Source: Alphaproteobacteria bacterium (GTDB taxonomy: Bacteria > Pseudomonadota > Alphaproteobacteria > Rs-D84 > CACZYB01). From it: a stretch of DNA of 64,000 nucleotides. The stretch spans positions 22,749 to 86,748 of the forward strand of contig WQWV01000002.1 in the NCBI GenBank assembly GCA_009785175.1, in the 5' to 3' direction. The position numbers and the translations under genes were made by a program. This document shows, piece after piece, positions 1 to 64,000 of this stretch. How positions within the stretch are numbered: the stretch's first letter is position 1; each line of letters begins with the position of its first letter. Under the pieces are notes generated by a model that ran no database searches, had not been told where the DNA came from, and saw only the letters and a list, made by a program, of their open reading frames with translations.

Positions 1-411
1 CATGGCCACATAGCCGCCGGTGATTGCCGCGGTGCGCGTTCCCCCGTCCGCTTGCAATACATCGCAGTCTATGAATATTTGCCGCTCGCCCATGGCTTTC
101 AAATTCACTACACTACGTAGAGAGCGGCCGATAAGGCGCGAGATTTCGACCGTGCGGCCGTTGGGGTGAATCTTGGTATGATCGCGGTCGGTGCGTGTTT
201 GCGTCGCGCGCGGCAACATAGAATATTCCGCGGTTATCCAGCCGCTACCGGAATTACGCAAAAACGGCGGAACCTTGTTCTCGATCGTCGCGGTGCAAAG
301 AACTTTCGTATCGCCGAAGCTTATCAAACAGCTGCCCTCGGCATACTTGTTCACGCCCGTGATTATCGAGATTGTCCGCGTTGCGTCGTGTTTCCGATTG
401 TTCGCGCGCAT
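1..411 (-). CDS. rph: ribonuclease PH (N-terminal 137 aa; C-terminal part lies beyond window start)
   Basis: Reverse-strand translation [44 protein letters not shown]...[19 protein letters not shown] matches RNase PH family blocks; AAGGAG 7 nt upstream of ATG at 411. Confidence 0.85.
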
Positions 412-420
412 TTTCGCTCC

Positions 421-449
421 TTGACTTAAGATGGTTTTTACGGTATCAT
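421..449 (+). promoter_or_regulatory. sigma70-like promoter TTGACT-N17-TATCAT upstream of zapB-like gene
   Basis: TTGACT 421-426, TATCAT 444-449, 17-nt spacer; places TSS downstream of the ATG at 431, favouring GTG 479 as start. Confidence 0.4.
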
Positions 450-478
450 TTTACATTGGGATTTACAAAAAGGCAAGA

Positions 479-700
479 GTGAAACAAAGTCTTGAAAATT
501 CGGTAATCGAGCTTGTCGGCGCAATATCAAAACTCGAGGCGGCGGCGGGAGCTTTACGCGCGGATTCGGGGCGGCGCGAGCTTGAAATAGAAGAGCTCAA
601 AGGCGAAATCGCCCGACTTAATTCCGATGCGTTCAAAATGGGAGAAAAAATCGAGCTGGCGCGCGCAAAACTTGCCGAGCTGAAGGCCGAGGTAGCATGA
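479..700 (+). CDS. zapB: coiled-coil cell division protein, ZapB-like (GTG start; alternative ATG at 431)
   Basis: 74-aa coiled coil VKQSLENSVIELVGAISKLEAA... resembles ZapB MSLEVFEKLEAKVQ; stop overlaps zapA start (ATGA). Confidence 0.55.
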   Translation: MKQSLENSVIELVGAISKLEAAAGALRADSGRRELEIEELKGEIARLNSDAFKMGEKIELARAKLAELKAEVA

Positions 701-1029
701 GCCGCGTAGATTTTTCCATCAACGGCAAGCCCTATTCCGTCGACTGTCCGATGGGGCAAGAAGCCTATATCCAAAGCCTTGCCACAATCATAAACACCAA
801 GGTCGGCAACCTTGCTATGTCGTTTCGCGAAGCGGACCAGGAAACTTTGATCCTGATGGCGGCGATTTTAACGACCGGCGAGCTTGAAAAAATAAAGTTC
901 CGCAAAGACGAGCTTGAGAACCAGCGCGCTAAGTTCACCGAAAATTCCGCGCTCGAGGACGAGCTTGCCGCAACAATTTCCGATTTGGCGGCCAAGGTCA
1001 AATCCATCGCGCTTAAACTTGAATCATAA
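697..1029 (+). CDS. zapA: cell division protein ZapA
   Basis: 110 aa MSRVDFSINGKPYSVDCPMGQEAYIQSLA... similar in length and pattern to ZapA; translationally coupled to zapB. Confidence 0.7.
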   Translation: MSRVDFSINGKPYSVDCPMGQEAYIQSLATIINTKVGNLAMSFREADQETLILMAAILTTGELEKIKFRKDELENQRAKFTENSALEDELAATISDLAAKVKSIALKLES

Positions 1030-1038
1030 GGGGGAGCA

Positions 1039-1974
1039 ATGGCCAAAAAATCACGGCGCGAGGTGCCGATAGAAGTCTATCCCGAACCGACGGCAACGTA
1101 TGTAGCGCCCGCGGCGCCCTCTTCCGGCGGAGGGTTTTTCGTGAAATTCTTGGCGGTGATTTTATTCATGCTGGCCGGAGCAGGCCTATTCTATCTATAC
1201 ACCGAAAACGTGAAAACCAACATGAGGTTCGAGGCGTTAAGCGGCGGCGTTTCCGGCAACGAGGCGCTTGACAAGTATCTTGAAAAAATCGCGACGCTTA
1301 GACAGCTTGACGTCGAGGAGCAGGTAAAATCGCTTGGCGCGAAACTCGAAGGACAGCTTGATGCGGCGCGACGGAATTTCGTGGCACGCTCGGACATGGA
1401 AACGCTCTCTAGGCGCGTGGACGGAGTCGAGGAATACAACCGCGCTCATAGCGGTAAAAGCATGGCCGTATTATCCCTTGCCGCAACGATACAAAACAAT
1501 GCCAGAATGGGAATCAACTATGGCCAGCAGCTAAGAATGCTTGTCTCTTTGACCAAGGGCGACGCGGCGTTCGAGGAGGACATCGCTACACTTATGTCGT
1601 TTGAAAACGCGGCGATTTCGGATATAGAAATGGCGCGGAGGATCGAGATAGGCGCGGCGGAAATCGTGCTTGAGGCCAAACGAGCTTCGGGTGAAATCAG
1701 CACATGGTATGGCGAGATATTCGCGCGCTTCAAAAACCTTATCAAAATCCGATCGCTTAGGGGTTGGAGCAACGACGGCATAGAAGGCGCCGTCAACTTC
1801 GCCGTGATCGCCGCCTATGCCGGGGATTTCGCGGGCGCGTTGGCCGCGCTTGAGGGGGCGGGTGCGAAGGGGTCGATCGTAGGCGACCTTGCAATAAAAG
1901 TCGCTATGAATGCCGCCGCGACCCGAATTTTCGATACCGCATCCGCACGCGCGATCGCAACGCTTAACAAATAG
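1039..1974 (+). CDS. hypothetical membrane-anchored protein (one N-terminal TM helix, coiled-coil/periplasmic remainder)
   Basis: 311-aa ORF, hydrophobic segment FLAVILFMLAGAGLFYLY, SD GGGGGAG upstream. Confidence 0.5.
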   Translation: MAKKSRREVPIEVYPEPTATYVAPAAPSSGGGFFVKFLAVILFMLAGAGLFYLYTENVKTNMRFEALSGGVSGNEALDKYLEKIATLRQLDVEEQVKSLGAKLEGQLDAARRNFVARSDMETLSRRVDGVEEYNRAHSGKSMAVLSLAATIQNNARMGINYGQQLRMLVSLTKGDAAFEEDIATLMSFENAAISDIEMARRIEIGAAEIVLEAKRASGEISTWYGEIFARFKNLIKIRSLRGWSNDGIEGAVNFAVIAAYAGDFAGALAALEGAGAKGSIVGDLAIKVAMNAAATRIFDTASARAIATLNK

Positions 1975-1983
1975 GAGGCACAA

Positions 1984-2220
1984 ATGGTTATTCGGTTCTT
2001 GAGATTTTTAATGGCGCTGGCGCTTATCTTGGTCGCCGGTTTCAGCCTATGGATTTTAACCCTCGGACGCGTGGTGATGGTGTTCGCGGGATACGAAATC
2101 GTAGCAAACCCCCTTGTCGCAATGCTGCTTTTTTGTGGTGTAGCGTGGGTGCTTGAACGCATATACCGCATCGTGTTCGCTATTATCAGCGGCCTTATCG
2201 GCAAGGAGAAGAAAGCGTAA
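1984..2220 (+). CDS. small integral membrane protein (2-3 TM helices), hypothetical
   Basis: 78-aa ORF entirely hydrophobic helices, AGGAGG SD 8 nt upstream. Confidence 0.45.
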   Translation: MVIRFLRFLMALALILVAGFSLWILTLGRVVMVFAGYEIVANPLVAMLLFCGVAWVLERIYRIVFAIISGLIGKEKKA

Positions 2221-2256
2221 TCCAAGCGAGCCCAAGGCGAGAACCGCCCGCACAAA

Positions 2257-2279
2257 CGCCAACTGCTCTTGGCGTTTTG
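2257..2279 (+). terminator. rho-independent terminator-like hairpin CGCCAA-ctgctc-TTGGCG + T run (member of GCCAA-hairpin repeat family)
   Basis: perfect 6-bp stem followed by TTTTGG, 37 nt after stop of 1984..2220. Confidence 0.5.
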
Positions 2280-2478
2280 GGGCAGATTAAACCTGTGTTA
2301 TTTAAGCGAAGCGCGCCCCGCCCCCTATCGCGCTTTGCGAGAAAAGCTATAAATACAACTATACGGGACCCCGGTTCGCTACGTCCGCCTTTGGCGTGCC
2401 TAGCTTACCTTCCCGTAGAGTTGTATTTGGATTGTGCTTACACTTGCTCATAAATCGAATTCATGATATAATTTCCGA

Positions 2479-3381
2479 ATGGTGAAAAAGGACTTCCTTA
2501 AATCGGCGGCGGGAAAAATAAAGCGGAAGTATGACCGCGCGTTGGCATACGTCGCACTTACCATAATGGGCATAACCGGCTGTGGATTTTTGGCCAAGAA
2601 CATCGAGGCTTCGGATTTCGTAAACATGCCGCAGGCCGCCCTTACCTGGACCCCTAAACCAAGCAGGCTTGTAAACATAACTATGGCCGATGCGGCATAC
2701 ATTGACGACGCGAATTTCCTTAAGAGCCAGATCGACAAGATGGACGCCGCGGCGCCGCATGTGATACGGCAACTTCTGGGATTCGGCACTACATTCAAAA
2801 TTCTTTCCAACGAGCCGAGATATTATGGCTACAACATGTTCATAGACTTCGCGTTCCCGGATACGCTATATATCATGCGCTCGACTATTCAGAATGTTCG
2901 GAACGGGCAGAGGGGGGAGTTATCATTCTGGAAAGACATAGCGCACGAAGCCCAGCACTTCGCCCAGATCGAGGGAAGAATGTTCAATCACTTCGCCAAC
3001 ATGACTCAAGAGGAGAGCAAGATAGCCTTCACATTCCTCGAGCTTGACGCGCAGGTCAAGGGCTTGATGAATTTCGACCTTAGGAAATACAGAAGCGTCG
3101 GCGCGCGAGATCGCGCCCTTAGGCAGCAGATAGACCAATTCCGCGATAATATAGCAAGGATAAAAAGAGCGGAGAGGAACAGGTTCGGCAGCGCGGAAGG
3201 GGTAGGCTTTGTCGACGATACGCGCCTTCTTAATTTTATGCGAGGGGCGGCGGTGCTTGGCGATCCAAGGATTGCGGGATATTCGGACGCGGCGCTTGCC
3301 TATGTCCTTGCGGTTATAAAAGCTATGGACAGCGGCGAGCGTTCGGTTGCTCGAGCCCAGACGGTTCAGGCGACAAGGTAG
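2479..3381 (+). CDS. hypothetical lipoprotein/membrane-anchored protein with HEXXH motif (putative zincin-like metallopeptidase)
   Basis: 300 aa; N-terminal hydrophobic LTIMGITGCGF (lipobox-like); IAHEAQHFAQ contains HExxH. Confidence 0.45.
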   Translation: MVKKDFLKSAAGKIKRKYDRALAYVALTIMGITGCGFLAKNIEASDFVNMPQAALTWTPKPSRLVNITMADAAYIDDANFLKSQIDKMDAAAPHVIRQLLGFGTTFKILSNEPRYYGYNMFIDFAFPDTLYIMRSTIQNVRNGQRGELSFWKDIAHEAQHFAQIEGRMFNHFANMTQEESKIAFTFLELDAQVKGLMNFDLRKYRSVGARDRALRQQIDQFRDNIARIKRAERNRFGSAEGVGFVDDTRLLNFMRGAAVLGDPRIAGYSDAALAYVLAVIKAMDSGERSVARAQTVQATR

Positions 3382-3403
3382 TATAAATAACTAAGAATAA
3401 ACC

Positions 3404-3590
3404 CAAATCCCCTCCGGTGGACAGCTCGAGGCAACGAGAGCGCCGGTTCCGTTGTAAAGATTTCAAGCTACGCGTTCACGCGCGCACGCACAGCGTGGGG
3501 GCGGCGTGGTGCGCGCAGCTCTTCGAGCTGGAGAACACAATGTATAAAAAGATTTGTGCGTAGGCGGGATCGCCAAATCGTTGGCGTTTG
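3404..3590. repeat. composite intergenic mosaic repeat (R2 core GGACAGCTCGAGGCAACGAGAGCG + R3 hairpin with loop CAGCGTGGGGGCGGCG + 57-bp unit + GCCAA hairpin); second copy at 37503-37790
   Basis: 57-mer gcgcgcagctcttcgagctggagaacacaatgtataaaaagatttgtgcgtaggcgg is identical at 3511-3567 and 37700-37756; R2 core shared at 3417-3442, 37515-37540, 26268-26290. Confidence 0.85.
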
Positions 3591-3625
3591 TGTGGGCGAT
3601 GGGAGCGGGAGGCTCGCAGGGGATA

Positions 3626-4369
3626 TCAATCCAATGCGGCGTGAAGATCGCCCCAGGCGTCTTTCCTTAGCGACGTGTCCTTTACCATAGCGGATAGTGA
3701 AAACGTTGTGTGAATCGGAATGCCATTCATTATCGGTTTTTCGGCACGCCAGATGGCAACGGAATCGCCCCGGGCGAATAAAATATTCGGGGCGGCGGAG
3801 CCTAGTGCCAAGATTGCCTTAGGCTTTATCAATTCTATTATGCGGGCAAGAATCGGGGCAAGGAATTTCATCTCGGGCGCGGTTAATGCGCGGCGGCCGG
3901 GCGTGATAAATGCGCTTGCCGGAATCGCGTGGACTTCGGCTTCGCTTAGACCCGCTTTCGCAAGCATGGATTTCAATAGCGCGCCCTCGGCACCATCGGA
4001 GAATGCCGCGCCGGATTTGTCGTCTTCTATGGTAGGCAATTCTGAAATGATAAGTAATTTCGGGGCGGCCGCGGCGCCAAAACCCTTTACTATGGTGGTT
4101 GCGAATTTGGCGAGCGGGCAATCGGAAAACGCAGCGAGTTTTTCGTATAGTTCATCAAGCGTGTTTGCTGTGGCTGAGATGCTTGCTGCCTGTTCGACAA
4201 TATCGTCGGTGGAAAGTAGCGGAGTGTCGGAGGTTGCCTCGACCGGCGCAAATGCAGGCGCTTTATTTGACGTGGCAAGCCGAGCCGGCGAGTCAGAAAA
4301 TTCGTATTCCTCGCCCGCGTCCAAAAGGAAGCGTAGCGTTGTCATCGCGTCGGCGGCGGAGTTTTGCAT
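3626..4369 (-). CDS. uracil-DNA glycosylase superfamily protein (family-4-like fold, catalytic GEAPG/Fe-S Cys motifs not conserved), N-terminal low-complexity extension
   Basis: C-terminal 130 aa align block-wise with family 4 UDG (…GAEGALL…KPKAILALG…GIPIHTTFSLSAM…AWGDL), but GEAPG is SELPT and CRPP is absent; start chosen at MQNSAAD (4369), the longer ORF reaches 4456. Confidence 0.55.
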   Translation of the reverse strand: MQNSAADAMTTLRFLLDAGEEYEFSDSPARLATSNKAPAFAPVEATSDTPLLSTDDIVEQAASISATANTLDELYEKLAAFSDCPLAKFATTIVKGFGAAAAPKLLIISELPTIEDDKSGAAFSDGAEGALLKSMLAKAGLSEAEVHAIPASAFITPGRRALTAPEMKFLAPILARIIELIKPKAILALGSAAPNILFARGDSVAIWRAEKPIMNGIPIHTTFSLSAMVKDTSLRKDAWGDLHAALD

Positions 4370-4414
4370 GGAGATATTATAATATAAGGATTTGGGAATG
4401 CAAGGAGAGAGCAA

Positions 4415-4500
4415 GCCATGAACGCCGAGCTGGCGGCGACGCACTTGTGCGCGCATGCCTGCGTGGGGGCGGCGGTCATGCGCGAAGCGAGCAAGCTCGC
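4415..4500. repeat. R3 structured repeat copy (5' arm AACGCCGAGCTGGCGG + hairpin CGCGCATG/CATGCGCG with loop CCTGCGTGGGGGCGGCGGT)
   Basis: conserved loop shared with copies at 3480, 9086(rc), 32623, 46736, 61501; stem sequence differs but remains complementary. Confidence 0.8.
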
Positions 4501-4567
4501 TGGAAAGCTTATATATACTTCACTGGATACTGCGATCAAGTCGCAGTATGACTGGAAGGGTATGAAA

Positions 4568-5245
4568 TTACTTACACCCCATCTCGTCGGCGCGGCCGGC
4601 GGCGAAGGATTTATATTCGGCGCTTGGCGCTGATTCGACCACTGTAAGCAGAGCTTTGCACGCTTCGGCCTCCATGCCCAATTCCGAGAAAGAAAGGCCC
4701 ATATAGAGGAGATTTTCATAGAATTCCTCGTCGCGGGTATCGCCCTTGGCCTTGATATTGTCGGCAAACGCTATCACCGCGCCCTCGAAATCGCTGTTGT
4801 CGAAAAGGGAGAGAGCGTATTCGAACGAAGCTTCTTCATCCTCGGCGGCGATGGCCGGCACTATGGGTTTGGGAGCGGGCGCTATGGCCGAAGGGGCGGC
4901 GGGCGGCGCAACGGGTTTAACGGGCTCGGGCCTGGCTGCTATGGGCGCGGGCGCTGGGCGGTTTCTTAAATCTTCCATCTGCTTCCTGAGCTCGGCGTTT
5001 TGGCGACGAAGGCCCTCGACCTCGGCATTGGCGTCGGTGATCTGAAGCTGAAGATCCTTCGTCTGGCGCTCGGATTGGGTGCGAAGATTGCGAAGTTCGA
5101 AATTCGAGCGCTCGAGCTCGTCGGTCATACGGGCGATCGATTGTTCGTATGCGTCCATGCGCTCGACAAGGCTATTTATGGCCGGATTGGCGGACGCAGC
5201 GGCGGCGGTGAAAAATGCTACTATGAATACGGCTAGTTTTCTCAT
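4568..5245 (-). CDS. periplasmic coiled-coil/TPR protein, CpoB(YbgF)-like
   Basis: signal peptide MRKLAVFIVAFFTAAAASA, heptad coiled coil, Pro/Ala linker, C-terminal TPR-like block; architecture of CpoB. Confidence 0.5.
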   Translation of the reverse strand: MRKLAVFIVAFFTAAAASANPAINSLVERMDAYEQSIARMTDELERSNFELRNLRTQSERQTKDLQLQITDANAEVEGLRRQNAELRKQMEDLRNRPAPAPIAARPEPVKPVAPPAAPSAIAPAPKPIVPAIAAEDEEASFEYALSLFDNSDFEGAVIAFADNIKAKGDTRDEEFYENLLYMGLSFSELGMEAEACKALLTVVESAPSAEYKSFAAGRADEMGCK

Positions 5246-5361
5246 GTTTTCCCTCTGGCGCCATAATATAGGATGGAAATTTTTTAATCAATAGGAATTT
5301 TTTACTTGACAAAATATTATAATATGATAGATTATGTCCAGGTAAAACAAGCGAGGTAAAT

Positions 5362-5979
5362 ATGTATGTCCCACGCGATGTAATATACTACTCGAAAATC
5401 GAAGCCGTCCCCTCAAACACAGAGGGCACCAAATCCGGCCCCACTAAAATTATCAGCTCGCGAGAAGTCGTAAAAAGTGTTCTTGAATATGAAAACCGTA
5501 AAGAATATATAACTTTGGACAACAACTGTATACCCTCGATCGGAATCCCCGGCGAGTTGGCTTTCGAAGGGGTGAAAAACGAGATCGCGCCCGACGAAGC
5601 TCTTCACATCGTCGTTGCGACAATAAAAGAAATCACAAAGCAGTATGCCAAGATCGTTCCGACCATTTTCAGGAGGGGCAAATACTGCTCGTTCGATTCG
5701 GTGCAACGTCGGAAAATGGATAATGAATACAGTCAGTTCATAAACGCCGCGGACGTCCTTATCGCGCTTATGGGCGAAGTGGATTTCGTCGAGATGGAAG
5801 ATTCCAAACTTCCGCTTGGCCGTGAACGCGGGCGGCACAACGTCCTTTATATGGCGAAAATGCTACGCGACAAAGCGGCGCTTGCGCGGGCGGGGGAAAT
5901 AGTGGTCAACACCGAGGCGGCGTATTGGGAACGGCTGGCGCAATTAAAGCAGGAACAGGTGCAATTGGTCATGGGTTAG
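5362..5979 (+). CDS. hypothetical protein (205 aa), AT-rich promoter region upstream
   Basis: ORF with AGGTAAA SD; TTGACA at 5308 upstream; no recognisable motif. Confidence 0.45.
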   Translation: MYVPRDVIYYSKIEAVPSNTEGTKSGPTKIISSREVVKSVLEYENRKEYITLDNNCIPSIGIPGELAFEGVKNEIAPDEALHIVVATIKEITKQYAKIVPTIFRRGKYCSFDSVQRRKMDNEYSQFINAADVLIALMGEVDFVEMEDSKLPLGRERGRHNVLYMAKMLRDKAALARAGEIVVNTEAAYWERLAQLKQEQVQLVMG

Positions 5980-5980
5980 T

Positions 5981-7063
5981 TTAGTCGGCGGTAGGCTCGC
6001 CTTCGGGCTTTTTCTTTTCCTTGATCATGCGGCGCAGCATAGCCGTTTGCTTTAGGAAATCCGCCACCGGTTGCGCGGGATAGCCCGACACGATTTCGCC
6101 ATCATTTAGATTCTGTATCACGCCAGCACCGGCACCGACCTGAACCCTATCGCCAAGCGTAAGGTGGCCGTTGATTCCGGCCTTGGGCCCGATAAGGCTC
6201 CAATCGCCGATCGTGGTCGAGCCCGCGATGCCAGCCATCGCCGCTACGATACAATTCTCGCCGAGCTTACAATTATGCCCTATCATAACAAGGCTATCGA
6301 TTTTCGTGCCGCGGCCGATCACCGTGTCGCCCTGTGCGCCCCTATCGACCACAGAGTTAGCACCGATCCACACGTCGTCCTCGAGTATAGTCTGGCCGAT
6401 TTGAGGGACCCATTGGTGGCCCATCGCGTTGGTGTGCCAGCCGAAGCTGTCGCCCCCGATGTTCGCGCCTTCGCCGATATGCACGCGCTTGCCAAGCGTG
6501 GCGTGCGAGATGACCGCGTTTTCAAGAATGTCGCAGTCGTCGCCGATTTCTACGCCGGCCTTGATTTTCGCGCCGCTTGCGATGAACACGCGCGCGCCGA
6601 TTTTTGCGCCCTCGCCAATGGACGCGAAGTCGTCGATGTGCACGGACGATTTATCCTTGAATGTCGCGGTCGGGTCGACGAAGGCCATTTCGGATATGCC
6701 GTTTATCTCGCGCGATTTGTCGCGATAGAAAAAGTTGCTAAGCTGTATGAATGCGCCCTTCGGGTCGAAGGTGATTAGCTTCGCGACGCCCTCGGGTATC
6801 AATTCCGCGTCGTTTGGAGCGACAAAACACGCGGCGGCTTTTAAGTTTTTAAGCAGCGCTTTGAATTTTTCCGTGCGCGCGATTAGGTCAGAGGCGCTGC
6901 CGGCGCTTGAAAAAAAGCAAACCGAATTCTCGTCCGCGTCTTCTAGCCCCGAAAGTTTCGTTATCGTGCGGCCGCCGTCGCCTTCGAGTTCCGCGCCAAT
7001 CATGTCGGAGATTTCGGCAAGGCTTATGCCGTCGGATACGTTGTAAAATCTTGATAATGTCAT
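5981..7063 (-). CDS. lpxD: UDP-3-O-(3-hydroxyacyl)glucosamine N-acyltransferase
   Basis: 360 aa with long left-handed beta-helix hexapeptide repeats (…IGDDCDILENAVISHATLGKRVHIGEGANIGGDSFG…) and LpxD-type N-terminal domain. Confidence 0.85.
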   Translation of the reverse strand: MTLSRFYNVSDGISLAEISDMIGAELEGDGGRTITKLSGLEDADENSVCFFSSAGSASDLIARTEKFKALLKNLKAAACFVAPNDAELIPEGVAKLITFDPKGAFIQLSNFFYRDKSREINGISEMAFVDPTATFKDKSSVHIDDFASIGEGAKIGARVFIASGAKIKAGVEIGDDCDILENAVISHATLGKRVHIGEGANIGGDSFGWHTNAMGHQWVPQIGQTILEDDVWIGANSVVDRGAQGDTVIGRGTKIDSLVMIGHNCKLGENCIVAAMAGIAGSTTIGDWSLIGPKAGINGHLTLGDRVQVGAGAGVIQNLNDGEIVSGYPAQPVADFLKQTAMLRRMIKEKKKPEGEPTAD

Positions 7064-7154
7064 ATCGCTATTGTAGCGGGATTTTGGGGCGGAGTCAAGG
7101 GAATGCTTGACTTATCATGTATTGTTATTATAATTGCCAGTGAAAGGAAATATT

Positions 7155-7853
7155 ATGAAACTTGCCATCAATCCCGAGATTTTCGCAAAGTATGCGCCGA
7201 TAAGGATTGGCGTTTTGGTTTTAGAAAATATAAACAACTCGTCCGATGTAGGCGCGTTTTTCGATGCGGAATATGCCGCGCTCGAGGAGGGTATCGCCGC
7301 AAAATTCGAGGGCGTGGAATTGGCGTCCTATCCGGTCGTGCGCCGCTGGCGCGAGATATACAAATCCTTCGGCGAGAAGGACGCGCGCTCGTCCATCGAG
7401 GCGCTTATCAAACGCGTGAAAAACGGCAAGGGGCTTTATCGCGTCAACCCGCTTGTCGACGTGTATAATTTGGCTTCGTTGAAATTCGAAATGCCGGCTG
7501 GCGGGGAAAATGTCGCGGCGATCGGCGGCGATATGGAGCTTACTTTCGCGGACGGCTCGGAGAAATTTTTGCCTATCGGAGCGACGGATACGGAAACGCC
7601 CAACGTCGGCGAAGTCGTTTACAAATTCGGCTCGACGATCGTATGTCGGAATTTTAATTACCGCGAGTCGGACATCACCAAGTTGACGGCGGATACAACG
7701 CGCGCGATCATAGTGTTCGAGGATGCGCTTGTAGAGGACGGGCGGTTGTCGGAAGCGCTTGCCTATATGGGCGAGAAGGCGGCGGAATTGCTTGGCGCGA
7801 AGGTCGTGCGTAGTGCGGTGCTTTCGGCCGATGCGAATGAAGTAGAGATTTAG
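7155..7853 (+). CDS. B3/4 domain protein (PheT B3/B4-like tRNA-binding domain, stand-alone)
   Basis: 232 aa; AAGGA 8 nt upstream of ATG 7155; sequence pattern of DUF B3/4 family (…YRVNPLVDVYNLASLKFEMPAGGENV…). Confidence 0.55.
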   Translation: MKLAINPEIFAKYAPIRIGVLVLENINNSSDVGAFFDAEYAALEEGIAAKFEGVELASYPVVRRWREIYKSFGEKDARSSIEALIKRVKNGKGLYRVNPLVDVYNLASLKFEMPAGGENVAAIGGDMELTFADGSEKFLPIGATDTETPNVGEVVYKFGSTIVCRNFNYRESDITKLTADTTRAIIVFEDALVEDGRLSEALAYMGEKAAELLGAKVVRSAVLSADANEVEI

Positions 7854-7860
7854 CTTATAC

Positions 7861-7896
7861 GACTGGATTCCGGCTCGGGGCCGGAATGACCATGAC
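7861..7896. repeat. R1 hairpin repeat copy (ACTGGATTCCGG-ctcggg-GCCGGAATGAC variant)
   Basis: member of family ACTGGATWCCGGKTCRAGCCCGGHATGAC found 6 times in window. Confidence 0.8.
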
Positions 7897-7900
7897 ATAA

Positions 7901-8380
7901 CTACTTGCCGGAGTTTTTTCCCTTGAATTTGGAGAGAATAGCCTTGTCGGATTCCTTTTTATCCTTCAATTCTTCCTTTTCACACTTGGCGATGGCTGCG
8001 GCATGTGGCTTTTTGCCATAGCAGATTCTTTTTTCGCCGATAAAAACTCCATCTTCTATTATAAGCAATTTTTCGTTGCCAAGAGATATTTCAAACTTGT
8101 GGAAGCACTCACTATTCTTAGGGTCGCTGATTAGGCGAATATCGGATTTTTTAATGCGTTTGACAATTTCGTCCGAAATTTTCCTGTTCGTTCTGCTATC
8201 GGCATCAAGTTTTAGGGTTTCAAGCCATGATTCACTATCTTCATCGGCATTAAGAATGTCTTCTATCTTGTATGATATTTTTTGCGATGTCCACTTCGCG
8301 AACGGGGAAACCTTGAACCCGACGCGCAATACGTGCATGCCGCCCCTAAAGATGCTTTTAACGCTGTTTCTTATGACCAT
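7901..8380 (-). CDS. hypothetical protein (159 aa), GC-poor, downstream of poly-G promoter
   Basis: ORF with AAAAAGGAGAAAATC-ATG SD; lower GC than neighbours. Confidence 0.5.
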   Translation of the reverse strand: MVIRNSVKSIFRGGMHVLRVGFKVSPFAKWTSQKISYKIEDILNADEDSESWLETLKLDADSRTNRKISDEIVKRIKKSDIRLISDPKNSECFHKFEISLGNEKLLIIEDGVFIGEKRICYGKKPHAAAIAKCEKEELKDKKESDKAILSKFKGKNSGK

Positions 8381-8409
8381 GATTTTCTCCTTTTTGGCTA
8401 TGATTTCCT

Positions 8410-8436
8410 ATTCTACCCCCCCCCGTCGTTTGTCAA
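8410..8436 (-). promoter_or_regulatory. TTGACA-[aacgac+G9]-TAGAAT promoter with homopolymeric G9 tract (C9 on + strand 8416-8424) in 15-nt spacer
   Basis: read on minus strand: cTTGACAaacgacgggggggggTAGAATaggaaatcatagccaaaaaggagaaaatcATG. Confidence 0.55.
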
Positions 8437-8589
8437 GTATTTTAACTATCTGCAGTCGACGGTAGAACTTGTGGGACGAAAATAAAGAGCGGACAATCGC
8501 ACGTCCGGGCAAGCACGAACTTGTGAGTGCCAACGCCCGGGTGGGGCGTGCGTTGGCCGCCTGGCGGCGCGCATACAAATATACGTTAT

Positions 8590-9051
8590 TTAACTATGCG
8601 CCCTTGTAATCGCGATCGCAAGCGCGTCGGCTGAGTGCTCGGAATCGGTTGCGGGTTTGCCAAGCAGCACGCCGACCATCATTTGAATTTGTTCCTTGGT
8701 CGCATGGCCCACACCGGTGATAGATTTTTTCACGAGATTAGGCGAAAATTCCGCGACAGGAATTCCAAACAACGCAGGCACAACAAAAGCCACTCCGCGA
8801 GCCGCGCCAAGTTTCAAAGTCGATTGCGGATTCATGTTCACGAACACGTCTTCTATCGCGGCGGCGGAGGGAGCGAACTTTTCCACAACCTCGCGCAGGC
8901 CGTCGTGTATCAATTTAAGGCGTTCGGACATGGGCGCCTTCTCGGGAACCTTGATCGTCCCGTTTGCGATGTGGACAAGGCTGTTGCCGCGACGCTCTAT
9001 GACTCCCCAGCCGGTGAAGCGAAGGCCGGGATCTATGCCGAGTATTATCAT
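8590..9051 (-). CDS. ruvC: crossover junction endodeoxyribonuclease RuvC
   Basis: 153 aa MIILGIDPGLRFTGWGVIE... with conserved D7, E, D, D catalytic pattern of RuvC. Confidence 0.9.
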   Translation of the reverse strand: MIILGIDPGLRFTGWGVIERRGNSLVHIANGTIKVPEKAPMSERLKLIHDGLREVVEKFAPSAAAIEDVFVNMNPQSTLKLGAARGVAFVVPALFGIPVAEFSPNLVKKSITGVGHATKEQIQMMVGVLLGKPATDSEHSADALAIAITRAHS

Positions 9052-9059
9052 AATATATC

Positions 9060-9150
9060 CTCCGATAAAGCTCCGTTAGGAGCTTGCGCGCACCACGCCG
9101 CCCCCACGCTGTGCGTGCGCGCCCTTCGGGCTCGCCGCCCTGCTCGGCGT
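9060..9150. repeat. R3 structured repeat copy, reverse orientation
   Basis: rc reads ...acgccgagcagggcggcgagcccgaagggcgcgcacgcacagcgtgggggcggcgtggtgcgcgca... Confidence 0.8.
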
Positions 9151-9166
9151 GGTTTGCCCTTTATCA

Positions 9167-10489
9167 TCATGGCGCCAATCTATTCGGGCCGCGGAATAGG
9201 AACTGTGCATCGCGGATCGAATCCAGGTTCAGGAGCTGCTTGGCTATCCTTTGGCCGCCCATGCCCCAACCGCCGTGCGGAGGCATGCCGAAACGGAAGA
9301 AGTTGGCGAACCACTGAAGCCCTTCGAGCTTCAATTTCTTCTCGGCGATCTGGGCCACAAGCTTCTCGTAATTCTCTTCGCGCTGCGCCGTGGTCGCTAT
9401 TTCCACACCCTTATAAAGCAAGTCGGCCGAGATCGAAATCGGCGATACGCCGTCGTCGCTTGAAACTCCCTTCTTGTGATAGAAAGGCCGCGCGCTCCAC
9501 GGGAATTCGGTTATGAACACAAAGTCGGAGCCAAGCTCGGCCGATACGTATTCGCCAATAGCCTTTTCCTCGGCGGTGGTCATATCGCCATCGGCAACAT
9601 CGTGGCCGCGCGATTTTAGGATTTCGCGAGCCTTGTGCATGGTCAGGCGCACCATAGGTTTTTTAAGGCCGATGTCCTTTATGCCCAGGTGCTTTTCGAT
9701 TTCCGCGCCACAGGATTTATCCACCTCGGCAAGCACCGCGGCAAGAGATCCCTCGAGCATATCCATAACGTCGCTGAAAGAATCGATATATCCCATCTCG
9801 GCGTCGTGGCCGATGAACTCGGTCGCGTGGCGAGTGGTGAACGAGTTGTCGGCGCGGAAAACCGAACCGATTTCGAATACCTGCTCGAGCCCGGAGGCGA
9901 TGCCCATCTGCTTAAAGAACTGGGGCGATTGGGCAAGGTATGCCGTCTGGCCGAAATAGTCGAGCGAGAAAAGCTCGGCGTTAGATTCCGACGGAGATGC
10001 CATGAATTTGGGCGTGTGGATTCCTATGAAGCCTTTGGAAATCAGAAATTCGGAATAGCCGCGGTCGATGGCGGAGAGCGCCTTCATTATCGTGGCATCG
10101 CGTTCGCGGCGCAACGTCAAGAAGCGCCAGTCCATGCGCTTTTCGGCGCTGACCTCGTCATCGCCTTTTTCTATTATCGGAATCGGGAGAAGCGGGTCGG
10201 CCGCGGACATGACGTCCAAGCTTTCGATTTGAATCTCGAGCCCTTCCTTGGTGCTTTTGGTTTCGACTACGGCGCCGGTGATTTTGATTACCGATTCCGT
10301 GGCAAGCTCCTTTACGGTTTCGAATGCCGCGTTGTCCTTGCCGATAACGCATTGCACGGTGCCGGTGATGTCGCGCACGATTATGAACGCGACCGAGGAC
10401 TGTTTACGCAAAGTTTGCGCGTGGCCGGCGATGAGGACTTTCTTGCCGATATGGGCGGAAAGTTCGGATAGATGTATTCTGTTTTGCAT
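9167..10489 (-). CDS. class II aminoacyl-tRNA synthetase, archaeal-type aspartate--tRNA ligase / asparagine--tRNA ligase (cannot distinguish)
   Basis: 440 aa; N-terminal OB anticodon-binding domain, class II motifs (…FRADNSFTTRHATEF…, C-terminal GGWGMGGQR motif 3). Confidence 0.8.
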   Translation of the reverse strand: MQNRIHLSELSAHIGKKVLIAGHAQTLRKQSSVAFIIVRDITGTVQCVIGKDNAAFETVKELATESVIKITGAVVETKSTKEGLEIQIESLDVMSAADPLLPIPIIEKGDDEVSAEKRMDWRFLTLRRERDATIMKALSAIDRGYSEFLISKGFIGIHTPKFMASPSESNAELFSLDYFGQTAYLAQSPQFFKQMGIASGLEQVFEIGSVFRADNSFTTRHATEFIGHDAEMGYIDSFSDVMDMLEGSLAAVLAEVDKSCGAEIEKHLGIKDIGLKKPMVRLTMHKAREILKSRGHDVADGDMTTAEEKAIGEYVSAELGSDFVFITEFPWSARPFYHKKGVSSDDGVSPISISADLLYKGVEIATTAQREENYEKLVAQIAEKKLKLEGLQWFANFFRFGMPPHGGWGMGGQRIAKQLLNLDSIRDAQFLFRGPNRLAP

Positions 10490-10772
10490 GTTGGCTCCTT
10501 TGGTTAGTGCAAGGACGCGGAATTGCGTGGTGCCACCTTGCTTCGCTTTGCCGCCGGGGCGGCTCTGCCTCTTTATGTTTACGCCTCGCCATTGTCAGAG
10601 GGTCATGGGCGTTGAGTGGGATTATAGAACGGGGTGGGAAAATTGTCAATAGGGACGACCGATTCGCCGTTTTTCCTATTATTCCGAGCATTATTTTATT
10701 GAAAAAATCAAAATTTATCTCTTTGTATTTACCTATTTTATAAATTATTATTAACTTTTTGATAAAAACATA

Positions 10773-10805
10773 TTGACAATAATATAAATATGATGTTATT
10801 ATCAA
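10773..10805 (+). promoter_or_regulatory. promoter TTGACA-N18-TATTAT overlapping imperfect inverted repeat TTGACAATAA..TTATTATCAA (candidate NrtR operator) upstream of nadM-pncB-pncA
   Basis: seen in very AT-rich segment 10650-10845; IR arms 9/10 complementary. Confidence 0.35.
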
Positions 10806-10845
10806 ATTGTGAACAACAAATAAACCTAACTGAAAGGGTTCAAAA

Positions 10846-11115
10846 ATGAAATATGTAGAAAAAGAATCTACGCTTGCCAAAACCTTGTGCGTAAATTGTG
10901 AAAACTGTAAAAGCGATCCATGGTGCTTAACATACGATTGTTATGACAAAACCGGCAAAACCCCTCCCCCACCAAAAGGTAATTACACTGTCGGCATTAC
11001 CAACAGAACAGGCGATGAGCGTTATATCGATGGGAGCGTAGCGAAATGCGAAGCATTCATGCGGAGCACACAATCCCTTATACAACGTTCCAAGGGCTAT
11101 GGCTACGGAGCTTAA
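10846..11115 (+). CDS. small Cys-rich protein (89 aa, 8 Cys), hypothetical; GC-poor
   Basis: MKYVEKESTLAKTLCVNCENCKSDPWCLTYDCYDK...; GAAAGGG SD; no signal peptide. Confidence 0.4.
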   Translation: MKYVEKESTLAKTLCVNCENCKSDPWCLTYDCYDKTGKTPPPPKGNYTVGITNRTGDERYIDGSVAKCEAFMRSTQSLIQRSKGYGYGA

Positions 11116-11117
11116 AA

Positions 11118-11657
11118 ATGAAAATAGGCGGACGCGAAAATAAAAAGCACAAGATCGGATTGACCGTCCTTCGCGGTCAGCCGTTCCATATCGGACACGA
11201 CTCGCTTTTGCGTCGTATGTTGTCCGAGTGCGATATCGTCGTGGCTATGCTTGGAAGCGCGCAGGAGGCCCGCACCGCGGACAATCCCTTCACGGTCGCC
11301 GAGCGTATGAACATGATCGCTCCTTGGTTCGAAACTAACATCGCAAACGGAACGCTTTGCCTTGGCGCGATAGACGACCTTGGCAACGCGAAACTTTGGG
11401 CGGGATATGTCCTTGCGAAAGTTTGGAAAGATTTCGGCCTTGAGGCCACCGCATACTATTCCGGCGCAGAGAGGGACAGCGAGCTTTTCGCGGACGCCGG
11501 CATGGCGATCGAAAACCTTGACCGCAAGATCATTCCGATCTCTGCCTCAAAGATCCGTGCCGGTTTGCGAGCCGGGGACGAGGCCGTCCTTGAATTCATA
11601 TTCCCGTCGAACAGAGCGATCGTAAAACGAATTTTAACCAACCAAAACACACACTAA
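11118..11657 (+). CDS. nadM: nicotinamide/nicotinate mononucleotide adenylyltransferase, NadM-like cytidylyltransferase
   Basis: 179 aa; (H/T)xGH motif GQPFHIGH, C-terminal ISASKIR (SxTxIR-like) motif of nucleotidyltransferase superfamily. Confidence 0.7.
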   Translation: MKIGGRENKKHKIGLTVLRGQPFHIGHDSLLRRMLSECDIVVAMLGSAQEARTADNPFTVAERMNMIAPWFETNIANGTLCLGAIDDLGNAKLWAGYVLAKVWKDFGLEATAYYSGAERDSELFADAGMAIENLDRKIIPISASKIRAGLRAGDEAVLEFIFPSNRAIVKRILTNQNTH

Positions 11658-11674
11658 ACAAAAGGAAAAACAAA

Positions 11675-13168
11675 ATGAAAAACGTAAACAAAAATACCCC
11701 CCCCCATAACAAATTCTGGTGCGACCTTTATCACCTTACAATGGCGCAGGCCATGTTCCTTGAGGGAACGCACAACGACCCCGAAACCCAGGAGATGTTC
11801 ATTCGCAAGAACCCCTTCAAGGGAGAGTTCACCGTCGTAGCAGGTCTTGCACCTGTGATAGAATGGATCGCCCAATACGGATTTTCGGACGACCAGCTTG
11901 CCTATCTTGCCAGTTTGAAAAACACCAACGGCACGCCCAGGTTCAAGCCGGAATTCCTAGAGCTCCTTAAAAACGAACCGCTACAAATAACCATAGACGC
12001 CATGCCCGAGGGAGAAATAGTATTCCCCAACGAACCCATCGTGCGGATTTCCGGGCCGGCATGGCAGGTAAACCTTGTCGAATCGGCGTTCCTTCAATCC
12101 ATAAACTCGGCATCGCTTATCGCCACAAAGGCCGCGCGCATAAAGGGCGCCGACGAAGGAAAAATCTTCGCCGAGTTCGGACTGCGCCGCGCCCAAAACC
12201 CCATGATGGCATCACGTAGCGCTATCATCGGCGGGTTCAACTCGACCTCGAACGTAGACGCAGGTTTCCAATACGGAATCCCCGTGTCCGGAACCCACGC
12301 GCACAGCTTTATCATGCGTAAAAAGACCGAGCAGGCCGCTTTCGAATCATGGCTTAAACACAATCCAGACAACGCCATGGTGCTGATCGACACATACGAC
12401 ACGATCAACGGGATCAAGCTTGCCATCGAGGCGTCGAAAAAGACCGGTGTGCCGTTGATGGGAGTGCGACTTGACTCGGGCGACCTTGCGGCGCTTTCGA
12501 TCGAGGTTAGGCAGCTACTTGACGCCGCCGGCATGAAGACCACCAAGATCGTGGCAAGCAACGACTTGAACGAATACAAGATCACCGAACTTAAAAAACG
12601 CGGAGCCAAAATCGACTTCTATGGCGTAGGCACCGACGTCGCGACCGGCGGCGACCAGCCCGCGCTTGGCGGAGTATACAAGCTCAAGAAAACCCAAGAC
12701 GGCAAGGTCATAAAATGCTCGGAAGACCCGATCAAAACAACTATACCCGGAGCCACGGAAACTATCCGAATCCTTAGCGAAACCGGCAACTTCAAGCGCG
12801 ACGTCATCACGACCCTAGGGTTCGTGGCGGCAAATGCGGGACGCCTTAGCAAAGACATGAACGGATCAAATATGGACGGATCCTTCGCATGGCCGTATAC
12901 AAAGGGCGAGCGGTTCTATAAACCGATGAGACGAATGGTAAGCCGAGGCAAGGTCAACCCGACGGCAACCAAGCGTTCGGTCATGGAGATCGCCGCGGAC
13001 GCCAAGGCAAACCTTGCAAAACTCGATGCCTCGCACAAGCGCATAACCGTTCCCGCCAAATATCCATATGAAGGCGAATATCCGACAGCCTATCCGGTCG
13101 ACGTCGAAATCGGTCTTTTCAAAGAGCGTAGACGCATGATCGAACAAGCAAAACAGAAACAAAAATAA
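11675..13168 (+). CDS. pncB: nicotinate phosphoribosyltransferase (type II PRTase; could alternatively be nicotinamide PRTase)
   Basis: 497 aa; N-terminal DLYHLTM motif of NAPRT/NAMPT family; adjacent pncA favours nicotinate specificity; C9 tract in codons 8-10. Confidence 0.7.
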   Translation: MKNVNKNTPPHNKFWCDLYHLTMAQAMFLEGTHNDPETQEMFIRKNPFKGEFTVVAGLAPVIEWIAQYGFSDDQLAYLASLKNTNGTPRFKPEFLELLKNEPLQITIDAMPEGEIVFPNEPIVRISGPAWQVNLVESAFLQSINSASLIATKAARIKGADEGKIFAEFGLRRAQNPMMASRSAIIGGFNSTSNVDAGFQYGIPVSGTHAHSFIMRKKTEQAAFESWLKHNPDNAMVLIDTYDTINGIKLAIEASKKTGVPLMGVRLDSGDLAALSIEVRQLLDAAGMKTTKIVASNDLNEYKITELKKRGAKIDFYGVGTDVATGGDQPALGGVYKLKKTQDGKVIKCSEDPIKTTIPGATETIRILSETGNFKRDVITTLGFVAANAGRLSKDMNGSNMDGSFAWPYTKGERFYKPMRRMVSRGKVNPTATKRSVMEIAADAKANLAKLDASHKRITVPAKYPYEGEYPTAYPVDVEIGLFKERRRMIEQAKQKQK

Positions 13169-13189
13169 AGAAAGAAAAAGGTGAATATT

Positions 13190-13918
13190 ATGAAAGCATT
13201 ATTTGCAAACAACACAAACGATACTAACAACGAAAAAGACTGGCTGTTCACGCATATCGAGGGTCAAAACGACTTCATGAAGGCCAAGGGCGTGCTTGGA
13301 AGCCAGGGGGCCGAGGATCTGATCGAACCCACCAACCGCTTTGTCCGCGAAGGTGTCAGAAGGAAGGCGTTCGGGCATATACTTACCACCGGCGATTACC
13401 ACGTCGAGGAGGAATACCTTGCTTGCACCTATTCCCCCGAGGGAGCGACGTATCCCCACCACTGCGGACCCGGAACGTGGGGCTTTGAATACGCCATAGA
13501 CTTTCCGGCCAAAGGTCCAATGCGCACCCAGCTTTGGAAAAAGGATACGAGCATGTGGCACAACTCTGCGACAATCAACGGCAAGCCCGCGAATGTCGAG
13601 GCGCGCTTCCCCAAACAAAAGTGGAAGATCGTAATGGGCGGCGTGTGCACCGACATCTGCGTCGAGCTTGCGTTCGAACAATTCCTTGTCCGCGGATACG
13701 AAGTCGTAATCCTTACCGATCTTGTCAAAGGATACCAGAAGGAAATCGCGCAGGTTGTAGCCGAAGGCGGCGTGATACCCGGCGGATACCAGAAATACAT
13801 CGCGACCGGACAGCTGCGCCTTATGACGTCCGAGCAGTTCATCGCCGAGAACGCGAAGGTAGCAGAAGCGGGAAACGCCAAGGTTGGCGCAATACGCGAT
13901 GCAAGGGCCGGGAGATAG
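13190..13918 (+). CDS. pncA: nicotinamidase / isochorismatase-family cysteine hydrolase
   Basis: GVCTDICV catalytic-Cys motif, D and K of triad present; ATG 13190 preceded by AAGGTG. Confidence 0.7.
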   Translation: MKALFANNTNDTNNEKDWLFTHIEGQNDFMKAKGVLGSQGAEDLIEPTNRFVREGVRRKAFGHILTTGDYHVEEEYLACTYSPEGATYPHHCGPGTWGFEYAIDFPAKGPMRTQLWKKDTSMWHNSATINGKPANVEARFPKQKWKIVMGGVCTDICVELAFEQFLVRGYEVVILTDLVKGYQKEIAQVVAEGGVIPGGYQKYIATGQLRLMTSEQFIAENAKVAEAGNAKVGAIRDARAGR

Positions 13919-13965
13919 CGCGCCAAAACATGGGGAGGATCGTTGGTTTCCTCCCCTGAAATATA

Positions 13966-13993
13966 TTGACAAAAGATATTTTGTGGTTAATAT
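13966..13993 (+). promoter_or_regulatory. promoter TTGACA-N16-TAATAT with palindrome ACAAAAGATATTTTGT (candidate NrtR operator) upstream of nadE-nudix-nrtR
   Basis: 14/16 palindrome overlapping -35/spacer. Confidence 0.35.
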
Positions 13994-14015
13994 TAACAAA
14001 ATAGGAAAAACTGAA

Positions 14016-15467
14016 ATGTTGGATAAAAATAAGATTGTGATCGCCCAGCTTAACCCCATTGTCGGGGACATAAAGGACAATGCACGAAAAATCATAGAAG
14101 CATACCGTGCGGCGGCGGACGGGACGGATTTAATCATCACTCCCGCCGACGCGTTGACCGGCGCGCCGCTTGGCGACCTTGCGGGAAACCAGGATTTTCT
14201 TGTTGAGGTCGAGCGCGAAATGGCGCTTCTTGCAGGCAAGATTGGGAAAGCGCCGATTGTAGTTTCGATAGGCGGCAACATCTATCTTATCCAAAACGGC
14301 AAGGTCGAGATGGGGAACGATTTCGTCCTTGGCAAAACCAATGTCCGTGTCGCGTCGAATGGCACGAACGTGCCCATCTGGAATCCGGGAATCTATATAT
14401 CGCTTGATACTATCCCGTTTAGAATCGGGCGGGCCGAGGAGCGTGAAAAGCTTGCCCGGGACGCGTCAAAAACACAGGACGTGATCTGGGTCAACCGAGT
14501 CGGAGCAGAGGGAGAGCATATCTTCGACGGCGGAAGCTTTGCGATCGCAAAGGGCGGGGAAAAAATCTTCCAGATGCCGCGATGGATAGAGGGCGTGCAA
14601 ACGGTTGTAAAACAAAACTCCCTGCCCGCACAGGAATCCGAAATCTCGGAAATGTATAACGCCGCCGTGCTGGGCCTTAGCGACTACTATGTCAAGAACG
14701 GCTTCTTCAAGGGCGTGCTTTTGGGAATGTCGGGCGGGCTTGATTCCGCGCTTGTGTTCGCAATCGCCGCAGCCGCAATCGGTGCGAAGGCCGTGCGTCC
14801 CGTCGCAATGCCGTCAAAATACACGACGGGGGCAAGCAACTCCTTAGCGGAGGAAATGTGCAAGAACTATGGCGTGGAATTACAGGTCGAACCGATAGAG
14901 CACATGGTCGAACCTTTCCGTAAAACGCTTGATCCGAAACGCAGTATCACCGACGAGAACCTTCAGGCGCGCGTGCGCGGAATGCTTTTGATGGGAATAT
15001 CGAACGAGGAGGATCGGCTTTTGCTTTCCACATCGAACAAATCCGAAGTTGCGGTCGGCTATGGCACGCTTTACGGCGACATGTGCGGCGGATACAACCC
15101 CATCAAGGACATCTATAAAACCGATGCCTTCGAAATGTGCCGGCATATAAACAAGCAGGCCGGTCGCGAGATGATACCCGCCGAAATAATCAACCGCGCG
15201 CCGTCGGCGGAACTTAGCGCAGGGCAGAAGGACAGCGACTCGCTTCCGCCGTATCCCGTGCTTGACCATATAATAAAATCGCTTGTCGAGGACGGGTTGC
15301 CGGTCGATAAGATAGACGCAGACCGAGCCACTGTCCTTAGGGTCGCAAAAATGATCCAAAATGCCGAGTTCAAGCGGAGCCAAGCTTGTATCGGGCCCTC
15401 TATTTCCAAACGAGCGTTCGCCGATACCAACATGCCTGTGTTAAATAAATTCGAGAGGCAGAGATGA
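14016..15467 (+). CDS. nadE: glutamine-dependent NAD+ synthetase (N-terminal nitrilase/CN-hydrolase domain + NAD synthetase domain)
   Basis: C-terminal domain has SGGLDS PP-loop; N-terminal carbon-nitrogen hydrolase domain; 483 aa from ATG 14016. Confidence 0.85.
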   Translation: MLDKNKIVIAQLNPIVGDIKDNARKIIEAYRAAADGTDLIITPADALTGAPLGDLAGNQDFLVEVEREMALLAGKIGKAPIVVSIGGNIYLIQNGKVEMGNDFVLGKTNVRVASNGTNVPIWNPGIYISLDTIPFRIGRAEEREKLARDASKTQDVIWVNRVGAEGEHIFDGGSFAIAKGGEKIFQMPRWIEGVQTVVKQNSLPAQESEISEMYNAAVLGLSDYYVKNGFFKGVLLGMSGGLDSALVFAIAAAAIGAKAVRPVAMPSKYTTGASNSLAEEMCKNYGVELQVEPIEHMVEPFRKTLDPKRSITDENLQARVRGMLLMGISNEEDRLLLSTSNKSEVAVGYGTLYGDMCGGYNPIKDIYKTDAFEMCRHINKQAGREMIPAEIINRAPSAELSAGQKDSDSLPPYPVLDHIIKSLVEDGLPVDKIDADRATVLRVAKMIQNAEFKRSQACIGPSISKRAFADTNMPVLNKFERQR

Positions 15468-16069
15468 TAAAATTTCCAATGATCAACCGCCCACGAACCG
15501 TGATCCCGGACGATGCAAAACTTGTATACGACTCGGGCAGTATTTTGAAAACATACGAGTATGAGCAGGCGCAATTCGACGGGACGGCACGCAAATACGC
15601 GCTTGGCTGGCTTCGCGATTCCGCGTTTTGTATTCCGGTCAAAAACGAACGCTCCGTAATAATGCTTGAGCAGGAACAGGCCGGAGCCGCCGCCCCATTC
15701 TATGGTTTGCCCGGCGGATTCGTCGACGACGGAGAAGAACACGAGGGTGCGGCAAAACGCGAACTTGTCGAAGAGACCGGACACAAAAGCGACACCTTGA
15801 TCCACTTCATCGAACACAACAAATCGGATAAGATCGCTAATACCGAAAGCATATTCATAGCATACGACTGCGAGCGTGTAGGCGCGCAAAAACTCGACGC
15901 CGCGGAAAAAATAAAGGCTTTCGAAATCTCTATCCGCGAATTTATATGCGACATGCTTGTCCACCCCGATTTCCGCGAGAAATGGATCATGCAATATCTT
16001 GCCTTGCGATTTTCACGAAAAAAGCTTATAAATATATTAAAGGAAAACAAGTTCACAAAACAGAGGTAG
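15464..16069 (+). CDS. Nudix hydrolase (probable ADP-ribose pyrophosphatase)
   Basis: canonical Nudix box GGFVDDGEEHEGAAKRELVEETGH; overlaps nadE stop. Confidence 0.75.
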   Translation: MIKFPMINRPRTVIPDDAKLVYDSGSILKTYEYEQAQFDGTARKYALGWLRDSAFCIPVKNERSVIMLEQEQAGAAAPFYGLPGGFVDDGEEHEGAAKRELVEETGHKSDTLIHFIEHNKSDKIANTESIFIAYDCERVGAQKLDAAEKIKAFEISIREFICDMLVHPDFREKWIMQYLALRFSRKKLINILKENKFTKQR

Positions 16070-16074
16070 GAGAT

Positions 16075-16824
16075 ATGGCAACTATATACAAATCCGAAGG
16101 CGAATTTTTGGCCGCGTATGACGCGAACGCCTTCGACCGACCTTCCGCCACCTCGGATGTGCTTATATTTTCCGTATCGTCCTCAGAAGGCGAGAACTGG
16201 CGACGCGCCGCCAAAAAGGCGTTCAGCGTATTGCTTGTAAAACGCGACGACTATCCGTTTTTGGGCAAATGGAACCTGCCGGGCGGATTCGTAAAAATCG
16301 ATGAAACATCGGCCAACGCGGCTATGAGAATTTTGAAGAACGAAACCGGAGTTGCCGATAAAATCCACCTCGAGCAGCTATACACTTTCGATACGCCAAA
16401 CCGCGATCCGCGAACACGCGTGATTTCCATCGCGCACATGGCGCTTGTCGACAAGGCCCTGCTTCACTATGCCGCCGAGCGCGTCGCGAAATGGTTCGAT
16501 GTCGAGATGAAGGACGGGCGACTTTCGCTTTGTTCGGACGGGGAGTGTTTGTCGGGCGGCGACCTTGCCTTCGACCATGCCGAGATAATCAAAACCGGCG
16601 TGCTTCGCATGCGCGGGAAAATCGAATACACCGACATAGTTTTCGACATGATGCCCGCCGAATTCACGCTTGGCGAACTGCAACAGGTATACGAGGCCGT
16701 GTTGGATCGGAAACTTCTGCCCGCCGCTTTCCGCCGTGTGATCGCGGACAAGGTCGAGGCGACCGGCGGAATGCAGACCGGTTTGGGGCACCGCCCGTCG
16801 GCGCTTTTCAGATACAAAAGATAA
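16075..16824 (+). CDS. nrtR: NrtR-type Nudix-related transcriptional regulator of NAD metabolism (degenerate Nudix domain + C-terminal winged helix)
   Basis: 249 aa; degenerate Nudix signature GGFVKIDETSANAAMRILKNETGV; C-terminal ~100 aa basic domain; located inside NAD salvage cluster; AGGAGA SD. Confidence 0.65.
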   Translation: MATIYKSEGEFLAAYDANAFDRPSATSDVLIFSVSSSEGENWRRAAKKAFSVLLVKRDDYPFLGKWNLPGGFVKIDETSANAAMRILKNETGVADKIHLEQLYTFDTPNRDPRTRVISIAHMALVDKALLHYAAERVAKWFDVEMKDGRLSLCSDGECLSGGDLAFDHAEIIKTGVLRMRGKIEYTDIVFDMMPAEFTLGELQQVYEAVLDRKLLPAAFRRVIADKVEATGGMQTGLGHRPSALFRYKR

Positions 16825-16893
16825 CGGGCGTTGCCGCGGGGCGAAGAAAAGCCTTGCATTTCCTATGCGGTGTGTGTATAAGTGTGCATCTAT

Positions 16894-16970
16894 CGCGGGA
16901 TAGAGCAGCCTGGTAGCTCGCAAGGCTCATAACCTTGAGGTCATTGGTTCAAATCCAATTCCCGCAACCA
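16894..16970 (+). tRNA. tRNA-Met (anticodon CAT), initiator-like (C1:A72 mismatch, sequence close to fMet tRNA)
   Basis: cloverleaf: acceptor CGCGGGA/TCCCGCA with C1-A72, D arm GAGC-AGCCTGGTA-GCTC, anticodon loop CTCATAA, T arm, CCA encoded. Confidence 0.85.
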
Positions 16971-16985
16971 ATTCAAATAAAAAAT

Positions 16986-17006
16986 GCCCCCTAGTGGGGC
17001 GTTTTC
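16986..17006 (+). terminator. rho-independent terminator hairpin GCCCC-ctagt-GGGGC + T run after tRNA-Met
   Basis: perfect 5-bp GC stem followed by GTTTTCTT. Confidence 0.55.
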
Positions 17007-17130
17007 TTATTTGAAGTGATTATGGAACGGTTTTAACCAATGGAAAAATTGGTTCACCCGCGGGCAATAGGCGGAATAACGCCGGTTTGCGAAGCAAAAT
17101 TGCCAAGGGCCGTCGAGCGCAGCGAAGACG

Positions 17131-17150
17131 AAATCCAATTCCCGCAACCA
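17131..17150 (+). repeat. exact 20-nt direct repeat of tRNA-Met 3' end (AAATCCAATTCCCGCAACCA), 180 bp downstream of the gene
   Basis: identical to 16951-16970. Confidence 0.9.
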
Positions 17151-17185
17151 AAATAAATGAAACCGTCCCTTGGGGCGGTTTTTGC
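17150..17185 (+). repeat. direct repeat DR-left CAAAATAAatgaAACCGTCCcTTgGGGCGGTTTTT (hairpin + T run); partner at 17844-17877
   Basis: about 34 nt, 28 identical to 17844-17877; the pair flanks a single GC-poor reverse-strand ORF. Confidence 0.75.
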
Positions 17186-17245
17186 ATACCGGTGCTGGCT
17201 TACGCCAAGTTCAGGATTAAAAGTAGAAAAAATTGGTTTGAAGGC

Positions 17246-17707
17246 TTAGCTTTGAACCAACAACAACGGATAAGAAACAGGGGGATTAGAAAAATAAACG
17301 CGAACATCTCCTCCTTCTTCCATAAGTTCTATCATCTCGGCATTTCCTCTTTCGATAAGCTTAAAGCTAGGCTTGCCTAGATAATCGTGCTTGAATTTAG
17401 TGTAATCAGCAAGTGTGAAGTCGCAATCGCCAAGCTCTGGTCGGGTAATGTCCAGTTTCCTAATTTTCAATATATGCAGGATACCCGCTGGAGTATCCAG
17501 TGGCGGAATTTCATATACTTTGCCAGACGGGGTATCGTCTACTACGCGTCCGATAGAAGCGGCTTCGGCGTCCATATTTACATAAGAGGTTTCATCTTGT
17601 GCAAATATACAAACCCAGCTAAGAATTGCGTCGGGTTCTCCAACGGTTTTATCTTTCAAGGCTAGGCATTTCTTGACTATTTCTAAAATGAGCGGCTTTA
17701 GCTGCAT
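17246..17707 (-). CDS. hypothetical protein (153 aa), GC-poor, flanked by direct repeats
   Basis: ORF with AAGGAGATATGCCATG context; no recognisable motif. Confidence 0.45.
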   Translation of the reverse strand: MQLKPLILEIVKKCLALKDKTVGEPDAILSWVCIFAQDETSYVNMDAEAASIGRVVDDTPSGKVYEIPPLDTPAGILHILKIRKLDITRPELGDCDFTLADYTKFKHDYLGKPSFKLIERGNAEMIELMEEGGDVRVYFSNPPVSYPLLLVQS

Positions 17708-17843
17708 GGCATATCTCCTTCGTGGAATTATATAGTAATTATTTTACGAATCAATCAACTTCTCCCTAAAACCCCTAATCTCCCTCGCCAAACCCGCAAA
17801 CTCCGCGAAGTCAGCAGCTATGAACTTGCTTATTTCGCTCAAT

Positions 17844-17877
17844 CAAAATAAGCAAACCGTCCTTAGGGCGGTTTTTT
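17844..17877 (+). repeat. direct repeat DR-right CAAAATAAgcaAACCGTCCTTAGGGCGGTTTTTT
   Basis: see 17150-17185. Confidence 0.75.
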
Positions 17878-17885
17878 ATTGAAAC

Positions 17886-18356
17886 TTGGGCGATATATGG
17901 ATTAAGATTGACGTTATGACAATACGCCCAGCAATGCCCGCCGACATAGACTTCATCATTGAAGCAAACGTCGCGATCAACGAAATATCAGGCTCGACCG
18001 CTTTGGCCGGACTTCGCCAACGGCTGAACGCAGATATATTTTCGGACGAGCCAAAAGCCTATGTCATAATCGCCGAAATGGACGGACGGCCGGTTGGAAT
18101 GGCGCTTTACTCGTGGACATACTTCGCCAACGACGGGCGCATAATGTGGCTTTCCCAAGTTTACGTCAAGCCGGAATATCGACGCCACCGAGTCGCCTTC
18201 GCGCTTTTCCGCGAGTTGAAAAACGCTGCGGCGGCAGGAGGAGCGCACGCCATAGTCGGAGGCGTGGATTCGGAAAACTTGCGCGCTATGAAAGTATACA
18301 ATTTCATCGGAGCGCAGGCGCTTGATAAATACAAGCTTATGTGTTGCAAAATATAA
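17886..18356 (+). CDS. GNAT family N-acetyltransferase
   Basis: acetyl-CoA binding motif region …QVYVKPEYRRHRVAFALFREL…; 156 aa. Confidence 0.7.
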   Translation: MGDIWIKIDVMTIRPAMPADIDFIIEANVAINEISGSTALAGLRQRLNADIFSDEPKAYVIIAEMDGRPVGMALYSWTYFANDGRIMWLSQVYVKPEYRRHRVAFALFRELKNAAAAGGAHAIVGGVDSENLRAMKVYNFIGAQALDKYKLMCCKI

Positions 18357-18366
18357 AGGGTAAAAA

Positions 18367-18711
18367 ATGAAAAAGAACACCGATAAAAAACAAGGATTCA
18401 ACGGTTGGAACCTTAGGGACGAGCGCCTTATCGCAAATCTGATTTTACTTTCCAGCACCGAAAAATGCGCCGACAAAACGTTGCGCGGTTTTTTCCCCGA
18501 TGCCAAAACCGACTATGAAAAAACTCAAATCCTCAAGCGATATTACGAATTCAATATAGCGAGCGGAACGGGACACAAAGAGGACCATCATTATTACGGC
18601 CTTATCCTTGCCTATCTTTTATCCATGGTCCGAGATTTCGGCGTAAACTTTGTCATTAGACCCAAATATCGGGAAAGAGCCGACAAGGCTAAAAACGCAA
18701 AACAGAGATAG
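18367..18711 (+). CDS. hypothetical protein (114 aa)
   Basis: ORF with AGGGTAAAAA-ATG context; no motif. Confidence 0.4.
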   Translation: MKKNTDKKQGFNGWNLRDERLIANLILLSSTEKCADKTLRGFFPDAKTDYEKTQILKRYYEFNIASGTGHKEDHHYYGLILAYLLSMVRDFGVNFVIRPKYRERADKAKNAKQR

Positions 18712-18775
18712 GAATATCCTCTTCTTTAGACTTTCCTCCTATTGTGATAAAATACCCATGAAAAGGAGAAATGCT

Positions 18776-19099
18776 ATGGACGAGGAACACACAAAACTTT
18801 GGGGCGCAATCGACAAGGTCGCAAACCGTTCGGGATTATCTACAAGCGCTTTGGCAAAAAGGTCGGGACTGGACGCAACATCTTTTAACAAAAGCAAAAG
18901 ATTTTATCCCTATGGAAAAAAACGATGGCCAACTATGGAGTCGATAAGCAAGGTGATCCTTAGCACCAATTCCGATTGGCACGAGTTTCTTGATATGCTC
19001 GAGGAATGCGAGACCGAAACGGCAGAAGCAGGAAAAGCCTCGGCACCCGGGGATTATCCGCTTCGCGGCGTCGAGATCAAGGGGAACAAGAAGGTTTAG
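18776..19099 (+). CDS. small helix-turn-helix (XRE-like) DNA-binding protein
   Basis: 107 aa; …GLSTSALAKRSGLDATSFNKSKR… HTH pattern; AGGAG 7 nt upstream. Confidence 0.55.
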   Translation: MDEEHTKLWGAIDKVANRSGLSTSALAKRSGLDATSFNKSKRFYPYGKKRWPTMESISKVILSTNSDWHEFLDMLEECETETAEAGKASAPGDYPLRGVEIKGNKKV

Positions 19100-19270
19100 G
19101 GATAAATCAAAAGTTATTCGTTGGCTCCGCTAGTCGAAAATACTTTCGATTTTGGAATACTTTTTATACAGAGCAAGCCAAGAACGCCACGGGCGTGCTT
19201 GAGCCTGCGAAAGCCGGCGCCCGGGTGGGGCGTTCGCCGGCCCGCTCCGCGGGGGTAGCACAATAGGCTT

Positions 19271-19300
19271 GACTGGATACCGGTTCAAGCCCGGCATGAC
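19271..19300. repeat. R1 hairpin repeat copy (GACTGGATACCGGTTCAAGCCCGGCATGAC)
   Basis: family member. Confidence 0.8.
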
Positions 19301-19347
19301 TAAAAGGCTATCTTGCATTTTCCCGCAAGCCCTGCTACCATACCTTC

Positions 19348-20127
19348 ATGTTCGATAAAATCGCCGCAATAGGCCGCCTTGGAATAAACTTCGTCCGCGA
19401 GATCTACGACGTCATAGTATTCGCCGTGCGCGCAGTCATAAACATGTTCACGCCGCCGTTTTACCCGCGCGCCCTGATAACAAACATGGTCGAGATAGGA
19501 TTTTTTTCGCTTCCCGTAGTCGCGCTTACCGCATTGTTCGCAGGAATGGTGCTTGCCATGCAAAGCTATTCCGGGTTCGCGGAATTTTCCGCCGACGGAG
19601 GAGCGGTCGCGATGGTTGTCGTAATCGCAATCACGCGAGAGCTCGGCCCCGTCTTCGCCGGCCTTATGGTAGCGGGACGAATTGGCGCGACACAGGCCGC
19701 CTCAATCGGCACAATGCGCGTATCCGAACAGATCGACGCGCTTAAAACCCTTTCGACAAGCCCGTTCAAATATTTGGTTTCGCCCCGCATACTCGCCGGC
19801 GTGCTTACCATGCCGTTTTTGGTCTTCATCGCGAACGTGATCGGGATTTTCGGGGGATTTTTGGCTGCCGTATTCACGCTCAACCTAAACCCGTTCGTAT
19901 ACATAAAGGAAACGTATGAGGCGCTTACTTTCTATGACGTCTATGTGGGATTGGTCAAGGCGGCCGTATTCGGATTCATCATCACGCTTATGGGTTGCTA
20001 TTTCGGATACAACGCAAAGGGCGGAGCCGAGGGCGTAGGCAAGGCCACCACAAACGCCGTCGTCATGAGCTCGATCTTGATATTGATCCTTAACTATGTC
20101 CTTACCGCGATATTCTTCGAGGGCTAG
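19348..20127 (+). CDS. mlaE: phospholipid ABC transporter permease MlaE (YrbE family)
   Basis: 259 aa, 5-6 TM, strong family pattern …ITRELGPVFAGLMVAGRIGA…TLSTSPFKYLVSPRILAG…. Confidence 0.8.
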   Translation: MFDKIAAIGRLGINFVREIYDVIVFAVRAVINMFTPPFYPRALITNMVEIGFFSLPVVALTALFAGMVLAMQSYSGFAEFSADGGAVAMVVVIAITRELGPVFAGLMVAGRIGATQAASIGTMRVSEQIDALKTLSTSPFKYLVSPRILAGVLTMPFLVFIANVIGIFGGFLAAVFTLNLNPFVYIKETYEALTFYDVYVGLVKAAVFGFIITLMGCYFGYNAKGGAEGVGKATTNAVVMSSILILILNYVLTAIFFEG

Positions 20128-20129
20128 GC

Positions 20130-21119
20130 ATGTTCAAAAAACTAAAAGATTATGGTTATGTGTTGACCAGCCCGAGGTATATGAAAAAATACCTGGTCCG
20201 TTTTCTTGGCAATTTCATTCCCACCAAATACCTTAGGGCGAAATTCAATATCCTTTGCTTTTGGCCGGGACAGATCAGCTTTGACCACACGCGCCTTCCA
20301 ATCATGCCCACCAAATGCGAGCGTATCGACGTCGCGCTTAGTTTTAACAAAGAGTATGTCAAGTTCGCCGCGGTCGTGATACTATCTCTTATCGAATCGT
20401 CGCGCGGCCGGTGCGATTACGATATCTGGTGCATAGTGGATTCGACGGTGGACGAGGAGGATAAAAAACTTTTGGCCGGCTTTGTCGACGGAACGGATTC
20501 AAGAATAAAATTCATACTTAACAACGACGATTTCGCGCATGCCAGAAGCGGCAAGTGGTCGCCCGTGGTATGGTGGAGGCTACAGCTTCCGGTATTGTTG
20601 CCGGCAAGCGTCAAGCGCGTGGTGTATGCGGATTGCGACACGGTATTCATCGGCGATTTGGCCGAGATTGCGCGCATGGATTTCGGAGATAATTTGATTG
20701 CCGGTTGCCGCGACTCGATATGGCGCAAATCGTATTTCGATGGGAAGCCGCGCGGAGATACCTATATCAACGCCGGCTTTACCGCCATGAACCTTGACGC
20801 AATCCGACGGGAAAAAATCATGGACCGGTGGATAGCCGAATCCAAGCGGCCGCATTCCTTCAACGATCAGGACGTAATAAACTATACCTGTGCCGGACGA
20901 GTAATGTTGCTACCTAGACGGTTCAACACCGATCCCAATCCCTTCATGTTCGACCCGGATATTTCGGAGCAGGATAGGCTCGAGATGAAATACAACACCG
21001 TCATGCTGCATTTGACTAATGTCCATAGGCCGTGGAAGCGCGGCGGACGAATCGTATCTCCGTTCGAGAAGGCATGGTTGTATTGGGCGGGAAAGACCGG
21101 GTTGTTTAAGTTTACCTAA
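20130..21119 (+). CDS. glycosyltransferase family 8 (LPS alpha-1,3-glucosyl/galactosyltransferase-like)
   Basis: GT8 pattern incl. DxD (YADCDTVFIGDLAEI), HLTNVHRPW C-terminal motif. Confidence 0.7.
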   Translation: MFKKLKDYGYVLTSPRYMKKYLVRFLGNFIPTKYLRAKFNILCFWPGQISFDHTRLPIMPTKCERIDVALSFNKEYVKFAAVVILSLIESSRGRCDYDIWCIVDSTVDEEDKKLLAGFVDGTDSRIKFILNNDDFAHARSGKWSPVVWWRLQLPVLLPASVKRVVYADCDTVFIGDLAEIARMDFGDNLIAGCRDSIWRKSYFDGKPRGDTYINAGFTAMNLDAIRREKIMDRWIAESKRPHSFNDQDVINYTCAGRVMLLPRRFNTDPNPFMFDPDISEQDRLEMKYNTVMLHLTNVHRPWKRGGRIVSPFEKAWLYWAGKTGLFKFT

Positions 21120-22704
21120 TCAACAACGGCGTTAATTCATCAAGCATTTTTTTTGCGGTAGGCGCAGCCGTGCAACCGGCGCCGATACATTTTCCATTCT
21201 TCGGTTCGTCAAGCATAACTACTATAGTATAACGCGGGCTTTCAAGCGGAATGGACGCCGCGAAGAAAGTCATCGTGCGCGTGGGATCATACTTGCCGTC
21301 CGACCCGCGCTTTTGCATGGTGCCGGTCTTGCCGCCCGAGACAAACTCGCTTGTCGATGCGCCGCGACCCGTGCCGTCCGTTATAACAAGACCCAAAAGG
21401 CGCTTCATCTCGACGGACGTATTCTCGCGCATGACTTGCCGCGCGGTGAAGGGAGTATCGAAATCGCGTTTCAGTATCGTAGGATTGATATACATTCCAC
21501 CGCCGACTATCGCATTCATAGCAACCGCCGTATGCAAAAGCGAAATCGCCAAGCCGTTGCCATAGGACACCGTTCGTCCGGTCGTCCTGGTCCACTCGGA
21601 CCGTATCGGAGCAGCGAGTCCGGGCAGCTCGAAATCAAGGCGCTCGAAGAAACGAAGCTTGCCAAGGAACTCGGTTTGTTTCGCGAATCCTATGGCGTCG
21701 GCGATATGGATCGAGGCGCGATTGCTCGAGTAAAAAAACGCCTCGTCGAAACTTAAAATCCGTTTGTAAAAATGCGAATCGCGAACGTTGAAGGCGCCGA
21801 TGTGCACAGCCTTGCTGACATCGAAATTAGTCTTTTGATCAAAGCCGTGCTCGATCGCAAGCGCGTGGTTGAAAATCTTCATGACCGAACCCTGTTCATA
21901 GGATTCAGAAATCACCTTGTTGCGATGAGGGCGAGAAAGCGCGAACGAATTCGCGCTTGATGAATCGAAATCAGGCAAGCTTACCAGCGCGACAACTTCT
22001 CCGTTTTTAACATCGATCACGACGCCCGCGGCGGCTATGGCGTTAAACCTTTCGAGCGCGTATAGAAGCGAGGAGTGCAGCGACTGCTGAACAAACCGAT
22101 CGACCGAGAGCTTAAGCGGTTCGGCGACGTATGCCGCGCCATTGTCGTCAAGGTATTTTTCTATGCCGAAGACGCCTTTGTTTTCCCTATTAATCCCTCC
22201 TATGACGTGGGCGAAAAGTCGGCCGTGCGGATAGTATCTTTCCTCGCGCGGAATGAATCGAATTCCAGGATCGCGAAGCGCCGCTATCCTATCCATGTCC
22301 TCTTTGGATACCGAGCGCGAAAGCACCGCGCATTTGCGCTTAAGAGCGAAAGCGTCCGAGATTTGTTTCTTTGAAAACTGCGGCATAAGGCGATTAAGGT
22401 TCGCGGCCGAGGCGACCGGATCCTTTACATCCACTCCATTTATGCAAAGCTCGAACACGGGAAGATTCAGCGCCAGCAATTCACCGTTGCGATCGACAAT
22501 ATCGCGCCTTACATTCACGGTGGACAGGCGCGCGGATTTGGGATTTCGCATCTCGTTAATCTGGAGCTGCGCTATACGAAAAATAAATATGGCGAAGGCG
22601 AGGCAGATCGCGACGCGAACCAAGATAAGCCGCATATCCCCGCCCCTTTTTTGAAACCACGCAAGCGGCAGGTGGCGGCCGTATATGAAGCCGGGGTCAT
22701 TCAT
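21112..22704 (-). CDS. ftsI: peptidoglycan D,D-transpeptidase, class B penicillin-binding protein (FtsI-like)
   Basis: N-terminal TM anchor; SxxK (GSVMK), SxN (SSN), KTG (KTGT) motifs; downstream of ftsL. Confidence 0.8.
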   Translation of the reverse strand: MNDPGFIYGRHLPLAWFQKRGGDMRLILVRVAICLAFAIFIFRIAQLQINEMRNPKSARLSTVNVRRDIVDRNGELLALNLPVFELCINGVDVKDPVASAANLNRLMPQFSKKQISDAFALKRKCAVLSRSVSKEDMDRIAALRDPGIRFIPREERYYPHGRLFAHVIGGINRENKGVFGIEKYLDDNGAAYVAEPLKLSVDRFVQQSLHSSLLYALERFNAIAAAGVVIDVKNGEVVALVSLPDFDSSSANSFALSRPHRNKVISESYEQGSVMKIFNHALAIEHGFDQKTNFDVSKAVHIGAFNVRDSHFYKRILSFDEAFFYSSNRASIHIADAIGFAKQTEFLGKLRFFERLDFELPGLAAPIRSEWTRTTGRTVSYGNGLAISLLHTAVAMNAIVGGGMYINPTILKRDFDTPFTARQVMRENTSVEMKRLLGLVITDGTGRGASTSEFVSGGKTGTMQKRGSDGKYDPTRTMTFFAASIPLESPRYTIVVMLDEPKNGKCIGAGCTAAPTAKKMLDELTPLLIR

Positions 22705-23002
22705 TCCCCGCCTCGAACTTGGGATTGATCGGAATGTCGAAAACGGATATTATATCGCGCGCAGTGATCGCCTTGAAATCGGAAAGTCTCGCATCGGAAA
22801 GTTGACGCACGCGCGTAATCGAAAGAAGCGATATGATCTCGGCGCGCACCACGCGGATTTCGGTTTCCGCCCCGGCTATATCACGCTCGACGCCCGCGAT
22901 CTCTTTGTTCAAAAGGTTCGCGCGGTATTGCAAAATCGCGGAGGTTATCACAAGCATCATCGAGCTTGCGATACATACGCCATATACGGTCGATTTCTTC
23001 AT
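22697..23002 (-). CDS. ftsL: cell division protein FtsL
   Basis: 101 aa bitopic coiled-coil protein between rsmH and ftsI. Confidence 0.65.
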   Translation of the reverse strand: MKKSTVYGVCIASSMMLVITSAILQYRANLLNKEIAGVERDIAGAETEIRVVRAEIISLLSITRVRQLSDARLSDFKAITARDIISVFDIPINPKFEAGNE

Positions 23003-23859
23003 ATCCTTATGCCAGCCCGAAGTTTCGCAGAGGCAGCGCGCGGGTTCAAGGCTACCTCTTCCGTGCTAGGAATTATAGCATTTTTGGCCAGAGTTTGGAA
23101 GTCCTTTTTTACTTGGGCGGGCGTGGGCGCATAGCGGGAAGCGCTTGGCTGTTTGGGTGTGAAAAAATTTTTCGCGATGCGGTCTTCAAGCGAGTGGAAG
23201 GACACTATTACAAGGCGGCCGCCGGCGGCAAGAAGCGATTTCGTTGCGGCAAGTGCGGTGGCGAGCTCGTTCAACTCGTCGTTGACCGCGATACGCAGCG
23301 CCTGGAACACTTTGGGAATGTCCTTGTGCGGGAGGAGTTTTGTAAGTTGAGCCGTCGTTTCTATGGGGCGATTCGATATTAATTTTTTTGTAATCGAACC
23401 TGCGTGCGATACCTCGCCATATTCGCGGAGGATTTTTGCTATGCGCTCGGGTTTGGAGGTATTCAAAATGTCGGCGGCGGTTTTGGTTGCGCCCTCTCCC
23501 ATTCGCATATCCAACAGGGCGTCAAAACGGAAAGAAAATCCACGCGACGCCGTGTCGATCTGCATCGACGATACGCCGATGTCCATGACTATGGAATCTA
23601 CTTTTTCTTTGATGATGCCGATTTGCGAGAAGGGAAGATTGTGAAACTCTAGGTTGCCGTATTTTTTCTGTAGCTCCTTTACACGGGGCAAAACGCTCGG
23701 ATCGCGATCGAATGCGATGACATTAGCGCCAGTCTTTAATATTGCCTCGGTATACCCGCCATAGCCGAAGGTGCAGTCGATGATTGTTTGGCCTTTGGCC
23801 GGTTTTAGAATTTCCAAAACTTCATTTAGGAGGACGGGAATGTGTGGCGCGTTTTGCAT
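22999..23859 (-). CDS. rsmH: 16S rRNA (cytosine1402-N4)-methyltransferase RsmH (MraW)
   Basis: MQNAPHIPVLLNEVLEIL…CTFGYGGYTEAIL matches RsmH N-terminus; TATAAT lies 9 nt upstream of this ATG. Confidence 0.85.
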   Translation of the reverse strand: MQNAPHIPVLLNEVLEILKPAKGQTIIDCTFGYGGYTEAILKTGANVIAFDRDPSVLPRVKELQKKYGNLEFHNLPFSQIGIIKEKVDSIVMDIGVSSMQIDTASRGFSFRFDALLDMRMGEGATKTAADILNTSKPERIAKILREYGEVSHAGSITKKLISNRPIETTAQLTKLLPHKDIPKVFQALRIAVNDELNELATALAATKSLLAAGGRLVIVSFHSLEDRIAKNFFTPKQPSASRYAPTPAQVKKDFQTLAKNAIIPSTEEVALNPRAASAKLRAGIRI

Positions 23860-24151
23860 GCCTATATTATAACACAAAGTTCGAAAGAAGGCTAGGAACT
23901 TAACCCGTAAAAAAGGTGCTTGTATTCCCCGAGTGTTGTGCTATCCTTTGATTGTATCCGAGAGGGTGCCAAGGCTTAAAGAACCTTGCGATAAGGGTGT
24001 TGGATATGTCCCTAAACATACCCCTGCTTGAGCGGGGAGCCGTTGCTATAAAATAGGAGAAATCCGAAGGCAGCGGGGTCATCTTATCGTGATTTCTTTA
24101 ACTCCCCGCGCCTTTTCTTGGATCATAAAAAACCAAGGAGAGAGATCGTTC

Positions 24152-24337
24152 ATGAACGAGCAAAAGCAAATCTTAAACACCATCAAGGAAATCGCGGCCG
24201 ATATCAAGGTGTTGAGTAGTGAAGATGCAGACGGCACCAAAAATAAAATCAATGCTATTAAAAACGAGATAGGCGAGCTTAAAGCATACCTGCAAATCTC
24301 GTCGATGATGAAAATGCGGTTTGTCGAAGAGGGTTAG
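24152..24337 (+). CDS. small coiled-coil protein (61 aa), hypothetical
   Basis: AAGGAGAGAG SD 7 nt upstream of ATG. Confidence 0.4.
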   Translation: MNEQKQILNTIKEIAADIKVLSSEDADGTKNKINAIKNEIGELKAYLQISSMMKMRFVEEG

Positions 24338-24433
24338 CCCGCGAGCGTTCTACGAGCGTTGCCTCAAAAAGGCCACCAATGTGGAGTGAGCTGCATGCGC
24401 GTATTATAGCACGAAGGCGCGGGGCTGGCAATA

Positions 24434-24871
24434 TTATCTATCGCGCTTGGCTTTATCCATCATCTCGGATAGTCCCAAAATCGGGTTCTTGCCCTGATAT
24501 TGCTTTTTGGATTCCTCGTTGGAAACCACGAAAGAGTTTCCGAATTTCTTTTCGTATTGGCGCAACAGAGCGGGAAATTTGTCGGGATCTATGCCGCCGG
24601 ATATTTTTATCGAGGCGAAATCCGCTTCTTTGAGTTGTGGGAATTGCTTGAGAAGAAAAGGTTTGGCAAATTCGGTAGCACGCGGAAGCGAGTGCGTCAT
24701 AAGGTCGTCGCCCGTCATGAAATTCAATACATCATACACATCATCAATGCGCCCGTCGGAAACTAGGTATCCCGTAGTGATATTCAAAATCTGCGCGAGA
24801 GTGAATTCTTTTTTCGTGATGTCCTTTTTAAGTTTGGACGTCCCAGTATTCAGGTCTTTTTTCGATACCAT
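24434..24871 (-). CDS. hypothetical protein (145 aa) inserted between mraZ and rsmH
   Basis: AAAGGAG SD; promoter with A9 tract and palindromic operator upstream. Confidence 0.5.
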   Translation of the reverse strand: MVSKKDLNTGTSKLKKDITKKEFTLAQILNITTGYLVSDGRIDDVYDVLNFMTGDDLMTHSLPRATEFAKPFLLKQFPQLKEADFASIKISGGIDPDKFPALLRQYEKKFGNSFVVSNEESKKQYQGKNPILGLSEMMDKAKRDR

Positions 24872-24898
24872 ATTTATCTCCTTTGGTTAATAATTTCA

Positions 24899-24961
24899 AT
24901 GATACAATCTATTTTTTTTTGTCAACTATTTTCCTGTTCCGCTCCGCGGAAAATAGTTGAC
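24899..24961 (-). promoter_or_regulatory. promoter TTGACA-[A9 tract]-N15-TATCAT overlapped by perfect 13-bp inverted repeat GTCAACTATTTTC-N15-GAAAATAGTTGAC (candidate operator)
   Basis: T9 at 24912-24920 on + strand; IR arms 24921-24933 and 24949-24961. Confidence 0.5.
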
Positions 24962-25236
24962 GGGGGAGTTTCAAATCATAAACCCAAATCTTATGCAACG
25001 GGCGGATAAGCCAGGCACGAAGTGCCGCAGCGAATCAGGGCCCCGTTGTAGAAGATTTATGCTTTTCGCGCTTTGCGCGAGGGGGGGGGCGCCCTGCGGG
25101 CTTGGAAAGCCTATGGTTTGATTTGCCTTAAAACTCTCCGCCCGGGGAGTTTTGGCGGCGACCCGCCTTCGCATAGCTCCGGCGAGGCAGGGGCTAGTGT
25201 TGGCGCACTCGCGGGGGAAGTTTCATTATACGTTGC

Positions 25237-25686
25237 TTAGTTTTTCGGAATCACCAGACTCGGGCGTTCGCGTTGGGCGCGGGTGCGGTCAAGTTCCTGC
25301 TGCTCCTTGAAGTCGGCGGCGTTCCAAATCTGAAAAGTCTTGCCGCGGCCGACGAAAAGCGCCTTGCCATTTATACCCGCGTGAGCGAGTAGATCCGCTG
25401 GAACAACTATGCGGCCGGCGGAATCGAACTGTAGGCTGCGCGCGTCCGAGAATATCAACGAGTTTATGCTTTGCGCCTCCGAGCCGAAAAGATCCATCGT
25501 GTCGGCGGCGTCGGAGATTTTCTCCATGCGATCCATAGTGCAGCCCTCGATACATTTCGCGGTGAACGAGCGGTAAAGGACTACGCCCGCGTAAATCCCC
25601 TCGGGGACGGCGTGGCGGAACTCGACTGGCACGGACGTGCGGCCTTTCGAATCGATTGTTCCCTCGATGGCGCCTAAAAACAACAT
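25237..25686 (-). CDS. mraZ: transcriptional regulator MraZ
   Basis: two DxxxR/DSKGR-type repeats (IDSKGRTSVP… and FDSAGRIVVP…), 149 aa. Confidence 0.85.
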   Translation of the reverse strand: MLFLGAIEGTIDSKGRTSVPVEFRHAVPEGIYAGVVLYRSFTAKCIEGCTMDRMEKISDAADTMDLFGSEAQSINSLIFSDARSLQFDSAGRIVVPADLLAHAGINGKALFVGRGKTFQIWNAADFKEQQELDRTRAQRERPSLVIPKN

Positions 25687-25711
25687 GGTTCTATCCTAGT
25701 CCCCATATCTT

Positions 25712-25800
25712 TAACTGTCAATGACAAAGTTTGACGTCGAATGCCATTTCTTGACATCATAAAATAAATTGAAATATTTGAAGCTTTTTACTTGACATGC
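25712..25800. promoter_or_regulatory. mraZ upstream region with repeated (T)TGACA/GTCAA motifs incl. palindrome TGTCAATGACA and -35/-10 (TTGACA-N17-TAGGAT) ending 6 nt before mraZ ATG
   Basis: minus-strand reading: GTCAA…GTCAA…GTCAttGACAgttaaagatatggggacTAGGATagaaccATG. Confidence 0.35.
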
Positions 25801-25883
25801 GAATCGGGGTTTGCAAGAATGGCATCGAGGCAACAAAATCCACCTTCGTGCCTGGCGATGGCGGACTAAAGAGAGGAGAAACC

Positions 25884-26240
25884 ATGGAAACCAAAAACAA
25901 GACTGTCCTTATGACCGTCATCGACGATATCCTTGGCGACATAATGTGGGCCGAAAGGAACGGCATGCTTATATCGCTTAAAGAGGCTATCGCGCGTTCC
26001 ATAGCGGGAGGATCGAACGGCAACATCGAGGCGCTTAGCCGCGACGAGCTGATCGGAGCATACACAGCTTTCCAAATCCGCAAGCAGCAGTTCACCAACA
26101 ACACCAAGGAAATGACCAACGCGAAGATCGCCGAGTGCCTTAAGCTCTTCATCTTCGACACCGCGCGCGAGCAGATGGCGGCGCTTGAGGAATCGGTTTC
26201 GGTGGACTCCGCGATCGAGAAGAAGTTCAAGGTTGCTTAA
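25884..26240 (+). CDS. hypothetical protein (118 aa), divergent from mraZ
   Basis: AGAGGAGAAACC-ATG. Confidence 0.5.
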   Translation: METKNKTVLMTVIDDILGDIMWAERNGMLISLKEAIARSIAGGSNGNIEALSRDELIGAYTAFQIRKQQFTNNTKEMTNAKIAECLKLFIFDTAREQMAALEESVSVDSAIEKKFKVA

Positions 26241-26250
26241 TCATTAGCCT

Positions 26251-26550
26251 AAATCTCCCCTTGTGGACAGCTGGACGAGGCAACGCCGAAGTGCCAGCAA
26301 GGTTCCATAAGGGGAGATTTGTGTTCAAGCGGCAAAGCCGCGCCTGCCCCCTTTAATAACAATGGTTTAATTTGCCCAAAAAAGCCAAGAGCAGTTGGCT
26401 TTTGTTAGGCGATGCTTGCATGGGCTCGCGGGGAATTTTTTCTATTGTCATTCCGGCCACCGGGCCGGAATCTAAGCCGACTGGATACCGGGTCGAGCCC
26501 GGTATGACAAGAGATTAAATCCCCCTTGGTGGTGCCTTGGGGGATTTTTG
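26251..26550. repeat. composite intergenic repeat block: R2 element (26251-26320), GCCAA hairpin/terminator (26385-26410), tandem hairpins incl. R1 copy (26449-26508), R2-mini hairpin (26515-26550)
   Basis: each sub-element has copies elsewhere in window. Confidence 0.8.
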
Positions 26551-26566
26551 TAAGGCTTGCTTTTAA

Positions 26567-26929
26567 CTAGCGCTGAAAGCTTGTATAATAGGCGACGGGT
26601 TTGCGGTTATGGGTATGATAGCCTACAGCAAGGCGGCATACTTCGCCACGAAAAGGATCCTTGTGCTCGGCCTTCAATATATTCTTATCGGCAAGGCATT
26701 TGGTCATGATCGTATTATATAAAAACTGGCCTTCTTTTTCCTTGTCGGTGAATATGTGTCCGTCAACCCAGACCAAGTAATGTCCGGTGCGGCGTTCGAT
26801 ATATGCTCTTGTCCTATCCAAGGAATTAAGAATAGAGTAATTGCCATTCACTATTGCAAACTTGACGCGATTGTATTGGATATCTTTGAGCAGATCACTT
26901 ATTTGGGGTTGTCCGTAAACTTCGGTCAT
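26567..26929 (-). CDS. hypothetical protein (120 aa) downstream of poly-G promoter
   Basis: AGGAG 8 nt upstream of ATG 26929; longer ORF start 26968 would lie in the promoter. Confidence 0.5.
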   Translation of the reverse strand: MTEVYGQPQISDLLKDIQYNRVKFAIVNGNYSILNSLDRTRAYIERRTGHYLVWVDGHIFTDKEKEGQFLYNTIMTKCLADKNILKAEHKDPFRGEVCRLAVGYHTHNRKPVAYYTSFQR

Positions 26930-26964
26930 ATTAAAAACTCCTTTGGTTTTTGTTATTAATAGAC

Positions 26965-26994
26965 ACAATACCCCCCCCCGGAAGATTTTGTCAA
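26965..26994 (-). promoter_or_regulatory. TTGACA-[aaatcttcc+G9]-TATTGT promoter with G9 tract (C9 on + strand 26971-26979) in 18-nt spacer
   Basis: same architecture as 8410-8436 and 32971-33000. Confidence 0.5.
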
Positions 26995-27013
26995 GTGGAA
27001 ACTTAGGGATATT

Positions 27014-27901
27014 TTATGCTTGGCGGACCTTGATTTGCGCGCTTAGCGCGGCGCGGTATTTGTCGTTCGGGGAATCCATATAGAAATGTGTCCAGGAATG
27101 AAACGAGTAATCGCGGATTTTATCTATATCAAGCCTTAGGCCGGAGAGTTTTTCATAGCGGGCGACGATTTTACTTAATGTATCGAAGCCATAGTGCAGC
27201 CCGATCTGGCTGAAATCCTGGTGTATATCGCCTATGCCGGCGTCGCCGAAGTCATAGATTCCCTCGATCTTGCCCTTCTTGAAATCGAACGCTATATTTT
27301 TCGGCATGATGTCGAAATGCGAGAAACGCACTATGGCATTCTCGTTGGCGAGTATAAACTTTTTATAGAAAGATTTAAGGAAGGCGCGGTCGGAGGCGCT
27401 TAATTTTTTATCGGCGGCGGTGCGCGCTATGATCTCGGCCGGTTTCGGATAGCGCTCGAACCTATCCCAATACGGAATATACACATTATTGAAAACTTCG
27501 TCCGTCATCGAATGCAGGCCGAAAACGAAGGCCGCTATGTCGTCGCAGAATTTTTGCCGTTTGGCGGGAGGGAGGGCGTCAAGCCCGGCCTGAAAAATAA
27601 AATTTCCGGGAATCTTCTTGTGCCAGGAATAAGTGTATTCACCCTCTTGGATTTTGGAATTCGGAATCGGAAGGCTTGTTTTACCGTGAAGGAACCGCAG
27701 AAGCGCATTATCCTGCTTGAATTCATGCACGATATTTTTGCGCTGGGGAAATTTGACTATTATATCGTCGTTGATGGCAAAGGCGAAAGTGCCCTTGGCC
27801 TTGGGACAAGGAAGCGATAGGGATTTTATGGCGAAATCGCGCGACAGCAAATCAGTCATAAAATGCAAATCATACGCCTGGTGCCGGGAAAGTATTTTCA
27901 T
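27014..27901 (-). CDS. aminoglycoside phosphotransferase (APH)/choline-kinase family protein kinase-like enzyme
   Basis: Brenner motif HFDIMPKN and DFGDAG. Confidence 0.65.
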   Translation of the reverse strand: MKILSRHQAYDLHFMTDLLSRDFAIKSLSLPCPKAKGTFAFAINDDIIVKFPQRKNIVHEFKQDNALLRFLHGKTSLPIPNSKIQEGEYTYSWHKKIPGNFIFQAGLDALPPAKRQKFCDDIAAFVFGLHSMTDEVFNNVYIPYWDRFERYPKPAEIIARTAADKKLSASDRAFLKSFYKKFILANENAIVRFSHFDIMPKNIAFDFKKGKIEGIYDFGDAGIGDIHQDFSQIGLHYGFDTLSKIVARYEKLSGLRLDIDKIRDYSFHSWTHFYMDSPNDKYRAALSAQIKVRQA

Positions 27902-28001
27902 AGGGTAATTTTACACTATGTTCGGGACAAAGGCACGGAAAAAATTCACGCTTGACGGCGCTTCTCCCCCGCCCTATAATCCCCATGAATAAGGAGTTTT
28001 C

Positions 28002-29372
28002 ATGATCAAAGTCGCGGTCGCTATCGCCGCTATCGTTTTGTTATTCGGAGTCGAAGCAGGAGCCAGAAAAGATTCCCGTATCGCCGATGCTTGCAAGTTC
28101 AACAAGGACATAGACACCGAAGTTTTGGATTTGGCGGACGCGATAGAACTCGCGCTTTGCAACAATCCCTCGACACGCGCAACGTGGCTTGCGGCAAAGG
28201 CTGCTACCGCATCTTACAACCGCGCGTATGCGCCATATCTCCCTACCCTTTCCGCCGAGGCAACATATCAGCAGGGGCGCACGGATCAATATACATACGT
28301 CGAGGACAACACGTTGATGACCAACGGAACATCGATCGGCGCGTCGGCAAGCTGGCTTTTGCTTGACTTCGGTCGGCGTGGCGCGAACTATGACATGGCG
28401 CGCGCAGCGATGATGTCGCGCGAGTTCCAGCACAATTCGAACATGCAGGAGACGGCGTTCGTCGCAATCCAAAATTTCTATAACCTTATCTCGGCCGACG
28501 AAGCGCTTGTGGCGGCGCGTGCGAACGAAGATGCTTCGGGCAAGGCCGCGCAAATCGCGGGCCGAAAATTCGAGCTTGGTATCAACTCGCGCGCCGACGT
28601 GTTGCAGGCGGAAACGGCTTTTTACCAAACGCAATTAAATACGACCCGACAGGAACAGGCTGTGTTGATCACCCGCGCGCAGCTTGCCCAATCCCTTGGC
28701 CTTCCTTCAAGCATAGCCCTTCAAATAGCTATGCCAGAAGAGAGCGAGAAGCATTCGATCGAGGCCGAGCAAAACCTTGACGAGCTTATCGCCACGGCGC
28801 TTGCCAACCGTTCGGATTTGCGCGCGCGTATCGAAGACGTGAAATCGTCGAAGGCGGGGATCGACGCTGTGCGGAGCGACTTCCTCCCTACGCTTACCGC
28901 GTTCGGTCGATCAACATGGAATTTCGACCACGACCATGATGCGAACGACCGGCCGTTCCATCACCAGCGCAGCATGGCCGCCGGCCTGACTTTGTCCGTG
29001 CCTTTGTTCAAAGGGTTCGACACGACGTTCGCCTATAGCGCGGCGAAATACAACTATCGCGCGGCGCAGGAAAATCTTAAACTAACCGAGCAGCAGGTCG
29101 AGCTTAGCGTAGTGAACGCATACCACAATTTCTCGACCGCGCAAAAATCGTTGGTGCTTGCGAAAAAAATGTTGGAATCCGCCACGGAATCCGAGCGCGT
29201 CGCTATGGGCTCGTATCAAGCCGGGCGCGGAAATATCCTTAACCTTTTGGATGCACAGGCCGCGCTTGCCCGCGCACGAAACGAGCTTATCGCCGCGCAA
29301 TACGGGCTTTACACTTCGAAGGTAGCGTTATTGAGAATGATTGGAATGCTCGACGCGCGCAACATGCACTAA
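28002..29372 (+). CDS. TolC-family outer membrane efflux protein
   Basis: signal peptide, two OEP repeats with conserved Leu heptads. Confidence 0.75.
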   Translation: MIKVAVAIAAIVLLFGVEAGARKDSRIADACKFNKDIDTEVLDLADAIELALCNNPSTRATWLAAKAATASYNRAYAPYLPTLSAEATYQQGRTDQYTYVEDNTLMTNGTSIGASASWLLLDFGRRGANYDMARAAMMSREFQHNSNMQETAFVAIQNFYNLISADEALVAARANEDASGKAAQIAGRKFELGINSRADVLQAETAFYQTQLNTTRQEQAVLITRAQLAQSLGLPSSIALQIAMPEESEKHSIEAEQNLDELIATALANRSDLRARIEDVKSSKAGIDAVRSDFLPTLTAFGRSTWNFDHDHDANDRPFHHQRSMAAGLTLSVPLFKGFDTTFAYSAAKYNYRAAQENLKLTEQQVELSVVNAYHNFSTAQKSLVLAKKMLESATESERVAMGSYQAGRGNILNLLDAQAALARARNELIAAQYGLYTSKVALLRMIGMLDARNMH

Positions 29373-29393
29373 CAATCGAGATGAGGGGTCATC

Positions 29394-30602
29394 ATGGTAG
29401 AAAATAAAATAGAAACGGGTGGACGGCGGCAGCGAATCACGCGCATCGCAATCATCGCGATCGCAGTGGTGATCGGAGCGTGGCTCATTTTCAAACCACG
29501 TGCCAACAACGCGCGGCGCACGACCGAGGCTACGTTCATCTTCACAGCCATAGAAAAACGCGACATCAAGGCGCAGATAAGCGCGAACGGAAACCTTAAC
29601 CCCGTATCGATCGTAAACGTAGGCGCGCAGGTCAGCGGTATAGTCGAGAAAATCCTTGTCGACTTTAATTCCGTCGTGCGGCCGGGCCAACTTTTGGCCG
29701 AAATAGATCGACAGACGTTCGAGGAAACTTTCCGTTCCGTATCCGCGAACCAAAAATTGGCCGAGGCGAACTATCGCTTTTCGGAACTTGAATATAACCG
29801 GGCGCAGGAGCTTTTCGCCGAAGGCTTCATCGCTCGCGTCGAGATGGATCGCGCGGAAACCGACATGATCGCCGCGCACGCAAGGCTTATCCAGGCAAAC
29901 GCGGACGTCGAGCGGGCGAGGCTTAACCTTGGATATACAGAAATACGCTCGCCGGTCGCAGGCATAGTAATATCCCGCGCGGTCGAAGAGGGACAAACCA
30001 TACAGGCAAGCTTCTCCGCCCCTACTTTGTTCGTTATCGCAGAGAGCCTTAAGAACATGCAGATCGAAGCGGACATTTCCGAGGCCGACATCGGAAACAT
30101 CAAGCGCGGGCAGAATGTGGAGTTCACCGTAGATGCGTTCCCACTTAAAACCTTCCACGGCGTTGTGGACCAGATACGACTTAGCCCCACCACCGAGCAA
30201 AATATCGTAGTATATAAAGTCATTATACGCGTAGAGAATAAAAACGAAGCGTTGCTTCCGGGAATGACCGCGTTCGTGGACATCAACACACAGGAGAAGA
30301 AAGGCGTCCTTTCCGTCCCCAACACCGCTTTCCAATTCAGACCAAATGCACACGACGAAACCATAACCGACTATCCGGAAAACCGCCGCCTTGCCGTCGG
30401 ACAGGGATTCGTCTTCACCTTCGATTCCGCACGCGGGCGTATTGTAGCAAACAGGGTCAACCGCGGAATCACAAACGGGCAGTTCACGGAAATCCTTGAT
30501 AGCGAACTTCGCGAGGGCGATCGCGTGATCAACGAATACAACGATCCCTCGCTTCGCCGAGCCCGACCGCAAGCTCCGCGCCGTCAGGGCGGGCCGATGT
30601 AG
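29394..30602 (+). CDS. HlyD/MacA-family periplasmic adaptor (membrane fusion protein)
   Basis: N-terminal TM, coiled-coil hairpin, lipoyl and beta-barrel blocks (…LGYTEIRSPVAGIVISR…). Confidence 0.75.
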   Translation: MVENKIETGGRRQRITRIAIIAIAVVIGAWLIFKPRANNARRTTEATFIFTAIEKRDIKAQISANGNLNPVSIVNVGAQVSGIVEKILVDFNSVVRPGQLLAEIDRQTFEETFRSVSANQKLAEANYRFSELEYNRAQELFAEGFIARVEMDRAETDMIAAHARLIQANADVERARLNLGYTEIRSPVAGIVISRAVEEGQTIQASFSAPTLFVIAESLKNMQIEADISEADIGNIKRGQNVEFTVDAFPLKTFHGVVDQIRLSPTTEQNIVVYKVIIRVENKNEALLPGMTAFVDINTQEKKGVLSVPNTAFQFRPNAHDETITDYPENRRLAVGQGFVFTFDSARGRIVANRVNRGITNGQFTEILDSELREGDRVINEYNDPSLRRARPQAPRRQGGPM

Positions 30603-30610
30603 GAATTGCC

Positions 30611-31336
30611 ATGTCCGCGAAACTTCCACCGGTAATAAAAATCGCCTCGCTTCATAAAACATATTATATGGACGGAGGACAGAATTATCCCGTGCTGCAC
30701 GGCCTTGATTTGAAAATCGAAGCGGGGGAATTCGTGGCGATCATGGGCCCGTCGGGTTCCGGCAAATCGACGCTGATGAATATCCTTGGTTGCCTTGATA
30801 AACCTACGCGCGGCGAATACTATATCGACGGCGTGCTTGTATCCAAGATGAACCAAGACGAGCTTGCCGACGTTCGAAACCAAAAAATCGGATTCGTGTT
30901 CCAGGGGTTCAATTTGCTTATGCAGCGCTCGATAATCGACAATACCAAAATCCCGATGATGTATCTTGGGTTGACCGGTGCCGAGCAGGACGAGCGTGCC
31001 ATGAAAGCGCTTGCCCATGTGAAGCTTACAGGATTCGAAACGCGCTTGCCGACACAAATTTCCGGCGGTATGCAGCAGCGAGTGGCAATCGCGCGCGCTT
31101 TGGTAAATTCGCCTTCGCTTCTGCTGGCCGACGAGCCAACCGGAAACCTTGATTCCAAAACGTCCGACGAGGTGATGAAAATCTTCACCGACCTTAATCG
31201 CGAGGGAAAGACCGTAGTCGTCATCACGCACGAACCGGACGTGGCGCGGTATGCAAAACGCCTTGTCTATATCAAGGACGGACTTATCAAATACGACGGA
31301 GATGTGAAAAAATTCAAGGCGGGTGCGAATGGATAG
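30611..31336 (+). CDS. ABC transporter ATP-binding protein, MacB/LolD-type
   Basis: Walker A GPSGSGKST, signature LSGGMQQRVAIARAL, Walker B LLLADEPT. Confidence 0.85.
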   Translation: MSAKLPPVIKIASLHKTYYMDGGQNYPVLHGLDLKIEAGEFVAIMGPSGSGKSTLMNILGCLDKPTRGEYYIDGVLVSKMNQDELADVRNQKIGFVFQGFNLLMQRSIIDNTKIPMMYLGLTGAEQDERAMKALAHVKLTGFETRLPTQISGGMQQRVAIARALVNSPSLLLADEPTGNLDSKTSDEVMKIFTDLNREGKTVVVITHEPDVARYAKRLVYIKDGLIKYDGDVKKFKAGANG

Positions 31337-32561
31337 AAGGATTGTCATAGCGCGCGCGGTCGCAAGCGAGGCCTGGATCTCGATCAAGGCAAACAAGCTG
31401 CGCTCGTTCCTAACTACCCTTGGTATTATCATAGGCGTGTGCGCGGTCGTCATCATGGTCGCGGCCGGACAGACCGTCCAGAATATGATCAACCAGCAGC
31501 TTAGCGGTATCGGCGCAAACTTGCTGATCATCCGTCCAGAATTCACGACGCAGGGCGGACTGCGCGGCGGAACGCAATCTATAATCCGCACGAACGACGC
31601 CGACGCCATACGAAACGTCCGCAACATAATCGCCGTATCGCCTATGGTCATGACTACGCGTCAAATAGCATACAAAAGCCAGAACTTCGCAACCCAGCTT
31701 ATCGCAAGCACGACGGATGTCGCCAAAACCGGAAACTATGAAATCGAGTCCGGGCGGTTCTTTGACGAGCGCGACATGCGAGGCGCTGTGCCGGTGGTCG
31801 TAATCGGCTCGACAATTCAACAAGAATTGTTCCACGGTGCAGATCCTGTGGGCGAGGTTATCCGAATCGGAAACGTGCCGTTCACTGTCAAAGGCCTTTT
31901 GAAAACCAAAGGGCAAGGTATCGGCGGGCAGGATCAGGACGCGGTCGTCCTTATGCCCATCACCACTTTCCGTCGACGCATATTCGGCACGCGCATTCCA
32001 AACCGCGTCCAGATGATAATGGCGCAGGTATCCGACGAACGCTTTATCGAAGAGGCTAAATTGCAAATCGAAGTCGTCTTGCGCGAAACTCGCCGGTTGA
32101 AACCGGACGCGGAAAACGACTTTATCATCGATAATATGACCGAGATGTTGAACACTATTCGAAGCGTCGGATTATATCTTTCGGTGCTGCTTGCCTCGAT
32201 TGCGGGAATATCGCTTGTCGTCGGCTCGATCGGAATCATGAATATGATGTTGGTGTCGGTTTCCGAGCGGACGCGGGAGATTGGAATCCGCAAAGCCATC
32301 GGCGCGAAGAATTCCTCGATTTTAATGCAATTTTTGCTCGAGTCGATTTTGATTTCGTTTATCGGGTCGATGGTGGGTATGGTGCTTGGCATAGGGCTTG
32401 GTCAGATCGCGGGCGCGGTGATGGGCTATGCCGTGCCCATATCATATATGACAGTGCTACTTGCCGTCGCTGTGGCGATTGTGGTGGGCGTCGCGGCCGG
32501 TATCGTGCCGGCGATGAAGGCGACGCGGCTTGACCCGATCGAGGCGTTGAGGTATCAGTAA
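31329..32561 (+). CDS. ABC transporter permease, MacB/FtsX-type (split MacB)
   Basis: MacB_PCD periplasmic domain between TM1 and TM2, C-terminal FtsX 3-TM bundle. Confidence 0.8.
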   Translation: MDRRIVIARAVASEAWISIKANKLRSFLTTLGIIIGVCAVVIMVAAGQTVQNMINQQLSGIGANLLIIRPEFTTQGGLRGGTQSIIRTNDADAIRNVRNIIAVSPMVMTTRQIAYKSQNFATQLIASTTDVAKTGNYEIESGRFFDERDMRGAVPVVVIGSTIQQELFHGADPVGEVIRIGNVPFTVKGLLKTKGQGIGGQDQDAVVLMPITTFRRRIFGTRIPNRVQMIMAQVSDERFIEEAKLQIEVVLRETRRLKPDAENDFIIDNMTEMLNTIRSVGLYLSVLLASIAGISLVVGSIGIMNMMLVSVSERTREIGIRKAIGAKNSSILMQFLLESILISFIGSMVGMVLGIGLGQIAGAVMGYAVPISYMTVLLAVAVAIVVGVAAGIVPAMKATRLDPIEALRYQ

Positions 32562-32572
32562 ATAAACTTTCT

Positions 32573-32690
32573 AGCGAAGCCACAGCCGCCAGCAGGGCGA
32601 AAGAGCAGTATTGCGCGCACCCCTGCGTGGGGTGGCGGTTGTGCGCGCAGCGAGGCGAGCTCGCTGGAAAGTCAATGTATAAACGTGAAA
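32573..32690. repeat. R3 structured repeat copy (hairpin GCGCGCAC/GTGCGCGC, loop CCCTGCGTGGGGTGGCGGTT) + conserved 3' arm GAGCTCGCTGGAAAG
   Basis: 3' arm also shared with copy at 4486-4520. Confidence 0.8.
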
Positions 32691-32872
32691 ATGCCCCGGC
32701 CAAGGAGGAGAGAGAGAATAAGGAGGGAATGGCCGGGGCTACTATGTCATACCGAAATGAGGGGTCGTCCCGGTTAAACACAGACCTGCTGAAAAGCAGA
32801 TAGCACTATTTTAGACAGGATTTACATTATTTGTCAACCGATTTCTTAAAATATTATTTTGTCAAGGTATAA

Positions 32873-32893
32873 TATCCTGTATTTACAGGGATA
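32873..32893 (+). promoter_or_regulatory. inverted repeat TATCCTGTA-tt-TACAGGGATA (candidate operator) ~80 bp upstream of poly-G promoter
   Basis: 9/10 complementary arms. Confidence 0.3.
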
Positions 32894-32970
32894 ATTTATA
32901 TATAAAATTCCTATGGGCGCGCTTTTGCGAATCGGTATATAGACCTTTGGCGGGATAGAATGCTTTATGC

Positions 32971-33000
32971 TTGACAAAATCCTGTGGGGGGGGGTAGATT
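32971..33000 (+). promoter_or_regulatory. TTGACA-[aaatcctgt+G9]-TAGATT promoter with G9 tract (32986-32994) in 18-nt spacer, driving the 33032-34666 operon
   Basis: -35 32971-32976, -10 32995-33000, AAGGA SD then ATG 33032. Confidence 0.55.
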
Positions 33001-33031
33001 GTGTCTAGAATAATAGTTCAAAGGATTAATA

Positions 33032-33448
33032 ATGAAAAGATTCCAACTTTCGGTAAGTAGCGGCAAGGCGGTGGAGAATCACCTGGTCGAATGCAAAAAC
33101 TGCTCCAACAAATGCGCCATGCAAAACCGTGTCGACGAAAGCCCTCGGGACGCAATAAACGGATACGAGGAAGTAGTAAACTTCCTTATGAAAACACACG
33201 GCTGCATCGTGGCGCGAAATGTCGTCGCAAGGCTTCTGGGTTTTAACTGGAGAGCAAGCAAAAAGGACGTCGAATTCCTTATCTTTGCCGACAAGGGCGG
33301 AAAGAACGGCAAAATAAAACTTGCAATCAATTTCCCGGAAGATTATTCCGATATGGAGAAGGCTATAGTAATGATCGACGATATGAAGCACGTCATACAA
33401 CACCACAACAGGTCCCCTATAGCAGGCGCCAAAAAAGGCGGGAAATAA
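33032..33448 (+). CDS. novel small protein, paralog 1 of 3 (N-terminal Cys cluster C-x2-C-x3-C; conserved KIxLxINF…DM block)
   Basis: 138 aa; shares N-terminal CxxDCxxC-NKP-like motif and C-terminal GKIKLAINFPEDYSDMEKAIVMIDDM block with next two ORFs; GC-poor. Confidence 0.55.
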   Translation: MKRFQLSVSSGKAVENHLVECKNCSNKCAMQNRVDESPRDAINGYEEVVNFLMKTHGCIVARNVVARLLGFNWRASKKDVEFLIFADKGGKNGKIKLAINFPEDYSDMEKAIVMIDDMKHVIQHHNRSPIAGAKKGGK

Positions 33449-33450
33449 AC

Positions 33451-33879
33451 ATGAACCGTTTCGAATTTAACATCAACTATGCCGGCAAGGGAATTATCGA
33501 TTGCGCGGTCGATTGCAAAAGCTGCCTTTATAAACCCGAGCGCTGGGACCGCTCGAACTGTGTAAGGCTTCAACCGCACGAAACCGTCGACGGCGCCGCA
33601 AACGTCGGGCTATACCTTACCAACGAAGCGAAAGATTGCGCGGTGGCGGCCAAGGTCGGCTCGTCGCTTGTCCAGAAATACAACGGCGGCGCGCTTTCGA
33701 TTTCCATACCGAAAACAAAAAGCGGCGCGTGCAACAAAATCGAAATCAACCTTTTCGTGCCCGAGGCGGACATGGGTGGCGACTATATTCGATCGCTTGT
33801 CGGCAAAATAGCCACGGAAATCGAGCGTTTCGACATAACCAAGGGCGCCACCATGGCATCACTTAAAGGAAGCAAGTAA
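33451..33879 (+). CDS. novel small protein, paralog 2 of 3
   Basis: 142 aa; IDCAVDCKSCLYKPE…NKIEINLFVPEADMGGDYIRSLVGKI; 2-nt intergenic gap. Confidence 0.55.
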   Translation: MNRFEFNINYAGKGIIDCAVDCKSCLYKPERWDRSNCVRLQPHETVDGAANVGLYLTNEAKDCAVAAKVGSSLVQKYNGGALSISIPKTKSGACNKIEINLFVPEADMGGDYIRSLVGKIATEIERFDITKGATMASLKGSK

Positions 33880-34349
33880 TGAAAACTCTCTCCTTCACAA
33901 TGAAAAACGACGGCGCGGACGTCAAGACATGCTCGATCGACTGTGCGAACTGTCTCAACAAGCCGGCGGACGCGGAGTCGTGCATAAAAATCGCGCCAAG
34001 CGAAGCCATACTTAAATGGACCTTCGTAATGAAATACCTCGAGCAATTCAAGGGCCGAAACCTTGGCGGAGATATAGGCGAAACCGGCATAGAAAAAATG
34101 GGCTGCATTATCATCAGGGACATATACAACACAGTAATGCAATACGGAAAAAGCATACGTATACCCGAACTTCGCATGTCCAAAGCAACGGAGGGCGAGG
34201 GGAAAATCGGCCTTAGCCTTAACGTTTCCAAAAAAGACATGGACAACGATCGAATCATAGAGTTCATCGACCGAATAGCCTATGCTATTATGGAGCGCGA
34301 CAGCTCGATGCTCGAGACCGCCCAAGGTCAGCTTCAATACGGAGGCTAA
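33879..34349 (+). CDS. novel small protein, paralog 3 of 3
   Basis: 156 aa; CSIDCANCLNKPADAESC…GKIGLSLNVSKKDMDNDRIIEFIDRI; start overlaps previous stop. Confidence 0.55.
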   Translation: MKTLSFTMKNDGADVKTCSIDCANCLNKPADAESCIKIAPSEAILKWTFVMKYLEQFKGRNLGGDIGETGIEKMGCIIIRDIYNTVMQYGKSIRIPELRMSKATEGEGKIGLSLNVSKKDMDNDRIIEFIDRIAYAIMERDSSMLETAQGQLQYGG

Positions 34350-34351
34350 AA

Positions 34352-34666
34352 ATGCAAATCATAACAAAAAAGTATTTCGGCATAGGGGCGGTTGCGAAGA
34401 AACTTGTTTTGATGGAATCGCATGCGATGAGGGAAATAGGAGAATACCTTATGATGAGGCAAGCCGTATTCGCCCTGCCCCCCTATAACGAGTGGTATGA
34501 GATAATACTTACCGTGCGCGGAGAGGCCAATACCACGATAGAAGTTTGCGCTACCAGAGATTTGGCGCCAGCCCAGCGACGGGCGGTAGAAACAGACGCG
34601 AAGGTGATGCAAGGCATAATCGACCATTACAAAAATAAAAATAATACGGGCAAAAGTGGACGCTAG
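34352..34666 (+). CDS. hypothetical small protein (104 aa), fourth gene of operon
   Basis: 2-nt gap after paralog 3. Confidence 0.45.
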   Translation: MQIITKKYFGIGAVAKKLVLMESHAMREIGEYLMMRQAVFALPPYNEWYEIILTVRGEANTTIEVCATRDLAPAQRRAVETDAKVMQGIIDHYKNKNNTGKSGR

Positions 34667-34669
34667 TTT

Positions 34670-35164
34670 TCAAGACGTCCTTGAGACCTTCATCAACCGC
34701 TGCTTCTCGCGTTTCCATTCGCGTTCCTTGATCGTCGCGCGTTTATCGAAATTCTGTTTGCCGGTGGCGATGGCTATGAGGAGTTTCGCTTTGCCGCGGT
34801 CGTTGAAATAAAGGCGCAGCGGGATTATTGTAGAACCTTTCGCGGAAAATGCTCCGGCGATTTTTTCGATTTCCTTTTGTTTCATCAAAAGGCGACGCGG
34901 GCGTTTTTCAGTGCGGGCGGCGAAGGGGCTTTCGGCCTCGAACTTGCCGATGGTGATATTGTTTATAACAAGACCCTTGGCGTCCGGGCTTACGTATCCG
35001 TCGGCGATATTCGCGCGGCCAAGGCGGAGCGATTTGACTTCGCCACCCGTGAGGCTTAGGCCTGCTTCAAACGTTTCGCCGATGGCGTAGTTAAACCTGG
35101 CGCGGCGGTTTTCGGCAACCACGCCCGTCGAGATGAATTTCTGTTTTACTTCTTTTTTGCTCAT
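34670..35164 (-). CDS. smpB: SsrA-binding protein SmpB
   Basis: 164 aa; …RARFNYAIGETFEAGLSLTGGEVKSLR… SmpB signature. Confidence 0.9.
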   Translation of the reverse strand: MSKKEVKQKFISTGVVAENRRARFNYAIGETFEAGLSLTGGEVKSLRLGRANIADGYVSPDAKGLVINNITIGKFEAESPFAARTEKRPRRLLMKQKEIEKIAGAFSAKGSTIIPLRLYFNDRGKAKLLIAIATGKQNFDKRATIKEREWKREKQRLMKVSRTS

Positions 35165-36012
35165 TTTTCATTACCCCTACTGGATTCCGGGTCAAGCCCG
35201 GAATGACGAAAGGAGAGCCCCAAATCATACATCTCATTTTTATTAAGTCCAAATAAATCCGCGGCGGTGCTTGCGGCTTCCTTTAGCGGCAACGATTTAA
35301 GCAAGCGTTTCATTATCTTTGCGGCGTCCACGTTGTCGGCGGTCTTTTCCGCTGGCGCGATGAGGCCAACTATTTCGCCCTTCGGCGATTTGAAGTGCGC
35401 GGCGAGGTCGGAGGCGGTGCCGGACTGAACCTCCTCGTAGAGTTTCGTCATCTCGCGCGCGATTGTTATTTGCCGGTCGGGCATGATTTCCGCGATTGCT
35501 TTTAATGTAAGCGGCAGGCGAACGGCGGATTCGAAAAATATCACCGTGGCGTCGAGGTTGCTGTGCCGCTCAAAAAATTCCTTGCGCGCCTTGGCTTTTT
35601 CCGGGACAAAGCCTGCGAACAAGAAACAATCGCTTGGAAGGCCCGAGAGCACCAGCGCGTTGATGGCCGAGCATGCGCCGGGAACGGACGTGATGAAAAC
35701 TCCCTTGCGGCGCAATTCGCGCACAAGTTTGAATCCGGGATCGGAGATCAGCGGCGTGCCGGCGTCGCTTATCAACCCTATCCTTTTGCCGGAGGCTATA
35801 AGTCCCGCGATTTCGGCCGTCTTGCCCGCCTCGTTATGATCGTGCAAACTTATCAACTTGGATTTAATCCCAAGGTGGGAGAGAAGCTTGCCCGCAACGC
35901 GCGTATCCTCGGCCGCGATAAAATCCATGGCGCCAAGCGTTTCCACCGCCCGGCTTGAGATATCGCCAAGGTTGCCGATCGGCGTCGCAACTATGTAAAG
36001 TCCAGCTTGCAA
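35161..36012 (-). CDS. rsmI: 16S rRNA 2'-O-ribose C1402 methyltransferase RsmI (tetrapyrrole methylase fold); C-terminal ~15 aa are encoded by an R1 repeat
   Basis: LYIVATPIGNLGDIS…AEDTR N-terminus typical of RsmI; divergent from lpoA as in E. coli yraL/yraM. Confidence 0.85.
   Translation of the reverse strand: MQAGLYIVATPIGNLGDISSRAVETLGAMDFIAAEDTRVAGKLLSHLGIKSKLISLHDHNEAGKTAEIAGLIASGKRIGLISDAGTPLISDPGFKLVRELRRKGVFITSVPGACSAINALVLSGLPSDCFLFAGFVPEKAKARKEFFERHSNLDATVIFFESAVRLPLTLKAIAEIMPDRQITIAREMTKLYEEVQSGTASDLAAHFKSPKGEIVGLIAPAEKTADNVDAAKIMKRLLKSLPLKEAASTAADLFGLNKNEMYDLGLSFRHSGLDPESSRGNEK
35179..35207. repeat. R1 hairpin repeat copy inside 3' end of rsmI ORF
   Basis: ACTGGATTCCGGGTCAAGCCCGGAATGAC. 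Confidence 0.8.
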
Positions 36013-36056
36013 AGTTCAATTCCTTTTGCTATATAATAAAACACTTTCGAGGGAAA

Positions 36057-37478
36057 ATGAAGAAGTTTTTGGCTTTGGTGCTTTTTATCGCTGCTTGCGC
36101 GGACAAATCGGCGCAGAGGCCGCGACCGATCACGCCGCGGGCAAGCGGGCACGTCCGTGTGCACGAAGAGCAGCGCCGCGCCTATTTCGAAGGCGCTACC
36201 GCCGGTATCAGCCGCATAGATTCCCTTGAACTTGGCGCGCCGCCACCACGTTTCGAGGAGGCGCAAATAGGTAGGCAGATAATCCCATCTGAATCTTCGG
36301 AGGCGCGGACGGGACGGCGGCGAATCGCTGTGCTGCTCCCTAAAAACAACCCTGTGGCCGAAGATTTGAAGCGGGCGGCTCAGCTTGCTTTGTTTAATTT
36401 GCGTAATGATTCCGTCGAGCTTGTATTCTTCGATACCGACTCTACTCGCTCAAGCGGACGAGACGCGGCGCGTGAAGCCGTTGCGGGCGGTGCGGACGTG
36501 ATCGTAGGGCCGCTTTTCGGCGATGCGGTCGAGGGCGCTGCGGGCGCCGCCTCAAATATCCCTGTGATCTCTTTTACAACCAACCGCGACGCCGTGGGCA
36601 AGAACGCTTTCTCGATCGGCCTTATGCTTGAGGACCAGACGGCGAAAATCGCACGGTTCGCTGCGGGCGCCGATGCAGGACGACTTTTGATCCTTACACC
36701 CGATTCCACAAGCGGGCGGGCGGTGCGGCGAGCTTTCCGCGATTCCGCGGCCGGAATAGAAATCGCGGGAGATGCGGTATACGACAAGCGCAACCTACAA
36801 TCGGTTATCCGAAAGCTTACCAACTATGACGAGCGTTCGCGCGAGCATAGCGAATATTCAAAGTCCGTCGAGGAGCGCCTTGCCTATCTTATCGAACTGC
36901 GCGAGAAATTCCCCGAGGATTACGAGGCCGTGTTCGATCATACGCGATTCGCCAATTCCGATGCCGAAGTCGCTTTTCTTGAGGCGTTGCGCGCGGATCT
37001 GCGCCGGCGGCCAACCCTTACGCCCGCGCCGTTCGATTCCGTATTTATCTTCGGCGACGATGTGAACGACCTTGTGATGATAGGCTCGACGCTTTCGTAT
37101 TTCGACGTTAGGCCGGATTCGATCAAGATCTTCGGACTGTCGCAGATGAACAACGACGCCGTGCTGCGCGAGATTTCTTTGCGCGGGGCCTTCTTTCCCA
37201 TGGCCAATTCGGCACTGAACGCGAAGTTCGAGGCGGCGTTCGAGAGATACTTTAGGGCCAAACCCAACCGCTTGGCCGCGCAGGCGTATGACGCGGTCGC
37301 GCTTGCCGCCGCGTTGCCCCGTATCGATGTCGCGGCGCTTCGCGATCAGGAGGGGTTCGCCGGGCTTCTTGGCGCTTTTAGGTTCAAACCCGACGGCACG
37401 GCCGAGCGCGCGATGGATATAATGCAGATCATTTCCAATGGCCGGGCGCGGGTTGTGAAGCCGGCTGAGGGATTTTGA
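36057..37478 (+). CDS. lipoprotein with periplasmic-binding-protein type I fold, LpoA-like (PBP1A activator) candidate
   Basis: lipobox LFIAAC; C-terminal domain resembles LppC/LpoA; conserved divergent pairing with rsmI. Confidence 0.5.
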   Translation: MKKFLALVLFIAACADKSAQRPRPITPRASGHVRVHEEQRRAYFEGATAGISRIDSLELGAPPPRFEEAQIGRQIIPSESSEARTGRRRIAVLLPKNNPVAEDLKRAAQLALFNLRNDSVELVFFDTDSTRSSGRDAAREAVAGGADVIVGPLFGDAVEGAAGAASNIPVISFTTNRDAVGKNAFSIGLMLEDQTAKIARFAAGADAGRLLILTPDSTSGRAVRRAFRDSAAGIEIAGDAVYDKRNLQSVIRKLTNYDERSREHSEYSKSVEERLAYLIELREKFPEDYEAVFDHTRFANSDAEVAFLEALRADLRRRPTLTPAPFDSVFIFGDDVNDLVMIGSTLSYFDVRPDSIKIFGLSQMNNDAVLREISLRGAFFPMANSALNAKFEAAFERYFRAKPNRLAAQAYDAVALAAALPRIDVAALRDQEGFAGLLGAFRFKPDGTAERAMDIMQIISNGRARVVKPAEGF

Positions 37479-37502
37479 AAATTCTTAATCAAGCATAACC
37501 CC

Positions 37503-37790
37503 AAATCTATACCTATGGACAGCTCGAGGCAACGAGAGCGAGGTTCCATGGGAATAGATTTGTAGCTACGCGCAAAGCGCTCCCTCCCCCCCCATTTTTT
37601 TGATAACACAGGTTTAATCTGTCTCAAACAAAACATCGACGTAGCGATACTCGCATCACGTCCTAGCGCCACTACGCCGGCAGGGCGGAAGCGCCAATGG
37701 CGCGCAGCTCTTCGAGCTGGAGAACACAATGTATAAAAAGATTTGTGCGTAGGCGGAACGCCAAGAGCAGTTGGCCTTTGTGAGGCGGCG
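37503..37790. repeat. composite mosaic repeat, second copy (R2 core, C8/T7 tract, R3 fragment, identical 57-mer at 37700-37756, GCCAA hairpin)
   Basis: see 3404-3590. Confidence 0.85.
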
Positions 37791-37817
37791 CGAGTGCTTG
37801 CGCAGCTCGCGAGGAAC

Positions 37818-38222
37818 TTACTTATTACTTGTCCTTATACCATTTTCCCGGAGGAGTTTCACGGTGATGCCGTCGCCATCGGTCAAGGTGCCGCTAAATG
37901 TTCCATCATAGACTTGGCCGGTGCCGCACGAGGGACTTTTGGATTTGCCGATGAATTCGTCCGCGCCGATTTCACGCGCGAGCCTCAAGACCTCCTCTGC
38001 GCCGCGTTCGAACCCTTCGGTATAGTCGTTGCCGGCGGCGGATTTCGCCCTGCCATTTTTGAGCTCGCAACATTCGCGCGGAGTGGGCAGGCCGCCAAGC
38101 TGCTCGGGACAGACCGGAATCGCCTTGCCCGACGCAACCATTTCCAAGATTTCGGGATCGAGCTTGCCCGTGCCGTTAAACCGGCAGTTCAAGCCGCACA
38201 AACACGCGCTTACAAGTTTCAT
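37818..38222 (-). CDS. DUF523/TudS-like Cys-rich protein (putative Fe-S thiouracil desulfidase family)
   Basis: CLCGLNCRFNG…PVCPEQLGG…CGTG motif pattern of DUF523. Confidence 0.55.
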   Translation of the reverse strand: MKLVSACLCGLNCRFNGTGKLDPEILEMVASGKAIPVCPEQLGGLPTPRECCELKNGRAKSAAGNDYTEGFERGAEEVLRLAREIGADEFIGKSKSPSCGTGQVYDGTFSGTLTDGDGITVKLLRENGIRTSNK

Positions 38223-38638
38223 TATTTGCCCTTCTTAAAAAACGCCTTCGCTTTCTTCCATGCGATTTTGCGATATTTCAAAAACGCCCAGGAGTAAAGC
38301 GGTATAATTATGCTCATCGATATAAGGAAAGAAAGCATCCACGAATCAAGCGGCGCGCCGTAGGCCGTCAATATACCGCCCATTATCACGCCAAGCAGGC
38401 GCAGAATGCCATAACCAATCGCGATATAGGCGGCAGCTTCGATTGCGAAGATCGGAATATTTCTTTTGCCGGCGTCAAGAGCCAGTTTGAAGAGAACAAC
38501 TATCGGCGTTAAGTTTATAACCAAGCCCGCGGCGGCCATGAACGTGTCCGCCACCCCGACTATGATTATAGAATAGCACAACGCCGCCGCGATGACGGCT
38601 ATGCCTATCAAGCAGAGATAATATTTACGGGCTGTCAT
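38222..38638 (-). CDS. hypothetical integral membrane protein (4 TM), paralog A
   Basis: start MTARKYY; C-terminus …WAFLKYRKIAWKK resembles upstream paralog. Confidence 0.45.
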   Translation of the reverse strand: MTARKYYLCLIGIAVIAAALCYSIIIVGVADTFMAAAGLVINLTPIVVLFKLALDAGKRNIPIFAIEAAAYIAIGYGILRLLGVIMGGILTAYGAPLDSWMLSFLISMSIIIPLYSWAFLKYRKIAWKKAKAFFKKGK

Positions 38639-39168
38639 TTTTTCCTCCTTGCCAAAAGATTCCAGAAACCTGCCTTGTATTTCAAAAACGCGAAGGCGAG
38701 AACGGGCATCAAAACGCTTGCCGGCATGGCTATGATGAAGGCCATCATGTTGCCGACATACTCGCAACCGCTTGCCTCGGGACAGACATTATTCTGGATA
38801 TAGAGAATAAGCGTGAAGGCATACTCCATAATAAGAGCGTATGCGCCAAGGAAGATTATTATCTCGCCAAGCGCAGGAAGAAGCGCGCGACGAGTTTTTA
38901 TGCCGCGAAGCATTATCGCGATCACTATGACCGGAATTGCCGCAAGGCTTGCTATTTGAATCAGGCTTAGGACTATCACCGGCGTATGGAATGCGTCCGG
39001 CAGCGGGCATTCCCATATCGGCTCGCACCTAAACAACGGTATGTGCATAAGCAGTATCACGGCGCCTACTATCGCCATCGCGCCCGACCATAAAAGCCAG
39101 GGCGAGATTTTTTTCAGTTTGTTTTTTAGGTTTTTCAGTTTGTTTTTGATGGTGGCAAATTTTATCAT
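38635..39168 (-). CDS. hypothetical integral membrane protein (4-5 TM), paralog B
   Basis: AGGAG SD; C-terminus …AFAFLKYKAGFWN. Confidence 0.45.
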   Translation of the reverse strand: MIKFATIKNKLKNLKNKLKKISPWLLWSGAMAIVGAVILLMHIPLFRCEPIWECPLPDAFHTPVIVLSLIQIASLAAIPVIVIAIMLRGIKTRRALLPALGEIIIFLGAYALIMEYAFTLILYIQNNVCPEASGCEYVGNMMAFIIAMPASVLMPVLAFAFLKYKAGFWNLLARRKK

Positions 39169-39406
39169 TTCTTTCTCCTGGAATATTTTATCCTTTATAG
39201 AGTGCGAGGTCAAGTATATATCCTTCTTCTGCTCGCTTGCGAGCGCGCACATGCGAGCGTCGCCTCACAAAGGCTCCGGTGGAGCGTTTGGAGGCAAATT
39301 AAACTATATGTTTTCGCCCGCGCGCGCCGAAGGCGCTTATACACAAATCTGATATAGCGGAGGCCTGGCTCTCCTTCGTCGAGCTGTCCGCTATATCAGA
39401 TTTGGG

Positions 39407-39435
39407 GTTATACTTCACTGGATACCGGGTCAAGC
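39407..39435. repeat. R1 hairpin repeat copy (ACTGGATACCGGGTCAAGCCCGGTATGAC)
   Basis: canonical copy, perfect 8-bp stem. Confidence 0.85.
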
Positions 39436-39463
39436 CCGGTATGACGAGGGAGCGGGCGGCAGG

Positions 39464-40753
39464 TCAAGTCGCTTTCTTTTTCCTAAGCTCGGTCCAATGA
39501 TCAATGCGTTTTTTAAGTTCCGCCTCGTAGCCTTTGCCGTTCGGTTTATAATATTCGCGGCGGGCAAGGCCGTCCGGAAAATAATTCTGGCCCGAGAATC
39601 CGTCCTTGGTATCAGGATCGTATTCATATCCTTTGCCGTATCCCAAATCCTTCATCATCTTGGTCGGTGCGTTAAGGATATGAGCGGGAGGAGCAAGCGA
39701 GCCGGTGGATTTCGCGTCGGCAAGCGCCTTGCCAAACGCGGCATAGGAAGCATTCGATTTCGGCGCGGTGGCCATATAGATCACCAACTGCGCGACTACC
39801 AAATCCCCCTCGGGAGAGCCCATGCGTTCGTATGCCTGCCACGACGCAATCGCGCGCGTCAACGCCGCGGGTTCGGCAAGGCCTATGTCCTCGACACTCA
39901 TGCGCGTCAAGCGACGCAAGAGGTATTTCATATCCTCGCCGCCGGCTATCATACGCGAAACCCAATAGAGCGCCGCGTCGGGGTCGGAGCCGCGAACTGC
40001 CTTGTGGAGGGCTGAAATCAGATTATAGTGCGCGTCGCCCCCCTTGTCATAATTCGGAAAACGCGTTTGTGCAAGCTTGGCGAGGCCGGCCTTGTCCAGC
40101 GTCTTGCCCTTGGAAAAATCATAGACGTATTCGATAAGATTTAGGAGGTAGCGCCCGTCGCCGTCGGCCATGTTGACAAGCGCGTCGGTCGCGTCGGCGT
40201 CAAGCGGAAGCGGTTTTCCCATTTCGGTCGTCGCGCGGACTAGCAAGCGTTTCAACGCTTCGGGCGAGAGGCGTTTAAGCACCACCACCTGTGCGCGGGA
40301 AAGCAACGCGGAGTTAAGCTCGAAACTCGGGTTTTCCGTGGTCGCGCCGATAAGCGTTATCGTGCCGTCCTCGACATAGGGCAAAAAGCTGTCCTGCTGC
40401 GCTTTGTTAAACCTATGGATTTCATCGACGAAGAGAATCGTGCGGCGGCCGGCAAGGCGGCGATCCGCTGCTTCGGCGAATATTTTTTTCAATTCCGCGA
40501 CGCCGGTGAAGACTGCGGAGGCGGAAACAAATTCCGCGTCGGCGTATTTGGCGACAAGTTTCGCAATCGTAGTCTTGCCGCAACCGGGAGGGCCCCAAAG
40601 AACCATAGACTTGACGTTCCCGCTTTCAAGCATGTTCGTTATGACGCCGTTATCGCCAAGGATTTCCTCTTGCCCGACAACATCGGAGAGCGAGCCCGCG
40701 CGGAGGCGTTCGGCAAGCGGTGTTCCGATTTTCGTGGCAAAGAGTTCAGGCAT
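39464..40753 (-). CDS. rarA: replication-associated recombination protein A (AAA+ ATPase RarA/MgsA)
   Basis: Walker A GPPGCGKTT, Walker B, MgsA C-terminal domain. Confidence 0.9.
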   Translation of the reverse strand: MPELFATKIGTPLAERLRAGSLSDVVGQEEILGDNGVITNMLESGNVKSMVLWGPPGCGKTTIAKLVAKYADAEFVSASAVFTGVAELKKIFAEAADRRLAGRRTILFVDEIHRFNKAQQDSFLPYVEDGTITLIGATTENPSFELNSALLSRAQVVVLKRLSPEALKRLLVRATTEMGKPLPLDADATDALVNMADGDGRYLLNLIEYVYDFSKGKTLDKAGLAKLAQTRFPNYDKGGDAHYNLISALHKAVRGSDPDAALYWVSRMIAGGEDMKYLLRRLTRMSVEDIGLAEPAALTRAIASWQAYERMGSPEGDLVVAQLVIYMATAPKSNASYAAFGKALADAKSTGSLAPPAHILNAPTKMMKDLGYGKGYEYDPDTKDGFSGQNYFPDGLARREYYKPNGKGYEAELKKRIDHWTELRKKKAT

Positions 40754-40756
40754 CTG

Positions 40757-41929
40757 CTACTCCCCTTCCGTGTCCGAAAACGCCGTTGGAATAGCAAGCT
40801 CGTTATTAGTTTTCGCGCCAAGCTTTTTTATTTCCGTGGCAAGAAATTCAACTCCGCCACGACCCGAGAGCGGCACCACCGCTTTGTCAAACGCGGTGCG
40901 AGCGGTGGTAAGAGCGTTCCTTAGCGTGCCGAGGTGTTCTAGGTGCGTGTTGATTTTATCGTAAAGGTCGCCGGCGCGGGCGGCGATTTTGCCTGCGTTC
41001 TCGTTCCGCTTTTCGATATCCCAAAGGTTCTTTATCGTGCGGAGAATCGGAAGCAGCGATGACGGAGTGGCCACCATAACGTTGCGGCTGGCGGCATAGG
41101 CATAAATCTCGGGGTCGGCCTCGAGCGCGGCGAGGTAGGAGGCCTCGAACGGCATGAACATCACAACGAAGTCAAGCGCGTTCGCCTTCATATACTTATG
41201 ATATTCCTGGGTCGAAAGATCGTCTATGTGCCGCTTGACCGCGGCGGTGTGCGATTTGAGTTGTTTTTTCGCCTCGTCGGGGTCGGTGGCTTTGCGATAT
41301 TCCGCATAGTTCACCGTGTTGACCTTTGAATCAATAACCAATCCGGAGTCCTTTTTCAAATATATAAAGCAGTCGGGACGGCGGTTGTTGCCGGAATCGT
41401 CCTTGAAGTTCGCCTGTAGGAAATAATCCTGACCCTTCGCGTATCCCGAAAGGTCGAGTATTTCCTCGAGTATATCCTCGCCGCGGTCGCCGGCCGATTT
41501 AGGATTGCTGAGGATTTTCGAGAGGTCGGAAACGTTCCTGGCCATCTGCTCGGATAATATCTTGAAATACTCGCGGCCTTTGCCGGTTTCGAGTTTATCG
41601 GATTCCACCATTTTTTTGAAGGTTTCAAGTTGGTCGGAGAAGGGCTTCATCTGGGCGTCGATATTGGTTTTATGCTCGTTTACAAACGCACGGCGTTGAA
41701 GCTCGAGCGCGTCCTTGGAAAGTCCGGCGAACACTTCTTTGAAATTTTCCGCCGAAGTCAATTTCGTTTCGGCGGCGATAGCGCGGGCGTTCGAATCCTT
41801 CGCTTCGAGCTGCGCTGTGGCCAACATGGATTTAAGCGTGTCGGTATCCGTGTTAGCCGGCGTTTTCAAAATTACCTTGGCCGCAAGGAATCCAAGCCCT
41901 GCGCCAATGGCGAAAATCAATATTTCCAT
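40757..41929 (-). CDS. rmuC: DNA recombination protein RmuC
   Basis: N-terminal TM + long coiled coil + RmuC C-terminal domain (…FVVMFMPFEASY…). Confidence 0.8.
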   Translation of the reverse strand: MEILIFAIGAGLGFLAAKVILKTPANTDTDTLKSMLATAQLEAKDSNARAIAAETKLTSAENFKEVFAGLSKDALELQRRAFVNEHKTNIDAQMKPFSDQLETFKKMVESDKLETGKGREYFKILSEQMARNVSDLSKILSNPKSAGDRGEDILEEILDLSGYAKGQDYFLQANFKDDSGNNRRPDCFIYLKKDSGLVIDSKVNTVNYAEYRKATDPDEAKKQLKSHTAAVKRHIDDLSTQEYHKYMKANALDFVVMFMPFEASYLAALEADPEIYAYAASRNVMVATPSSLLPILRTIKNLWDIEKRNENAGKIAARAGDLYDKINTHLEHLGTLRNALTTARTAFDKAVVPLSGRGGVEFLATEIKKLGAKTNNELAIPTAFSDTEGE

Positions 41930-41976
41930 TTACAAATTCCCTTAACTCCGCTAATATTATAACAACGGAAACAAAA

Positions 41977-42510
41977 ATGGAACCAAAAAAATTACAGCTG
42001 GTAATCGAGCCGGACGAGAGGCTTCATAAAAAATCCCTCCCGTTCGATTTCGCGACTATGAACGCGCGCGCGCTTGCGATCGCCATGGCAAACGTCATGG
42101 CCCTGCACGAGGGCATAGGACTTGCCGCGCCGCAAGTCGGACTGCCGCTTCGCTTGGTTATAATAGACGAGGCGACGGTCGCAGAATACGACAAGGCGGA
42201 CACGCCCGACGAGCCGCTTTTCGTCATGATAAATCCGCGCGTGCTTTGCCTTAGCGACAAGGAGGTCGAGGCCGAGGAGGGATGCCTATCCCTTCCGAAA
42301 ATGTTCGCCGACGTCGTGCGACCCGAGAGCATTGAAATAGAATATCACGACATAAACGGGAACGTTTGCCGACGCAAGGCTTCGGGCACCATGGCGCGGT
42401 GCATCCAGCACGAACTCGACCACCTTGAGGGCAAGTTGTTCATCGACCACCTTAGCCCCTTAAAGCGCTCTATGATACGAAGTAAGTTGAGAAAGCCCAG
42501 GAAAGAATAA
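41977..42510 (+). CDS. def: peptide deformylase
   Basis: GIGLAAPQVG, EGCLS, HELDHL motifs. Confidence 0.9.
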   Translation: MEPKKLQLVIEPDERLHKKSLPFDFATMNARALAIAMANVMALHEGIGLAAPQVGLPLRLVIIDEATVAEYDKADTPDEPLFVMINPRVLCLSDKEVEAEEGCLSLPKMFADVVRPESIEIEYHDINGNVCRRKASGTMARCIQHELDHLEGKLFIDHLSPLKRSMIRSKLRKPRKE

Positions 42511-43712
42511 TGTTCAAATCCGCGGCGACAAAGTTGAGAAAATCGGCCGGGGGAAAGTGGCTGCCTATCGTGCTTTTCGCACTTGGGACACGGCTTGTGC
42601 TTGCCTCGGAATCGCCTACGTTCGTGGACGAGGACGCGCTTGCGGCGCAGCTTAAAGCCCCGATGAAAAACGTCGCCGTGGCGTCGGCGAAATCCATCGA
42701 AATCCGCATGAGTATGCAGCGCGATGATATGGTTGCGGCGGCGGATACTGTGAAAGCAGCGCTTGAGCGAATGAAGACCTCCGCCCCTTGGGCTATCGAA
42801 TTCATACGCGACAACAATATGCGCTTTATGGTTTCCCTCGGAGGGGACGGCGACGGCATACCCGGCGCAGGAAGCTTCTCGCCAAACCGGCCGGACGAGA
42901 TACAGATAACGCCCCTTATGACCTTCTTGTCCGACGAGAACGGGGAACTCGACTTCTCGAAAAAAAGATATACCAAGGTGGAGGAGATGGAAAACACCAT
43001 TATCCACGAGCTTATCTACGCATGGCAATATCGAAATTTGATGAATGCCGGAATAAATAATCTAGTAAACAAGATGGATCTTGAACAAAAGATCCTTTAC
43101 CTATTCTTCCTTGAATACGACGCCGTGGGAAAAACACAGATAGCCACCGGCGGCGAACACACTGTGCGCGAAGGCAATATCAGCCGAATGTGGGGTATAT
43201 ATTACATCGACCAACACATGAATCCCTCCGCTTATTCAAACGCGGACTTCGCCAAATTCGACAGCCTTTATACCGCGATACGCGCCGATGTCGAAATGAA
43301 CCTTGGCACCGGAATATCGGACGAGGAATTCAAAAAAGTGATAAGGGCGACTTTGGCTACTGGCTCGGCGGACATGGCGCACAGGGATTTTACGGATTCG
43401 GAAATAGACGAGATGAGGCGACGTTTCCTTGCGGGATTAAAGCCGGAGCAAAGGACGGCCTTGAGATACCTTGACATGAACGCGGTCATATTGGACAGGC
43501 AAGACGTGCTGCTTGATAAACGGAAGGATTTGTTGGGACAGGCCGAAAAATTATCAAAGAAAAGAAATATGACTAACAAAGGGAAGATTGCGAATCAACA
43601 GAAAATAAACAGCGCAATGGAAAAACACGACGAATATAAAAACACCTATAAACGGTTGGAATGCGTTTCCCAAGAGTTCGACGAGTATGCAAAAAGGAAA
43701 ACAAGACGATGA
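42510..43712 (+). CDS. hypothetical secreted protein (400 aa) inserted between def and fmt
   Basis: signal peptide; no recognisable domain; translationally coupled on both sides. Confidence 0.5.
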   Translation: MFKSAATKLRKSAGGKWLPIVLFALGTRLVLASESPTFVDEDALAAQLKAPMKNVAVASAKSIEIRMSMQRDDMVAAADTVKAALERMKTSAPWAIEFIRDNNMRFMVSLGGDGDGIPGAGSFSPNRPDEIQITPLMTFLSDENGELDFSKKRYTKVEEMENTIIHELIYAWQYRNLMNAGINNLVNKMDLEQKILYLFFLEYDAVGKTQIATGGEHTVREGNISRMWGIYYIDQHMNPSAYSNADFAKFDSLYTAIRADVEMNLGTGISDEEFKKVIRATLATGSADMAHRDFTDSEIDEMRRRFLAGLKPEQRTALRYLDMNAVILDRQDVLLDKRKDLLGQAEKLSKKRNMTNKGKIANQQKINSAMEKHDEYKNTYKRLECVSQEFDEYAKRKTRR

Positions 43713-44632
43713 CCAAACTTCGCGCGATATTCATGGGCACGCCCGAGTTCGTGATTGGCTCGTTGGAATTGGTCGCGGCGGAATGCGAGCTTGTCGGCGT
43801 GTTCACAAAGGCGCCTGCACCCGTCGGACGCAAGCAGATTTTGACCCCCTCGCCGGTGGCGGTGTGGGCGGAGGCGAATGCGGCCGGCGTGCCGGTCATC
43901 ACTCCTCGTTCGCTTAGAAAGCAGCCGGAATTCGTTGAGGAGGTTCGGTCGCTCAAACCCGACATAATCATCGTGTTTGCGTATGGTTTGATTTTGCCGC
44001 AAAGTGTCCTTGATATCGCGCCGTGCGTTTGCGTGCACCCGTCCGCCCTGCCCCTTTACCGAGGAATGAATCCTATCGGCCGCGCGATTTGGAACGGTGA
44101 TTCTTTCACCGAGGTCGACCTGATCGCGATGGATGCCGGAGTAGATACGGGTGCGGTTTTGCTGCGTCGGCGGATTGAATTGAATCCTTCGATTACGCGC
44201 GGCGCGCTTGAGGAAATTGTTGCGGCGGAATCGGTTTCTGCCTTGCGCAAATACTTGGCTGCGCCGGCCGATTTTCCGCCCGTGGCGCAAGAAGGCGAGG
44301 CGTCGATGGCGGCCGCGTTTAGCGCGGAGGAATTGGCGATCGATTTTTCGCTTCCGGCGCGTGCGGTGTTGGCGCGAATCAACGCCCTGCTCCCGACCCC
44401 CGCGGGATATTTCGTCGCGAACGGAGAGAAGATAAAAATACACTCCGCCGTCATTCCGGCGAACGCCGGAATCCAGTCTATATATAAAAACTGGATACCG
44501 GGTCAAGCCCGGTATGACAACGGACGATTGTTCATAATGTGTAGCGATGATGTAATAGAAATCCTTCGGGCCCAGCGTCCGGGCGGAAAGATTTTGGCGG
44601 CGCGAGATTTCCTAAACGGGTTCAAGATATGA
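43709..44632 (+). CDS. fmt: methionyl-tRNA formyltransferase; carries in-frame R1 repeat insertion (codons for …KNWIPGQARYDNG…)
   Basis: N-terminal formyltransferase domain (HPSALPLYRG), C-terminal Fmt domain; R1 at 44490-44518. Confidence 0.85.
   Translation: MTKLRAIFMGTPEFVIGSLELVAAECELVGVFTKAPAPVGRKQILTPSPVAVWAEANAAGVPVITPRSLRKQPEFVEEVRSLKPDIIIVFAYGLILPQSVLDIAPCVCVHPSALPLYRGMNPIGRAIWNGDSFTEVDLIAMDAGVDTGAVLLRRRIELNPSITRGALEEIVAAESVSALRKYLAAPADFPPVAQEGEASMAAAFSAEELAIDFSLPARAVLARINALLPTPAGYFVANGEKIKIHSAVIPANAGIQSIYKNWIPGQARYDNGRLFIMCSDDVIEILRAQRPGGKILAARDFLNGFKI
44490..44518. repeat. R1 hairpin repeat copy inside fmt coding sequence, in frame
   Basis: ACTGGATACCGGGTCAAGCCCGGTATGAC. Confidence 0.85.
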
Positions 44633-45801
44633 AACCAAGTGTGCGCCGCAACATAGCAATCTTCAAGGCGATGAATGCCTTCATGTTCTTCTGGCCGCTT
44701 TCGGCTGTGGCTATAATTTATTTCGAGTCTATCACAGGAAGCTGGGCAACCGCCGCACTTATCTTCTCGCTTTCCAACATAACGCAGGCCGCATTCGCGA
44801 TTCCGGCCGGGATAATATCCGATGTATGGTCCAGAAAAAAAGTGGTCCTTACCGCAAACACTTTCAAAATCATGACGGGCCTTACCTTCTCGTTCGCGGG
44901 ATACATAGAAAACGCCACGCTATTGTTCATCGGCGCGGTGCTTTGGGGCATAAACACGTCCTTGAACCAAAGCACGGAAGAGGCGTTCATACATGAAACG
45001 ATGGCCGACCTTAAGAAGAAAAACAAATACGACATAGTCTATTCCTCAATCAAAATATGGCGCTATGTGGGCTCGACCGTTTCGACATTGACCGCGGCGG
45101 CGGTAATATATTTCTGGAGCCTCAACACGCTTGCCTGGATTTCAGTAATCCCAGGCGTGTTCCAATTCGCGGTCAGCTGCTTCCTTGTGGAACCGAAAAG
45201 CTATCGGCCGCGCAAGAACGCGTCGCTTGGACACTTCATGGCGGCGGTCGGGAATTTCATGAAGAACAGGCGGGCGCGCAAAATCGCGCTTGCAGGCACT
45301 ATGGACACAAGCTGGGGCGAAACGCAATACCGCCTCAACAGCGTATACTACGCCCTTTTCGTGCCGTTGTGGGCGGTGGATTTCATAGTGTTTATCGCCA
45401 GGGCTTTCGCGGGGATAAGTTTTTACATAGCGATACACCTTAGGAAAATCGGATTGTTCCAGATGGCGCTTGTGTCGAATTTGTGGAAGTTCATTATGGT
45501 GGGCCTGGGACTTTTGCTTAACAACATAGCATCGCCGTTCATAATGGCGGCTTCGAGCCTTGGCACAGGACCGCAAACCTCCGCGGTATCGGCGCTTATG
45601 CAGAAGGAATTCTCGGATTCGGAGCGGGCGGCAATGCGAGCGGTCGTGAACATGTTCGGAAGCTTGATGCTGGCGACATCGTTCTGGATTTTCGGATTGG
45701 TCGCGGATTTGTATTCGGCGCATATCGCGCTTCTAGGACTGTTGGCATATAAGGGTTTAATCACCGTCTATTACTGGCGGTTGATGAGGAGTTATAAGTA
45801 A
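44629..45801 (+). CDS. MFS-type membrane transporter (12 TM)
   Basis: 390 aa polytopic; MFS-like motif region …GIISDVWSRKKV…. Confidence 0.55.
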   Translation: MKPSVRRNIAIFKAMNAFMFFWPLSAVAIIYFESITGSWATAALIFSLSNITQAAFAIPAGIISDVWSRKKVVLTANTFKIMTGLTFSFAGYIENATLLFIGAVLWGINTSLNQSTEEAFIHETMADLKKKNKYDIVYSSIKIWRYVGSTVSTLTAAAVIYFWSLNTLAWISVIPGVFQFAVSCFLVEPKSYRPRKNASLGHFMAAVGNFMKNRRARKIALAGTMDTSWGETQYRLNSVYYALFVPLWAVDFIVFIARAFAGISFYIAIHLRKIGLFQMALVSNLWKFIMVGLGLLLNNIASPFIMAASSLGTGPQTSAVSALMQKEFSDSERAAMRAVVNMFGSLMLATSFWIFGLVADLYSAHIALLGLLAYKGLITVYYWRLMRSYK

Positions 45802-46700
45802 TGATTGCGTTAGAGGCAAGGAGGAAATGGCTTGACTTCTTGCGCTCGGAGAGGCGGTTTTCGGCGCACACGTTGGTCGCATACGAAAACGATATCGGAG
45901 ATTTTTTGAAGTATGTCGGCGGGCGCGATTTGTCCGACATCTCCTTGCGCGAATTTCGCGGATTCGTCGCCACCATGGCGCGAGAGGAATTGCGCGCGAC
46001 CTCTATTGCCCGGAAAGTTTCGGCCCTTAAAAGCTTCTATCGATTCCTCGAGCAGAACGGGATAGCGAACAATCCATACGTCGCGATTTTGCGCCTGCCG
46101 AAGCAGCCGAAAAAACTTTCGAAATCGCTTGGCCACGAGGACGTGGGCGAGATTTTGGACGCCTTCAACGCGATCGCTAAACTACCATGGATAGCACGGA
46201 GAAATCGCGCATTATTTACTTTGATATATGGCGCTGGCTTGCGAATTTCCGAGGCGCTTGGCGTCAACATCGAGGCGGTGGGAGAGGACGAAATACGCAT
46301 TCGCGGCAAGGGATCGAAGGAGCGGATCGTGCCGCTTCTATCAGTTATAAAAACCGAGATCGAATCGTATATCAATGCTATGCCTTTTTCGCGCACGACC
46401 GGGCCGTTGTTCATCGGGGAAAAAGGAGCGAGGCTGTCGGCGCGCGTGGCGGAACGCGACTTTGCGGCGGCTAGAAATTATTTACAACTATCGGCAAGCG
46501 CTACGCCCCATTCACTTCGTCATTCGTTCGCGACGCACCTGCTTGCCGCGGGTGCCGATTTACGGACTATACAAGAGCTGCTTGGGCATTCGTCGTTGTC
46601 TACAACTCAACTTTATACCAAAACGGATATGGGCACGATCGCGAAGCAATATGCGAAATCGCATCCGCGGGCTTCGTTTAACAAAAAGTCCTTCGCGTAG
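45801..46700 (+). CDS. xerC: tyrosine recombinase XerC/XerD family
   Basis: core-binding N domain; catalytic R…HxxR…Y (HSLRHSFATHLL, LGHSSLSTTQLYT). Confidence 0.8.
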   Translation: MIALEARRKWLDFLRSERRFSAHTLVAYENDIGDFLKYVGGRDLSDISLREFRGFVATMAREELRATSIARKVSALKSFYRFLEQNGIANNPYVAILRLPKQPKKLSKSLGHEDVGEILDAFNAIAKLPWIARRNRALFTLIYGAGLRISEALGVNIEAVGEDEIRIRGKGSKERIVPLLSVIKTEIESYINAMPFSRTTGPLFIGEKGARLSARVAERDFAAARNYLQLSASATPHSLRHSFATHLLAAGADLRTIQELLGHSSLSTTQLYTKTDMGTIAKQYAKSHPRASFNKKSFA

Positions 46701-46800
46701 CAAGCGACGCCGAGCAGGGCGGCAAGCGGTGTATACCGCGCGCGTCCAGCGTGGGGGCGGCGGAGCGCGCGGAGCCCTTCGGGCTGGAGGGTCAAATTAT
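46697..46800. repeat. R3 structured repeat copy (stem CCGCGCGC/GCGCGCGG, loop GTCCAGCGTGGGGGCGGCGGA)
   Basis: 5' arm GACGCCGAGCAGGGCGG conserved. Confidence 0.8.
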
Positions 46801-46857
46801 GCAAGGTAGGAATTCCCTCCCCTTTATTCGGTGCCGGTCGTGCGCTACAATCCCCAC

Positions 46858-47385
46858 ATGAAAAAAATTACAGCATTTATCGGAGCGATTGCAGTCGCCC
46901 ATGGAGCATCGGCGATGGAACTTAAAAGCTCGTCTTTCGGGGACAACGAATTCATTCCGGTCGAGTATGTCGACACGCATTGCGCGGGCGAAAACATCTC
47001 GCCGGAATTACGATGGAGCGGGGCGCCCAAGGGAACCAAAAGCTTCGCGCTTGTCATGCACGATCCCGATGCTCCGCACGAGCATGGGTGGTATCACTGG
47101 ATCGTAATCGACATACCGCCAAGCGTGGCCGGAATCGGGCGCGGTGCGAAATTTTCCCCGCCTGCGCGAGAGCTTGCTAACAACTCGGGCGCACGAGGAT
47201 ACAGCGGTCCCTGTCCCCCAATCAACGGAGGAGTGCACCACTATCACTTCATGGTTTTCGCGCTTCAGGCGGAAACAGTTTCATTCGACGAGGAAATGCT
47301 GCCGCACGAGATCGCGAAACTTATACGCGACCTTGCGATCGACGGCGCGAAATTGACCGGGCTTTACGAAGTGGTGGAGAGATAA
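46858..47385 (+). CDS. YbhB/YbcL-family phosphatidylethanolamine-binding protein (PEBP/RKIP-like), secreted
   Basis: signal peptide; DPDAP and HHYHF motifs of bacterial PEBP. Confidence 0.75.
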   Translation: MKKITAFIGAIAVAHGASAMELKSSSFGDNEFIPVEYVDTHCAGENISPELRWSGAPKGTKSFALVMHDPDAPHEHGWYHWIVIDIPPSVAGIGRGAKFSPPARELANNSGARGYSGPCPPINGGVHHYHFMVFALQAETVSFDEEMLPHEIAKLIRDLAIDGAKLTGLYEVVER

Positions 47386-47439
47386 GTTTTAATTGCATAT
47401 CGCGCGCTCTGAAGATATAATTATTTTTCGGAGGCGGCA

Positions 47440-49215
47440 TTGATCACCTGGAACTCGAACGGCAAAGTCGGCGGCAAGGGAGCTGCGTTATTTCGATTGA
47501 CCGATATGGGTTTGCCGGTGCCGGAATTCTTCGTCGTGTCGACCGACGCGATGGCGGCATTCATAAAAGAAAACGATATACGGGCCGGAGATTCCAAGGC
47601 TATCATGCGCGGAAAACTTTCGCCTGAGCTCGAGAAGGAAATTACCGCCGCCGCTGCTGCGCTGGGGGGGGGTAAATTCTCCGTTCGTTCGTCCGCGACG
47701 ATGGAGGACGGAGCCGAAAAATCCTTCGCGGGGCAATTTTCTTCTTTCTTGAATGTCGACAAAAAGGGCTTGCCTGCGGCGATCAAAAAAGTGTGGGCAT
47801 CGTTGTTTTCCGGCGGAGCGGCCGCGTATGCCGGGCGCGGATTCGATTCACATTCCATGGCAGTCATAGTTCAAAAGATGGTGAAGCCTTACGCCGCAGG
47901 AGTCGCCTTCTCGATCAACCCTATGGCCGCCGATAAAAACTATATGCTTATCGAATCGTGCGCGGGCACGGGCGACAAGCTTGTGTCCGGAAAAATCACG
48001 CCCTCTAAATATTTCGTGCGTAGATCGTCCAAAAAAACAGACGCGGTTTATGGGCGCCGGCATATATCCGAATCATCGCTTAAAAAGCTTGCCTCGTTCG
48101 TGCTTGAAATCGAGCAGGAATTCGGCACGCCGACCGATGTAGAATGGTGCGCGTCGGCAAGCGGCAAAATCCATATACTACAGGCCAGGCCGATAACATC
48201 CTTCGCGCCGGCACCGATCGAATACAGAAAACTTTTCTCGCGCCCGCATTCGATAATGAAACTTCAACTTTACAGACATGCCGAAGACGACGGGTTGAGG
48301 GCGCTTACGAACGGGGATTATCATTACACGCCTTTGTTCACATACGACGCGGCAAGGGACACCGTCGACGTTCATTACAATTTCAATGCGCCCGAGCAGC
48401 ACCCGGCAAATATCCTTCGCGAGATGGATTGCCGATACGCATGGACGGCCAACAAATACCGCGCGGCGGAGAAGGCGGTTCCGGCGGTGCTTGAATACAT
48501 ATCGGGAAAAAGGAAATTCGAGGCCGAAAAATTCCTTGGGCTTTTGCGCATGGTTTATACGCTTTCGAATCTTGGCAACGTGTCGGAGTATACGAAATCG
48601 AAAAGAATGCGGCGACTTGCGGCGGGATTCAGAAAGAAATACGACTATGTCGCCTATCGCGCCGAGGACTTCTTGATCGAAAAGGCGGCCGAGGTCGCGG
48701 CGCCGGAACTAAGGGACGACCTTCGCTTCTTAACCTTCGAAGAAGTGTTCGGAGGACGGCGCGTGTCGCGGCGCGAAATCGACGTCCGTAAAAAAGGGTT
48801 CGTGTATTTCGGCGGAGAGTTGACATGCGCGGCAAGCCTTAAACCGGTGCTTGAGAAAAATAATTTTTTCATCGCGGAGGAGGCGCCGAAACACGGAGCG
48901 CTTAGGGGACAGTCGATATGTCGCGGCGTGGCCACCGGTGTCGTGCGAATCATCTATGGCCCGAAGGACTTCGGCAAATTCCGGGCGGGCGACATAATAG
49001 TCGCGCCGATGACCTTGCCAAGCTTCACGCCGTTGATGAAAATCGCCGCCGCAATCATAACGGACGAGGGCGGTGCGACGTGCCATGCCGCGATAGTCGC
49101 GCGCGAGCTTAAGGTTCCATGTATCATAGGCGTGAAAAACGCGACGTCGGTTTTGGCGGACGGAGAGAAAATAAGGGTCGACGCGAATACCGGCGCTATT
49201 TCCTATGAACGCTGA
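47440..49215 (+). CDS. PEP-utilising enzyme family protein (pyruvate,water dikinase-like N-terminal ATP-grasp + C-terminal phosphohistidine mobile domain); TTG start; G9 tract in codons ~75-77
   Basis: C-terminal GGATCHAAIVARELKVPCIIGV; N-terminal PPDK_N-like. Confidence 0.7.
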   Translation: MITWNSNGKVGGKGAALFRLTDMGLPVPEFFVVSTDAMAAFIKENDIRAGDSKAIMRGKLSPELEKEITAAAAALGGGKFSVRSSATMEDGAEKSFAGQFSSFLNVDKKGLPAAIKKVWASLFSGGAAAYAGRGFDSHSMAVIVQKMVKPYAAGVAFSINPMAADKNYMLIESCAGTGDKLVSGKITPSKYFVRRSSKKTDAVYGRRHISESSLKKLASFVLEIEQEFGTPTDVEWCASASGKIHILQARPITSFAPAPIEYRKLFSRPHSIMKLQLYRHAEDDGLRALTNGDYHYTPLFTYDAARDTVDVHYNFNAPEQHPANILREMDCRYAWTANKYRAAEKAVPAVLEYISGKRKFEAEKFLGLLRMVYTLSNLGNVSEYTKSKRMRRLAAGFRKKYDYVAYRAEDFLIEKAAEVAAPELRDDLRFLTFEEVFGGRRVSRREIDVRKKGFVYFGGELTCAASLKPVLEKNNFFIAEEAPKHGALRGQSICRGVATGVVRIIYGPKDFGKFRAGDIIVAPMTLPSFTPLMKIAAAIITDEGGATCHAAIVARELKVPCIIGVKNATSVLADGEKIRVDANTGAISYER

Positions 49216-49564
49216 CCTTGAACAAATCCCCGTCGACGGTTTCGATTTCGAAATCAAGCGCGCCCGCGGCCCAGATTTCGCGATACAGTTTCTTAATGCT
49301 CCGACCGTTGAACGGGCATGAAAAATTTTCCCATTTGCCGTCTGGTAAAACAACCGCCGTTATTTTTTCCTTTATGTCCGGGCGTTTGTTTATCAGTCCG
49401 ATGGAATAAAGCATAGAATCGTCCCCCAACTCATATCCCAAACACTTAAAGGGAATATCGGGATATTTCTTTTCCATTTCGGATACGAATTCCCCGATGA
49501 GTTTCATTTGGGAATCATCGGCGTCAACGGGAAACCTGCGCTCGAATCCATAGAATATATCCAC
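49196..49564 (-). CDS. hypothetical protein (122 aa)
   Basis: co-directional with deoC-like gene. Confidence 0.4.
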   Translation of the reverse strand: MDIFYGFERRFPVDADDSQMKLIGEFVSEMEKKYPDIPFKCLGYELGDDSMLYSIGLINKRPDIKEKITAVVLPDGKWENFSCPFNGRSIKKLYREIWAAGALDFEIETVDGDLFKVSVHRK

Positions 49565-50281
49565 TCATTCCCCCTTCGCCACATAACGAATCGCCGCGAG
49601 CGGAACGCTTACCACAAGCCGGTTAATCGGAGTCTTGATTATCTTGCCGAAAAGGCGGAACGCCTCGTCCACAATGAATTCCCCCGAGTTAGAATCGAAA
49701 CAAAAATCCACCTGCTTTTCCGCAAAACGCGCCTCCTCGAGCACGGCGTTAAGATGCGCGAGCGTGGAATTCTTCACATTGAAACCGCTTGCCGTCTTGA
49801 TACATTTTATATTATAGCCCGAAAGCAGGTGCACCGCGCGCTTTATATCCGCCGCTCCGGGCAGCACCGCCGTTTCAAGCGCTATCTTAAGCGGCGTTTT
49901 GCCGTTGCCGCTGGCCTCGATCGCCGCAAGCAGATACTCGTCGATCACCGCCGGAATATTATCATAGTTCACACAGAAAAATCCGGCGGGAAGCGCGACC
50001 TCGACCATACCCGCGCCGCGCGCGACCGCGTCCTTGATTTCCCTGAAAATTATCTCGGGCAGACTAAGCGCAGTCGCAGCGTCGATCAAACCCACGCGAG
50101 TAATAGAAGTGTTCTTTGTCCACTTGAACGCGTCGTCAAGGCGGGTGCGCGGAACCGTTATATAACCGAAGCCGCGCGCAATCGCCTCTTTGCACATGAA
50201 CGCAAGGTCAAGCGCGTCCGGCTCGCGCGGGCTGCTGAGGTTAAGGCGTGCGGAGTATTTGTCTAATTGATTATATTGCAT
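49565..50281 (-). CDS. DeoC/LacD-family class I aldolase (deoxyribose-phosphate aldolase-like)
   Basis: Schiff-base lysine context IKTASGF; TIM-barrel aldolase pattern. Confidence 0.55.
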   Translation of the reverse strand: MQYNQLDKYSARLNLSSPREPDALDLAFMCKEAIARGFGYITVPRTRLDDAFKWTKNTSITRVGLIDAATALSLPEIIFREIKDAVARGAGMVEVALPAGFFCVNYDNIPAVIDEYLLAAIEASGNGKTPLKIALETAVLPGAADIKRAVHLLSGYNIKCIKTASGFNVKNSTLAHLNAVLEEARFAEKQVDFCFDSNSGEFIVDEAFRLFGKIIKTPINRLVVSVPLAAIRYVAKGE

Positions 50282-50313
50282 TGCTTTATATCCGAGTATA
50301 TAATACCACGGAT

Positions 50314-51054
50314 ATGAGAAAGTTCAAAGTCATTTTGGCGTTCGGCGCCGCACTTGTTTTCGCGGGTCCTATTAGAGCGGAAACACGCGACCTATGGCCA
50401 TACTTTTCACGCAATATGCACGAGTTCAACATGGGATTCGTCCGCGCGGTTCAACCAAACATAGAAGAATACCGTCGGGACAAGATTCCGTTCGTGCACA
50501 GGAGTCTTCTTAACTTCACTCGCAACTTCTCGGAACCCACCAACTTTGTAAACTCGACGCTTACCGCCGATTTGGAAAGCATGGGCGTGTCGCTTGGCCG
50601 GTTCGTCATCAATTCTACCGTCGGCCTACTCGGAATATTCGACGTGGCAAGCGAAATAGGGCTCAAGCGCGACCGACGCGACTTCGGCACCACCCTCGGA
50701 TTCTGGGGCGTGCCGGAAATGGGATTCTTCGAGGTGCCTATCGCAGGGCCAAAGACCACACGCGACGCAGTGGGTTGGGCGGGCGACGCAGCTATGGATC
50801 CGTGGAACTGGGTGATCGGATTCTGGCCGGCGTTCGCGATCGGGCTTGTCGGAGGACTTTTGGAATTCGACGAGAACTATGACGTGATTTACAACTTCCA
50901 GATGAACGCGATCGACTCGTATGCCTCGCTTAAATCCCTACACCTACAGATGAGGCAGCGTCGAATCGACGAGGTCAACAGCCTATTCTTCACCGGGCGC
51001 GTGCGGCCCAACTCGTGGGAGTTCGACATGGACATGGCGATGGACGAAGAATGA
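50314..51054 (+). CDS. mlaA: MlaA/VacJ family lipoprotein
   Basis: signal peptide; …NSTVGLLGIFDVASEIGL… VacJ signature. Confidence 0.8.
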   Translation: MRKFKVILAFGAALVFAGPIRAETRDLWPYFSRNMHEFNMGFVRAVQPNIEEYRRDKIPFVHRSLLNFTRNFSEPTNFVNSTLTADLESMGVSLGRFVINSTVGLLGIFDVASEIGLKRDRRDFGTTLGFWGVPEMGFFEVPIAGPKTTRDAVGWAGDAAMDPWNWVIGFWPAFAIGLVGGLLEFDENYDVIYNFQMNAIDSYASLKSLHLQMRQRRIDEVNSLFFTGRVRPNSWEFDMDMAMDEE

Positions 51055-51941
51055 TTAAAATCAGTATAGAAGAGGATTGCGGAAAACTTAATTCTTTTCT
51101 AAAGAAGAAATATCCCTCGCTTACGCTTACACATCTTCAGAAACTATGCCGCGTGGGAGAAATACGAATCAACGGCAAGCGCGTTGAGTATAAGGCGCCG
51201 CTTTGCGCCGGCGACGAGCTTAAACTTCCGCCGTTCATCGTCGAATACGAAGCGCCAAGGAAGATTTCCCGATTTGACACGGCGCAGCTCGACCTTATCC
51301 TTGAGAACATATTGTATCAAGATTCCGAAATCGTAGTCATCAACAAACCCGAAGGCCTTGCGTCCCAAGGAGGAAGCAAAGTCCTTATCTCGGCAGACCG
51401 ACTTATCAACGAGGCATTGGGCGGAGAATTCCGTCTTGTCCACCGGCTTGATTCGGAGACCAGCGGAGCGTTGGTGTTCGCTAAAAACTACAATGCAGCA
51501 AAGGAGATTGCCGACATGTTCGGGCGGCGCGAAGTGGAAAAAACCTATGTCGCGCTATGCCTTGGAAACACCGAGCGCAAAAGCGGCACTATCACGCGCC
51601 CGATTGAAAACAAAGAGGGCAAGGCGCAGAAAGCCGAAACGCAATACCGCGTGCTTGACGAAGCCTTCGGGCTTTTCAGCATTGTCGAATTCAAACCGCT
51701 TACCGGTCGAATGCATCAAATACGCATACACGCGAAATCCATCGGAATGCCCATAGTGGGAGATGCGAAATACTCGCTTCGCGGGGCGATGGAAAAGCTC
51801 GAGGAACGACTTGGTTTCAAACTGCCGCGCCGAATGTTCCTTCATGCCTATAAAATCGCGATACCGGAAAAGAAGATCATTACCGCGCCGATGCCGAAGG
51901 ATTTTTCGGCCGTCATGAAGCCGCTGGGGCTTGCGCTATGA
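51051..51941 (+). CDS. RluA-family 23S rRNA pseudouridine synthase (RluC/RluD-like, S4 domain + catalytic domain)
   Basis: HRLDSETSGALVFAK catalytic Asp motif. Confidence 0.8.
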   Translation: MIKISIEEDCGKLNSFLKKKYPSLTLTHLQKLCRVGEIRINGKRVEYKAPLCAGDELKLPPFIVEYEAPRKISRFDTAQLDLILENILYQDSEIVVINKPEGLASQGGSKVLISADRLINEALGGEFRLVHRLDSETSGALVFAKNYNAAKEIADMFGRREVEKTYVALCLGNTERKSGTITRPIENKEGKAQKAETQYRVLDEAFGLFSIVEFKPLTGRMHQIRIHAKSIGMPIVGDAKYSLRGAMEKLEERLGFKLPRRMFLHAYKIAIPEKKIITAPMPKDFSAVMKPLGLAL

Positions 51942-54055
51942 TGAAAAAAATGATCGGCCTTGTTTCGCACCTCGTCGGACTTATGAAGTTTGCGCTGTTC
52001 GTGCTTGTCGCCGCAATGGTCGCGATCTTTATCGCAATGTTCAACACCGACCCCGGCGAATACAGGCTTGAGATCGAGCGCAACATCACCGCCATCGTCG
52101 GGCGCGAGGCAAGAATCTCGGGAAGCCTTCGCTGGAAAATGTCGCCGTTTACGCCCGGTATCGAAATCTCGGGCCTTAAGATATTCGACCAGAACGGACG
52201 GGATAAGTTCATAACCGCCGACGATGTCGCAGCGAACCTTTCCATACGCGACATTGTCCGCGGACGGCTTGTCATAGACTCGGTCGATATAAACGCGCCG
52301 ATGATAAGCCTTAACATATCCGAAGGAGGCAAGCGCAACTGGGACTTCACAAGTCTTAACGGAGGACGCAGAGGCGAGGATTCCGACAGCCTTAACATAA
52401 ACATCAACAGAATAAACATAACGGATGCGAAAATAGTATACCGCGATATGCGCGACAACACCGAGGTGATAGCCAGGATACAGCGCGCCACGCTTTCCAT
52501 GGCCTCTGCGATGGAAATAAACCTTAACATTGCCGCAATGATCGAGGGGCATGCCGTATCCGGCACATTCCGCACAACACGCCTTGCCGGAGAGGAATTC
52601 GTATCCATACTTGGCAGCATCAACGCTTTTAACGGGCGCGCGCGCGTCATGGGCAAGATACGCAACGTCGACGGGCGGCAGGTGGCGGCGGCTAATGTCA
52701 GGATATCGCTTGAAAATCTAATGAACCTTCCGTGGGTGCCGAATAATCCCGAAAGGTTCGAGGCGCCTATCGCATCCGAATTCGACATAATAATCGACGG
52801 GAGGCGAATAAAGCTTGAAAACCTATCCGCGAACTTTAAGAACCTCTCGATCGCCGGCAAGGCGGATATAGACATTTCCGGCGCGCGGCCGCGAATAATC
52901 GCCGAGATTGCCGCGCCAATGCTTGACATACCAACCATATTCTATCCCGCATGGGAAGAGGCATACCGCGCGCGCGTAGCAGATCCCCGTAAACGAAGGC
53001 TAAGCACTGGCTGGGCGGCGAATGCTATGGCTTTTGCGGGCACGCCATTATATCCACAACTGTTGGATTTGGCGGACATGGAGCTTAGTATCAAAATCAC
53101 GCGCCTTATGGCTATGCCCGACAAGAGCGTCGATAACATAGAACTACGCGCACTTGTCGCAGGCGGACAGGCAATAATCGAGCCCCTTCGTTTCGAATAC
53201 AAGGGTGGGCGGACACATGGCCGAGCGTTCGCACAAAACATCGACGGCGAGCTTGACGCTCTATTGCTTTTCCACTCGAACACCAATATCGGAAAAATAG
53301 TCGATTCCACCGGCTATCCCGGCCTTGTCATAGGAGGGGACGCAAGAGTCGATGCTGCTGCGATGGCGCGCGGCCCGGATTTGACCACATTCGTATCCTC
53401 GATGAACGGCGTGTTGCGCGCGCATACTACAAGCAAGGCCAAGACCGTCAGGATCGAAAGCATATTCGCGGCCCAGGACATCGCAACCTCGATCGCGCGG
53501 ACATTCTTGCCTGGCGGTAGGCGGACAAGCGACATATCCTGCCTTGCAATAAACATTCCAATACGGGGCGGCGTGGCATTCTCGGAACGCGGGATAGCAA
53601 TCGAAACTCAGGCCGCGAACATCGTCATCGATGGCAAGGTCGACCTTGGGCGCGAGAGAATCGACGCCTCGATCATCACGCTTGACAAGGGACCGAACCT
53701 GTCCCTTTCCATATCCGATTTGGTGCGCATACACGGTTCGATCGCAAACCCGGAAATCGGGATCAGCAGAAGCGGGCTTACCGCAACAGCACTTGATATC
53801 GGCGTCGCGACCGCTGTGGTAGGCACGATCGGAATCTTGACGGGGGGCATAGGGTTGGCTGCTGCTGGCGGACTTGGCGTATTGGGCAACGCGTGGCTTA
53901 ACGCGCTTGAGGCCGACAGGACGCCGTGCCTGACCGCACTTGGAAATACGGCCGTGATGTTGGACGCGGCGGGCGAAACAGTGTCCGTCAGGGGCGAGGT
54001 GGAGCGGTTGTTGAACCTGCGCGAGAAAGAAGTCCGGGCGGCTTGGAAGCGTTAA
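51938..54055 (+). CDS. AsmA-family outer-membrane biogenesis protein
   Basis: N-terminal TM anchor; long beta-rich periplasmic region; AsmA N- and C-terminal domain patterns. Confidence 0.65.
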   Translation: MMKKMIGLVSHLVGLMKFALFVLVAAMVAIFIAMFNTDPGEYRLEIERNITAIVGREARISGSLRWKMSPFTPGIEISGLKIFDQNGRDKFITADDVAANLSIRDIVRGRLVIDSVDINAPMISLNISEGGKRNWDFTSLNGGRRGEDSDSLNININRINITDAKIVYRDMRDNTEVIARIQRATLSMASAMEINLNIAAMIEGHAVSGTFRTTRLAGEEFVSILGSINAFNGRARVMGKIRNVDGRQVAAANVRISLENLMNLPWVPNNPERFEAPIASEFDIIIDGRRIKLENLSANFKNLSIAGKADIDISGARPRIIAEIAAPMLDIPTIFYPAWEEAYRARVADPRKRRLSTGWAANAMAFAGTPLYPQLLDLADMELSIKITRLMAMPDKSVDNIELRALVAGGQAIIEPLRFEYKGGRTHGRAFAQNIDGELDALLLFHSNTNIGKIVDSTGYPGLVIGGDARVDAAAMARGPDLTTFVSSMNGVLRAHTTSKAKTVRIESIFAAQDIATSIARTFLPGGRRTSDISCLAINIPIRGGVAFSERGIAIETQAANIVIDGKVDLGRERIDASIITLDKGPNLSLSISDLVRIHGSIANPEIGISRSGLTATALDIGVATAVVGTIGILTGGIGLAAAGGLGVLGNAWLNALEADRTPCLTALGNTAVMLDAAGETVSVRGEVERLLNLREKEVRAAWKR

Positions 54056-54104
54056 ACAAAAAGTCCTTCACTTCGTTCAGTGTACTTTTTGTTAGGGAAT
54101 TCTT

Positions 54105-54141
54105 GTCTTCACTACGCTTATAAATGCCGCTTCGTGAAGAC
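54105..54141 (+). repeat. hairpin A: 8-bp stem GTCTTCAC/GTGAAGAC, 21-nt loop TACGCTTATAAATGCCGCTTC, followed by T-rich run
   Basis: partner hairpin B at 54595-54631 has same loop, different but complementary stem. Confidence 0.8.
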
Positions 54142-54206
54142 GGGTTTTGTTTTCTTATATAACCCCTTGATTTTTCATAGCGATAAGTATATATTTAGTC
54201 CACTTT

Positions 54207-54289
54207 GGGGGTGTGGCGGAATTGGTAGACGCGCTAGACTCAAAATCTGGTTGGAAACAGTGTGGGTTCGATTCCCACCGCCCCTACCA
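54207..54289 (+). tRNA. tRNA-Leu (anticodon CAA), type II with long variable arm
   Basis: GGGGGTG acceptor, TGGCGGAATTGGTAGAC D arm, anticodon loop CTCAAAA, long variable arm, GGGTTCGATTCCC T arm, CCA encoded. Confidence 0.85.
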
Positions 54290-54431
54290 AAAAGTTTTAT
54301 GCCCTTGCGGCATAGAAATTTTTTGGTGAGAGATGATGGAAAGAAGCCATAAAAGTGGGTTCGGAACAAGGCGAGAGGTGAGCGAAGCGAGCGAGCCGCA
54401 GTGAACGCGGAGGGCACAGCCCGAAGCGAAC

Positions 54432-54450
54432 ATTCCCACCGCCCCTACCA
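54432..54450 (+). repeat. exact 19-nt direct repeat of tRNA-Leu 3' end (ATTCCCACCGCCCCTACCA), 161 bp downstream
   Basis: identical to 54271-54289. Confidence 0.9.
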
Positions 54451-54594
54451 CCCTTCGCCTCTGCGAGGCTTCGGGTGGCAAGCCGCCCGAACAAGTAAGA
54501 GGGCGAAGGTGTGCCCTCCGAAGCTTTAGCGAAGGACGGGCTGAAGTGATTACAAATCTCAGGCAACCTCTGAGATTTAATTTGGGAAAGTCGT

Positions 54595-54631
54595 GTCCTA
54601 ACTACGTTTATAAATGCCGCTATGTTAGGAC
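54595..54631 (+). repeat. hairpin B: stem GTCCTAAC/GTTAGGAC, loop TACGTTTATAAATGCCGCTAT
   Basis: see hairpin A. Confidence 0.8.
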
Positions 54632-54696
54632 GAAATTTTTGAAAGAGGGGGAAGAAGAATTAACAACGCCGCGCAAGTGTCGGCTGATATAGGGCT

Positions 54697-54909
54697 ATGA
54701 TGAAAAAATACGGCACATTGGATATAATCGACTATATGATATGGTCCAACGCAACGCGATACGGAGCAGATGAAAACGCGATCAAACAGCTGATGAACCT
54801 TATCTTTTCGATGTTCAACTCACCGCTATATATTATGGAGCTTTGCAGTCGGCAGTCCCGAGCGGCATACATTGCCGAAATGGGCGATCCAAACAAATGG
54901 GGAAGATAG
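54697..54909 (+). CDS. hypothetical small protein (70 aa), GC-poor
   Basis: ORF after tRNA-Leu locus. Confidence 0.35.
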   Translation: MMKKYGTLDIIDYMIWSNATRYGADENAIKQLMNLIFSMFNSPLYIMELCSRQSRAAYIAEMGDPNKWGR

Positions 54910-54919
54910 GGTATAAAAC

Positions 54920-55456
54920 ATGATTTTCGTGCATGAATCCAATAAAAGAAACAGGCGCAATCTTGGCCGATCGATCGCAAAGATAAGAGCCGAGCTTGAA
55001 AAGGTAGCACCGAACAGCCGCGAATTCGAAATACTGTGCGGGCGACTTTTGGCCCTGTTCGTAATAAAGCACGACATCGCCGGGCCCAAAAAGCCCTTTG
55101 TCGCGGACAATGCCAAAATCGCCATTTGGGAAATAGAGAACAAGGAAAGAGGGCTTAGGGAATTCATGCTTGCGGCAATGGAATTCTATACCGACGACGA
55201 ATATTTCAAACGCGCAGCAACCGACAAGGGCACAAGAATCAACTCTTTGTCGACGCCATTTTACCAAGAACTTAGAAACTGGGACGTGGTCATAATGGAC
55301 GAGGCATACATCGCCGCGCTTAAGGCGGACCAGGACGACGAGGTGGAAAGAATAAACAAGAGTGGGAAAGAGCAAAAGCTGATAGAACACAATAAGGCAT
55401 ATGAGAAAATCAGAAAAGAGCTTTTGGAAATAAACAAGGTTCGAGCGGGGAAATAA
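54920..55456 (+). CDS. hypothetical protein (178 aa), GC-poor
   Basis: ORF; no motif. Confidence 0.45.
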   Translation: MIFVHESNKRNRRNLGRSIAKIRAELEKVAPNSREFEILCGRLLALFVIKHDIAGPKKPFVADNAKIAIWEIENKERGLREFMLAAMEFYTDDEYFKRAATDKGTRINSLSTPFYQELRNWDVVIMDEAYIAALKADQDDEVERINKSGKEQKLIEHNKAYEKIRKELLEINKVRAGK

Positions 55457-55462
55457 GCGTAG

Positions 55463-56974
55463 ATGTTCTCGAAAATCCAGACTTGCGCGTTTATGGGAAT
55501 CAAGACCTCGCTTGTGTCCGTCGAGGTGATGATTTCCGCGGGACTTCCGAAATTCGCGATCGTGGGTTTGCCGGACAAGGCGATATCCGAAGCGCGCGAG
55601 CGGATCACTTCCGCATTCTTATCCATGGGTTTGGCGTTGCCGCCGAAGAAGATTATCGTGAACTTGGCGCCGGCCGACGTGCTTAAAGAGGGCTCGCATT
55701 TCGACCTTCCCATCGCATTAGCAATTTTGGGTGCGCTTGATATCGTGCCGTCAGAGGAGGTCGCCAATTATTTGGTTATGGGCGAGTTGTCTTTGTCCGG
55801 CCACATAAAACCCGTGAACGGAATCCTGCCTGCGGCGATTGGTGCGAAGGATGCGGGACTTGGCATAATCTGTCCTGCGGCTCAGGCCGGCGAGGCGCTT
55901 TGGAGCGGGAACGAAAACTCGCTTGGCGCGAACACTTTGTCCGAAATCGTAAATCATTTCAAAGGTTCGCAGTTGATCGCACGCGCCGTCATGCCATCGG
56001 CGTTCGACGTTAAACATTCGGTCGACATGCGCGATATCAAGGGGCAGAACCAGGCTCGTCGCGCGCTTGAAATCGCTGCGGTCGGTTGCCACCACATGCT
56101 TATGATCGGGCCGCCGGGCGTGGGAAAATCCATGCTGGCTTCGCGTTTGCCTACTATTTTACCGCCGATGAATGCCAAGGAGATGCTCGAACTTTCCGTT
56201 ATAAATTCCGTGGCGGGCATGAAGATGGAAGAAGGTCTTTGCATATCGCGGCCGTTCCGAGCGCCGCATCACACCGCGTCGCAGGCTTCGCTTACCGGCG
56301 GAGGAATGCATGCCAAACCCGGCGAGGCGTCGTTGGCGCATAATGGCGTTTTATTCCTGGACGAACTTCCCGAATTCTATACGGCGTCGTTGGATTCTTT
56401 GCGCCAGCCGTTGGAGAACGGAGAGATTACAATCGCCCGGGCGAACGCCCACATAACCTATCCCGCGAAGTTCCAGCTTGTCGCCGCGATGAACCCGTGC
56501 AAGTGCGGGCATTTCGGGAATCCGAACAAGGCCTGTGCGTCCGCGCCGCTTTGCGCGCTTAAATATCAGAACCGAATTTCCGGCCCGATGTATGATCGAA
56601 TCGATTTGGTGGTAGAGGTCGAGAATCTTAATCCGTGGGAACTTAACACCATCGAGCCGAGCGAAGACTCCGCGACGATACGCGCGCGGGTTATACGTGC
56701 ACGCGAGTTCGAGATGGAGCGTTTGCGGCGCCACTTTGGCACCGACGGATTGTTGAACGCCGGACTTAGCGGCAAGCAAATCGAGGAGAGCGCGAACATG
56801 AGCCCGGACGCGCACTCTATGCTTATCAAAGCCGCGGAGAAATTCGGGTTGTCCGCACGCGGCTATTACAAAATTATGCGAATCGCGCGCACCGTCGCCG
56901 ATATGAGGTTCAGCGATTCCCTCGACACGCCGGACGTGAGCGAGGCATTAATGTTCAGACGAAAGGTAGGTTGA
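55463..56974 (+). CDS. comM: YifB/ComM-family Mg-chelatase-like AAA+ ATPase
   Basis: N-terminal Lon-protease-like domain, Walker A GPPGVGKS, ChlI domain. Confidence 0.85.
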   Translation: MFSKIQTCAFMGIKTSLVSVEVMISAGLPKFAIVGLPDKAISEARERITSAFLSMGLALPPKKIIVNLAPADVLKEGSHFDLPIALAILGALDIVPSEEVANYLVMGELSLSGHIKPVNGILPAAIGAKDAGLGIICPAAQAGEALWSGNENSLGANTLSEIVNHFKGSQLIARAVMPSAFDVKHSVDMRDIKGQNQARRALEIAAVGCHHMLMIGPPGVGKSMLASRLPTILPPMNAKEMLELSVINSVAGMKMEEGLCISRPFRAPHHTASQASLTGGGMHAKPGEASLAHNGVLFLDELPEFYTASLDSLRQPLENGEITIARANAHITYPAKFQLVAAMNPCKCGHFGNPNKACASAPLCALKYQNRISGPMYDRIDLVVEVENLNPWELNTIEPSEDSATIRARVIRAREFEMERLRRHFGTDGLLNAGLSGKQIEESANMSPDAHSMLIKAAEKFGLSARGYYKIMRIARTVADMRFSDSLDTPDVSEALMFRRKVG

Positions 56975-57240
56975 AAATGGGTATACCAGAATTTATACGA
57001 CGCCAGGACCCTGATTTCTTCGATAAAAGGGATAGGGATTTGAAACGTAGAAATGACAGAGGGAGAGGTGGCGGAAGGTCATATTCACGCAGCTATTCAT
57101 CGCGCTCTGATTATGTATCGCCAAACAGTATGGAAGGAAGATGGAGTGCAAAACCAACGGAGCTTTCTCAACTTGAAAAAGACGAAGCCGCGCGGCGCGT
57201 GAAACAAACACTTGCAAAAATGAAAGGAAACAGGAAATGA
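56971..57240 (+). CDS. hypothetical low-complexity basic protein (R/S/G-rich), GC-poor
   Basis: ORF overlapping comM stop. Confidence 0.35.
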   Translation: MKMGIPEFIRRQDPDFFDKRDRDLKRRNDRGRGGGRSYSRSYSSRSDYVSPNSMEGRWSAKPTELSQLEKDEAARRVKQTLAKMKGNRK

Positions 57241-57812
57241 GGCACTATAGAGAACTCGCGATGGTCGACGCATACGTCCGGCAGGCAAACAGCACGATAA
57301 AGCTTGTCGAAGACGACAACATAATCACAATTAGGAAGCGCTTGGATTACAATTGGCTTGACGCGGACTATAAATTCACCAACAAGGTATACAACGTGCT
57401 TGTTCCCGAATTGCGTTCGCCGATAAAGCTTAGCCGGACGAATGTTTATAAATCCGACGGGGGGGGGTGGGAATATTACGGCTGCTATTCGTCCATATAT
57501 GTAGGATCGCTTACCCCATACAGCTATTCATCGTCAGTAAACTGCGACGCGGACGAAATGTTCAACCTTATTGAAAAGCAAATCGAAAACGGAAAGAAAT
57601 GTATCCTTGCAATCAGATATGAAAATAGAAACCAAAAACCGGGCGACGCCTCGATGGAACATAGAAAAAGACAGGCGCAAGCCCACGCCGACTGCGATGC
57701 GGAAGCATTCTTTAAGATTAGAAAAGCCGCAACGAAAGTCGCAACTGTGCAAGACATAGCGACGGCGAAAAAGACCCTTAAGGCCATAATGAACGACAAA
57801 CGGAAAAGGTAA
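57237..57812 (+). CDS. hypothetical protein (191 aa) with in-frame G9 tract (57459-57467, codons GGG GGG GGG)
   Basis: ORF; GC-poor. Confidence 0.45.
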   Translation: MRHYRELAMVDAYVRQANSTIKLVEDDNIITIRKRLDYNWLDADYKFTNKVYNVLVPELRSPIKLSRTNVYKSDGGGWEYYGCYSSIYVGSLTPYSYSSSVNCDADEMFNLIEKQIENGKKCILAIRYENRNQKPGDASMEHRKRQAQAHADCDAEAFFKIRKAATKVATVQDIATAKKTLKAIMNDKRKR

Positions 57813-58027
57813 AATAGAAAGTAAGCAAAAACTGGTCAAAGAAGAAAGCATACGTCTTTAACAAAAGCAAGGAATTGATACCCTCGCCCGATGCTAAAAT
57901 AGAACGACCGTGCAAAATCCGCGTTGGCCGCTATAAAGCACCTTATACTATAATTATCTGGATTGCATCTGCTACGCGTTCCCTCTGTTCCCGGCTTGTG
58001 GGGGGGGGGTAATGACGAGAGAGAGCT

Positions 58028-58753
58028 CTATCGCGCCTCGTATTTCTTCATATAATTCGGACTGAACTTCTTGGTATTGAACCATTGGAATTTCGTCGCG
58101 CCGTGCACGGGGATAATAGTGTGCGTGCCCGGAAGTCCGCGAGCGGTTATATTATTCTGCGCTTCGGCAGCAATCTCGTCGATATCAAGCGCAGAGCCAA
58201 GCACCAACTTCGCAACCGTAATCGCATAAAGCGCGTGCGTGTGCGCGAACGCGACCTCGGACAGCAGGGACAAATCCCACCACATATCACGCTCGAAGGC
58301 GATCTGGGCTATGGGTTTAGTGCTATAATATTTCTCGGCCATATTATATACGGTGGTGCCGAAATAGCGGTCGCCGCTTTCGAGCGCATTTTTATAAACG
58401 CTCATGTCGCCATTGAATGGCGAGGTGATTCCCGGGTGGATATTTGTCATCATGGCGCGCCCGGTAAGGTCGTCGGGCACGTTAGCCCTGTATCCGGCAA
58501 GCGCTACAAGCTTGATATTAGGATTTTGCCTTAGGAAGTTGCGAAGCGCGGCGGATTGGTAATCGGTCGAGAAGTGGTGAACTTCGACGCCTAGGTTTTC
58601 AAGTTTGCCATAAATCCCGGCATGACCCGGCGCCATGTCGCTTCCGCCGATAAAGTCGATGTTGGGATAGTGCGTCTTAGAATACTTTACTATTTCCGCC
58701 GCGTCAGATCCGCCGCCGGAAGCCATGACCAGAACTGTGGGCCGCGACTTCAT
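58028..58753 (-). CDS. formyltransferase, PurN (GAR transformylase) family, divergent paralog A
   Basis: SGGGSDAAEIV folate loop, NIHPGI (Asn/His catalytic pair), 241 aa. Confidence 0.6.
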   Translation of the reverse strand: MKSRPTVLVMASGGGSDAAEIVKYSKTHYPNIDFIGGSDMAPGHAGIYGKLENLGVEVHHFSTDYQSAALRNFLRQNPNIKLVALAGYRANVPDDLTGRAMMTNIHPGITSPFNGDMSVYKNALESGDRYFGTTVYNMAEKYYSTKPIAQIAFERDMWWDLSLLSEVAFAHTHALYAITVAKLVLGSALDIDEIAAEAQNNITARGLPGTHTIIPVHGATKFQWFNTKKFSPNYMKKYEAR

Positions 58754-58756
58754 AAA

Positions 58757-59488
58757 TTATCGTCCCGAGTATCTTTTCATGAACCTGGCATCGAACGATT
58801 TGGCATCGAATCCATTGAATTTCGAAGTTCCGTTGGCGGGTATAATGGTTGTGGCCACGGGAAGGTCGCGCTGTTCAAGATTCTTTTGCGCCGTCGCCGC
58901 TATCTTTTCCATATCAAGCCCCTTTTCGGCGCCCATCGCACGGTTCGCAAGAACTATGGGATAGAACGCGTGCTCGTGGGAAAGTCCGATTTGGCGGAAC
59001 GTGTCCAAATCCCAAAACTCGCTTCGTTCAAAGGCAAGCTGCGCTATGACGGGGCCGGCATCGTGATCGCTGGTGGCCTTGTGCACCGTTGCGCCGCTAT
59101 AGTAATCGCCGGCCTCGATGGCGTCGGCATAGGCGTCCTTGCTTCCTTGATAGAGCGGAAAAATGCTTGGGTGAATGTTTATAATATCGTTATCGGCGAC
59201 CATATCGTCAGGAAGGAACATCATGTATCCGGCAAGCGCGGTAAGTTGCACCTCTGGATTTTTAAGAAGGAATTCGCGGATTGCGGCGAAATCGTCGTTC
59301 GACGGCATGTGCTTGACCTCGACGCCAAGTTTTTGAAGGCGTTCATAGATTCCAGCCTTGCCCGGCGCCTTGTTGCAACCGCCTATGAATTTGATGGGCA
59401 GTTTGTTTGACTGGGCGTATTTGACTATTTCTTCGGCGTTCGAGCCGCTTCCGGACCCAAGTATAAGCACTTCGTGTTGCGATTTCAT
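58757..59488 (-). CDS. purN: phosphoribosylglycinamide formyltransferase PurN-like, paralog B
   Basis: GSGSGSNAEEIV, NIHPSIFPLY, …VHKATSDHDAGPVIAQ… align closely with PurN incl. catalytic N/H/D. Confidence 0.6.
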   Translation of the reverse strand: MKSQHEVLILGSGSGSNAEEIVKYAQSNKLPIKFIGGCNKAPGKAGIYERLQKLGVEVKHMPSNDDFAAIREFLLKNPEVQLTALAGYMMFLPDDMVADNDIINIHPSIFPLYQGSKDAYADAIEAGDYYSGATVHKATSDHDAGPVIAQLAFERSEFWDLDTFRQIGLSHEHAFYPIVLANRAMGAEKGLDMEKIAATAQKNLEQRDLPVATTIIPANGTSKFNGFDAKSFDARFMKRYSGR

Positions 59489-59499
59489 TTTATTTTTCC

Positions 59500-59691
59500 T
59501 TAGCGGGTTTTAGAATTGGCGGTGGCGTTCAACTTGGTCGATTGCATGTGCTCGCGGAAACCATCAACTATGAATGCGCCCATGGTAAGAATAGTGGCAA
59601 GCAGGAGAAGGCCGCCGATTATGGATGCACCCAAATCCGAGCTTTGGCTTTCGTTTGCTGGCGCGACGGGAGTTTTGTGTGTAGCTTTCAT
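59500..59691 (-). CDS. small single-TM protein (63 aa), hypothetical
   Basis: AAAAGGA SD. Confidence 0.35.
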   Translation of the reverse strand: MKATHKTPVAPANESQSSDLGASIIGGLLLLATILTMGAFIVDGFREHMQSTKLNATANSKTR

Positions 59692-59841
59692 ATAATAATC
59701 CTTTTAGGTTCTTTTACGAACTAAATTACTAAATAATATAATTTTGTCAAGCAAAACTTTATCGGGAAGTCGCGTGGGCAACAGTAATCAGGATTGACAT
59801 TTGCGCGCGGCTATCCTAAACTTGACCCAAGGAGAGCAGGT

Positions 59842-60015
59842 ATGAAAAAAATTCTTTTGATAGGTATGTTCGTGGCGGCATGCAACTCGCAGTTCGATCC
59901 CTCGCCGGTCGGTGTCGGTTTCGACGCGAACGAGCTTAAAACTTCGCCATGCGCCTGTATCCAGATTGAAAACAAACCCGGGCTTCCCGAATGGTTCGCG
60001 AACGCGATGGCATAA
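59842..60015 (+). CDS. small lipoprotein (57 aa)
   Basis: MKKILLIGMFVAAC lipobox; AAGGAGAG SD. Confidence 0.45.
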   Translation: MKKILLIGMFVAACNSQFDPSPVGVGFDANELKTSPCACIQIENKPGLPEWFANAMA

Positions 60016-60770
60016 ACAATCCTGAGGGGGCTTTCGACGCTGTATTCCCTTTCAACTCCGACGCGGGCACGGACGGATCGCGCAGATACATAGCCGGAAT
60101 ACACAAACTCTCGCGCCTTGCCTTTGCCGCGGTCATGCTTTGCGCCGTAGTGTTGCTTGCCAGCGTGTTCAAAGCTTACGACATAGGCGTGCAACCCTTC
60201 TTGATCGCATGGGACGCAAAAGAACGCGAATTCCGAATCGTTCCCCAATCGCGCGGCGGAAACGTCCGCCACATGGACGAGCGCCGATTCCTTGAGGAAG
60301 CGTTCGTGCGAGAATATATAACGCGAATGTTCGGAGTCTCTTCTATTGCGGCAGTAAACGAATCGAATTGGTGCGGCTGCGAGCGGACTTTGCAGTTTGG
60401 CGCCTATAATCCCAGCGGGCGGTGCTTCGTTTGCAACTTTTCAAGCCCGGCGGTATACGAGACGTTCGCGGTGAACCTTTTGCCCCTTCTTCAATCCCAA
60501 GTTGGCGCAAGACCGGTCAAGATAAACGATGTCCGCCTTTTGGATTCATGGAGCGACCCGAGGCCTACGGGCGTGGCCGCCTTCATGCCGGGGGCAAGGA
60601 ATGCCGTCCGCAACATGTATTCCGAATATCGAATCGATTTCGAGGCGATCGGAGGCGAACGCCTGAGCGCCAACATATTCGTAGTAGGGCCGCTTGACAA
60701 CCCCTCGGGCTTTTATATGGTGCGCGGGGCAAGATTCTATTTCACGCCAGAAGCAAGGTGGGTAAAATGA
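59991..60770 (+). CDS. hypothetical bitopic membrane protein (N-terminal TM + ~200 aa periplasmic domain)
   Basis: start uncertain (several in-frame Met). Confidence 0.45.
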   Translation: MVRERDGINNPEGAFDAVFPFNSDAGTDGSRRYIAGIHKLSRLAFAAVMLCAVVLLASVFKAYDIGVQPFLIAWDAKEREFRIVPQSRGGNVRHMDERRFLEEAFVREYITRMFGVSSIAAVNESNWCGCERTLQFGAYNPSGRCFVCNFSSPAVYETFAVNLLPLLQSQVGARPVKINDVRLLDSWSDPRPTGVAAFMPGARNAVRNMYSEYRIDFEAIGGERLSANIFVVGPLDNPSGFYMVRGARFYFTPEARWVK

Positions 60771-61456
60771 GCCTACGTATCGCCACTTCGCGGTTTATGC
60801 TTACTATCACAAGCCTTGTTTGCATCGGGCTGGCTGCGCTTTTGTTGGTCGGCTCGATCGGCTTCTATAACGCTATCGGGCAAGAGGCGGTGCGGGGAAT
60901 CGTAATTCAGGACGCGAAATCCGAAATCAAAGGCATGGTGTTCACACCGCTTGTAATGGCTGCCCTTGGCCGCGAAAAGCGCGAGGAGATCCTTCGTAGG
61001 CTTATCGTGCAATACATCGTGCAGCGCTATACGTTGAGCGGCAGCGAGGCCGAGATGAGGCGCGTGTTCGGAACCGGATCCATATTCGACATGACGGGCG
61101 CGGCGCTTAAGCTTGCCTCGTATAGTCCAGAGCAAGGGGATTACGGCCAGCCGTTCGCCTCGATTGTCGCCGAGGCCGAAGAACGGGGGCGCCTTTTGAC
61201 CGAGGGAACAACGCGCACCGTCGAAATCATCGGCCAACCGCAGCTTTATAAAGATATGTGGATCACAAATGTCGATTTTATCTATCGAACGCCCGGGATT
61301 TGGCGGCGCGAGGACGCTACGCGCGAATCGTATGAGATCCAGATGGTGCTTGAGCCGTTCGGGGCGTTGCGGATGCCCTCGACCGCCGCACGCCTTGGGG
61401 TGGCAAGCGCCATGTTCGATTGGTATATAAAGTCGATTAATAGGGTGAAGAAGTAA
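60758..61456 (+). CDS. hypothetical bitopic membrane protein (N-terminal TM + periplasmic domain)
   Basis: overlaps previous stop. Confidence 0.45.
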   Translation: MGKMSLRIATSRFMLTITSLVCIGLAALLLVGSIGFYNAIGQEAVRGIVIQDAKSEIKGMVFTPLVMAALGREKREEILRRLIVQYIVQRYTLSGSEAEMRRVFGTGSIFDMTGAALKLASYSPEQGDYGQPFASIVAEAEERGRLLTEGTTRTVEIIGQPQLYKDMWITNVDFIYRTPGIWRREDATRESYEIQMVLEPFGALRMPSTAARLGVASAMFDWYIKSINRVKK

Positions 61457-61466
61457 TCCAGAGCAA

Positions 61467-61560
61467 GCCAGAACGCCGAGCTGGGCGGCCGCGCAGTATT
61501 GCGCGCTGACCTGCGTGGGGGCGGCGTTCAGCGCGCAGCTCGATAAATCGAGCTAAAAAA
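61467..61560. repeat. R3 structured repeat copy (stem GCGCGCTGAC/GTTCAGCGCGC, loop CTGCGTGGGGGCGGC)
   Basis: 5' arm GAACGCCGAGCTGGGCGG. Confidence 0.8.
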
Positions 61561-61772
61561 CTATCTATAGGAGAGAATCGCGCCAATGGGAAACTTTTGC
61601 CAAAAAATACCCTTTTTAGACGCAAAAACGACGTAAAAACCTCTAAAAATTTGTCAGCTAAAATATTACACTTTTATTTGATTTTCTAAGTGATTGTTTT
61701 TCCCAAATCAAAATCAGGTCAAGAAAAAAATTAGTAAAAAATAACAAAATATTGATTTACAGGAGGGGCAAA

Positions 61773-61788
61773 ACACTATATATTGTGT
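61773..61788 (+). promoter_or_regulatory. NrdR box ACACTATATATTGTGT upstream of nrdD
   Basis: matches NrdR operator consensus acaCwAtATaTwGtgt; 70 nt upstream of start. Confidence 0.5.
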
Positions 61789-61861
61789 TTAGAGAAGGAA
61801 AACATTCTAGGGCTTGGGTTTATGGGGGTTAATCACTCGGCCACTTAAAAAGGAGATCGAA

Positions 61862-63883
61862 GTGTCGGATAAGGTTGTAGAGCTTGTTGCACTTGTAAAA
61901 GCAAACCCGAAAAGTATTCTTAGTCGGGCGGGCGACATCGTCGCGTTCGACGCAAACAAAATTTTCAATGCCATAAAACTTGCCGGAGATGCCACCGTCC
62001 CGTTCGAAAACGCGAAGCTTGTAGCCCTTACCAACCAAGTCATAGAAGTCATCAACTCGAAATATTCAGAAACCCAGGTCATAGAGCAGGAGAAAATCCA
62101 GGACATAGTCGAGCTTGTCCTTATCCAATCCGGTTATGCACAAACCGCGAAATCCTATATACTTTACCGCGCAAAACGCGAAGCCGCACGTTCCGACGAG
62201 AAGGTCAAGATGGACATCGGCGCGGCGGTCGAGGACTATATCGGCCAGCTTGATTGGCGTGTGAACGAAAACGCGAACCAGGGATACTCGCTTGGCGGGC
62301 TGATCCTTTCCATTTCCGGCAAGGCGATCGCCAACTACTGGCTTTCCCACATATACGCACAAGAAGTCGGCGAGGCGCACAGGAACGGCGACTATCATAT
62401 ACACGATTTGAGCATGTTGTCCGGCTATTGCGCGGGCTGGAGCCTTCGCATGCTTCTCGAAGAGGGATTCAACGGCGTGCCGGGACACATCGAATCGGTG
62501 GCGCCCAAGCACCTTAGCGCCGCGGTCGGCCAGATGGTCAACTTTATGGGCACGTTGCAGAACGAATGGGCGGGCGCGCAGGCGTTCTCGTCCGTCGACA
62601 CATACCTTGCCCCGTTCGTGAAGCTCGACAACATGAGCTATAAAGATGTCAAACAGAAAATCCAGGAGCTTGTATTCAACCTTAGCGTGCCTTCGCGCTG
62701 GGGCACACAAACACCGTTCACGAACTTCACCTTCGACTGCGTATGCCCGGACGATTTGAAGAAGCAACATCCGCGCATCGGCGGCAAAGAAGTCGACTTC
62801 ACATACGGCGAACTTCAAAAAGAAATGGACATGATCAACCTTGCCTATATCGAAATCATGACCACCGGCGACGCAAAGGGACGGCCGTTCACATTCCCCA
62901 TACCGACATACAACATAGCGAAAGACTTCAAATGGGAGGGCGAGTTCGCCGACGCGCTTTTCGAAATGACCGCGAAATACGGCCTTCCGCAGTTCCAGAA
63001 CTTTGTCAGCTCGGATTTGAACCCAAGCGACGTGCGCTCGATGTGCTGCCGTCTGAGGCTTGACGTCAAGGAGCTTTTGAAACGCGGAAACGGGCTTTTC
63101 GGTTCGGCCGAGCAGACCGGCTCGATCGGCGTGGTGACCATAAACTGCGCGCGTCTTGGATATAACCACAAGGGCGACTGGGACGGCATGATGGCGCGCC
63201 TTGACCACCTTATGTATTTGGCCAAAAACTCGCTTGAGATCAAGCGCAAGATGTGCCAGAAGTTCATGGAGGGCGGGCTTTATCCGTTCACGAAGCGCTA
63301 TCTTGGCACCTTCCGCAACCACTTCTCGACAATCGGCGTCAACGGTGTCAACGAAATGATCCGCAACTTCACGGGCGACGAATACGACATAACCGACCCG
63401 CGCGGGCAGCAGATGGCCGTCGATTTCCTTGTCCACATTCGCGAGAAGATGAAGGAATATCAGGAGGAAACCGGGAACCTCTATAACCTCGAGGCGACGC
63501 CCGCAGAGGGCTGCACATACCGTTTCGCGCGCGAAGACTCGAAGCGCTATGACGACATAATCCAGGCCGGAACCAAAGAGGCGCCCTATTACACAAACTC
63601 GTCCCAGATTCACGCCGGGCACACCGACGATCCGTTCGAAGCCCTTGATTTACAGGACACTTTGCAATCGCTTTACACCGGCGGAACTACGCTGCACCTT
63701 TATATGAACGAGCGCATTTCGGATTCGAACGTTTGCCGCAACATCATCAAAAAAGTTTTCGAGAACTACCGCGTGCCGTCGATCACGATCACGCCCACCT
63801 TCTCGATTTGCCCAAGACACGGGTATTTGACCGGCGAGCACGAATACTGCCCGCTTTGCGACGCCGAAATCATTAAAAGATAA
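61862..63883 (+). CDS. nrdD: anaerobic ribonucleoside-triphosphate reductase, class III (GTG start)
   Basis: ATP-cone-like N-terminus; …GDYHIHDLS… and following block align with T4/E. coli NrdD; C-terminal Cys cluster and glycyl-radical-like PRHGYL; AGGAGA 7 nt upstream of GTG. Confidence 0.8.
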   Translation: MSDKVVELVALVKANPKSILSRAGDIVAFDANKIFNAIKLAGDATVPFENAKLVALTNQVIEVINSKYSETQVIEQEKIQDIVELVLIQSGYAQTAKSYILYRAKREAARSDEKVKMDIGAAVEDYIGQLDWRVNENANQGYSLGGLILSISGKAIANYWLSHIYAQEVGEAHRNGDYHIHDLSMLSGYCAGWSLRMLLEEGFNGVPGHIESVAPKHLSAAVGQMVNFMGTLQNEWAGAQAFSSVDTYLAPFVKLDNMSYKDVKQKIQELVFNLSVPSRWGTQTPFTNFTFDCVCPDDLKKQHPRIGGKEVDFTYGELQKEMDMINLAYIEIMTTGDAKGRPFTFPIPTYNIAKDFKWEGEFADALFEMTAKYGLPQFQNFVSSDLNPSDVRSMCCRLRLDVKELLKRGNGLFGSAEQTGSIGVVTINCARLGYNHKGDWDGMMARLDHLMYLAKNSLEIKRKMCQKFMEGGLYPFTKRYLGTFRNHFSTIGVNGVNEMIRNFTGDEYDITDPRGQQMAVDFLVHIREKMKEYQEETGNLYNLEATPAEGCTYRFAREDSKRYDDIIQAGTKEAPYYTNSSQIHAGHTDDPFEALDLQDTLQSLYTGGTTLHLYMNERISDSNVCRNIIKKVFENYRVPSITITPTFSICPRHGYLTGEHEYCPLCDAEIIKR

Positions 63884-63945
63884 TTTGAATTAGAAAGACG
63901 ATTTACGTAAGGGAAACGACCAACAAAGACTAAAAGGGAGGAGAA

Positions 63946-64000
63946 ATGTCTATGTCAACGAATGCTACGAACAGAACCAAATGCGAAGTCTGGACCCGCG
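63946..64000 (+). CDS. possible anaerobic RNR activase (5' end only)
   Basis: GGGAGGAG SD then ATG; position immediately downstream of nrdD. Confidence 0.25.
   Translation, partial: MSMSTNATNRTKCEVWTR

Follow-up and report, generated by a model that had tools for sequence, protein, structure and literature searches.

R3, a dispersed intergenic repeat with covarying stems in an uncultured alphaproteobacterium, looks like a REP/REPIN-like DNA element

A 64,000-nt stretch of an alphaproteobacterial genome (hereafter the window) contains copies of an intergenic repeat, R3, in which a G-rich core is kept and the stems around it change, and this raises the question of whether R3 is a structured RNA, a site for a DNA-binding protein or a dispersed DNA repeat. 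All six copies reported in the initial annotation are present where it had placed them, and comparison with the gene calls confirms that each is intergenic. Its loop consensus, C(A/T)GCGTGGGG(G/T)GGCGG, fits only the copy at 32623, with one match even when two mismatches are allowed; this copy carries CTGCGTGGGGTGGCGG in place of the majority core (variant at 32625), and the majority form is C(A/T)GCGTGGGGGCGGCG. The core 14-mer GCGTGGGGGCGGCG has five exact copies in the window (3493, 4461, 9096 on the minus strand, 46749 and 61513) against 0.01 expected, a count reached by none of 100 dinucleotide shuffles.

Could the similarity have arisen by chance, or from low sequence complexity, in GC-rich intergenic DNA? 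With three mismatches allowed, the 14-mer is no commoner than in shuffles (17 versus 15.4), and GC-rich genomes yield random matches in coding DNA to a two-part pattern. This explanation is nevertheless refuted, with a residual likelihood of practically nil, by the five exact copies, by full copies that align over 90-96 nt with covariance model (CM) scores of 80-95 bits, and by the leader, arm and 3' hairpin that the copies have in common alongside the core. R3 is thus a real, non-coding, dispersed intergenic repeat of one uncultured alphaproteobacterium. The covariance-model search that the annotation had proposed enlarges the family beyond its six copies, adding a partial copy at 37664 and three copies just outside the window. 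A sister subfamily, R3b, was also found (members at 8507 and 19171). With R3b counted in, the family has 12 members in ~81 kb, all on one contig, a density of about one copy per 7 kb.

R3 is a discrete unit of ~95 nt, running from (G)AGCAAGCC to GCTGG. Its ends were set by comparing the copy at 4409-4503 with P0122, a spurious open reading frame on a different contig, which equals this copy over 32 aa (96 nt) and diverges exactly at GAGCAAGCC and GCTGG; P0122 is a second copy of the 4446 type in an unrelated context. The modules follow one another as leader (nnAGCAAGCC), 5' arm (P0), Px hairpin, P2 hairpin with the G-rich core, and P3 hairpin, giving four hairpin modules per unit. The block GCGTGGGG, the GCGCGC blocks and the arm are fixed in sequence across copies, with the palindromic GCGCGC arms flanking the G-rich 14-mer.

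The best example lies on the plus strand at 61461..61554 (95.1 bits, E=4e-28; unit GAGCAAGCC...TCGAGCT), between a gene of 229 aa, whose stop is at 61456, and nrdD. Its 5' arm ACGCCGAGCTGGGCGG (61473..61488) can fold on itself as P0 (CGCC/GGCG) and, together with 61471-61472, can instead pair with 61522-61529 to form helix P1 (GAACGCCG/CGGCGTTC). The Px hairpin CGCGC-AGTATT-GCGCG (61490..61505) overlaps through its 3' strand with the 5' strand of P2 (61501..61536), whose 18-nt loop holds the core GCGTGGGGGCGGCG (61513-61526). This P2 stem reads GCGCGCTGA/TCAGCGCGC and had been quoted as GCGCGCTGAC/GTTCAGCGCGC, the one incorrect stem in the annotation. The hairpin P3, AGCTCGA-TAAA-TCGAGCT (61537..61554), closes the unit.

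Four other full copies lie in the window. On the plus strand, the copy at 46698..46787 (80.7 bits; P2 CCGCGCGC/GCGCGCGG) overlaps with its leader the TAG stop codon of an xerC/D-like gene, and the copy at 32572..32667 (83.2 bits), which starts 12 nt past the stop codon of a macB-like permease gene, combines the variant core GCGTGGGGTGGCGG with a matching variant 5' arm, AGCCGCCAGC. The copy at 9069..9159 (minus strand, 85 bits) fills the aspS-ruvC spacer and is co-directional with both genes; that at 4409..4503 (plus strand, 84.8 bits) lies between two minus-strand genes, is therefore antisense to both, and is followed by a D1-type hairpin (4523-4552). D1, the other repeat family in the window, also sits in frame inside fmt. 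The two R3b members are on the plus strand: the one at 19171..19253 has the leader GAGCAAGCCAAGAACGCC, as in R3, a GCCGGCG/CGCCGGC stem, the loop CCCGGGTGGGGCGTT and an arm, GAACGCC, that can pair with GGCGTTC, and the one at 8507..8568 has the stem GCCAACGC/GCGTTGGC and the loop CCGGGTGGGGCGT.

Three copies are incomplete (3480, 37664 and L013:12388). The first (3480..3531, plus strand, 51.6 bits) retains P2, core and P3, lacks the 5' arm and is joined to another repeat module (3388-3474); the conserved arm described in the annotation, ACGCCGAGCWGGGCGG, is accordingly found in five of its six copies. The second (37664..37720, plus strand, 21.4 bits, E=1e-4) has leader, 5' arm, Px and P3 and lacks the core and the 3' strand of P2, as if deleted between two GCGCGC repeats; positions 37700-37756 are 100% identical to 3511-3567. 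The copy at L013:12388 carries in its arm an insertion of ~115 nt that contains another repeat, D1, the copy at L013:14188 has a 23-nt insertion within its loop, and P3 modules are swapped between P2 types. Such truncated, interrupted and module-swapped copies are typical of repeats that are mobile or decaying. Several types exist as near-identical sets (3480, 9085 and L013:14188; 46736 and L011:4905), so that the earlier statement that selection on structure, "rather than simple duplication", explains the family was too strong. Taken with the 4446-type copy in an unrelated context, these sets indicate that the family grows by copying of a discrete unit.

The proposal that the stems vary and yet stay complementary is borne out for P2 and extends to Px and P3, with the G-rich block fixed. 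The sequences of Px and P3 vary from copy to copy, always with the pairing kept, the Px stem being different in every type and still complementary. For P1 and for P2, the cognate combination of 5' and 3' strands is the best of 120 permutations, and seven base pairs have changed on both sides, which 0/500 shuffles reach; on four of five covariation measures the observed value is likewise reached by 0/500 shuffles. These statistics rest on only five independent stem types, so that each is capped at ~1/120; within the limits set by this number of types, the stem covariation, whose significance the annotation had put up for checking, is significant.

Only half of the "invariant loop" is really loop: its G-rich block is fixed, but CGGCG and another 2-5 nt, which make up the 3' half, have the 5' arm and its 5' flank as pairing partner. 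In the copy with the variant at 32625, both sides of P1 are altered together, from CGCCG/CGGCG to CCGCCA/TGGCGG. CGGCG and the inner 3' strand of P2 make up a single 3' segment with two complementary partners, the 5' arm and its flank, giving P1, and the P2 5' strand, and the compensatory changes preserve both pairings. P1 and P2 thus vie for one 3' strand, which implies two alternative folds, a long imperfect hairpin formed by P1 with Px at its tip, and a row of local hairpins P0, P2 and P3. Folding predictions with DNA parameters give the long hairpin as the lowest-energy fold in four of six copies.

Fixed unpaired bases, covarying helices and a possible pseudoknot, with P1 crossing P2, are typical of small ribozymes and multi-copy sRNA families, and each copy could accordingly be a small RNA gene or self-cleaving ribozyme in which the fixed unpaired nucleotides form the active or seed region. 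We regard this as highly improbable given the high copy density, the confinement of the family to one lineage, the lack of any Rfam ribozyme or sRNA match, the absence of a promoter or terminator signature that moves with the unit, and the existence of truncated copies, some without the core and others without the arm.

The genomic placement bears on a second RNA reading, in which R3 is a cis-acting module of 3' UTRs or operon spacers, that is, a stabiliser, a terminator, a processing site or a P1/P2 two-state switch. All R3 and R3b copies are intergenic; relative to the flanking genes, five are in sense orientation, four are antisense and three lie in convergent spacers, and 0/12 are found in divergent spacers (P ~0.03). 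Sense copies (46698, 61461, 32572 and 9159) start 0-12 nt past the upstream stop codon and occupy the spacer as far as the following ribosome-binding site. This arrangement, the avoidance of divergent, promoter-only spacers and the resemblance of two mutually exclusive covarying helices to an RNA switch all speak for such a module. However, the four antisense copies oppose both of their flanking genes and a further three are in convergent spacers, truncated and interrupted copies persist, the nearest relatives are without the element, no Rfam family is matched even at E<=10, and the neighbours are housekeeping genes unrelated in function (aspS, ruvC, xerC/D, macB and nrdD), in both orientations. 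An intrinsic terminator is also rejected, as P3 is followed by GGAGAAC, GGAAAGC, TTATCGG, GGAAAGT, GGAGGGT or AAAAAAC, and no hairpin has a T-run after it on either strand. Overall, a cis-acting RNA appears unlikely, and the RNA reading offered in the annotation is weakened by the mixed orientation, the truncated and nested copies and the absence from the nearest relatives.

Orientation relative to GC skew was considered as well. The strand of positive GC skew carries 9/12 R3 copies, a bias that is not significant alone (P=0.15); the unrelated D1 repeat has 7/8 copies on this strand, and the two families pooled give 16/20 (P=0.012). This bias, the independence of orientation from the genes and the fixed G-rich 14-mer between palindromic GCGCGC arms would be expected of a duplex DNA or cruciform site for a host protein, either nucleoid-organising or a polar replication or recombination motif, kept for chromosome function and comparable to the gyrase/IHF sites in BIMEs or to the G-rich, skewed KOPS and Chi motifs. 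A duplex site, however, needs no three-way compensatory change across segments 40-50 nt apart, the motif is wholly absent from relatives, partial copies without the core are still retained, and the bias of R3 by itself falls short of significance. We consider such a site distinctly improbable.

The distribution of R3 is narrow. No copy was found in the 66 kb examined of the four nearest relatives (66-68% AspRS identity), which are not repeat-rich, and none in GTDB representative genomes, JGI metagenomes or IMG/VR. The comparison with Rfam REP, BIME and ERIC models suggested in the annotation returned no known family: a blastn search with 11-base words, which also covers similarity to REP, BIME and ERIC, gave 0 matches in 5,426 E. 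coli genomes, PLSDB plasmids (rhizobial megaplasmids included) contain no sequence match, and no copy has an Rfam hit at the gathering score or, in a scan of the window, at E<=10. Rfam scans of single copies gave only unrelated sub-threshold noise, different for each copy, and no curated covariance model of a riboswitch, ribozyme, sRNA or leader was matched. Logan contigs of two other sequencing runs start or end inside R3 or a neighbouring repeat; from these breaks in independent assemblies, R3 is multi-copy in other samples too. REP and BIME families are accompanied in the genome by a cognate RAYT/TnpA-REP gene of the Y1 HUH type. In the ~81 kb of genome reached, there is no transposase, RAYT, IS gene or Y1_Tnp domain, and the sole recombinase is an XerC/D of housekeeping type.

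Among known repeats, the Rhizobium-specific intergenic mosaic elements (RIMEs) are alphaproteobacterial, ~100 nt long, with several palindromes, and occur in both orientations, as does R3; to our knowledge, three-way covariation and a fixed G-rich core have not been described for them. ERIC/IRU, BOX, Correia and RUP elements are also comparable, being ~100-150 nt long, modular (BOX A-B-C), with stable predicted structure and often co-transcribed. They differ in having terminal inverted repeats or in being long, imperfectly palindromic sequences with conserved stems, and Correia and RUP elements generate target-site duplications. Terminal inverted repeats and target-site duplications, the MITE hallmarks, were not seen in R3: GAGCAAGCC at one end is not an inverted repeat of GCTGG at the other, and the flanks of seven copies share no direct repeat. 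Rickettsia palindromic elements are small palindromic repeats that have likewise proliferated in one alphaproteobacterial lineage, but they insert in frame into protein-coding genes, and all R3 and R3b copies are intergenic. Integron attC sites form a cassette array next to an intI gene; the R3 unit has no R''/R' boxes (RYYYAAC ... GTTRRRY), and its neighbours are housekeeping genes in both orientations.

The closest resemblance is to REP, BIME and REPIN sequences. Like R3, REP and BIME elements are short, high-copy, strictly extragenic and hairpin-forming, lie between co-directional or convergent genes and not in promoter-only spacers, form mosaics with other motifs and are lineage-restricted. 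A REP is defined as a 20-50 nt palindrome preceded by a conserved tetranucleotide, usually GTAG (PMC8266576). No conserved GTAG/CTAC stands beside P0, Px, P2 or P3 on either strand, GTAG occurring in one copy only (at 46697), and R3 is ~95 nt long with four hairpins; it is not a strict REP. Furthermore, in the REPs of E. coli, Pseudomonas and Stenotrophomonas the stem is conserved and the loop is free, whereas R3 has a fixed unpaired core and variable inner stems. In REPINs, conserved blocks go with a variable spacer in which changes are compensatory, and the sequence can fold as a hairpin or as a 'clover' (PMC3116915). R3 shares with them a pair of conserved blocks with a less conserved spacer in between, whose two sides change in compensation, the choice between one long hairpin and several local ones (the 'clover'), a discrete replicative unit of ~70-100 nt, and singlet or partial remnants. 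A REPIN is, however, an inverted REP doublet; in R3 the complementarity between the left and right blocks extends over no more than 9-11 nt, and neither block is an inverted copy of the other. The R3 unit moreover includes P3, an additional 3' hairpin, as well as a leader at the 5' end, and R3 has no known RAYT.

Taken together, the mixed orientation, the lack of copies in divergent spacers, the truncated, mosaic and interrupted copies, the lineage restriction, the absence of an Rfam match and the assembly breaks favor a REP/REPIN/BIME-like repeat over a cis-regulatory RNA. With a probability of roughly 0.55, we take R3 to be a discrete ~95-nt non-coding dispersed repeat of this general kind, multiplied in one alphaproteobacterial lineage and forming a separate family. 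A protein whose gene lies elsewhere in the genome would copy the unit into new intergenic sites; the stems would need only to pair and could thus drift in matched pairs, and any influence on transcripts, for example through protection of 3' ends between genes, would be a secondary matter, independent of orientation. As there is no GTAG, terminal inverted repeat or target-site duplication, no known transposition chemistry can be assigned to R3. It looks like a new selfish or domesticated REP/REPIN-like DNA repeat and not a riboswitch or other known RNA.

Quite unlikely, in our estimate, is that R3 is a two-state or pseudoknotted single-stranded nucleic-acid device of an undescribed kind. If it were, a fixed unpaired G-rich core (GCGTGGGG) would be presented by helices of free sequence, and one 3' strand would be shared, in a manner resembling branch migration, by two covarying 5' partners 40-50 nt apart. 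One possibility would be that it serves as substrate for a new recombinase or transposase that reads structure and leaves behind no GTAG, terminal inverted repeats or target duplication; another, that it is an RNA switch that is mobile and brings regulation to every site at which it inserts. In either case R3b, with the same leader and architecture and a different core, would represent a second specificity of the same system.

R3 is an intergenic repeat of ~95 nt. What its aligned copies have in common is the leader (G)AGCAAGCC, the 5' arm ACGCCGAGCWGGGCGG, a short hairpin with an AT loop, a GC-rich stem around a core (the core block also being written GCGTGGGG) and, at the 3' end, another hairpin, AGC...GCT, with GG after it. 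In the exemplar chosen for the anatomy (61461-61554), the leader (G)AGCAAGCC... occupies 61461-61472 and the 5' arm ACGCCGAGCTGGGCGG occupies 61473-61488, with a self-fold CGCC/GGCG (helix P0). The hairpin Px (61490-61505, CGCGC-AGTATT-GCGCG) comes next, then the helix P2, formed by GCGCGCTGA (61501-61509) with TCAGCGCGC (61528-61536), around the core GCGTGGGGGCGGCG (61513-61526), and finally the hairpin P3 (61537-61554, AGCTCGA-TAAA-TCGAGCT). The ends of the unit are fixed independently by P0122, a spurious 78-aa ORF over another R3 copy on a different 27-kb contig, because its 32 residues identical to the translated 4409-4503 copy diverge exactly at both ends, before GAGCAAGCC and after GCTGG. 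P0122, known from its protein record only, was found through a search with a single 71-aa spurious ORF. It is an artefact like P0121, a spurious 71-aa gene in a public assembly (4418-4633, +) that spans an R3 copy and a hairpin of D1, a separate repeat family. A search with 1,028 aa of concatenated six-frame translations of five copies returned no further ones, low-complexity proteins having probably swamped the candidates.

The initial annotation had described at least six intergenic copies with an invariant loop, a 5' arm and covarying stems. All six lie where it placed them: five carry the exact 14-mer GCGTGGGGGCGGCG, at 3493, 4461, 9096 (minus strand), 46749 and 61513, against a mean of 0.01 in 100 dinucleotide-preserving shuffles (none of which gives five), while the variant at 32623 has CTGCGTGGGGTGGCGG in its place. 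The loop consensus as originally written matches this variant alone, the majority form being C(A/T)GCGTGGGGGCGGCG. The loop is indeed shared, and leader, arm and hairpins with it, except that the copy at 3480 lacks leader and arm. Gene calls and Pfam domains place every copy between genes. A covariance model was built from the five full R3 copies and searched against the window and two extensions, one of 7.4 kb on the upstream side and one of 10 kb on the downstream side; these come from further assemblies of that contig (L011 and L013) and were reached through the window-edge proteins. The five full window copies score 80-95 bits and the 3480 copy 52 bits. Inside the window the search added 37664-37720, a partial copy (21 bits, E=1e-4); outside it, the model found a full copy (L011:4905-4998, 79 bits), one whose loop carries an insertion of 23 nt (L013:14188-14302, 49 bits) and a truncated one (L013:12388-12513, 16 bits). 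Two loci, 8507-8568 and 19171-19253, have the leader and architecture of R3 but a different loop, CCGGGTGGGGCGT, with stems GCCAACGC/GCGTTGGC and GCCGGCG/CGCCGGC; we treat them as a sister subfamily, R3b. The family thereby grows beyond six, to 12 members of R3 and R3b in ~81 kb.

The 3' end of the core, CGGCG, and the next 2-5 bases are complementary to the CGCCG of the arm and its 5' flank, giving the helix P1. The G-rich core is fixed, as first annotated, but it is only half a loop, since its 3' half pairs with the 5' arm. P1 reads ACCACGCCG / CGGCGTGGT in the copy at 9096, GAACGCCG / CGGCGTTC at 61513, CATGAACGCCG / CGGCGGTCATG with one A.G mismatch at 4461, and CACAGCCGCCA / TGGCGGTTGTG at 32625. 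In the last of these, the core has TGGCGG for GCGGCG and the arm CCGCCA for CGCCGA, a matching change that alters three pairs on both sides and makes one mismatch a pair. The bases that extend P1 double as the inner 3' strand of P2, so that one segment covaries with two 5' partners. The same arm-to-loop pairing is found in R3b, as GAACGCC/GGCGTTC (19171) and GCACG/CGTGC (8507). Px differs in sequence in nearly every copy and always pairs (GCGC/GCGC, GCCC/GGGC, CGCA/TGCG, GCGG/CCGC, GCGAT/ATCGC, GCGCC/GGCGC), and P3 is likewise variable yet always paired (AGCTCGA, AGCTCC, AGCGAG, AGCCC, AGCTC).

Duplex energies were computed for every 5'/3' combination of the five independent stem types, several copies sharing a type. 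For P1, the cognate arrangement ranks best of 120, with a sum of -96.8 kcal/mol compared to a permutation mean of -73.3 kcal/mol and a best value without any cognate pair of -76.7 kcal/mol. The corresponding values for P2 are -84.7, -72.6 and -74.2 kcal/mol, the cognate arrangement being tied best with one other of the 120 permutations and two types sharing a 5' strand. In a model-based alignment with P1 and P2 written as a pseudoknot, 7 of the 16 pairs are doubly changed. None of 500 shuffles matches the observed values on four of five measures (paired cells, doubly changed pairs, doubly changed cells and covariation score) and 7 of 500 reach the fifth, further pair types, although with n=5 stem types the floor for any covariation P value is ~0.01. 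Nearly all of the covariation signal is lost when the partner is shifted by 1-3 columns. The covariation evidence is consistent and points one way in four helices, and the selection on structure proposed at the outset is supported.

P1 and P2 compete for 2-4 bases, as does Px with the outer part of P2, and the R3 unit can therefore form two folds. As predicted from the pairing segments, one fold is a long imperfect hairpin, in which P1 leads through a partly paired middle to Px at the tip, with P3 downstream; the other is a series of local hairpins formed by P0, P2 and P3. A short P1 and a short P2 could also form together as a pseudoknot. Among six copies, folding with DNA parameters puts the long hairpin at the energy minimum in four, and folding with RNA parameters does so in three. 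Single-copy folds give z-scores of -0.2 to -3.7 against dinucleotide shuffles, a weak and inconsistent result, so little can be concluded from stability by itself and the two-fold argument rests on covariation. The three-way covariation marks two constrained folds with unusual clarity.

Individual members show decay and rearrangement. The 37664 copy has no core, as if lost by deletion between its two GCGCGC repeats, and L013:12388 is cut after GCGTGGGGG, its arm being split by a ~115-nt insertion that holds a D1 copy. P3 modules are swapped between P2 types, and 3511-3567 is 100% identical to 37700-37756 while their upstream modules are just 75% alike. Two contigs assembled from other sequencing runs have an end inside R3 or a neighbouring hairpin repeat, as expected of multi-copy sequence. 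Relative to the flanking genes, five copies are sense, four antisense and three in convergent spacers; none falls in the seven divergent spacers, which make up 26% of the intergenic length (P ~0.03). No T-run follows any R3 hairpin, and no terminator signature was found.

Beyond the source organism, the next AspRS matches reach only 66-68% identity, and the four nearest of these relatives carry no R3 copy in 66 kb, their loci not being repeat-rich. Searching GTDB representative genomes and JGI metagenomes for an arm...core pattern gave chance matches in GC-rich coding DNA, for example the uvrA-like ABC signature, and the six IMG/VR loci retrieved with a stem-core-stem pattern all score <=16 bits with the model, which marks them as chance matches. 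For a comparison of filled and empty sites, the UDG gene and its neighbour in a relative's locus (L008) are not orthologous to those of the window, and the aspS neighbourhoods of the relatives are not syntenic with it. Rfam offers no known RNA family for R3: no copy has a match at gathering score or at E<=10 over the window, and scans of single R3 copies gave no consistent match.

Between the RNA and DNA readings offered by the initial annotation, RNA is the weaker. A cis-acting RNA module would account for selection on structure, but it is unlikely in view of the mixed orientation, the truncated, interrupted and mosaic copies, the lineage restriction, the contig breaks within R3, the missing Rfam family and the hairpins without a T-run. 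Structural selection could also be read as the mark of a DNA-binding or architectural site, such as the protein-bound cruciform first suggested, which we rate lower still. That R3 is an sRNA or a ribozyme seems very improbable. Twister, HDV-like and pistol ribozymes are out by helix order and by the lack of Rfam matches. An sRNA whose opposite strand would present a C-rich anti-Shine-Dalgarno loop is rejected too, CCCCC being unable to pair with GGAGG. Also set aside were an extended -10 or sigma-54 promoter in the AT-rich 3' flank (poor matches, one overlapping the ruvC start codon) and a short peptide, MYKKICA, that is encoded after two R3 copies but lacks conservation in the others.

Several other repeats lie near R3. 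D1 (CTGGATwCCGGnTCrAGnCCGGwATGAC) is a second hairpin family with fixed flanks and loop and covarying stems (ATACCGGG/CCCGGTAT, ATTCCGGC/GCCGGAAT, ATACTGCGA/TCGCAGTAT); seven of its eight copies are on the plus strand (4523, 7863, 19273, 26481, 35180, 39418, 44491) and one on the minus strand (44476). An inverted D1 pair lies in frame at 44450-44518 within fmt (43661-44632, +; methionyl-tRNA formyltransferase), where it encodes VIPANAGIQSIYKNWIPGQARYD within a loop of the C-terminal domain and adds a net ~7 residues relative to Fmt proteins of solved structure. Neither the ORF nor the two Pfam domains are interrupted by the pair, whose in-frame position recalls Rickettsia palindromic elements. 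A third module of ~85 nt (...CCCAAATC...GGACAGCTCGAGGCAACGAGAGCG...GATTT...AGCTACGCG), which contains nested complementary segments of its own, occurs at 3388-3474 and 37486-37572 (+) and 39379-39415 (-), directly 5' of the partial R3 at 3480 and ~90 nt upstream of that at 37664. Two more modules beside R3 copies, the hairpin AACGCCAAGAGCAGTTGGCGTT, in which contigs of other runs terminate, and the motif GGTTTAATCTG(C/T)CTCAAAC, are found at 2252-2306, 26351-26405, 37603-37628, 37757-37785, 3580-3617, L013:12400-12450 and L013 ~14100, and form a composite of ~300-350 nt in three places.

Further features of the window were recorded. Directly upstream of aspS (9167-10489, -), the T-box leader model matches weakly at 10508-10803 (-): it scores 24 bits, where the gathering score is 93, with E=0.0024 for the 571-nt spacer. 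The T-box motif and the terminator/antiterminator region are well matched by the 3' end of this stretch, AAGGUGGCACCACGCAAUUCCGCGUCCUUG, and place and orientation are right for the leader of an aminoacyl-tRNA synthetase gene; in an alphaproteobacterium such a leader would be unusual. A 16-bp palindrome, ACACTATATATTGTGT (61773-61788), fits the NrdR box; the likely GTG start of nrdD (61862) follows ~75 nt downstream. The nrdD ORF called from 61814 (TTG) extends too far in the 5' direction, the 673-aa product on record starting at 61862. Runs of C8-9 (G9 on the other strand) stand beside TTGACAAAAT-type motifs at 26969-26995, 32970-32996 and also 37581-37589, occurring as an inverted pair, TACCCCCCCCCGGAAGATTTTGTCAAG / CTTGACAAAATCCTGTGGGGGGGGGTA; the homopolymer tracts adjoin promoter-like -35 boxes.

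Among known repeats, REPs are palindromes of 20-50 nt after a conserved GTAG, often arranged in BIMEs (PMC8266576). R3 lacks this tetranucleotide and reverses the pattern, its unpaired core being fixed and its inner stems variable, and neither E. coli genomes nor PLSDB plasmids contain a similar sequence. Closest in logic are REPINs: their two conserved blocks go with a variable spacer in which compensatory changes are common, and hairpin and 'clover' folds have been proposed for them (PMC3116915); the two conserved blocks of R3, however, are not inverted copies of one REP. Since it has neither terminal inverted repeats nor a target duplication, R3 is not a classical MITE, and its identification as an attC site, a terminator or an RPE was rejected. 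We file it as an apparently new family among miniature structured intergenic repeats, distinct from REP proper.

The reading we favour, with a probability of roughly 55%, is that R3 is a REP/REPIN-like dispersed repeat, specific to its lineage and copied in the form of a folded single strand. A protein encoded elsewhere would read the folded strand and copy R3, an analogy drawn from REP/RAYT and IS200/IS605. The copying is inferred rather than shown: the 81 kb hold no transposase of any kind (the sole recombinase is a housekeeping-type XerC/D, 45801-46700), no empty site or insertion polymorphism was retrieved at R3 sites, and the strand bias is weak: 9 of 12 copies lie on the strand with positive GC skew, which alone is not significant (P=0.15) and reaches P=0.012 only with the unrelated D1 (7 of 8) pooled in. 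The kind of element is already known.

In practice, repeats of the R3 type break short-read assemblies of this organism and yield spurious ORFs such as P0121 and P0122. If the favoured reading is true, R3 would be another independent invention of a miniature structured repeat colonising intergenic DNA, in an uncultured and poorly sampled lineage of alphaproteobacteria, the relatives of which are without it. Its value goes beyond cataloguing in that its conservation is the reverse of that of the classic REP, and one strand with two covarying partners is a sequence-level sign that both alternative folds are constrained. The hairpin/'clover' proposal for REPINs needs such two-fold evidence, and R3 could serve as a test of it.

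Follow-up and report, generated by a model that had tools for sequence, protein, structure and literature searches.

The closest described relatives of the repeat reported here are the CGTC-tagged REPs, which include dRS3 of Neisseria and RPE-4 and RPE-6 of Rickettsia (Di Nocera 2013, PMC3733652); RPE-4 is equivalent to CGTC-4 and RPE-6 to CGTC-1 (Di Nocera, De Gregorio & Rocco 2013, BMC Genomics 14:522, PMC3733652). Hairpins of the NTS/SRM type, published as NTS, CGTCATTCCCGCGMAVGCGGGAATCYRG, and NTSvar, CGTCATACTCGGGNNNNNCCCGAGTATC, are cut as single-stranded DNA by the Ssn GIY-YIG nucleases (Chenal et al. 2025, Nat Commun 16:2388). In Neisseria and Wolbachia, Ssn, a small single-domain GIY-YIG protein of about 94 aa and of the cd10448 type, binds the tagged strand, only when this is single-stranded, and cuts it a few nucleotides upstream, with cleavage governed by the three bases before the palindrome and binding by the C just after it. 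The ssn genes are often flanked by the hairpins themselves, rather like a miniature insertion sequence (Chenal et al. 2025).

The repeat family R1 was found in a 64,000-nt stretch of DNA, here called the window, from an uncultured, repeat-rich alphaproteobacterium. We conclude that R1 and its inverted partner units are probably CGTC-tagged REPs, the type also called NTS or SRM, present either as single units or as heterodimers joined head to head. Such hairpins are known from many bacteria, and in-frame copies of them have been described before; the sequence-only reading that first pointed to R1 recognised neither this nor the nuclease family Ssn. Because the hairpin family was known, the in-frame copies in two housekeeping genes add one more example to a phenomenon already on record.

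A pattern search of the window confirmed all six R1 copies of that reading (7862, 19272, 26480, 35179, 39417 and 44490; all as plus-strand matches, the 7862 copy only when 3 mismatches were allowed), while the same pattern gave zero matches in 100 dinucleotide shuffles, so that none is expected by chance. The positions 35179 and 44490 had been given correctly, three others were off by 1, and 39407 should read 39417, off by 10. The census itself was short: it lacked a same-strand unit with a 9-bp stem at 4524-4552 and two units on the other strand, 26447-26474 and 44450-44477, each lying 5-12 nt from an R1 copy. A structural scan of 78.2 kb found 13 tagged hairpins, nine of them within the window and four just to its right on the same contig; none of 20 shuffles contained more than 1. 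The readable part of this genome, assembled from ENA contigs, amounts to 78 kb, and the unit census is confined to it because a metagenome scan with an R1-specific pattern returned 107 loci that all belong to other organisms, none overlapping the window. The units of the window and the two genes that carry them in frame are the following; the strand of a unit is the one that reads YGTC-stem-loop-stem-CCA, which for the R1 matches is the opposite one.

4524..4552, minus strand: single unit from the structural scan, 9-bp-stem variant, a GTC ATACTGCGA CTTGA TCGCAGTAT CCA gt
7862..7890, minus strand: single unit, g GTC ATTCCGGC CCCGA GCCGGAAT CCA gt, RNA hairpin of -15.4 kcal/mol
19272..19300, minus strand: decayed single unit with a mismatched stem, ATGCCGG...CCGGTAT
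26447..26474, plus strand: 4-nt-loop partner unit, t GTC ATTCCGGCC ACCG GGCCGGAAT CTA, left half of a head-to-head heterodimer
26480..26508, minus strand: R1 unit, t GTC ATACCGGG CTCGA CCCGGTAT CCA gt, right half of this intergenic dimer
35161..36012, minus strand: rsmI, 16S rRNA 2'-O-methyltransferase
35179..35207, minus strand: R1 unit at the 3' end of rsmI, translated RHSGLDPESS
39417..39445, minus strand: R1 unit, 18 nt past the stop codon of a MgsA/RarA-type AAA ATPase gene (39464-40753, minus strand)
43709..44632, plus strand: fmt, methionyl-tRNA formyltransferase, 307 aa, identical to NCBI MCL2439125.1
44450..44477, plus strand: 4-nt-loop partner unit inside fmt, c GTC ATTCCGGC GAAC GCCGGAAT CCA gt
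44490..44518, minus strand: R1 unit inside fmt, right half of an intragenic head-to-head heterodimer

Each unit forms a DNA hairpin of 27-31 nt: an asymmetric YGTC tag at the 5' end is followed by a stem of 8-9 bp starting with AT, which closes a loop of 4-6 nt, and the 3' tail is CCAGT. The GTC tag is found in 12 of the 13 units, preceded by C or T in 10/13, and the stem of 8-9 bp starting with AT in 12/13, the exception being the decayed unit at 19272 (7-bp stem, one mismatch). Loops have 4 nt in two units, 5 nt in seven and 6 nt in three, the latter all outside the window, with the decayed unit left aside; the tail is CCA in 12 units and CTA in one. Directly before the palindrome stands GTC (12/13) and directly after it C (13/13). 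Stems are perfect in 11/13 units, and several units agree at 29/29 positions with one another and with copies in other phyla. Both dimers (26447-26508 and 44450-44518) are built head to head with the tags outside, and each joins a 4-nt-loop to a 5-nt-loop unit.

The compensatory stem variants that had been noticed from the letters are all present (ATACCGGG/CCCGGTAT, ATTCCGGG/CCCGGAAT and ATTCCGGC/GCCGGAAT), and the pattern holds in a much larger sample of 140 units, in which stem pair 3 is complementary in 139 and stem pair 8 Watson-Crick in 138, with four pair types. The base before GTC, which the searches left unconstrained, was C or T in 136 of the 140 genome matches (109 C, 27 T) and in all 89 metagenome matches (50 C, 39 T). 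Binatia, Nitrospirae, Armatimonadota, Thermodesulfobacteriota and several Betaproteobacteria carry an identical 29-mer hairpin. Base for base, the 29-mer extends to phyla not among the five that the 2013 survey named for CGTC repeats; outside the window, too, the hairpin is often paired with a 4-nt-loop partner. Two loci (L193 and L088) contain CRISPR-like arrays, which are tandem repeats because one identical spacer recurs throughout. That the units are palindromes arisen by chance, or products of faulty assembly, can be dismissed with near certainty: none is expected by chance, the ENA and Logan assemblies both agree with the window at 100% identity over the rsmI unit, and the R1 sequence is also present in isolate genomes, e.g., of Dyella and Dokdonella soli.

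Most of the units, 10 of the 13, are intergenic. The unit at 4524..4552 follows the stop of a minus-strand gene (4568-5245) by 15 nt. The one at 7862 sits between convergent genes, 8 nt past the stop of 7134-7853 (plus strand, B3_4 domain by Pfam) and 10 nt past that of 7901-8380 (minus strand). The decayed unit at 19272, which no longer forms the family hairpin (fold z-score -0.84), lies between two plus-strand genes, 47 nt upstream of mlaE (19348-20127; Pfam). The intergenic dimer at 26447-26508 folds with -34.4 kcal/mol (z = -4.2); its left neighbour is a plus-strand gene (25797-26240), and on its right follow, on the minus strand, an ORF of low coding score (26567-26968) and an APH-family gene (27014-27901). 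A separate palindromic element of ~90 nt adjoins the tail side of the unit at 39417. Target-site duplications are not evident in the unit flanks, and the only Rfam matches in the window are two tRNAs, with none at the repeats.

This placement could suggest that the units act in RNA, as mRNA 3'-end stabilisers or attenuators which the host selects and keeps gene by gene, without any nuclease partner. Indeed, three of them (4524, 7862 and 39417) follow stop codons by 8-18 nt, the stems covary and are stable as RNA (-12 to -15 kcal/mol), and transcription is the view that Di Nocera et al. 2013 (PMC3733652) prefer for many REPs. However, the orientation relative to transcription is mixed (three sense, five antisense, one convergent), U-tracts are missing, and copies lie inside ORFs as well. 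Moreover, outside the stem there is a conserved asymmetric tag and tail that has no obvious role in RNA and coincides exactly with what determines cleavage and binding by Ssn; SsnA itself is inactive on RNA (Chenal et al. 2025). We therefore consider such host-selected RNA elements improbable.

The remaining three units lie in genes. In fmt, the dimer keeps the reading frame and supplies residues 248-270 of the protein; the unit at 44450 is translated as VIPANAGIQ (residues 248-256) and the unit at 44490 as WIPGQARYD on the plus strand (residues 262-270). The dimer folds with -33.6 kcal/mol (z = -5.8), and the peptide KNWIPGQARYDNG is found in the ORF. As the sequence-only reading had claimed, the frame is not broken: the ORF runs on across the repeats, and a single Formyl_trans_C match covers them. 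The exact protein is on record from NCBI, JGI and ENA. The same reading had described an extra peptide, and here the picture is less simple, since the change is in frame without being a clean insertion; the two-unit dimer occupies the position of a variable hairpin and lengthens the protein by only 5-8 residues net. This hairpin lies between two strands of the C-terminal beta-barrel, and in the model the repeat-encoded residues appear to belong to a beta-strand rather than to a dangling loop. A comparison of Fmt homologues did not speak against a repeat origin: the repeat-encoded residues are absent from 119/119 others, and thus the finding that had been named as speaking against it, unrelated taxa with the same extra residues, did not turn up.

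The copy in rsmI lies at the very end of the gene, where the rsmI stop codon overlaps the ATG of smpB (34670-35164) as ATGA. The ORF ends in YDLGLSFRHSGLDPESSRGNEK, and the unit at 35179 is the source of most of the 17-residue tail SFRHSGLDPESSRGNEK, which comprises residues 267-283. By Pfam, the RsmI_C domain reaches as far as residue 267 of the 283, and the alignment with E. coli RsmI stops at residue 266, four residues short of the end of the E. coli chain. The proposed repeat-derived C-terminus of RsmI was therefore correct, as a tail past the end of the last domain. R1 itself is open in 4 of its 6 reading frames.

If the units are substrates of an Ssn-type enzyme, they should resemble the published SRM pattern, HGTCWYN(0-2)YYVSBRHN(0-5)WNVSBRGN(0-2)RNCYNB. 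Two of the 13 units match it exactly (4524, at 4523-4553, and the 4-nt-loop partner in fmt, at 44449-44476), with ~0.5 chance matches per 78 kb. Three more fall within one substitution, but at that setting chance gives ~10 matches. The 8-bp stem of R1 with a loop that starts with C is just outside the pattern, and most R1 units miss it by one or two positions. A GIY-YIG ORF was sought in the 78 kb of this genome, which gave neither a motif nor a Pfam match, and the cognate Ssn of this genome is for this reason an assumption. Among ~230 fetched loci there was one clear case of a hairpin-flanked GIY-YIG gene, on a metagenome contig (L146) from an organism other than that of the window, which surfaced only after the cut-off for ORF length had been lowered. 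This gene (5515-5799; 95 aa, single-domain, PF01541, E = 1.4e-16) is an Ssn-like candidate; it is flanked by R1-like units at 5484-5510 and 5806-5832 with tags pointing outward, 8-bp stems and 5-nt loops, and an exact R1 copy is found 3 kb away. When 2027 ORFs with a minimum length of 100 aa, drawn from 120 genome loci, were clustered in search of an enriched neighbour enzyme, only generic families emerged (ABC ATPases, response regulators, SDRs).

These data bear on two other readings. The units could be inert fossils of a mobile element that has lost its enzyme in this lineage, with no present activity, in line with the "going toward extinction" scenario of Di Nocera. The missing enzyme gene in the 78 kb, the decayed unit at 19272 and the lack of an enriched neighbour gene family at the 120 loci all fit this idea. 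The 11 perfect stems and the 29/29 identities within this genome and across phyla, however, argue for recent spread or ongoing constraint, and we regard fossils as unlikely. Alternatively, the units could be classical GTAG-type REPs or REPINs mobilised by RAYT, an IS200/IS605-like Y1 transposase. The architecture of short tagged hairpins and inverted dimers is alike, but the tag is YGTC and not GTAG, transposase-like families were not enriched near the hairpins of the 120 genome loci, and the published survey is without a tyrosine transposase gene flanked by CGTC repeats (PMC3733652). We give this second reading very little credence.

For the CGTC-REP assignment that we prefer, we infer that an Ssn-type enzyme encoded elsewhere in the genome would recognise the units, and that this enzyme, or the DNA repair that follows cleavage, might account for their spread and the maintenance of their sequence. 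The genic copies would then be tolerated accidents: the fmt dimer may have landed in a beta-hairpin of variable length and the rsmI unit beyond the last domain. Mobility of the element, which the sequence-only reading took to be implied, likewise stands as an inference, and repeat-free alleles (empty sites) were not found in the present data. To our knowledge, no study has yet demonstrated that such hairpins transpose.

Another observation concerns the orientation of the units. All nine single units in the 78 kb point the same way (p about 0.004), and the two dimers also share one orientation. The earlier statement that all copies are co-oriented thus holds for the units with 5-6-nt loops and for the 9/9 single units; it fails for the family as a whole because the units at 26447-26474 and 44450-44477 are inverted. 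The YGTC strand, which is predicted to be cleavable by Ssn, is here always the C-rich strand, presumably the template of the leading strand. The other template, presumably that of the lagging strand, is the one exposed as single-stranded DNA at the fork, and it would thus contain only sequence that Ssn leaves uncut. One may speculate about a replication-linked strand asymmetry, caused either by selection against self-cleavage at forks or by spreading through single-stranded DNA at the time of replication; neither idea is reported for this repeat family, and we consider the link doubtful. Compared with local GC skew, unit orientation gave no signal (27 vs 30 in genome loci, 21 vs 18 in metagenome loci), and GC skew combined with gene-strand bias gave 11 vs 8 and 3 vs 11. 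Neighbouring single units were contradictory, with same-to-opposite ratios of 17:1 in genome loci and 2:9 in metagenome loci; the former may reflect larger duplications. Against transcription, as judged from crude gene calls, there was no bias. If strict co-orientation were general, it would offer a simple genomic test of the interplay between hairpins and replication.

In summary, an uncultured, repeat-rich alphaproteobacterium probably joins the hosts of CGTC-REP or NTS/SRM hairpins, and fmt and rsmI are added to the housekeeping genes that carry such hairpins in frame. The prediction that follows is that this genome encodes an Ssn-type single-strand nuclease.

Set against the known systems, R1 is closest to CGTC-1 and CGTC-2. 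They share the (C/T)GTC tag, a stem of 8-9 bp starting with AT, a loop of 4-5 nt and the CCA tail, the head-to-head dimers that often join unlike units, and a preference for Alphaproteobacteria and for the 3' ends of genes, without an adjacent transposase. CGTC REPs are also described as mainly intergenic, with convergent or co-directional genes on either side, a placement that the units here follow. They differ in the 6-nt loops of three units here, in the host, an uncultured alphaproteobacterial MAG, and in the single orientation of all single units, a point that Di Nocera 2013 does not discuss. Occasional in-frame genic copies are also common to both, and listed CGTC peptides such as VIPAKAGI and WIPAFAGMT match R1-type peptides. 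A literature search for the repeat-encoded peptides was without matches, and in the part of the supplementary text of Di Nocera 2013 (PMC3733652) that was available, fmt and rsmI do not appear as host genes. NTS and NTSvar share with R1 the tag, the stem start and the tail; 3/13 units are genic here, compared with 2% reported for N. meningitidis (Chenal et al. 2025). GTAG REPs and REPINs offer an analogy, in that they act at the level of single-stranded DNA, form inverted dimers and can flank an enzyme gene, as R1 may do; they carry a GTAG instead of a YGTC tag and use a HUH Y1 transposase instead of a GIY-YIG nuclease. Finally, the comparison with Rickettsia palindromic elements, made from the letters alone, goes beyond analogy. 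The classic RPE-1, of 100-150 bp, is unrelated to R1, and genic copies are a minority here, unlike in the case described for R. conorii. RPE-4 and RPE-6, however, fall in the CGTC superfamily, whose defining features R1 shows. The RPE-4 peptides VIPWLDHGI and DTVVKPRYD (from the supplement of the paper) back-translate to one DNA sequence, GTCATACCGTGGCTTGACCACGGTATC, which, as deduced from the peptides alone, would differ from R1 by one extra stem base pair. Like R1, RPE-4 and RPE-6 are short palindromes that are translated in frame within conserved proteins.

The R1 repeat, a 29-nt hairpin, is a real feature of the window: its pattern matches six times, always on the + strand, and not once in shuffled sequence. 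The sequence-only reading had described six co-oriented copies, of which number and common strand are borne out, while the copy placed at 39407 in fact starts at 39417 and three more starts were off by 1. The family is not confined to these six: a relaxed search, together with a scan that takes structure into account, brought up further units (one unit being one tagged hairpin).

Hairpin units in the window (R1 copies by start position)
7862, + strand: R1 copy
19272, + strand: R1 copy
26480, + strand: R1 copy
35179, + strand: R1 copy
39417, + strand: R1 copy
44490, + strand: R1 copy
4524-4552, same strand as the R1 copies: seventh unit
26447-26474, opposite strand: unit 5-12 nt from an R1 copy
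44450-44477, opposite strand: unit 5-12 nt from an R1 copy

Extending the contig both ways with ENA contigs identical to the window, we found four more units in the right 6.8 kb and none in the left 7.4 kb, giving 13 units in 78.2 kb vs at most one per shuffle (20 shuffles). On the strand complementary to that of the R1 pattern, all units have a common layout. A GTC tag, which follows C or T in 10 of 13, leads into a stem of 8-9 bp whose first bases are AT; the loop measures 4-6 nt, and after the stem comes a CCA tail, mostly followed by GT. The predicted fold was obtained for seven of the eight sequences tested, at -12 to -15 kcal/mol for five of six single units and about -34 kcal/mol for the two dimers; the sole exception is the unit at 19272, whose stem is mismatched and whose hairpin is lost. 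Both dimers consist of one 4-nt-loop and one 5-nt-loop unit with the tags outside, and they fold with tag paired to tag and tail to tail.

Ten of the 13 units are intergenic; three (4524, 39417 and 7862) lie 8-18 nt past a stop codon, the last of them between convergent genes. Three CGTC units are grouped directly downstream of NrdD (anaerobic ribonucleotide reductase) at window-equivalent 64208-64660; NrdD itself was called as two ORFs, 61862-63883 and 63952-64146 (past the window end), both matching PF13597. The remaining three of the 13 units are intragenic: fmt holds two of them and rsmI one. Because R1 is free of stop codons in four of six frames, survival in frame is unsurprising.

As the sequence-only reading had proposed, R1 sits in the C-terminal domain of Fmt with the frame intact: the ORF is unbroken and one Formyl_trans_C match covers the repeats. 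The protein (MCL2439125.1, in a MAG labelled Alphaproteobacteria bacterium) is only 48% identical to the closest other Fmt, and the dimer encodes residues 248-270 of 307 (VIPANAGIQ-SIYKN-WIPGQARYD). These are not a clean extra peptide as had been suggested, and Fmt is overall no longer than its relatives. The inter-strand segment measures 28 residues here; of 120 homologues 89 have a segment of 23, and the closest one has about 20. Repeat-like residues are absent from all the other homologues compared (119). We therefore conclude that the 69-nt dimer replaces a native, length-variable hairpin of Fmt, for a net increase of just 5-8 residues. The AlphaFold model is confident overall (pLDDT 94.7), less so over residues 251-260 (73), and fits solved Fmt structures on superposition (TM 0.89 to 2FMT). 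In it the repeat-encoded residues 267-270 (ARYD) form one strand of the C-terminal beta-barrel; since the model's input was an alignment of ordinary Fmt sequences, this strand is a structural prediction and no proof of function.

In RsmI the repeat does lie in the C-terminal tail. The RsmI_C domain reaches to about residue 267, and E. coli RsmI aligns up to 266, four residues short of the E. coli chain end; 17 further residues follow (SFRHSGLDPESSRGNEK), 10 of them repeat-encoded. The rsmI stop and smpB start overlap as ATGA (35161-35164), so that the repeat lies within a tightly coupled gene pair.

A search for the generic hairpin form in a species-representative genome collection gave at least 120 loci. 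Among the matches listed are Gamma-, Beta-, Alpha- and Deltaproteobacteria, Chloroflexota, Nitrospirae, Armatimonadota, Binatia, Aminicenantes, Saccharibacteria and others, with cultured Dyella and Dokdonella among the hosts. At least seven of these groups contain the exact R1 core with its CTTGA loop, which is often joined head-to-head to a 4-nt-loop partner, an arrangement also present in the window. The matches listed include 140 units. The base before GTC, left free in the search, is C 109 times and T 27 times; 139 units are complementary at stem pair 3, and 138 have a Watson-Crick pair at position 8, where all four pair types are seen. The compensatory nature of the stem variants, noticed earlier, is thus true and general. 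The R1-specific variant gave at least 107 metagenome loci, and among the matches listed C or T precedes GTC in 89 of 89. Two of the fetched contigs (L193 1-330, L088 about 5490-5660) carry head-to-tail R1 arrays of 44-47 nt period; with a single constant spacer these are tandem repeats, and a CRISPR reading was rejected. One Logan contig stops exactly at the final base of the rsmI unit (35207), and many metagenome contigs have an end no more than about 100 nt from an R1 copy; short-read assembly appears to break at the hairpin. One R1-bearing metagenome contig also shares, at L157 2147-2273, another repeat family of the window (2297-2418 and 24978-25064) at 74-81% identity and may come from a related organism.

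To our knowledge, no enzyme was known for CGTC repeats in 2013. For the Neisseria version, NTS (CGTCATTCCCGCGMAVGCGGGAATCYRG), binding and cutting by SsnA was shown in 2025. This GIY-YIG nuclease has 94 residues and a single domain, and it acts on single-stranded DNA only and on the tagged strand only; the three bases before the palindrome set cleavage and the C directly after it binding, and homologues are widespread, their genes often hairpin-flanked (PMC11893778). These are exactly the asymmetric positions conserved in R1. The published degenerate SRM pattern matches two window units exactly, one being the partner unit in fmt; with one substitution allowed three more match, at a setting where chance matches are common. 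No GIY-YIG ORF was found in the 78-kb part of the source genome that was covered. A metagenome contig with an exact R1 copy (L146, Ga0193742_1000129) encodes a 95-aa single-domain GIY-YIG protein (PF01541, E = 1.4e-16) between two CGTC units (8-bp stems, 5-nt loops, tags outward), 3 kb from the R1 copy. Sharing the layout of published ssn genes, this stretch (5484-5832) is a candidate ssn-like cassette for an R1-type hairpin. From the conserved positions, the two exact SRM matches and this cassette, R1-family units are most likely Ssn-type target hairpins, and an Ssn-type enzyme would account for their spread and maintenance.

In all nine single units the tagged strand is the window minus strand (two-sided p ~0.004), and the two dimers are arranged identically. 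The orientation does not track transcription: three units are sense, five antisense and one convergent. The + strand is G-rich almost throughout, so the presumed lagging-strand template would expose the strand that Ssn does not cut. At the loci examined elsewhere, orientation did not go with local GC skew; with gene-strand bias taken into account as well, the counts were 11 vs 8 and 3 vs 11, and neighbouring single units were co-oriented 17:1 in genome loci vs 2:9 in metagenome loci. The co-orientation in the window stands as an observation; beyond it, these tests gave either no signal or conflicting results.

Intergenic repeats are unusually abundant in the source genome.

Other repeats
3480-3517, 9085-9122 (100% complementary to each other across 38 nt), 46737-46771, 61465-61539, 32577-32651, 4432-4478: second palindromic family, unrelated to R1, GCGCGCAC...CGTGGGGGCGGCG...TGCGCGC
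3388-3474, 37486-37572, 39330-39415, and L232 (a fetched locus) 14540-14640: ~90-nt palindromic element, ..AAGTATAACCCCAAATC..GGACAGCTCGAGGCAACGAGAGC..
3511-3567 and 37700-37756: exact direct duplicate, 57 nt
2252-2306 and 26351-26405: inverted repeat, 55 nt, 87% complementarity
37603-37628, 37757-37785: further repeat fragments
5293-5334, 32844-32878, 59722-59756, 26969-26995, 32970-32996: promoter-like string TTGACAAAATATTATAATAT, recurring in several intergenic regions

The ~90-nt element adjoins the CGTC-unit tail at 39417 and window-equivalent 64633 through a common string (GTGAAGTATAAC), a mosaic of intergenic repeats as described in Neisseria.

Finally, the features of the R1 family are those of the published CGTC-tagged REPs: a CGTC/TGTC tag, an 8-9 bp stem starting with AT, a 4-5 nt loop and a CCA tail, mostly in head-to-head dimers near gene 3' ends, predominantly in Alphaproteobacteria and with no adjacent transposase (PMC3733652). 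Neisseria dRS3 and Rickettsia RPE-6 are CGTC-1 and RPE-4 is CGTC-4 (PMC3733652), so the Rickettsia likeness raised earlier is a comparison within one superfamily. Two opposite-strand RPE-4 peptides back-translate to a single sequence one stem base pair off R1, a likeness inferred from the peptides. In-frame copies are on record as well, with peptides such as VIPAKAGI and WIPAFTGMT; one isoleucyl-tRNA synthetase holds a dimer (PMC3733652). In-frame copies in this family were already documented and the initial interpretation was essentially right; what is new is modest, namely fmt and rsmI as hosts, a repeat that replaces part of the barrel in Fmt, the range of phyla with identical sequence, and the strict co-orientation.

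Follow-up and report, generated by a model that had tools for sequence, protein, structure and literature searches.

Promoters with a G9 tract in the spacer, and a wider set of long poly-G runs, in an uncultured alphaproteobacterium: candidates for phase variation

Homopolymers within promoters modulate the spacing of the promoter elements and give rise to phase variation at fim of Bordetella pertussis (poly-C) and vlp of Mycoplasma hyorhinis (poly-A). To our knowledge, nearly all cases of homopolymer-driven phase variation come from cultured pathogens adapted to a host. Poly-G tracts are found in promoters as well. In porA of Neisseria meningitidis the tract lies between the -35 and -10 boxes, and 11G, 10G and 9G result in high, intermediate and low expression, respectively (PMC3639595). 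The tp0126 promoter of Treponema pallidum also carries a poly-G between -35 and -10, with a 17-nt optimum and graded expression; in this organism, with 52.8% GC, alleles of 9 G predominate and clear length variation was seen in 76% of 17 tracts (PMC7864442). In Campylobacter the commonest lengths are 9 (53%) and 10 (26%) with the G on the coding strand, and genomes hold 5-81 phase-variable genes, with a median of about 20 in C. jejuni (PMC6321876).

We observed the same sequence logic in an uncultured alphaproteobacterium. The stretch of 64,000 nucleotides that we analysed, hereafter the window, is part of an 88.8-kb contig from an NCBI MAG labelled Alphaproteobacteria bacterium (locus tags FWD15_). 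The SmpB sequence points to 'Rickettsiales bacterium Gx485_bin9' as the nearest genome, with 67% identity, and sample Gx485 comes from the gut of the lower termite Glyptotermes (PMC11707648). Reading of the sites and a pattern search revealed the arrangement TTGACA-N6/9-G9-TAnnnT at three places in the window, with spacers of 15, 18 and 18 nt:

8410..8436, minus strand: promoter 1, TTGACA (8436-8431), AACGAC, G9 (8424-8416), TAGAAT (8415-8410); spacer 15 nt.
26965..26994, minus strand: promoter 2, TTGACA (26994-26989), AAATCTTCC, G9 (26979-26971), TATTGT (26970-26965); spacer 18 nt.
32971..33000, plus strand: promoter 3, TTGACA (32971-32976), AAATCCTGT, G9 (32986-32994), TAGATT (32995-33000); spacer 18 nt.

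A first-pass annotation had proposed that the three share one design of TTGACA, G9 and -10 box, and direct reading together with the search of the window bears this out. A scan for TTGACA-N0-10-G8-N0-10-TANNNT gave 3 matches in the window, compared with 0.00 in 100 dinucleotide-preserving shuffles. On the plus strand the tracts of promoters 1 and 2 read as C9, at 8416-8424 and 26971-26979. Each of the three is a G9, which places it in the hypermutable class of 8 or more G/C, and each sits inside the spacer between recognisable -35 and -10 hexamers, so that, as far as the sequence tells, the length of the tract sets the spacer. The distance from the candidate -10 box to the ATG is 29-35 nt at all three sites, and the ATG is preceded by AAAGGAG or AAAGGA. 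Sites 2 and 3 were also called independently by a generic sigma-70 promoter scanner, which misses site 1 because it accepts only spacers of 16-18 nt. The extended -35 motif CTTGACAA is present in 9 copies against 1.2 expected, an enrichment that fits the CTTGAC consensus reported for alphaproteobacterial sigma-70 promoters. Upstream of promoter 3 we also observed a cluster of near-consensus promoter-like sites on both strands, at 32808-32873. A terminator-like hairpin at 32784-32801 (minus strand) suggests a possible small divergent transcript in this region.

The spacers were said to lie off the optimal length, and this too is borne out. Homopolymer promoters have spacers of 15, 15, 18 and 18 nt in the window, with a further 18 in Gx485_bin9, whereas TTGACA promoters that are free of a tract (non-coding sites with a -10 candidate) are mostly at 16-17 nt, the individual values being 16, 17, 18, 17, 16, 17, 18 and 16. 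The Fisher p for this contrast, worked by hand and with a mechanical assignment of the -10 boxes, is ~0.02. Spacers of 15 and 18 nt would mean that the majority state of every homopolymer promoter is one or two steps away from the optimum. One of these promoters carries an A tract:

24899..24925, minus strand: A-tract promoter, TTGACA (24925-24920), A8, TAGATTG, TATCAT (24904-24899); spacer 15 nt.

This site had been described as an A9 variant. The promoter is real, but the run of nine counts the last A of the -35 box and the spacer itself holds A8. We rejected TAGATT as its -10 box, as the spacer would then be 8 nt, and TATCAT at 15 nt fits. The A-tract promoter drives a DUF7736/phrog_15963 gene (24434-24871), an insertion in the division-cell wall cluster that separates mraZ (25237-25686) from rsmH (22999-23877). 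The -35 box of the promoter lies within a perfect 14-bp inverted repeat, GTCAACTATTTTCC/GGAAAATAGTTGAC (24926-24965 region), and the whole module recurs ~6 kb to the left of the window, upstream of another gene (around position 1349 of the ENA contig L090).

Among the promoters without a tract, the one at 5305-5340 has the skeleton of site 3 (CTTGACAAAAT...TAGATT.TGTC) with an AT-rich spacer of 16 nt. This tract-free homologue, at 5306, supports TAGATT as the likely -10 box of site 3 and suggests that the G9 fills what would otherwise be ordinary spacer DNA. A perfect TTGACA-17-TATAAT promoter is present at 10627-10649 (minus strand); its spacer contains CCCACCCC, which may be an interrupted, decayed C tract.

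Downstream of the three G9 promoters are the following genes, listed with a hairpin that precedes the first of them:

8490..8507, minus strand: terminator-like hairpin between ruvC (8590-9051) and promoter 1.
7901..8393, minus strand: g1, including its Shine-Dalgarno sequence AAAGGAG at 8387-8393; 159 aa, GC 0.41, a complete ORFan, NCBI MCL2439082.
26567..26929, minus strand: g2, 120 aa, GC 0.44, a complete ORFan, MCL2439105.
33032..34666, plus strand: g3 operon of four ORFan genes, at 33032-33448, 33451-33879, 33879-34349 and 34352-34666.

With the hairpin at 8490..8507, g1 would form its own transcription unit. All of these look like real genes from their sequence, with frame-specific, host-like codon usage and strong Shine-Dalgarno sequences, and the genes of the operon are tightly coupled. 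In the operon g3a, g3b and g3c, which carry a CxxC motif, are tandem paralogs that have diverged (BLASTP E 1e-10 and 2e-7). A search of 5.8 billion proteins for homologues of g3a and g2 returned none but the query itself, and g1 likewise found the query alone among 1.84 billion representatives. Neither g1, g2 nor g3a matched a family in Pfam, PHROGs, PADLOC or NCBIfam, the only family match in those scans being DUF7736/phrog_15963, for the A-tract gene. A scan of JGI metagenomes for sites 2 and 3 with a tract of any length gave no match. AlphaFold models of g3c, together with its two paralogs, and of g1 reached a pLDDT of ~38. No signal peptides were found in the promoter-driven genes, and their products are predicted to be cytoplasmic. 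The targets had been described as GC-poor, which is correct for g1 (0.41) and g2 (0.44), but the operon genes, at 0.47-0.53, are only slightly under the window mean of 0.52.

The promoter tracts belong to a larger set of long G/C runs. The window contains nine runs of 8 or more, compared with ~0.16 expected by geometric extrapolation, and the view that the tracts exceed chance and are located in promoter spacers is in this respect well founded. Counts by run length are 41 of five, 4 of six, 0 of seven, 1 of eight, 7 of nine and 1 of ten, a bimodal distribution with the mode at 9. Another assembly, used to lengthen the contig, added six long tracts, to give 15 in 81.3 kb or ~1 per 5.4 kb. Six of the runs in the window were absent from the first-pass annotation:

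11697..11705, plus strand: C9 in codons 8-11 of the nicotinate phosphoribosyltransferase gene pncB (11675-13168), in frame.
25081..25089, plus strand: G9 in the variable centre of a structured repeat copy (24975-25135).
37586..37593, plus strand: C8 in the variable centre of a structured repeat copy (37495-37650).
47664..47672, plus strand: G9 inside a PPDK_N/PEP-utilizer gene (47440-49215), encoding LGGGK, in frame.
57459..57467, plus strand: G9 inside an ORFan (57237-57812; DGGGW), in frame.
58000..58009, plus strand: intergenic G10 with convergent genes on either side.

The 15 tracts comprise three in promoter spacers, four in the first 15 codons of a gene, three deeper in ORFs and five in intergenic DNA, and the proposal that the three promoters form a special class is not upheld, as they account for just three of the 15, the others being coding or intergenic and including those of a dispersed repeat. 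The tracts in the first 15 codons are those of pncB at 11697, of a gene at L090 4779, where the tract lies in the signal peptide, and of two paralogs at 13830 and 16563 of the contig that extends the window to the right (L088); those deeper in ORFs are at 47664 (PPDK_N protein), 57459 (ORFan) and L088 20326. Three of the five intergenic tracts lie at the centres of repeats. In the window six of the nine tracts are non-coding, even though ~87% of it is coding, and three of the nine are within 10 nt of a TTGACA hexamer, of which the window has only 32. The G is on the sense strand in 11 of the 12 gene-associated tracts, pncB having the sole sense-strand C. No obvious gene or promoter accompanies the G10 at 58000, with a TATAAT at about 57950. 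At 58028-59488 there are two tandem paralogous formyltransferase-like genes, of 241 and 243 aa.

Long tracts are over-represented relative to relatives as well as to composition. No run of 7 or more is present in five relatives whose AspRS is 63-68% identical (81 kb together, GC 0.41-0.54), and just three were counted in ~1.07 Mb of other alphaproteobacterial loci. The exception is Gx485_bin9 (contig L003), with two G9 runs in 10 kb, the only relative examined that has them. One of these sits in CTTGACA-G9-TAAATGTGC-TATAAT, with a spacer of 18 nt and the tract abutting the -35 box. Both belong to a single gene (5873-7234), the first being in the promoter spacer and the second at codons 7-10. 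The dense G9 set is lineage-specific. The relatives turned up by an AspRS-based metagenome scan were free of tracts. A contig found in the same scan (L104) was set aside as unrelated, as its G8 runs, in a tRNA and in terminators, are a different phenomenon. In a tract-free relative represented by three assemblies (L172, L173 and L174) the gene calls differ without long homopolymers, with AsmA called as 860 aa or 164 + 673 aa and FtsQ as 236 aa or 141 + 105 aa.

We compared the window with assemblies of the same strain from ENA (ERZ27264051) and Logan (SRR5215205 and SRR10512954), covering ~58 kb in total. There are zero substitutions and two differences only, both of them homopolymer indels. 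The tract at 58000 is G10 in the window and G11 in Logan SRR5215205, the sole difference in 6213 nt, and an A7 at 29163-29169 is A6 in the ENA assembly, which shifts the 3' end of a TolC-like outer-membrane factor (456 vs 440 aa). The difference at 58000 could be an assembly error. The promoter tracts are G9 in every assembly from NCBI, ENA and Logan. Promoter 1 is identical in Logan SRR10512954 (L001) and ENA ERZ27264051 (L090), promoter 2 in ENA contigs L085 and L086, and promoter 3 in ENA contig L002. Because all these assemblies are of one strain, at 100% identity, they demonstrate neither variation nor fixity of the promoter tracts. The start of L001, 6 nt upstream of tract 1, was considered as a sign of heterogeneity and found uninformative, as other Logan contigs cross tracts.

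The reading frames of the genes with 5'-proximal tracts include both ON and OFF states. In simulations of tract length the gene at L088 13830 encodes 22 aa with the assembled G10 and a 94-aa protein with a signal peptide with G9, and that at 5958 of the Gx485_bin9 contig encodes 11 aa with G9 and a 431-aa secreted protein with G8 or G11. These two are OFF as assembled. The paralog at L088 16563, where G9 is in frame and encodes 348 aa, L090 4779 and pncB are ON. Such ON and OFF frames are what contingency loci would be expected to show. The two paralogs to the right of the window (L088 13797-14080 and 16530-17576) have a common N-terminus, ..TVNS..YGGG, which is encoded through the poly-G. Signal peptides are present in four of the tract genes, and two of the targets encode metabolic enzymes, with cytoplasmic ORFans at the promoters.

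We think that promoter-spacer phase or volume variation by slippage is the probable function of the three sites. In outline, sigma-70-type promoters built on the alphaproteobacterial CTTGACA would hold the G9 as the half of the spacer that adjoins the -10 box, and slipped-strand mispairing during replication would add or remove one G. Site 1, weak at G9 with a spacer of 15 nt, would reach 16 nt at G10 and 17 nt at G11, while sites 2 and 3 would go from 18 nt at G9 to 17 nt at G8. Each promoter would switch alone, to produce a population that is mixed for g1, g2 and the g3 operon. The three promoters may then be the transcriptional arm of a lineage-specific poly-G 'phasome', with the G9 and G10 tracts in the 5' ends of genes, several encoding secreted proteins, as its translational arm. 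Most likely the G9 runs serve as on/off or volume switches that are thrown by mutation, a mechanism already known but here in a new host; we infer that these hexamers are the ones in use, that tract length varies at the promoters and that expression changes with it. The first-pass annotation had gone further and called the promoters a coordinated phase-variable regulon. The other marks of poly-G phase variation are present, but coordination is unsupported because slippage at separate tracts is independent. Beyond the sigma-factor elements and the tract, site 1 has no motif in common with sites 2 and 3, both of which carry TTGTGTCTA.

Some features of the set argue against switching. The promoters drive small cytoplasmic ORFans, whereas typical phasome targets are surface or restriction-modification genes, and a switching role is not obvious for the tracts in pncB, in the PPDK_N protein gene or in the repeat element. 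It is possible, if rather unlikely, that the tracts are static products of a mutational or repair peculiarity or of insertion, that in the three promoters the run is no more than spacer DNA, and that the sub-optimal spacing it fixes makes constitutively weak promoters for costly ORFans. Invariant promoter tracts across assemblies and the occurrence of tracts in enzyme genes and in a repeat would agree with this, as would the uniform length of nine and the T-G9-TA flanks, which point to a common origin or constraint and not to locus-specific tuning. However, every measurement made of G9 runs has shown them to be hypermutable (PMC6321876, PMC7864442), the two genes in the OFF frame are one G from ON, the datasets differ as G10 and G11 at 58000, and the placement of tracts is enriched in promoter spacers and 5' coding ends.

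The flanks of the long tracts raise a further question, as a strict T-G9-TA bias is not predicted by simple slippage. A T precedes 60% of the long tracts vs 26% of the short runs, several reading (C/T)TAT-G9-TA, and TA follows 8 of the 15 (53%) compared with ~3% of G3-G6 runs. The bias extends to the coding tracts. Tracts also occur within a dispersed family of intergenic repeats of ~80-170 nt, which form a long hairpin, AAATCT...AGATTT, with a stem that covaries between copies, a variable centre and a conserved 3' box, GGTTTAATCTGCCTCAAAC:

24975-25135, 37495-37650, 3393-3595, 2226-2417, 26332-26429, 46699-46789 and 9069-9157: copies of the repeat in the window.
L088 14289-14459 and 17619-17799: copies outside the window.

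Three copies have G9, G8 or C8 at the centre and a fourth has a GC hairpin there, and the copy with C8 has the same element orientation as those with G9 and G8. Rfam gave no match at the repeat elements. It is conceivable, but doubtful, that a mechanism of this lineage creates, maintains or reads G9TA, that the tracts are more than contingency loci and that the ORFan promoters are wired into it. An insertion process, some idiosyncrasy of a polymerase or of repair, or a protein dedicated to binding would be examples of such a mechanism.

A more specific proposal, and one we hold to be improbable, is that G9(TA) is the recognition sequence of a trans factor, whether a poly(G/C)-binding regulator, a nucleoid protein or an uptake or recombination signal, which would make the promoters a true regulon. 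In its favour are the TA that follows the long tracts and the 6 copies of the motif GGGGGGGGGTA in the window, where 0.01 would be expected, and the TTGTGTCTA of sites 2 and 3 is in both cases downstream of the tract. Yet site 1 is without this extra motif, the position of the tract relative to the -35 box differs, abutting it in Gx485_bin9 for example, and no candidate regulator was identified in 81 kb of genome. Moreover, a homopolymer makes a poor stable recognition site, and coding tracts with consequences for the frame fit slippage better.

It also seems very unlikely that the G9 lies in a 5' UTR, acting on mRNA structure, stability or translation from real promoters further upstream. There are several promoter-like sites at 32800-32900, and for site 3 TTAAAA-16-TATAAT at 32846-32873 would be a candidate; read-through into g2 from the upstream APH gene is possible too, no terminator having been found between them. 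Against this, a perfect CTTGACA is placed 6-9 nt upstream of the tract at three independent loci, the -35 and -10 boxes recur in the homologous promoter without a tract at 5306, and a terminator-like hairpin stands upstream of promoter 1. A sequencing or assembly artefact, for instance poly-G from two-colour chemistry, is scarcely credible: the assemblies differ in homopolymer lengths only and nothing specific favours it, but the same tracts are present in three independently processed datasets, on both strands and internal to contigs, they are in frame within conserved genes, and relatives assembled in projects of the same kinds lack them.

Phase or volume variation by slippage remains our preferred reading of the three promoters. 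The logic of the pathogen systems is now seen in an uncultured alphaproteobacterium with one tract-bearing relative from the gut of a lower termite; the apparent density is far above that of the classic cases, and the tracts are attached to lineage-specific ORFans and to secreted proteins. If variability is confirmed, stochastic switching would emerge as a major strategy of a lineage of symbionts or commensals, the ORFans would be candidates for costly or conditionally useful functions, and the promoters would provide a natural series in which the spacer measures 15, 16, 17 and 18 nt. Should the tracts be stable, the question becomes what creates and keeps T-G9-TA runs in this lineage.

How far does the likeness to known systems reach? 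The fim and vlp promoters differ from those described here in the base of the homopolymer and in activator dependence (BvgA for fim), and both control surface structures. The porA promoter is matched by site 1, which has equal arithmetic, 15 nt at G9 and 17 nt at G11, whereas sites 2 and 3 would reach the optimum with one G fewer, not more. PorA is moreover a major surface antigen of a cultured pathogen with measured variation, in contrast to the cytoplasmic ORFans of an uncultured alphaproteobacterium studied here by sequence only. T. pallidum has a similar GC content and, as here, its promoters and ORFs both contain scattered tracts of at least 8 G. It differs in its targets, which are outer-membrane proteins, in that some tracts (tprL) overlap the -10 box and not the spacer, and in a far lower density, with ~20 tracts studied in 1.14 Mb (PMC7864442). 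The set as a whole resembles that of Campylobacter in its length peak at 9, the mostly coding-strand G, the mix of intragenic and intergenic tracts and the ON and OFF frames. In Campylobacter, however, 77-82% of tracts are intragenic, and there is ~1 phase-variable gene per 40-80 kb as against 1 tract per 5.4 kb on this one contig. If the contig is representative, the density would be ~10x that of Campylobacter, amounting to hundreds of tracts per genome.
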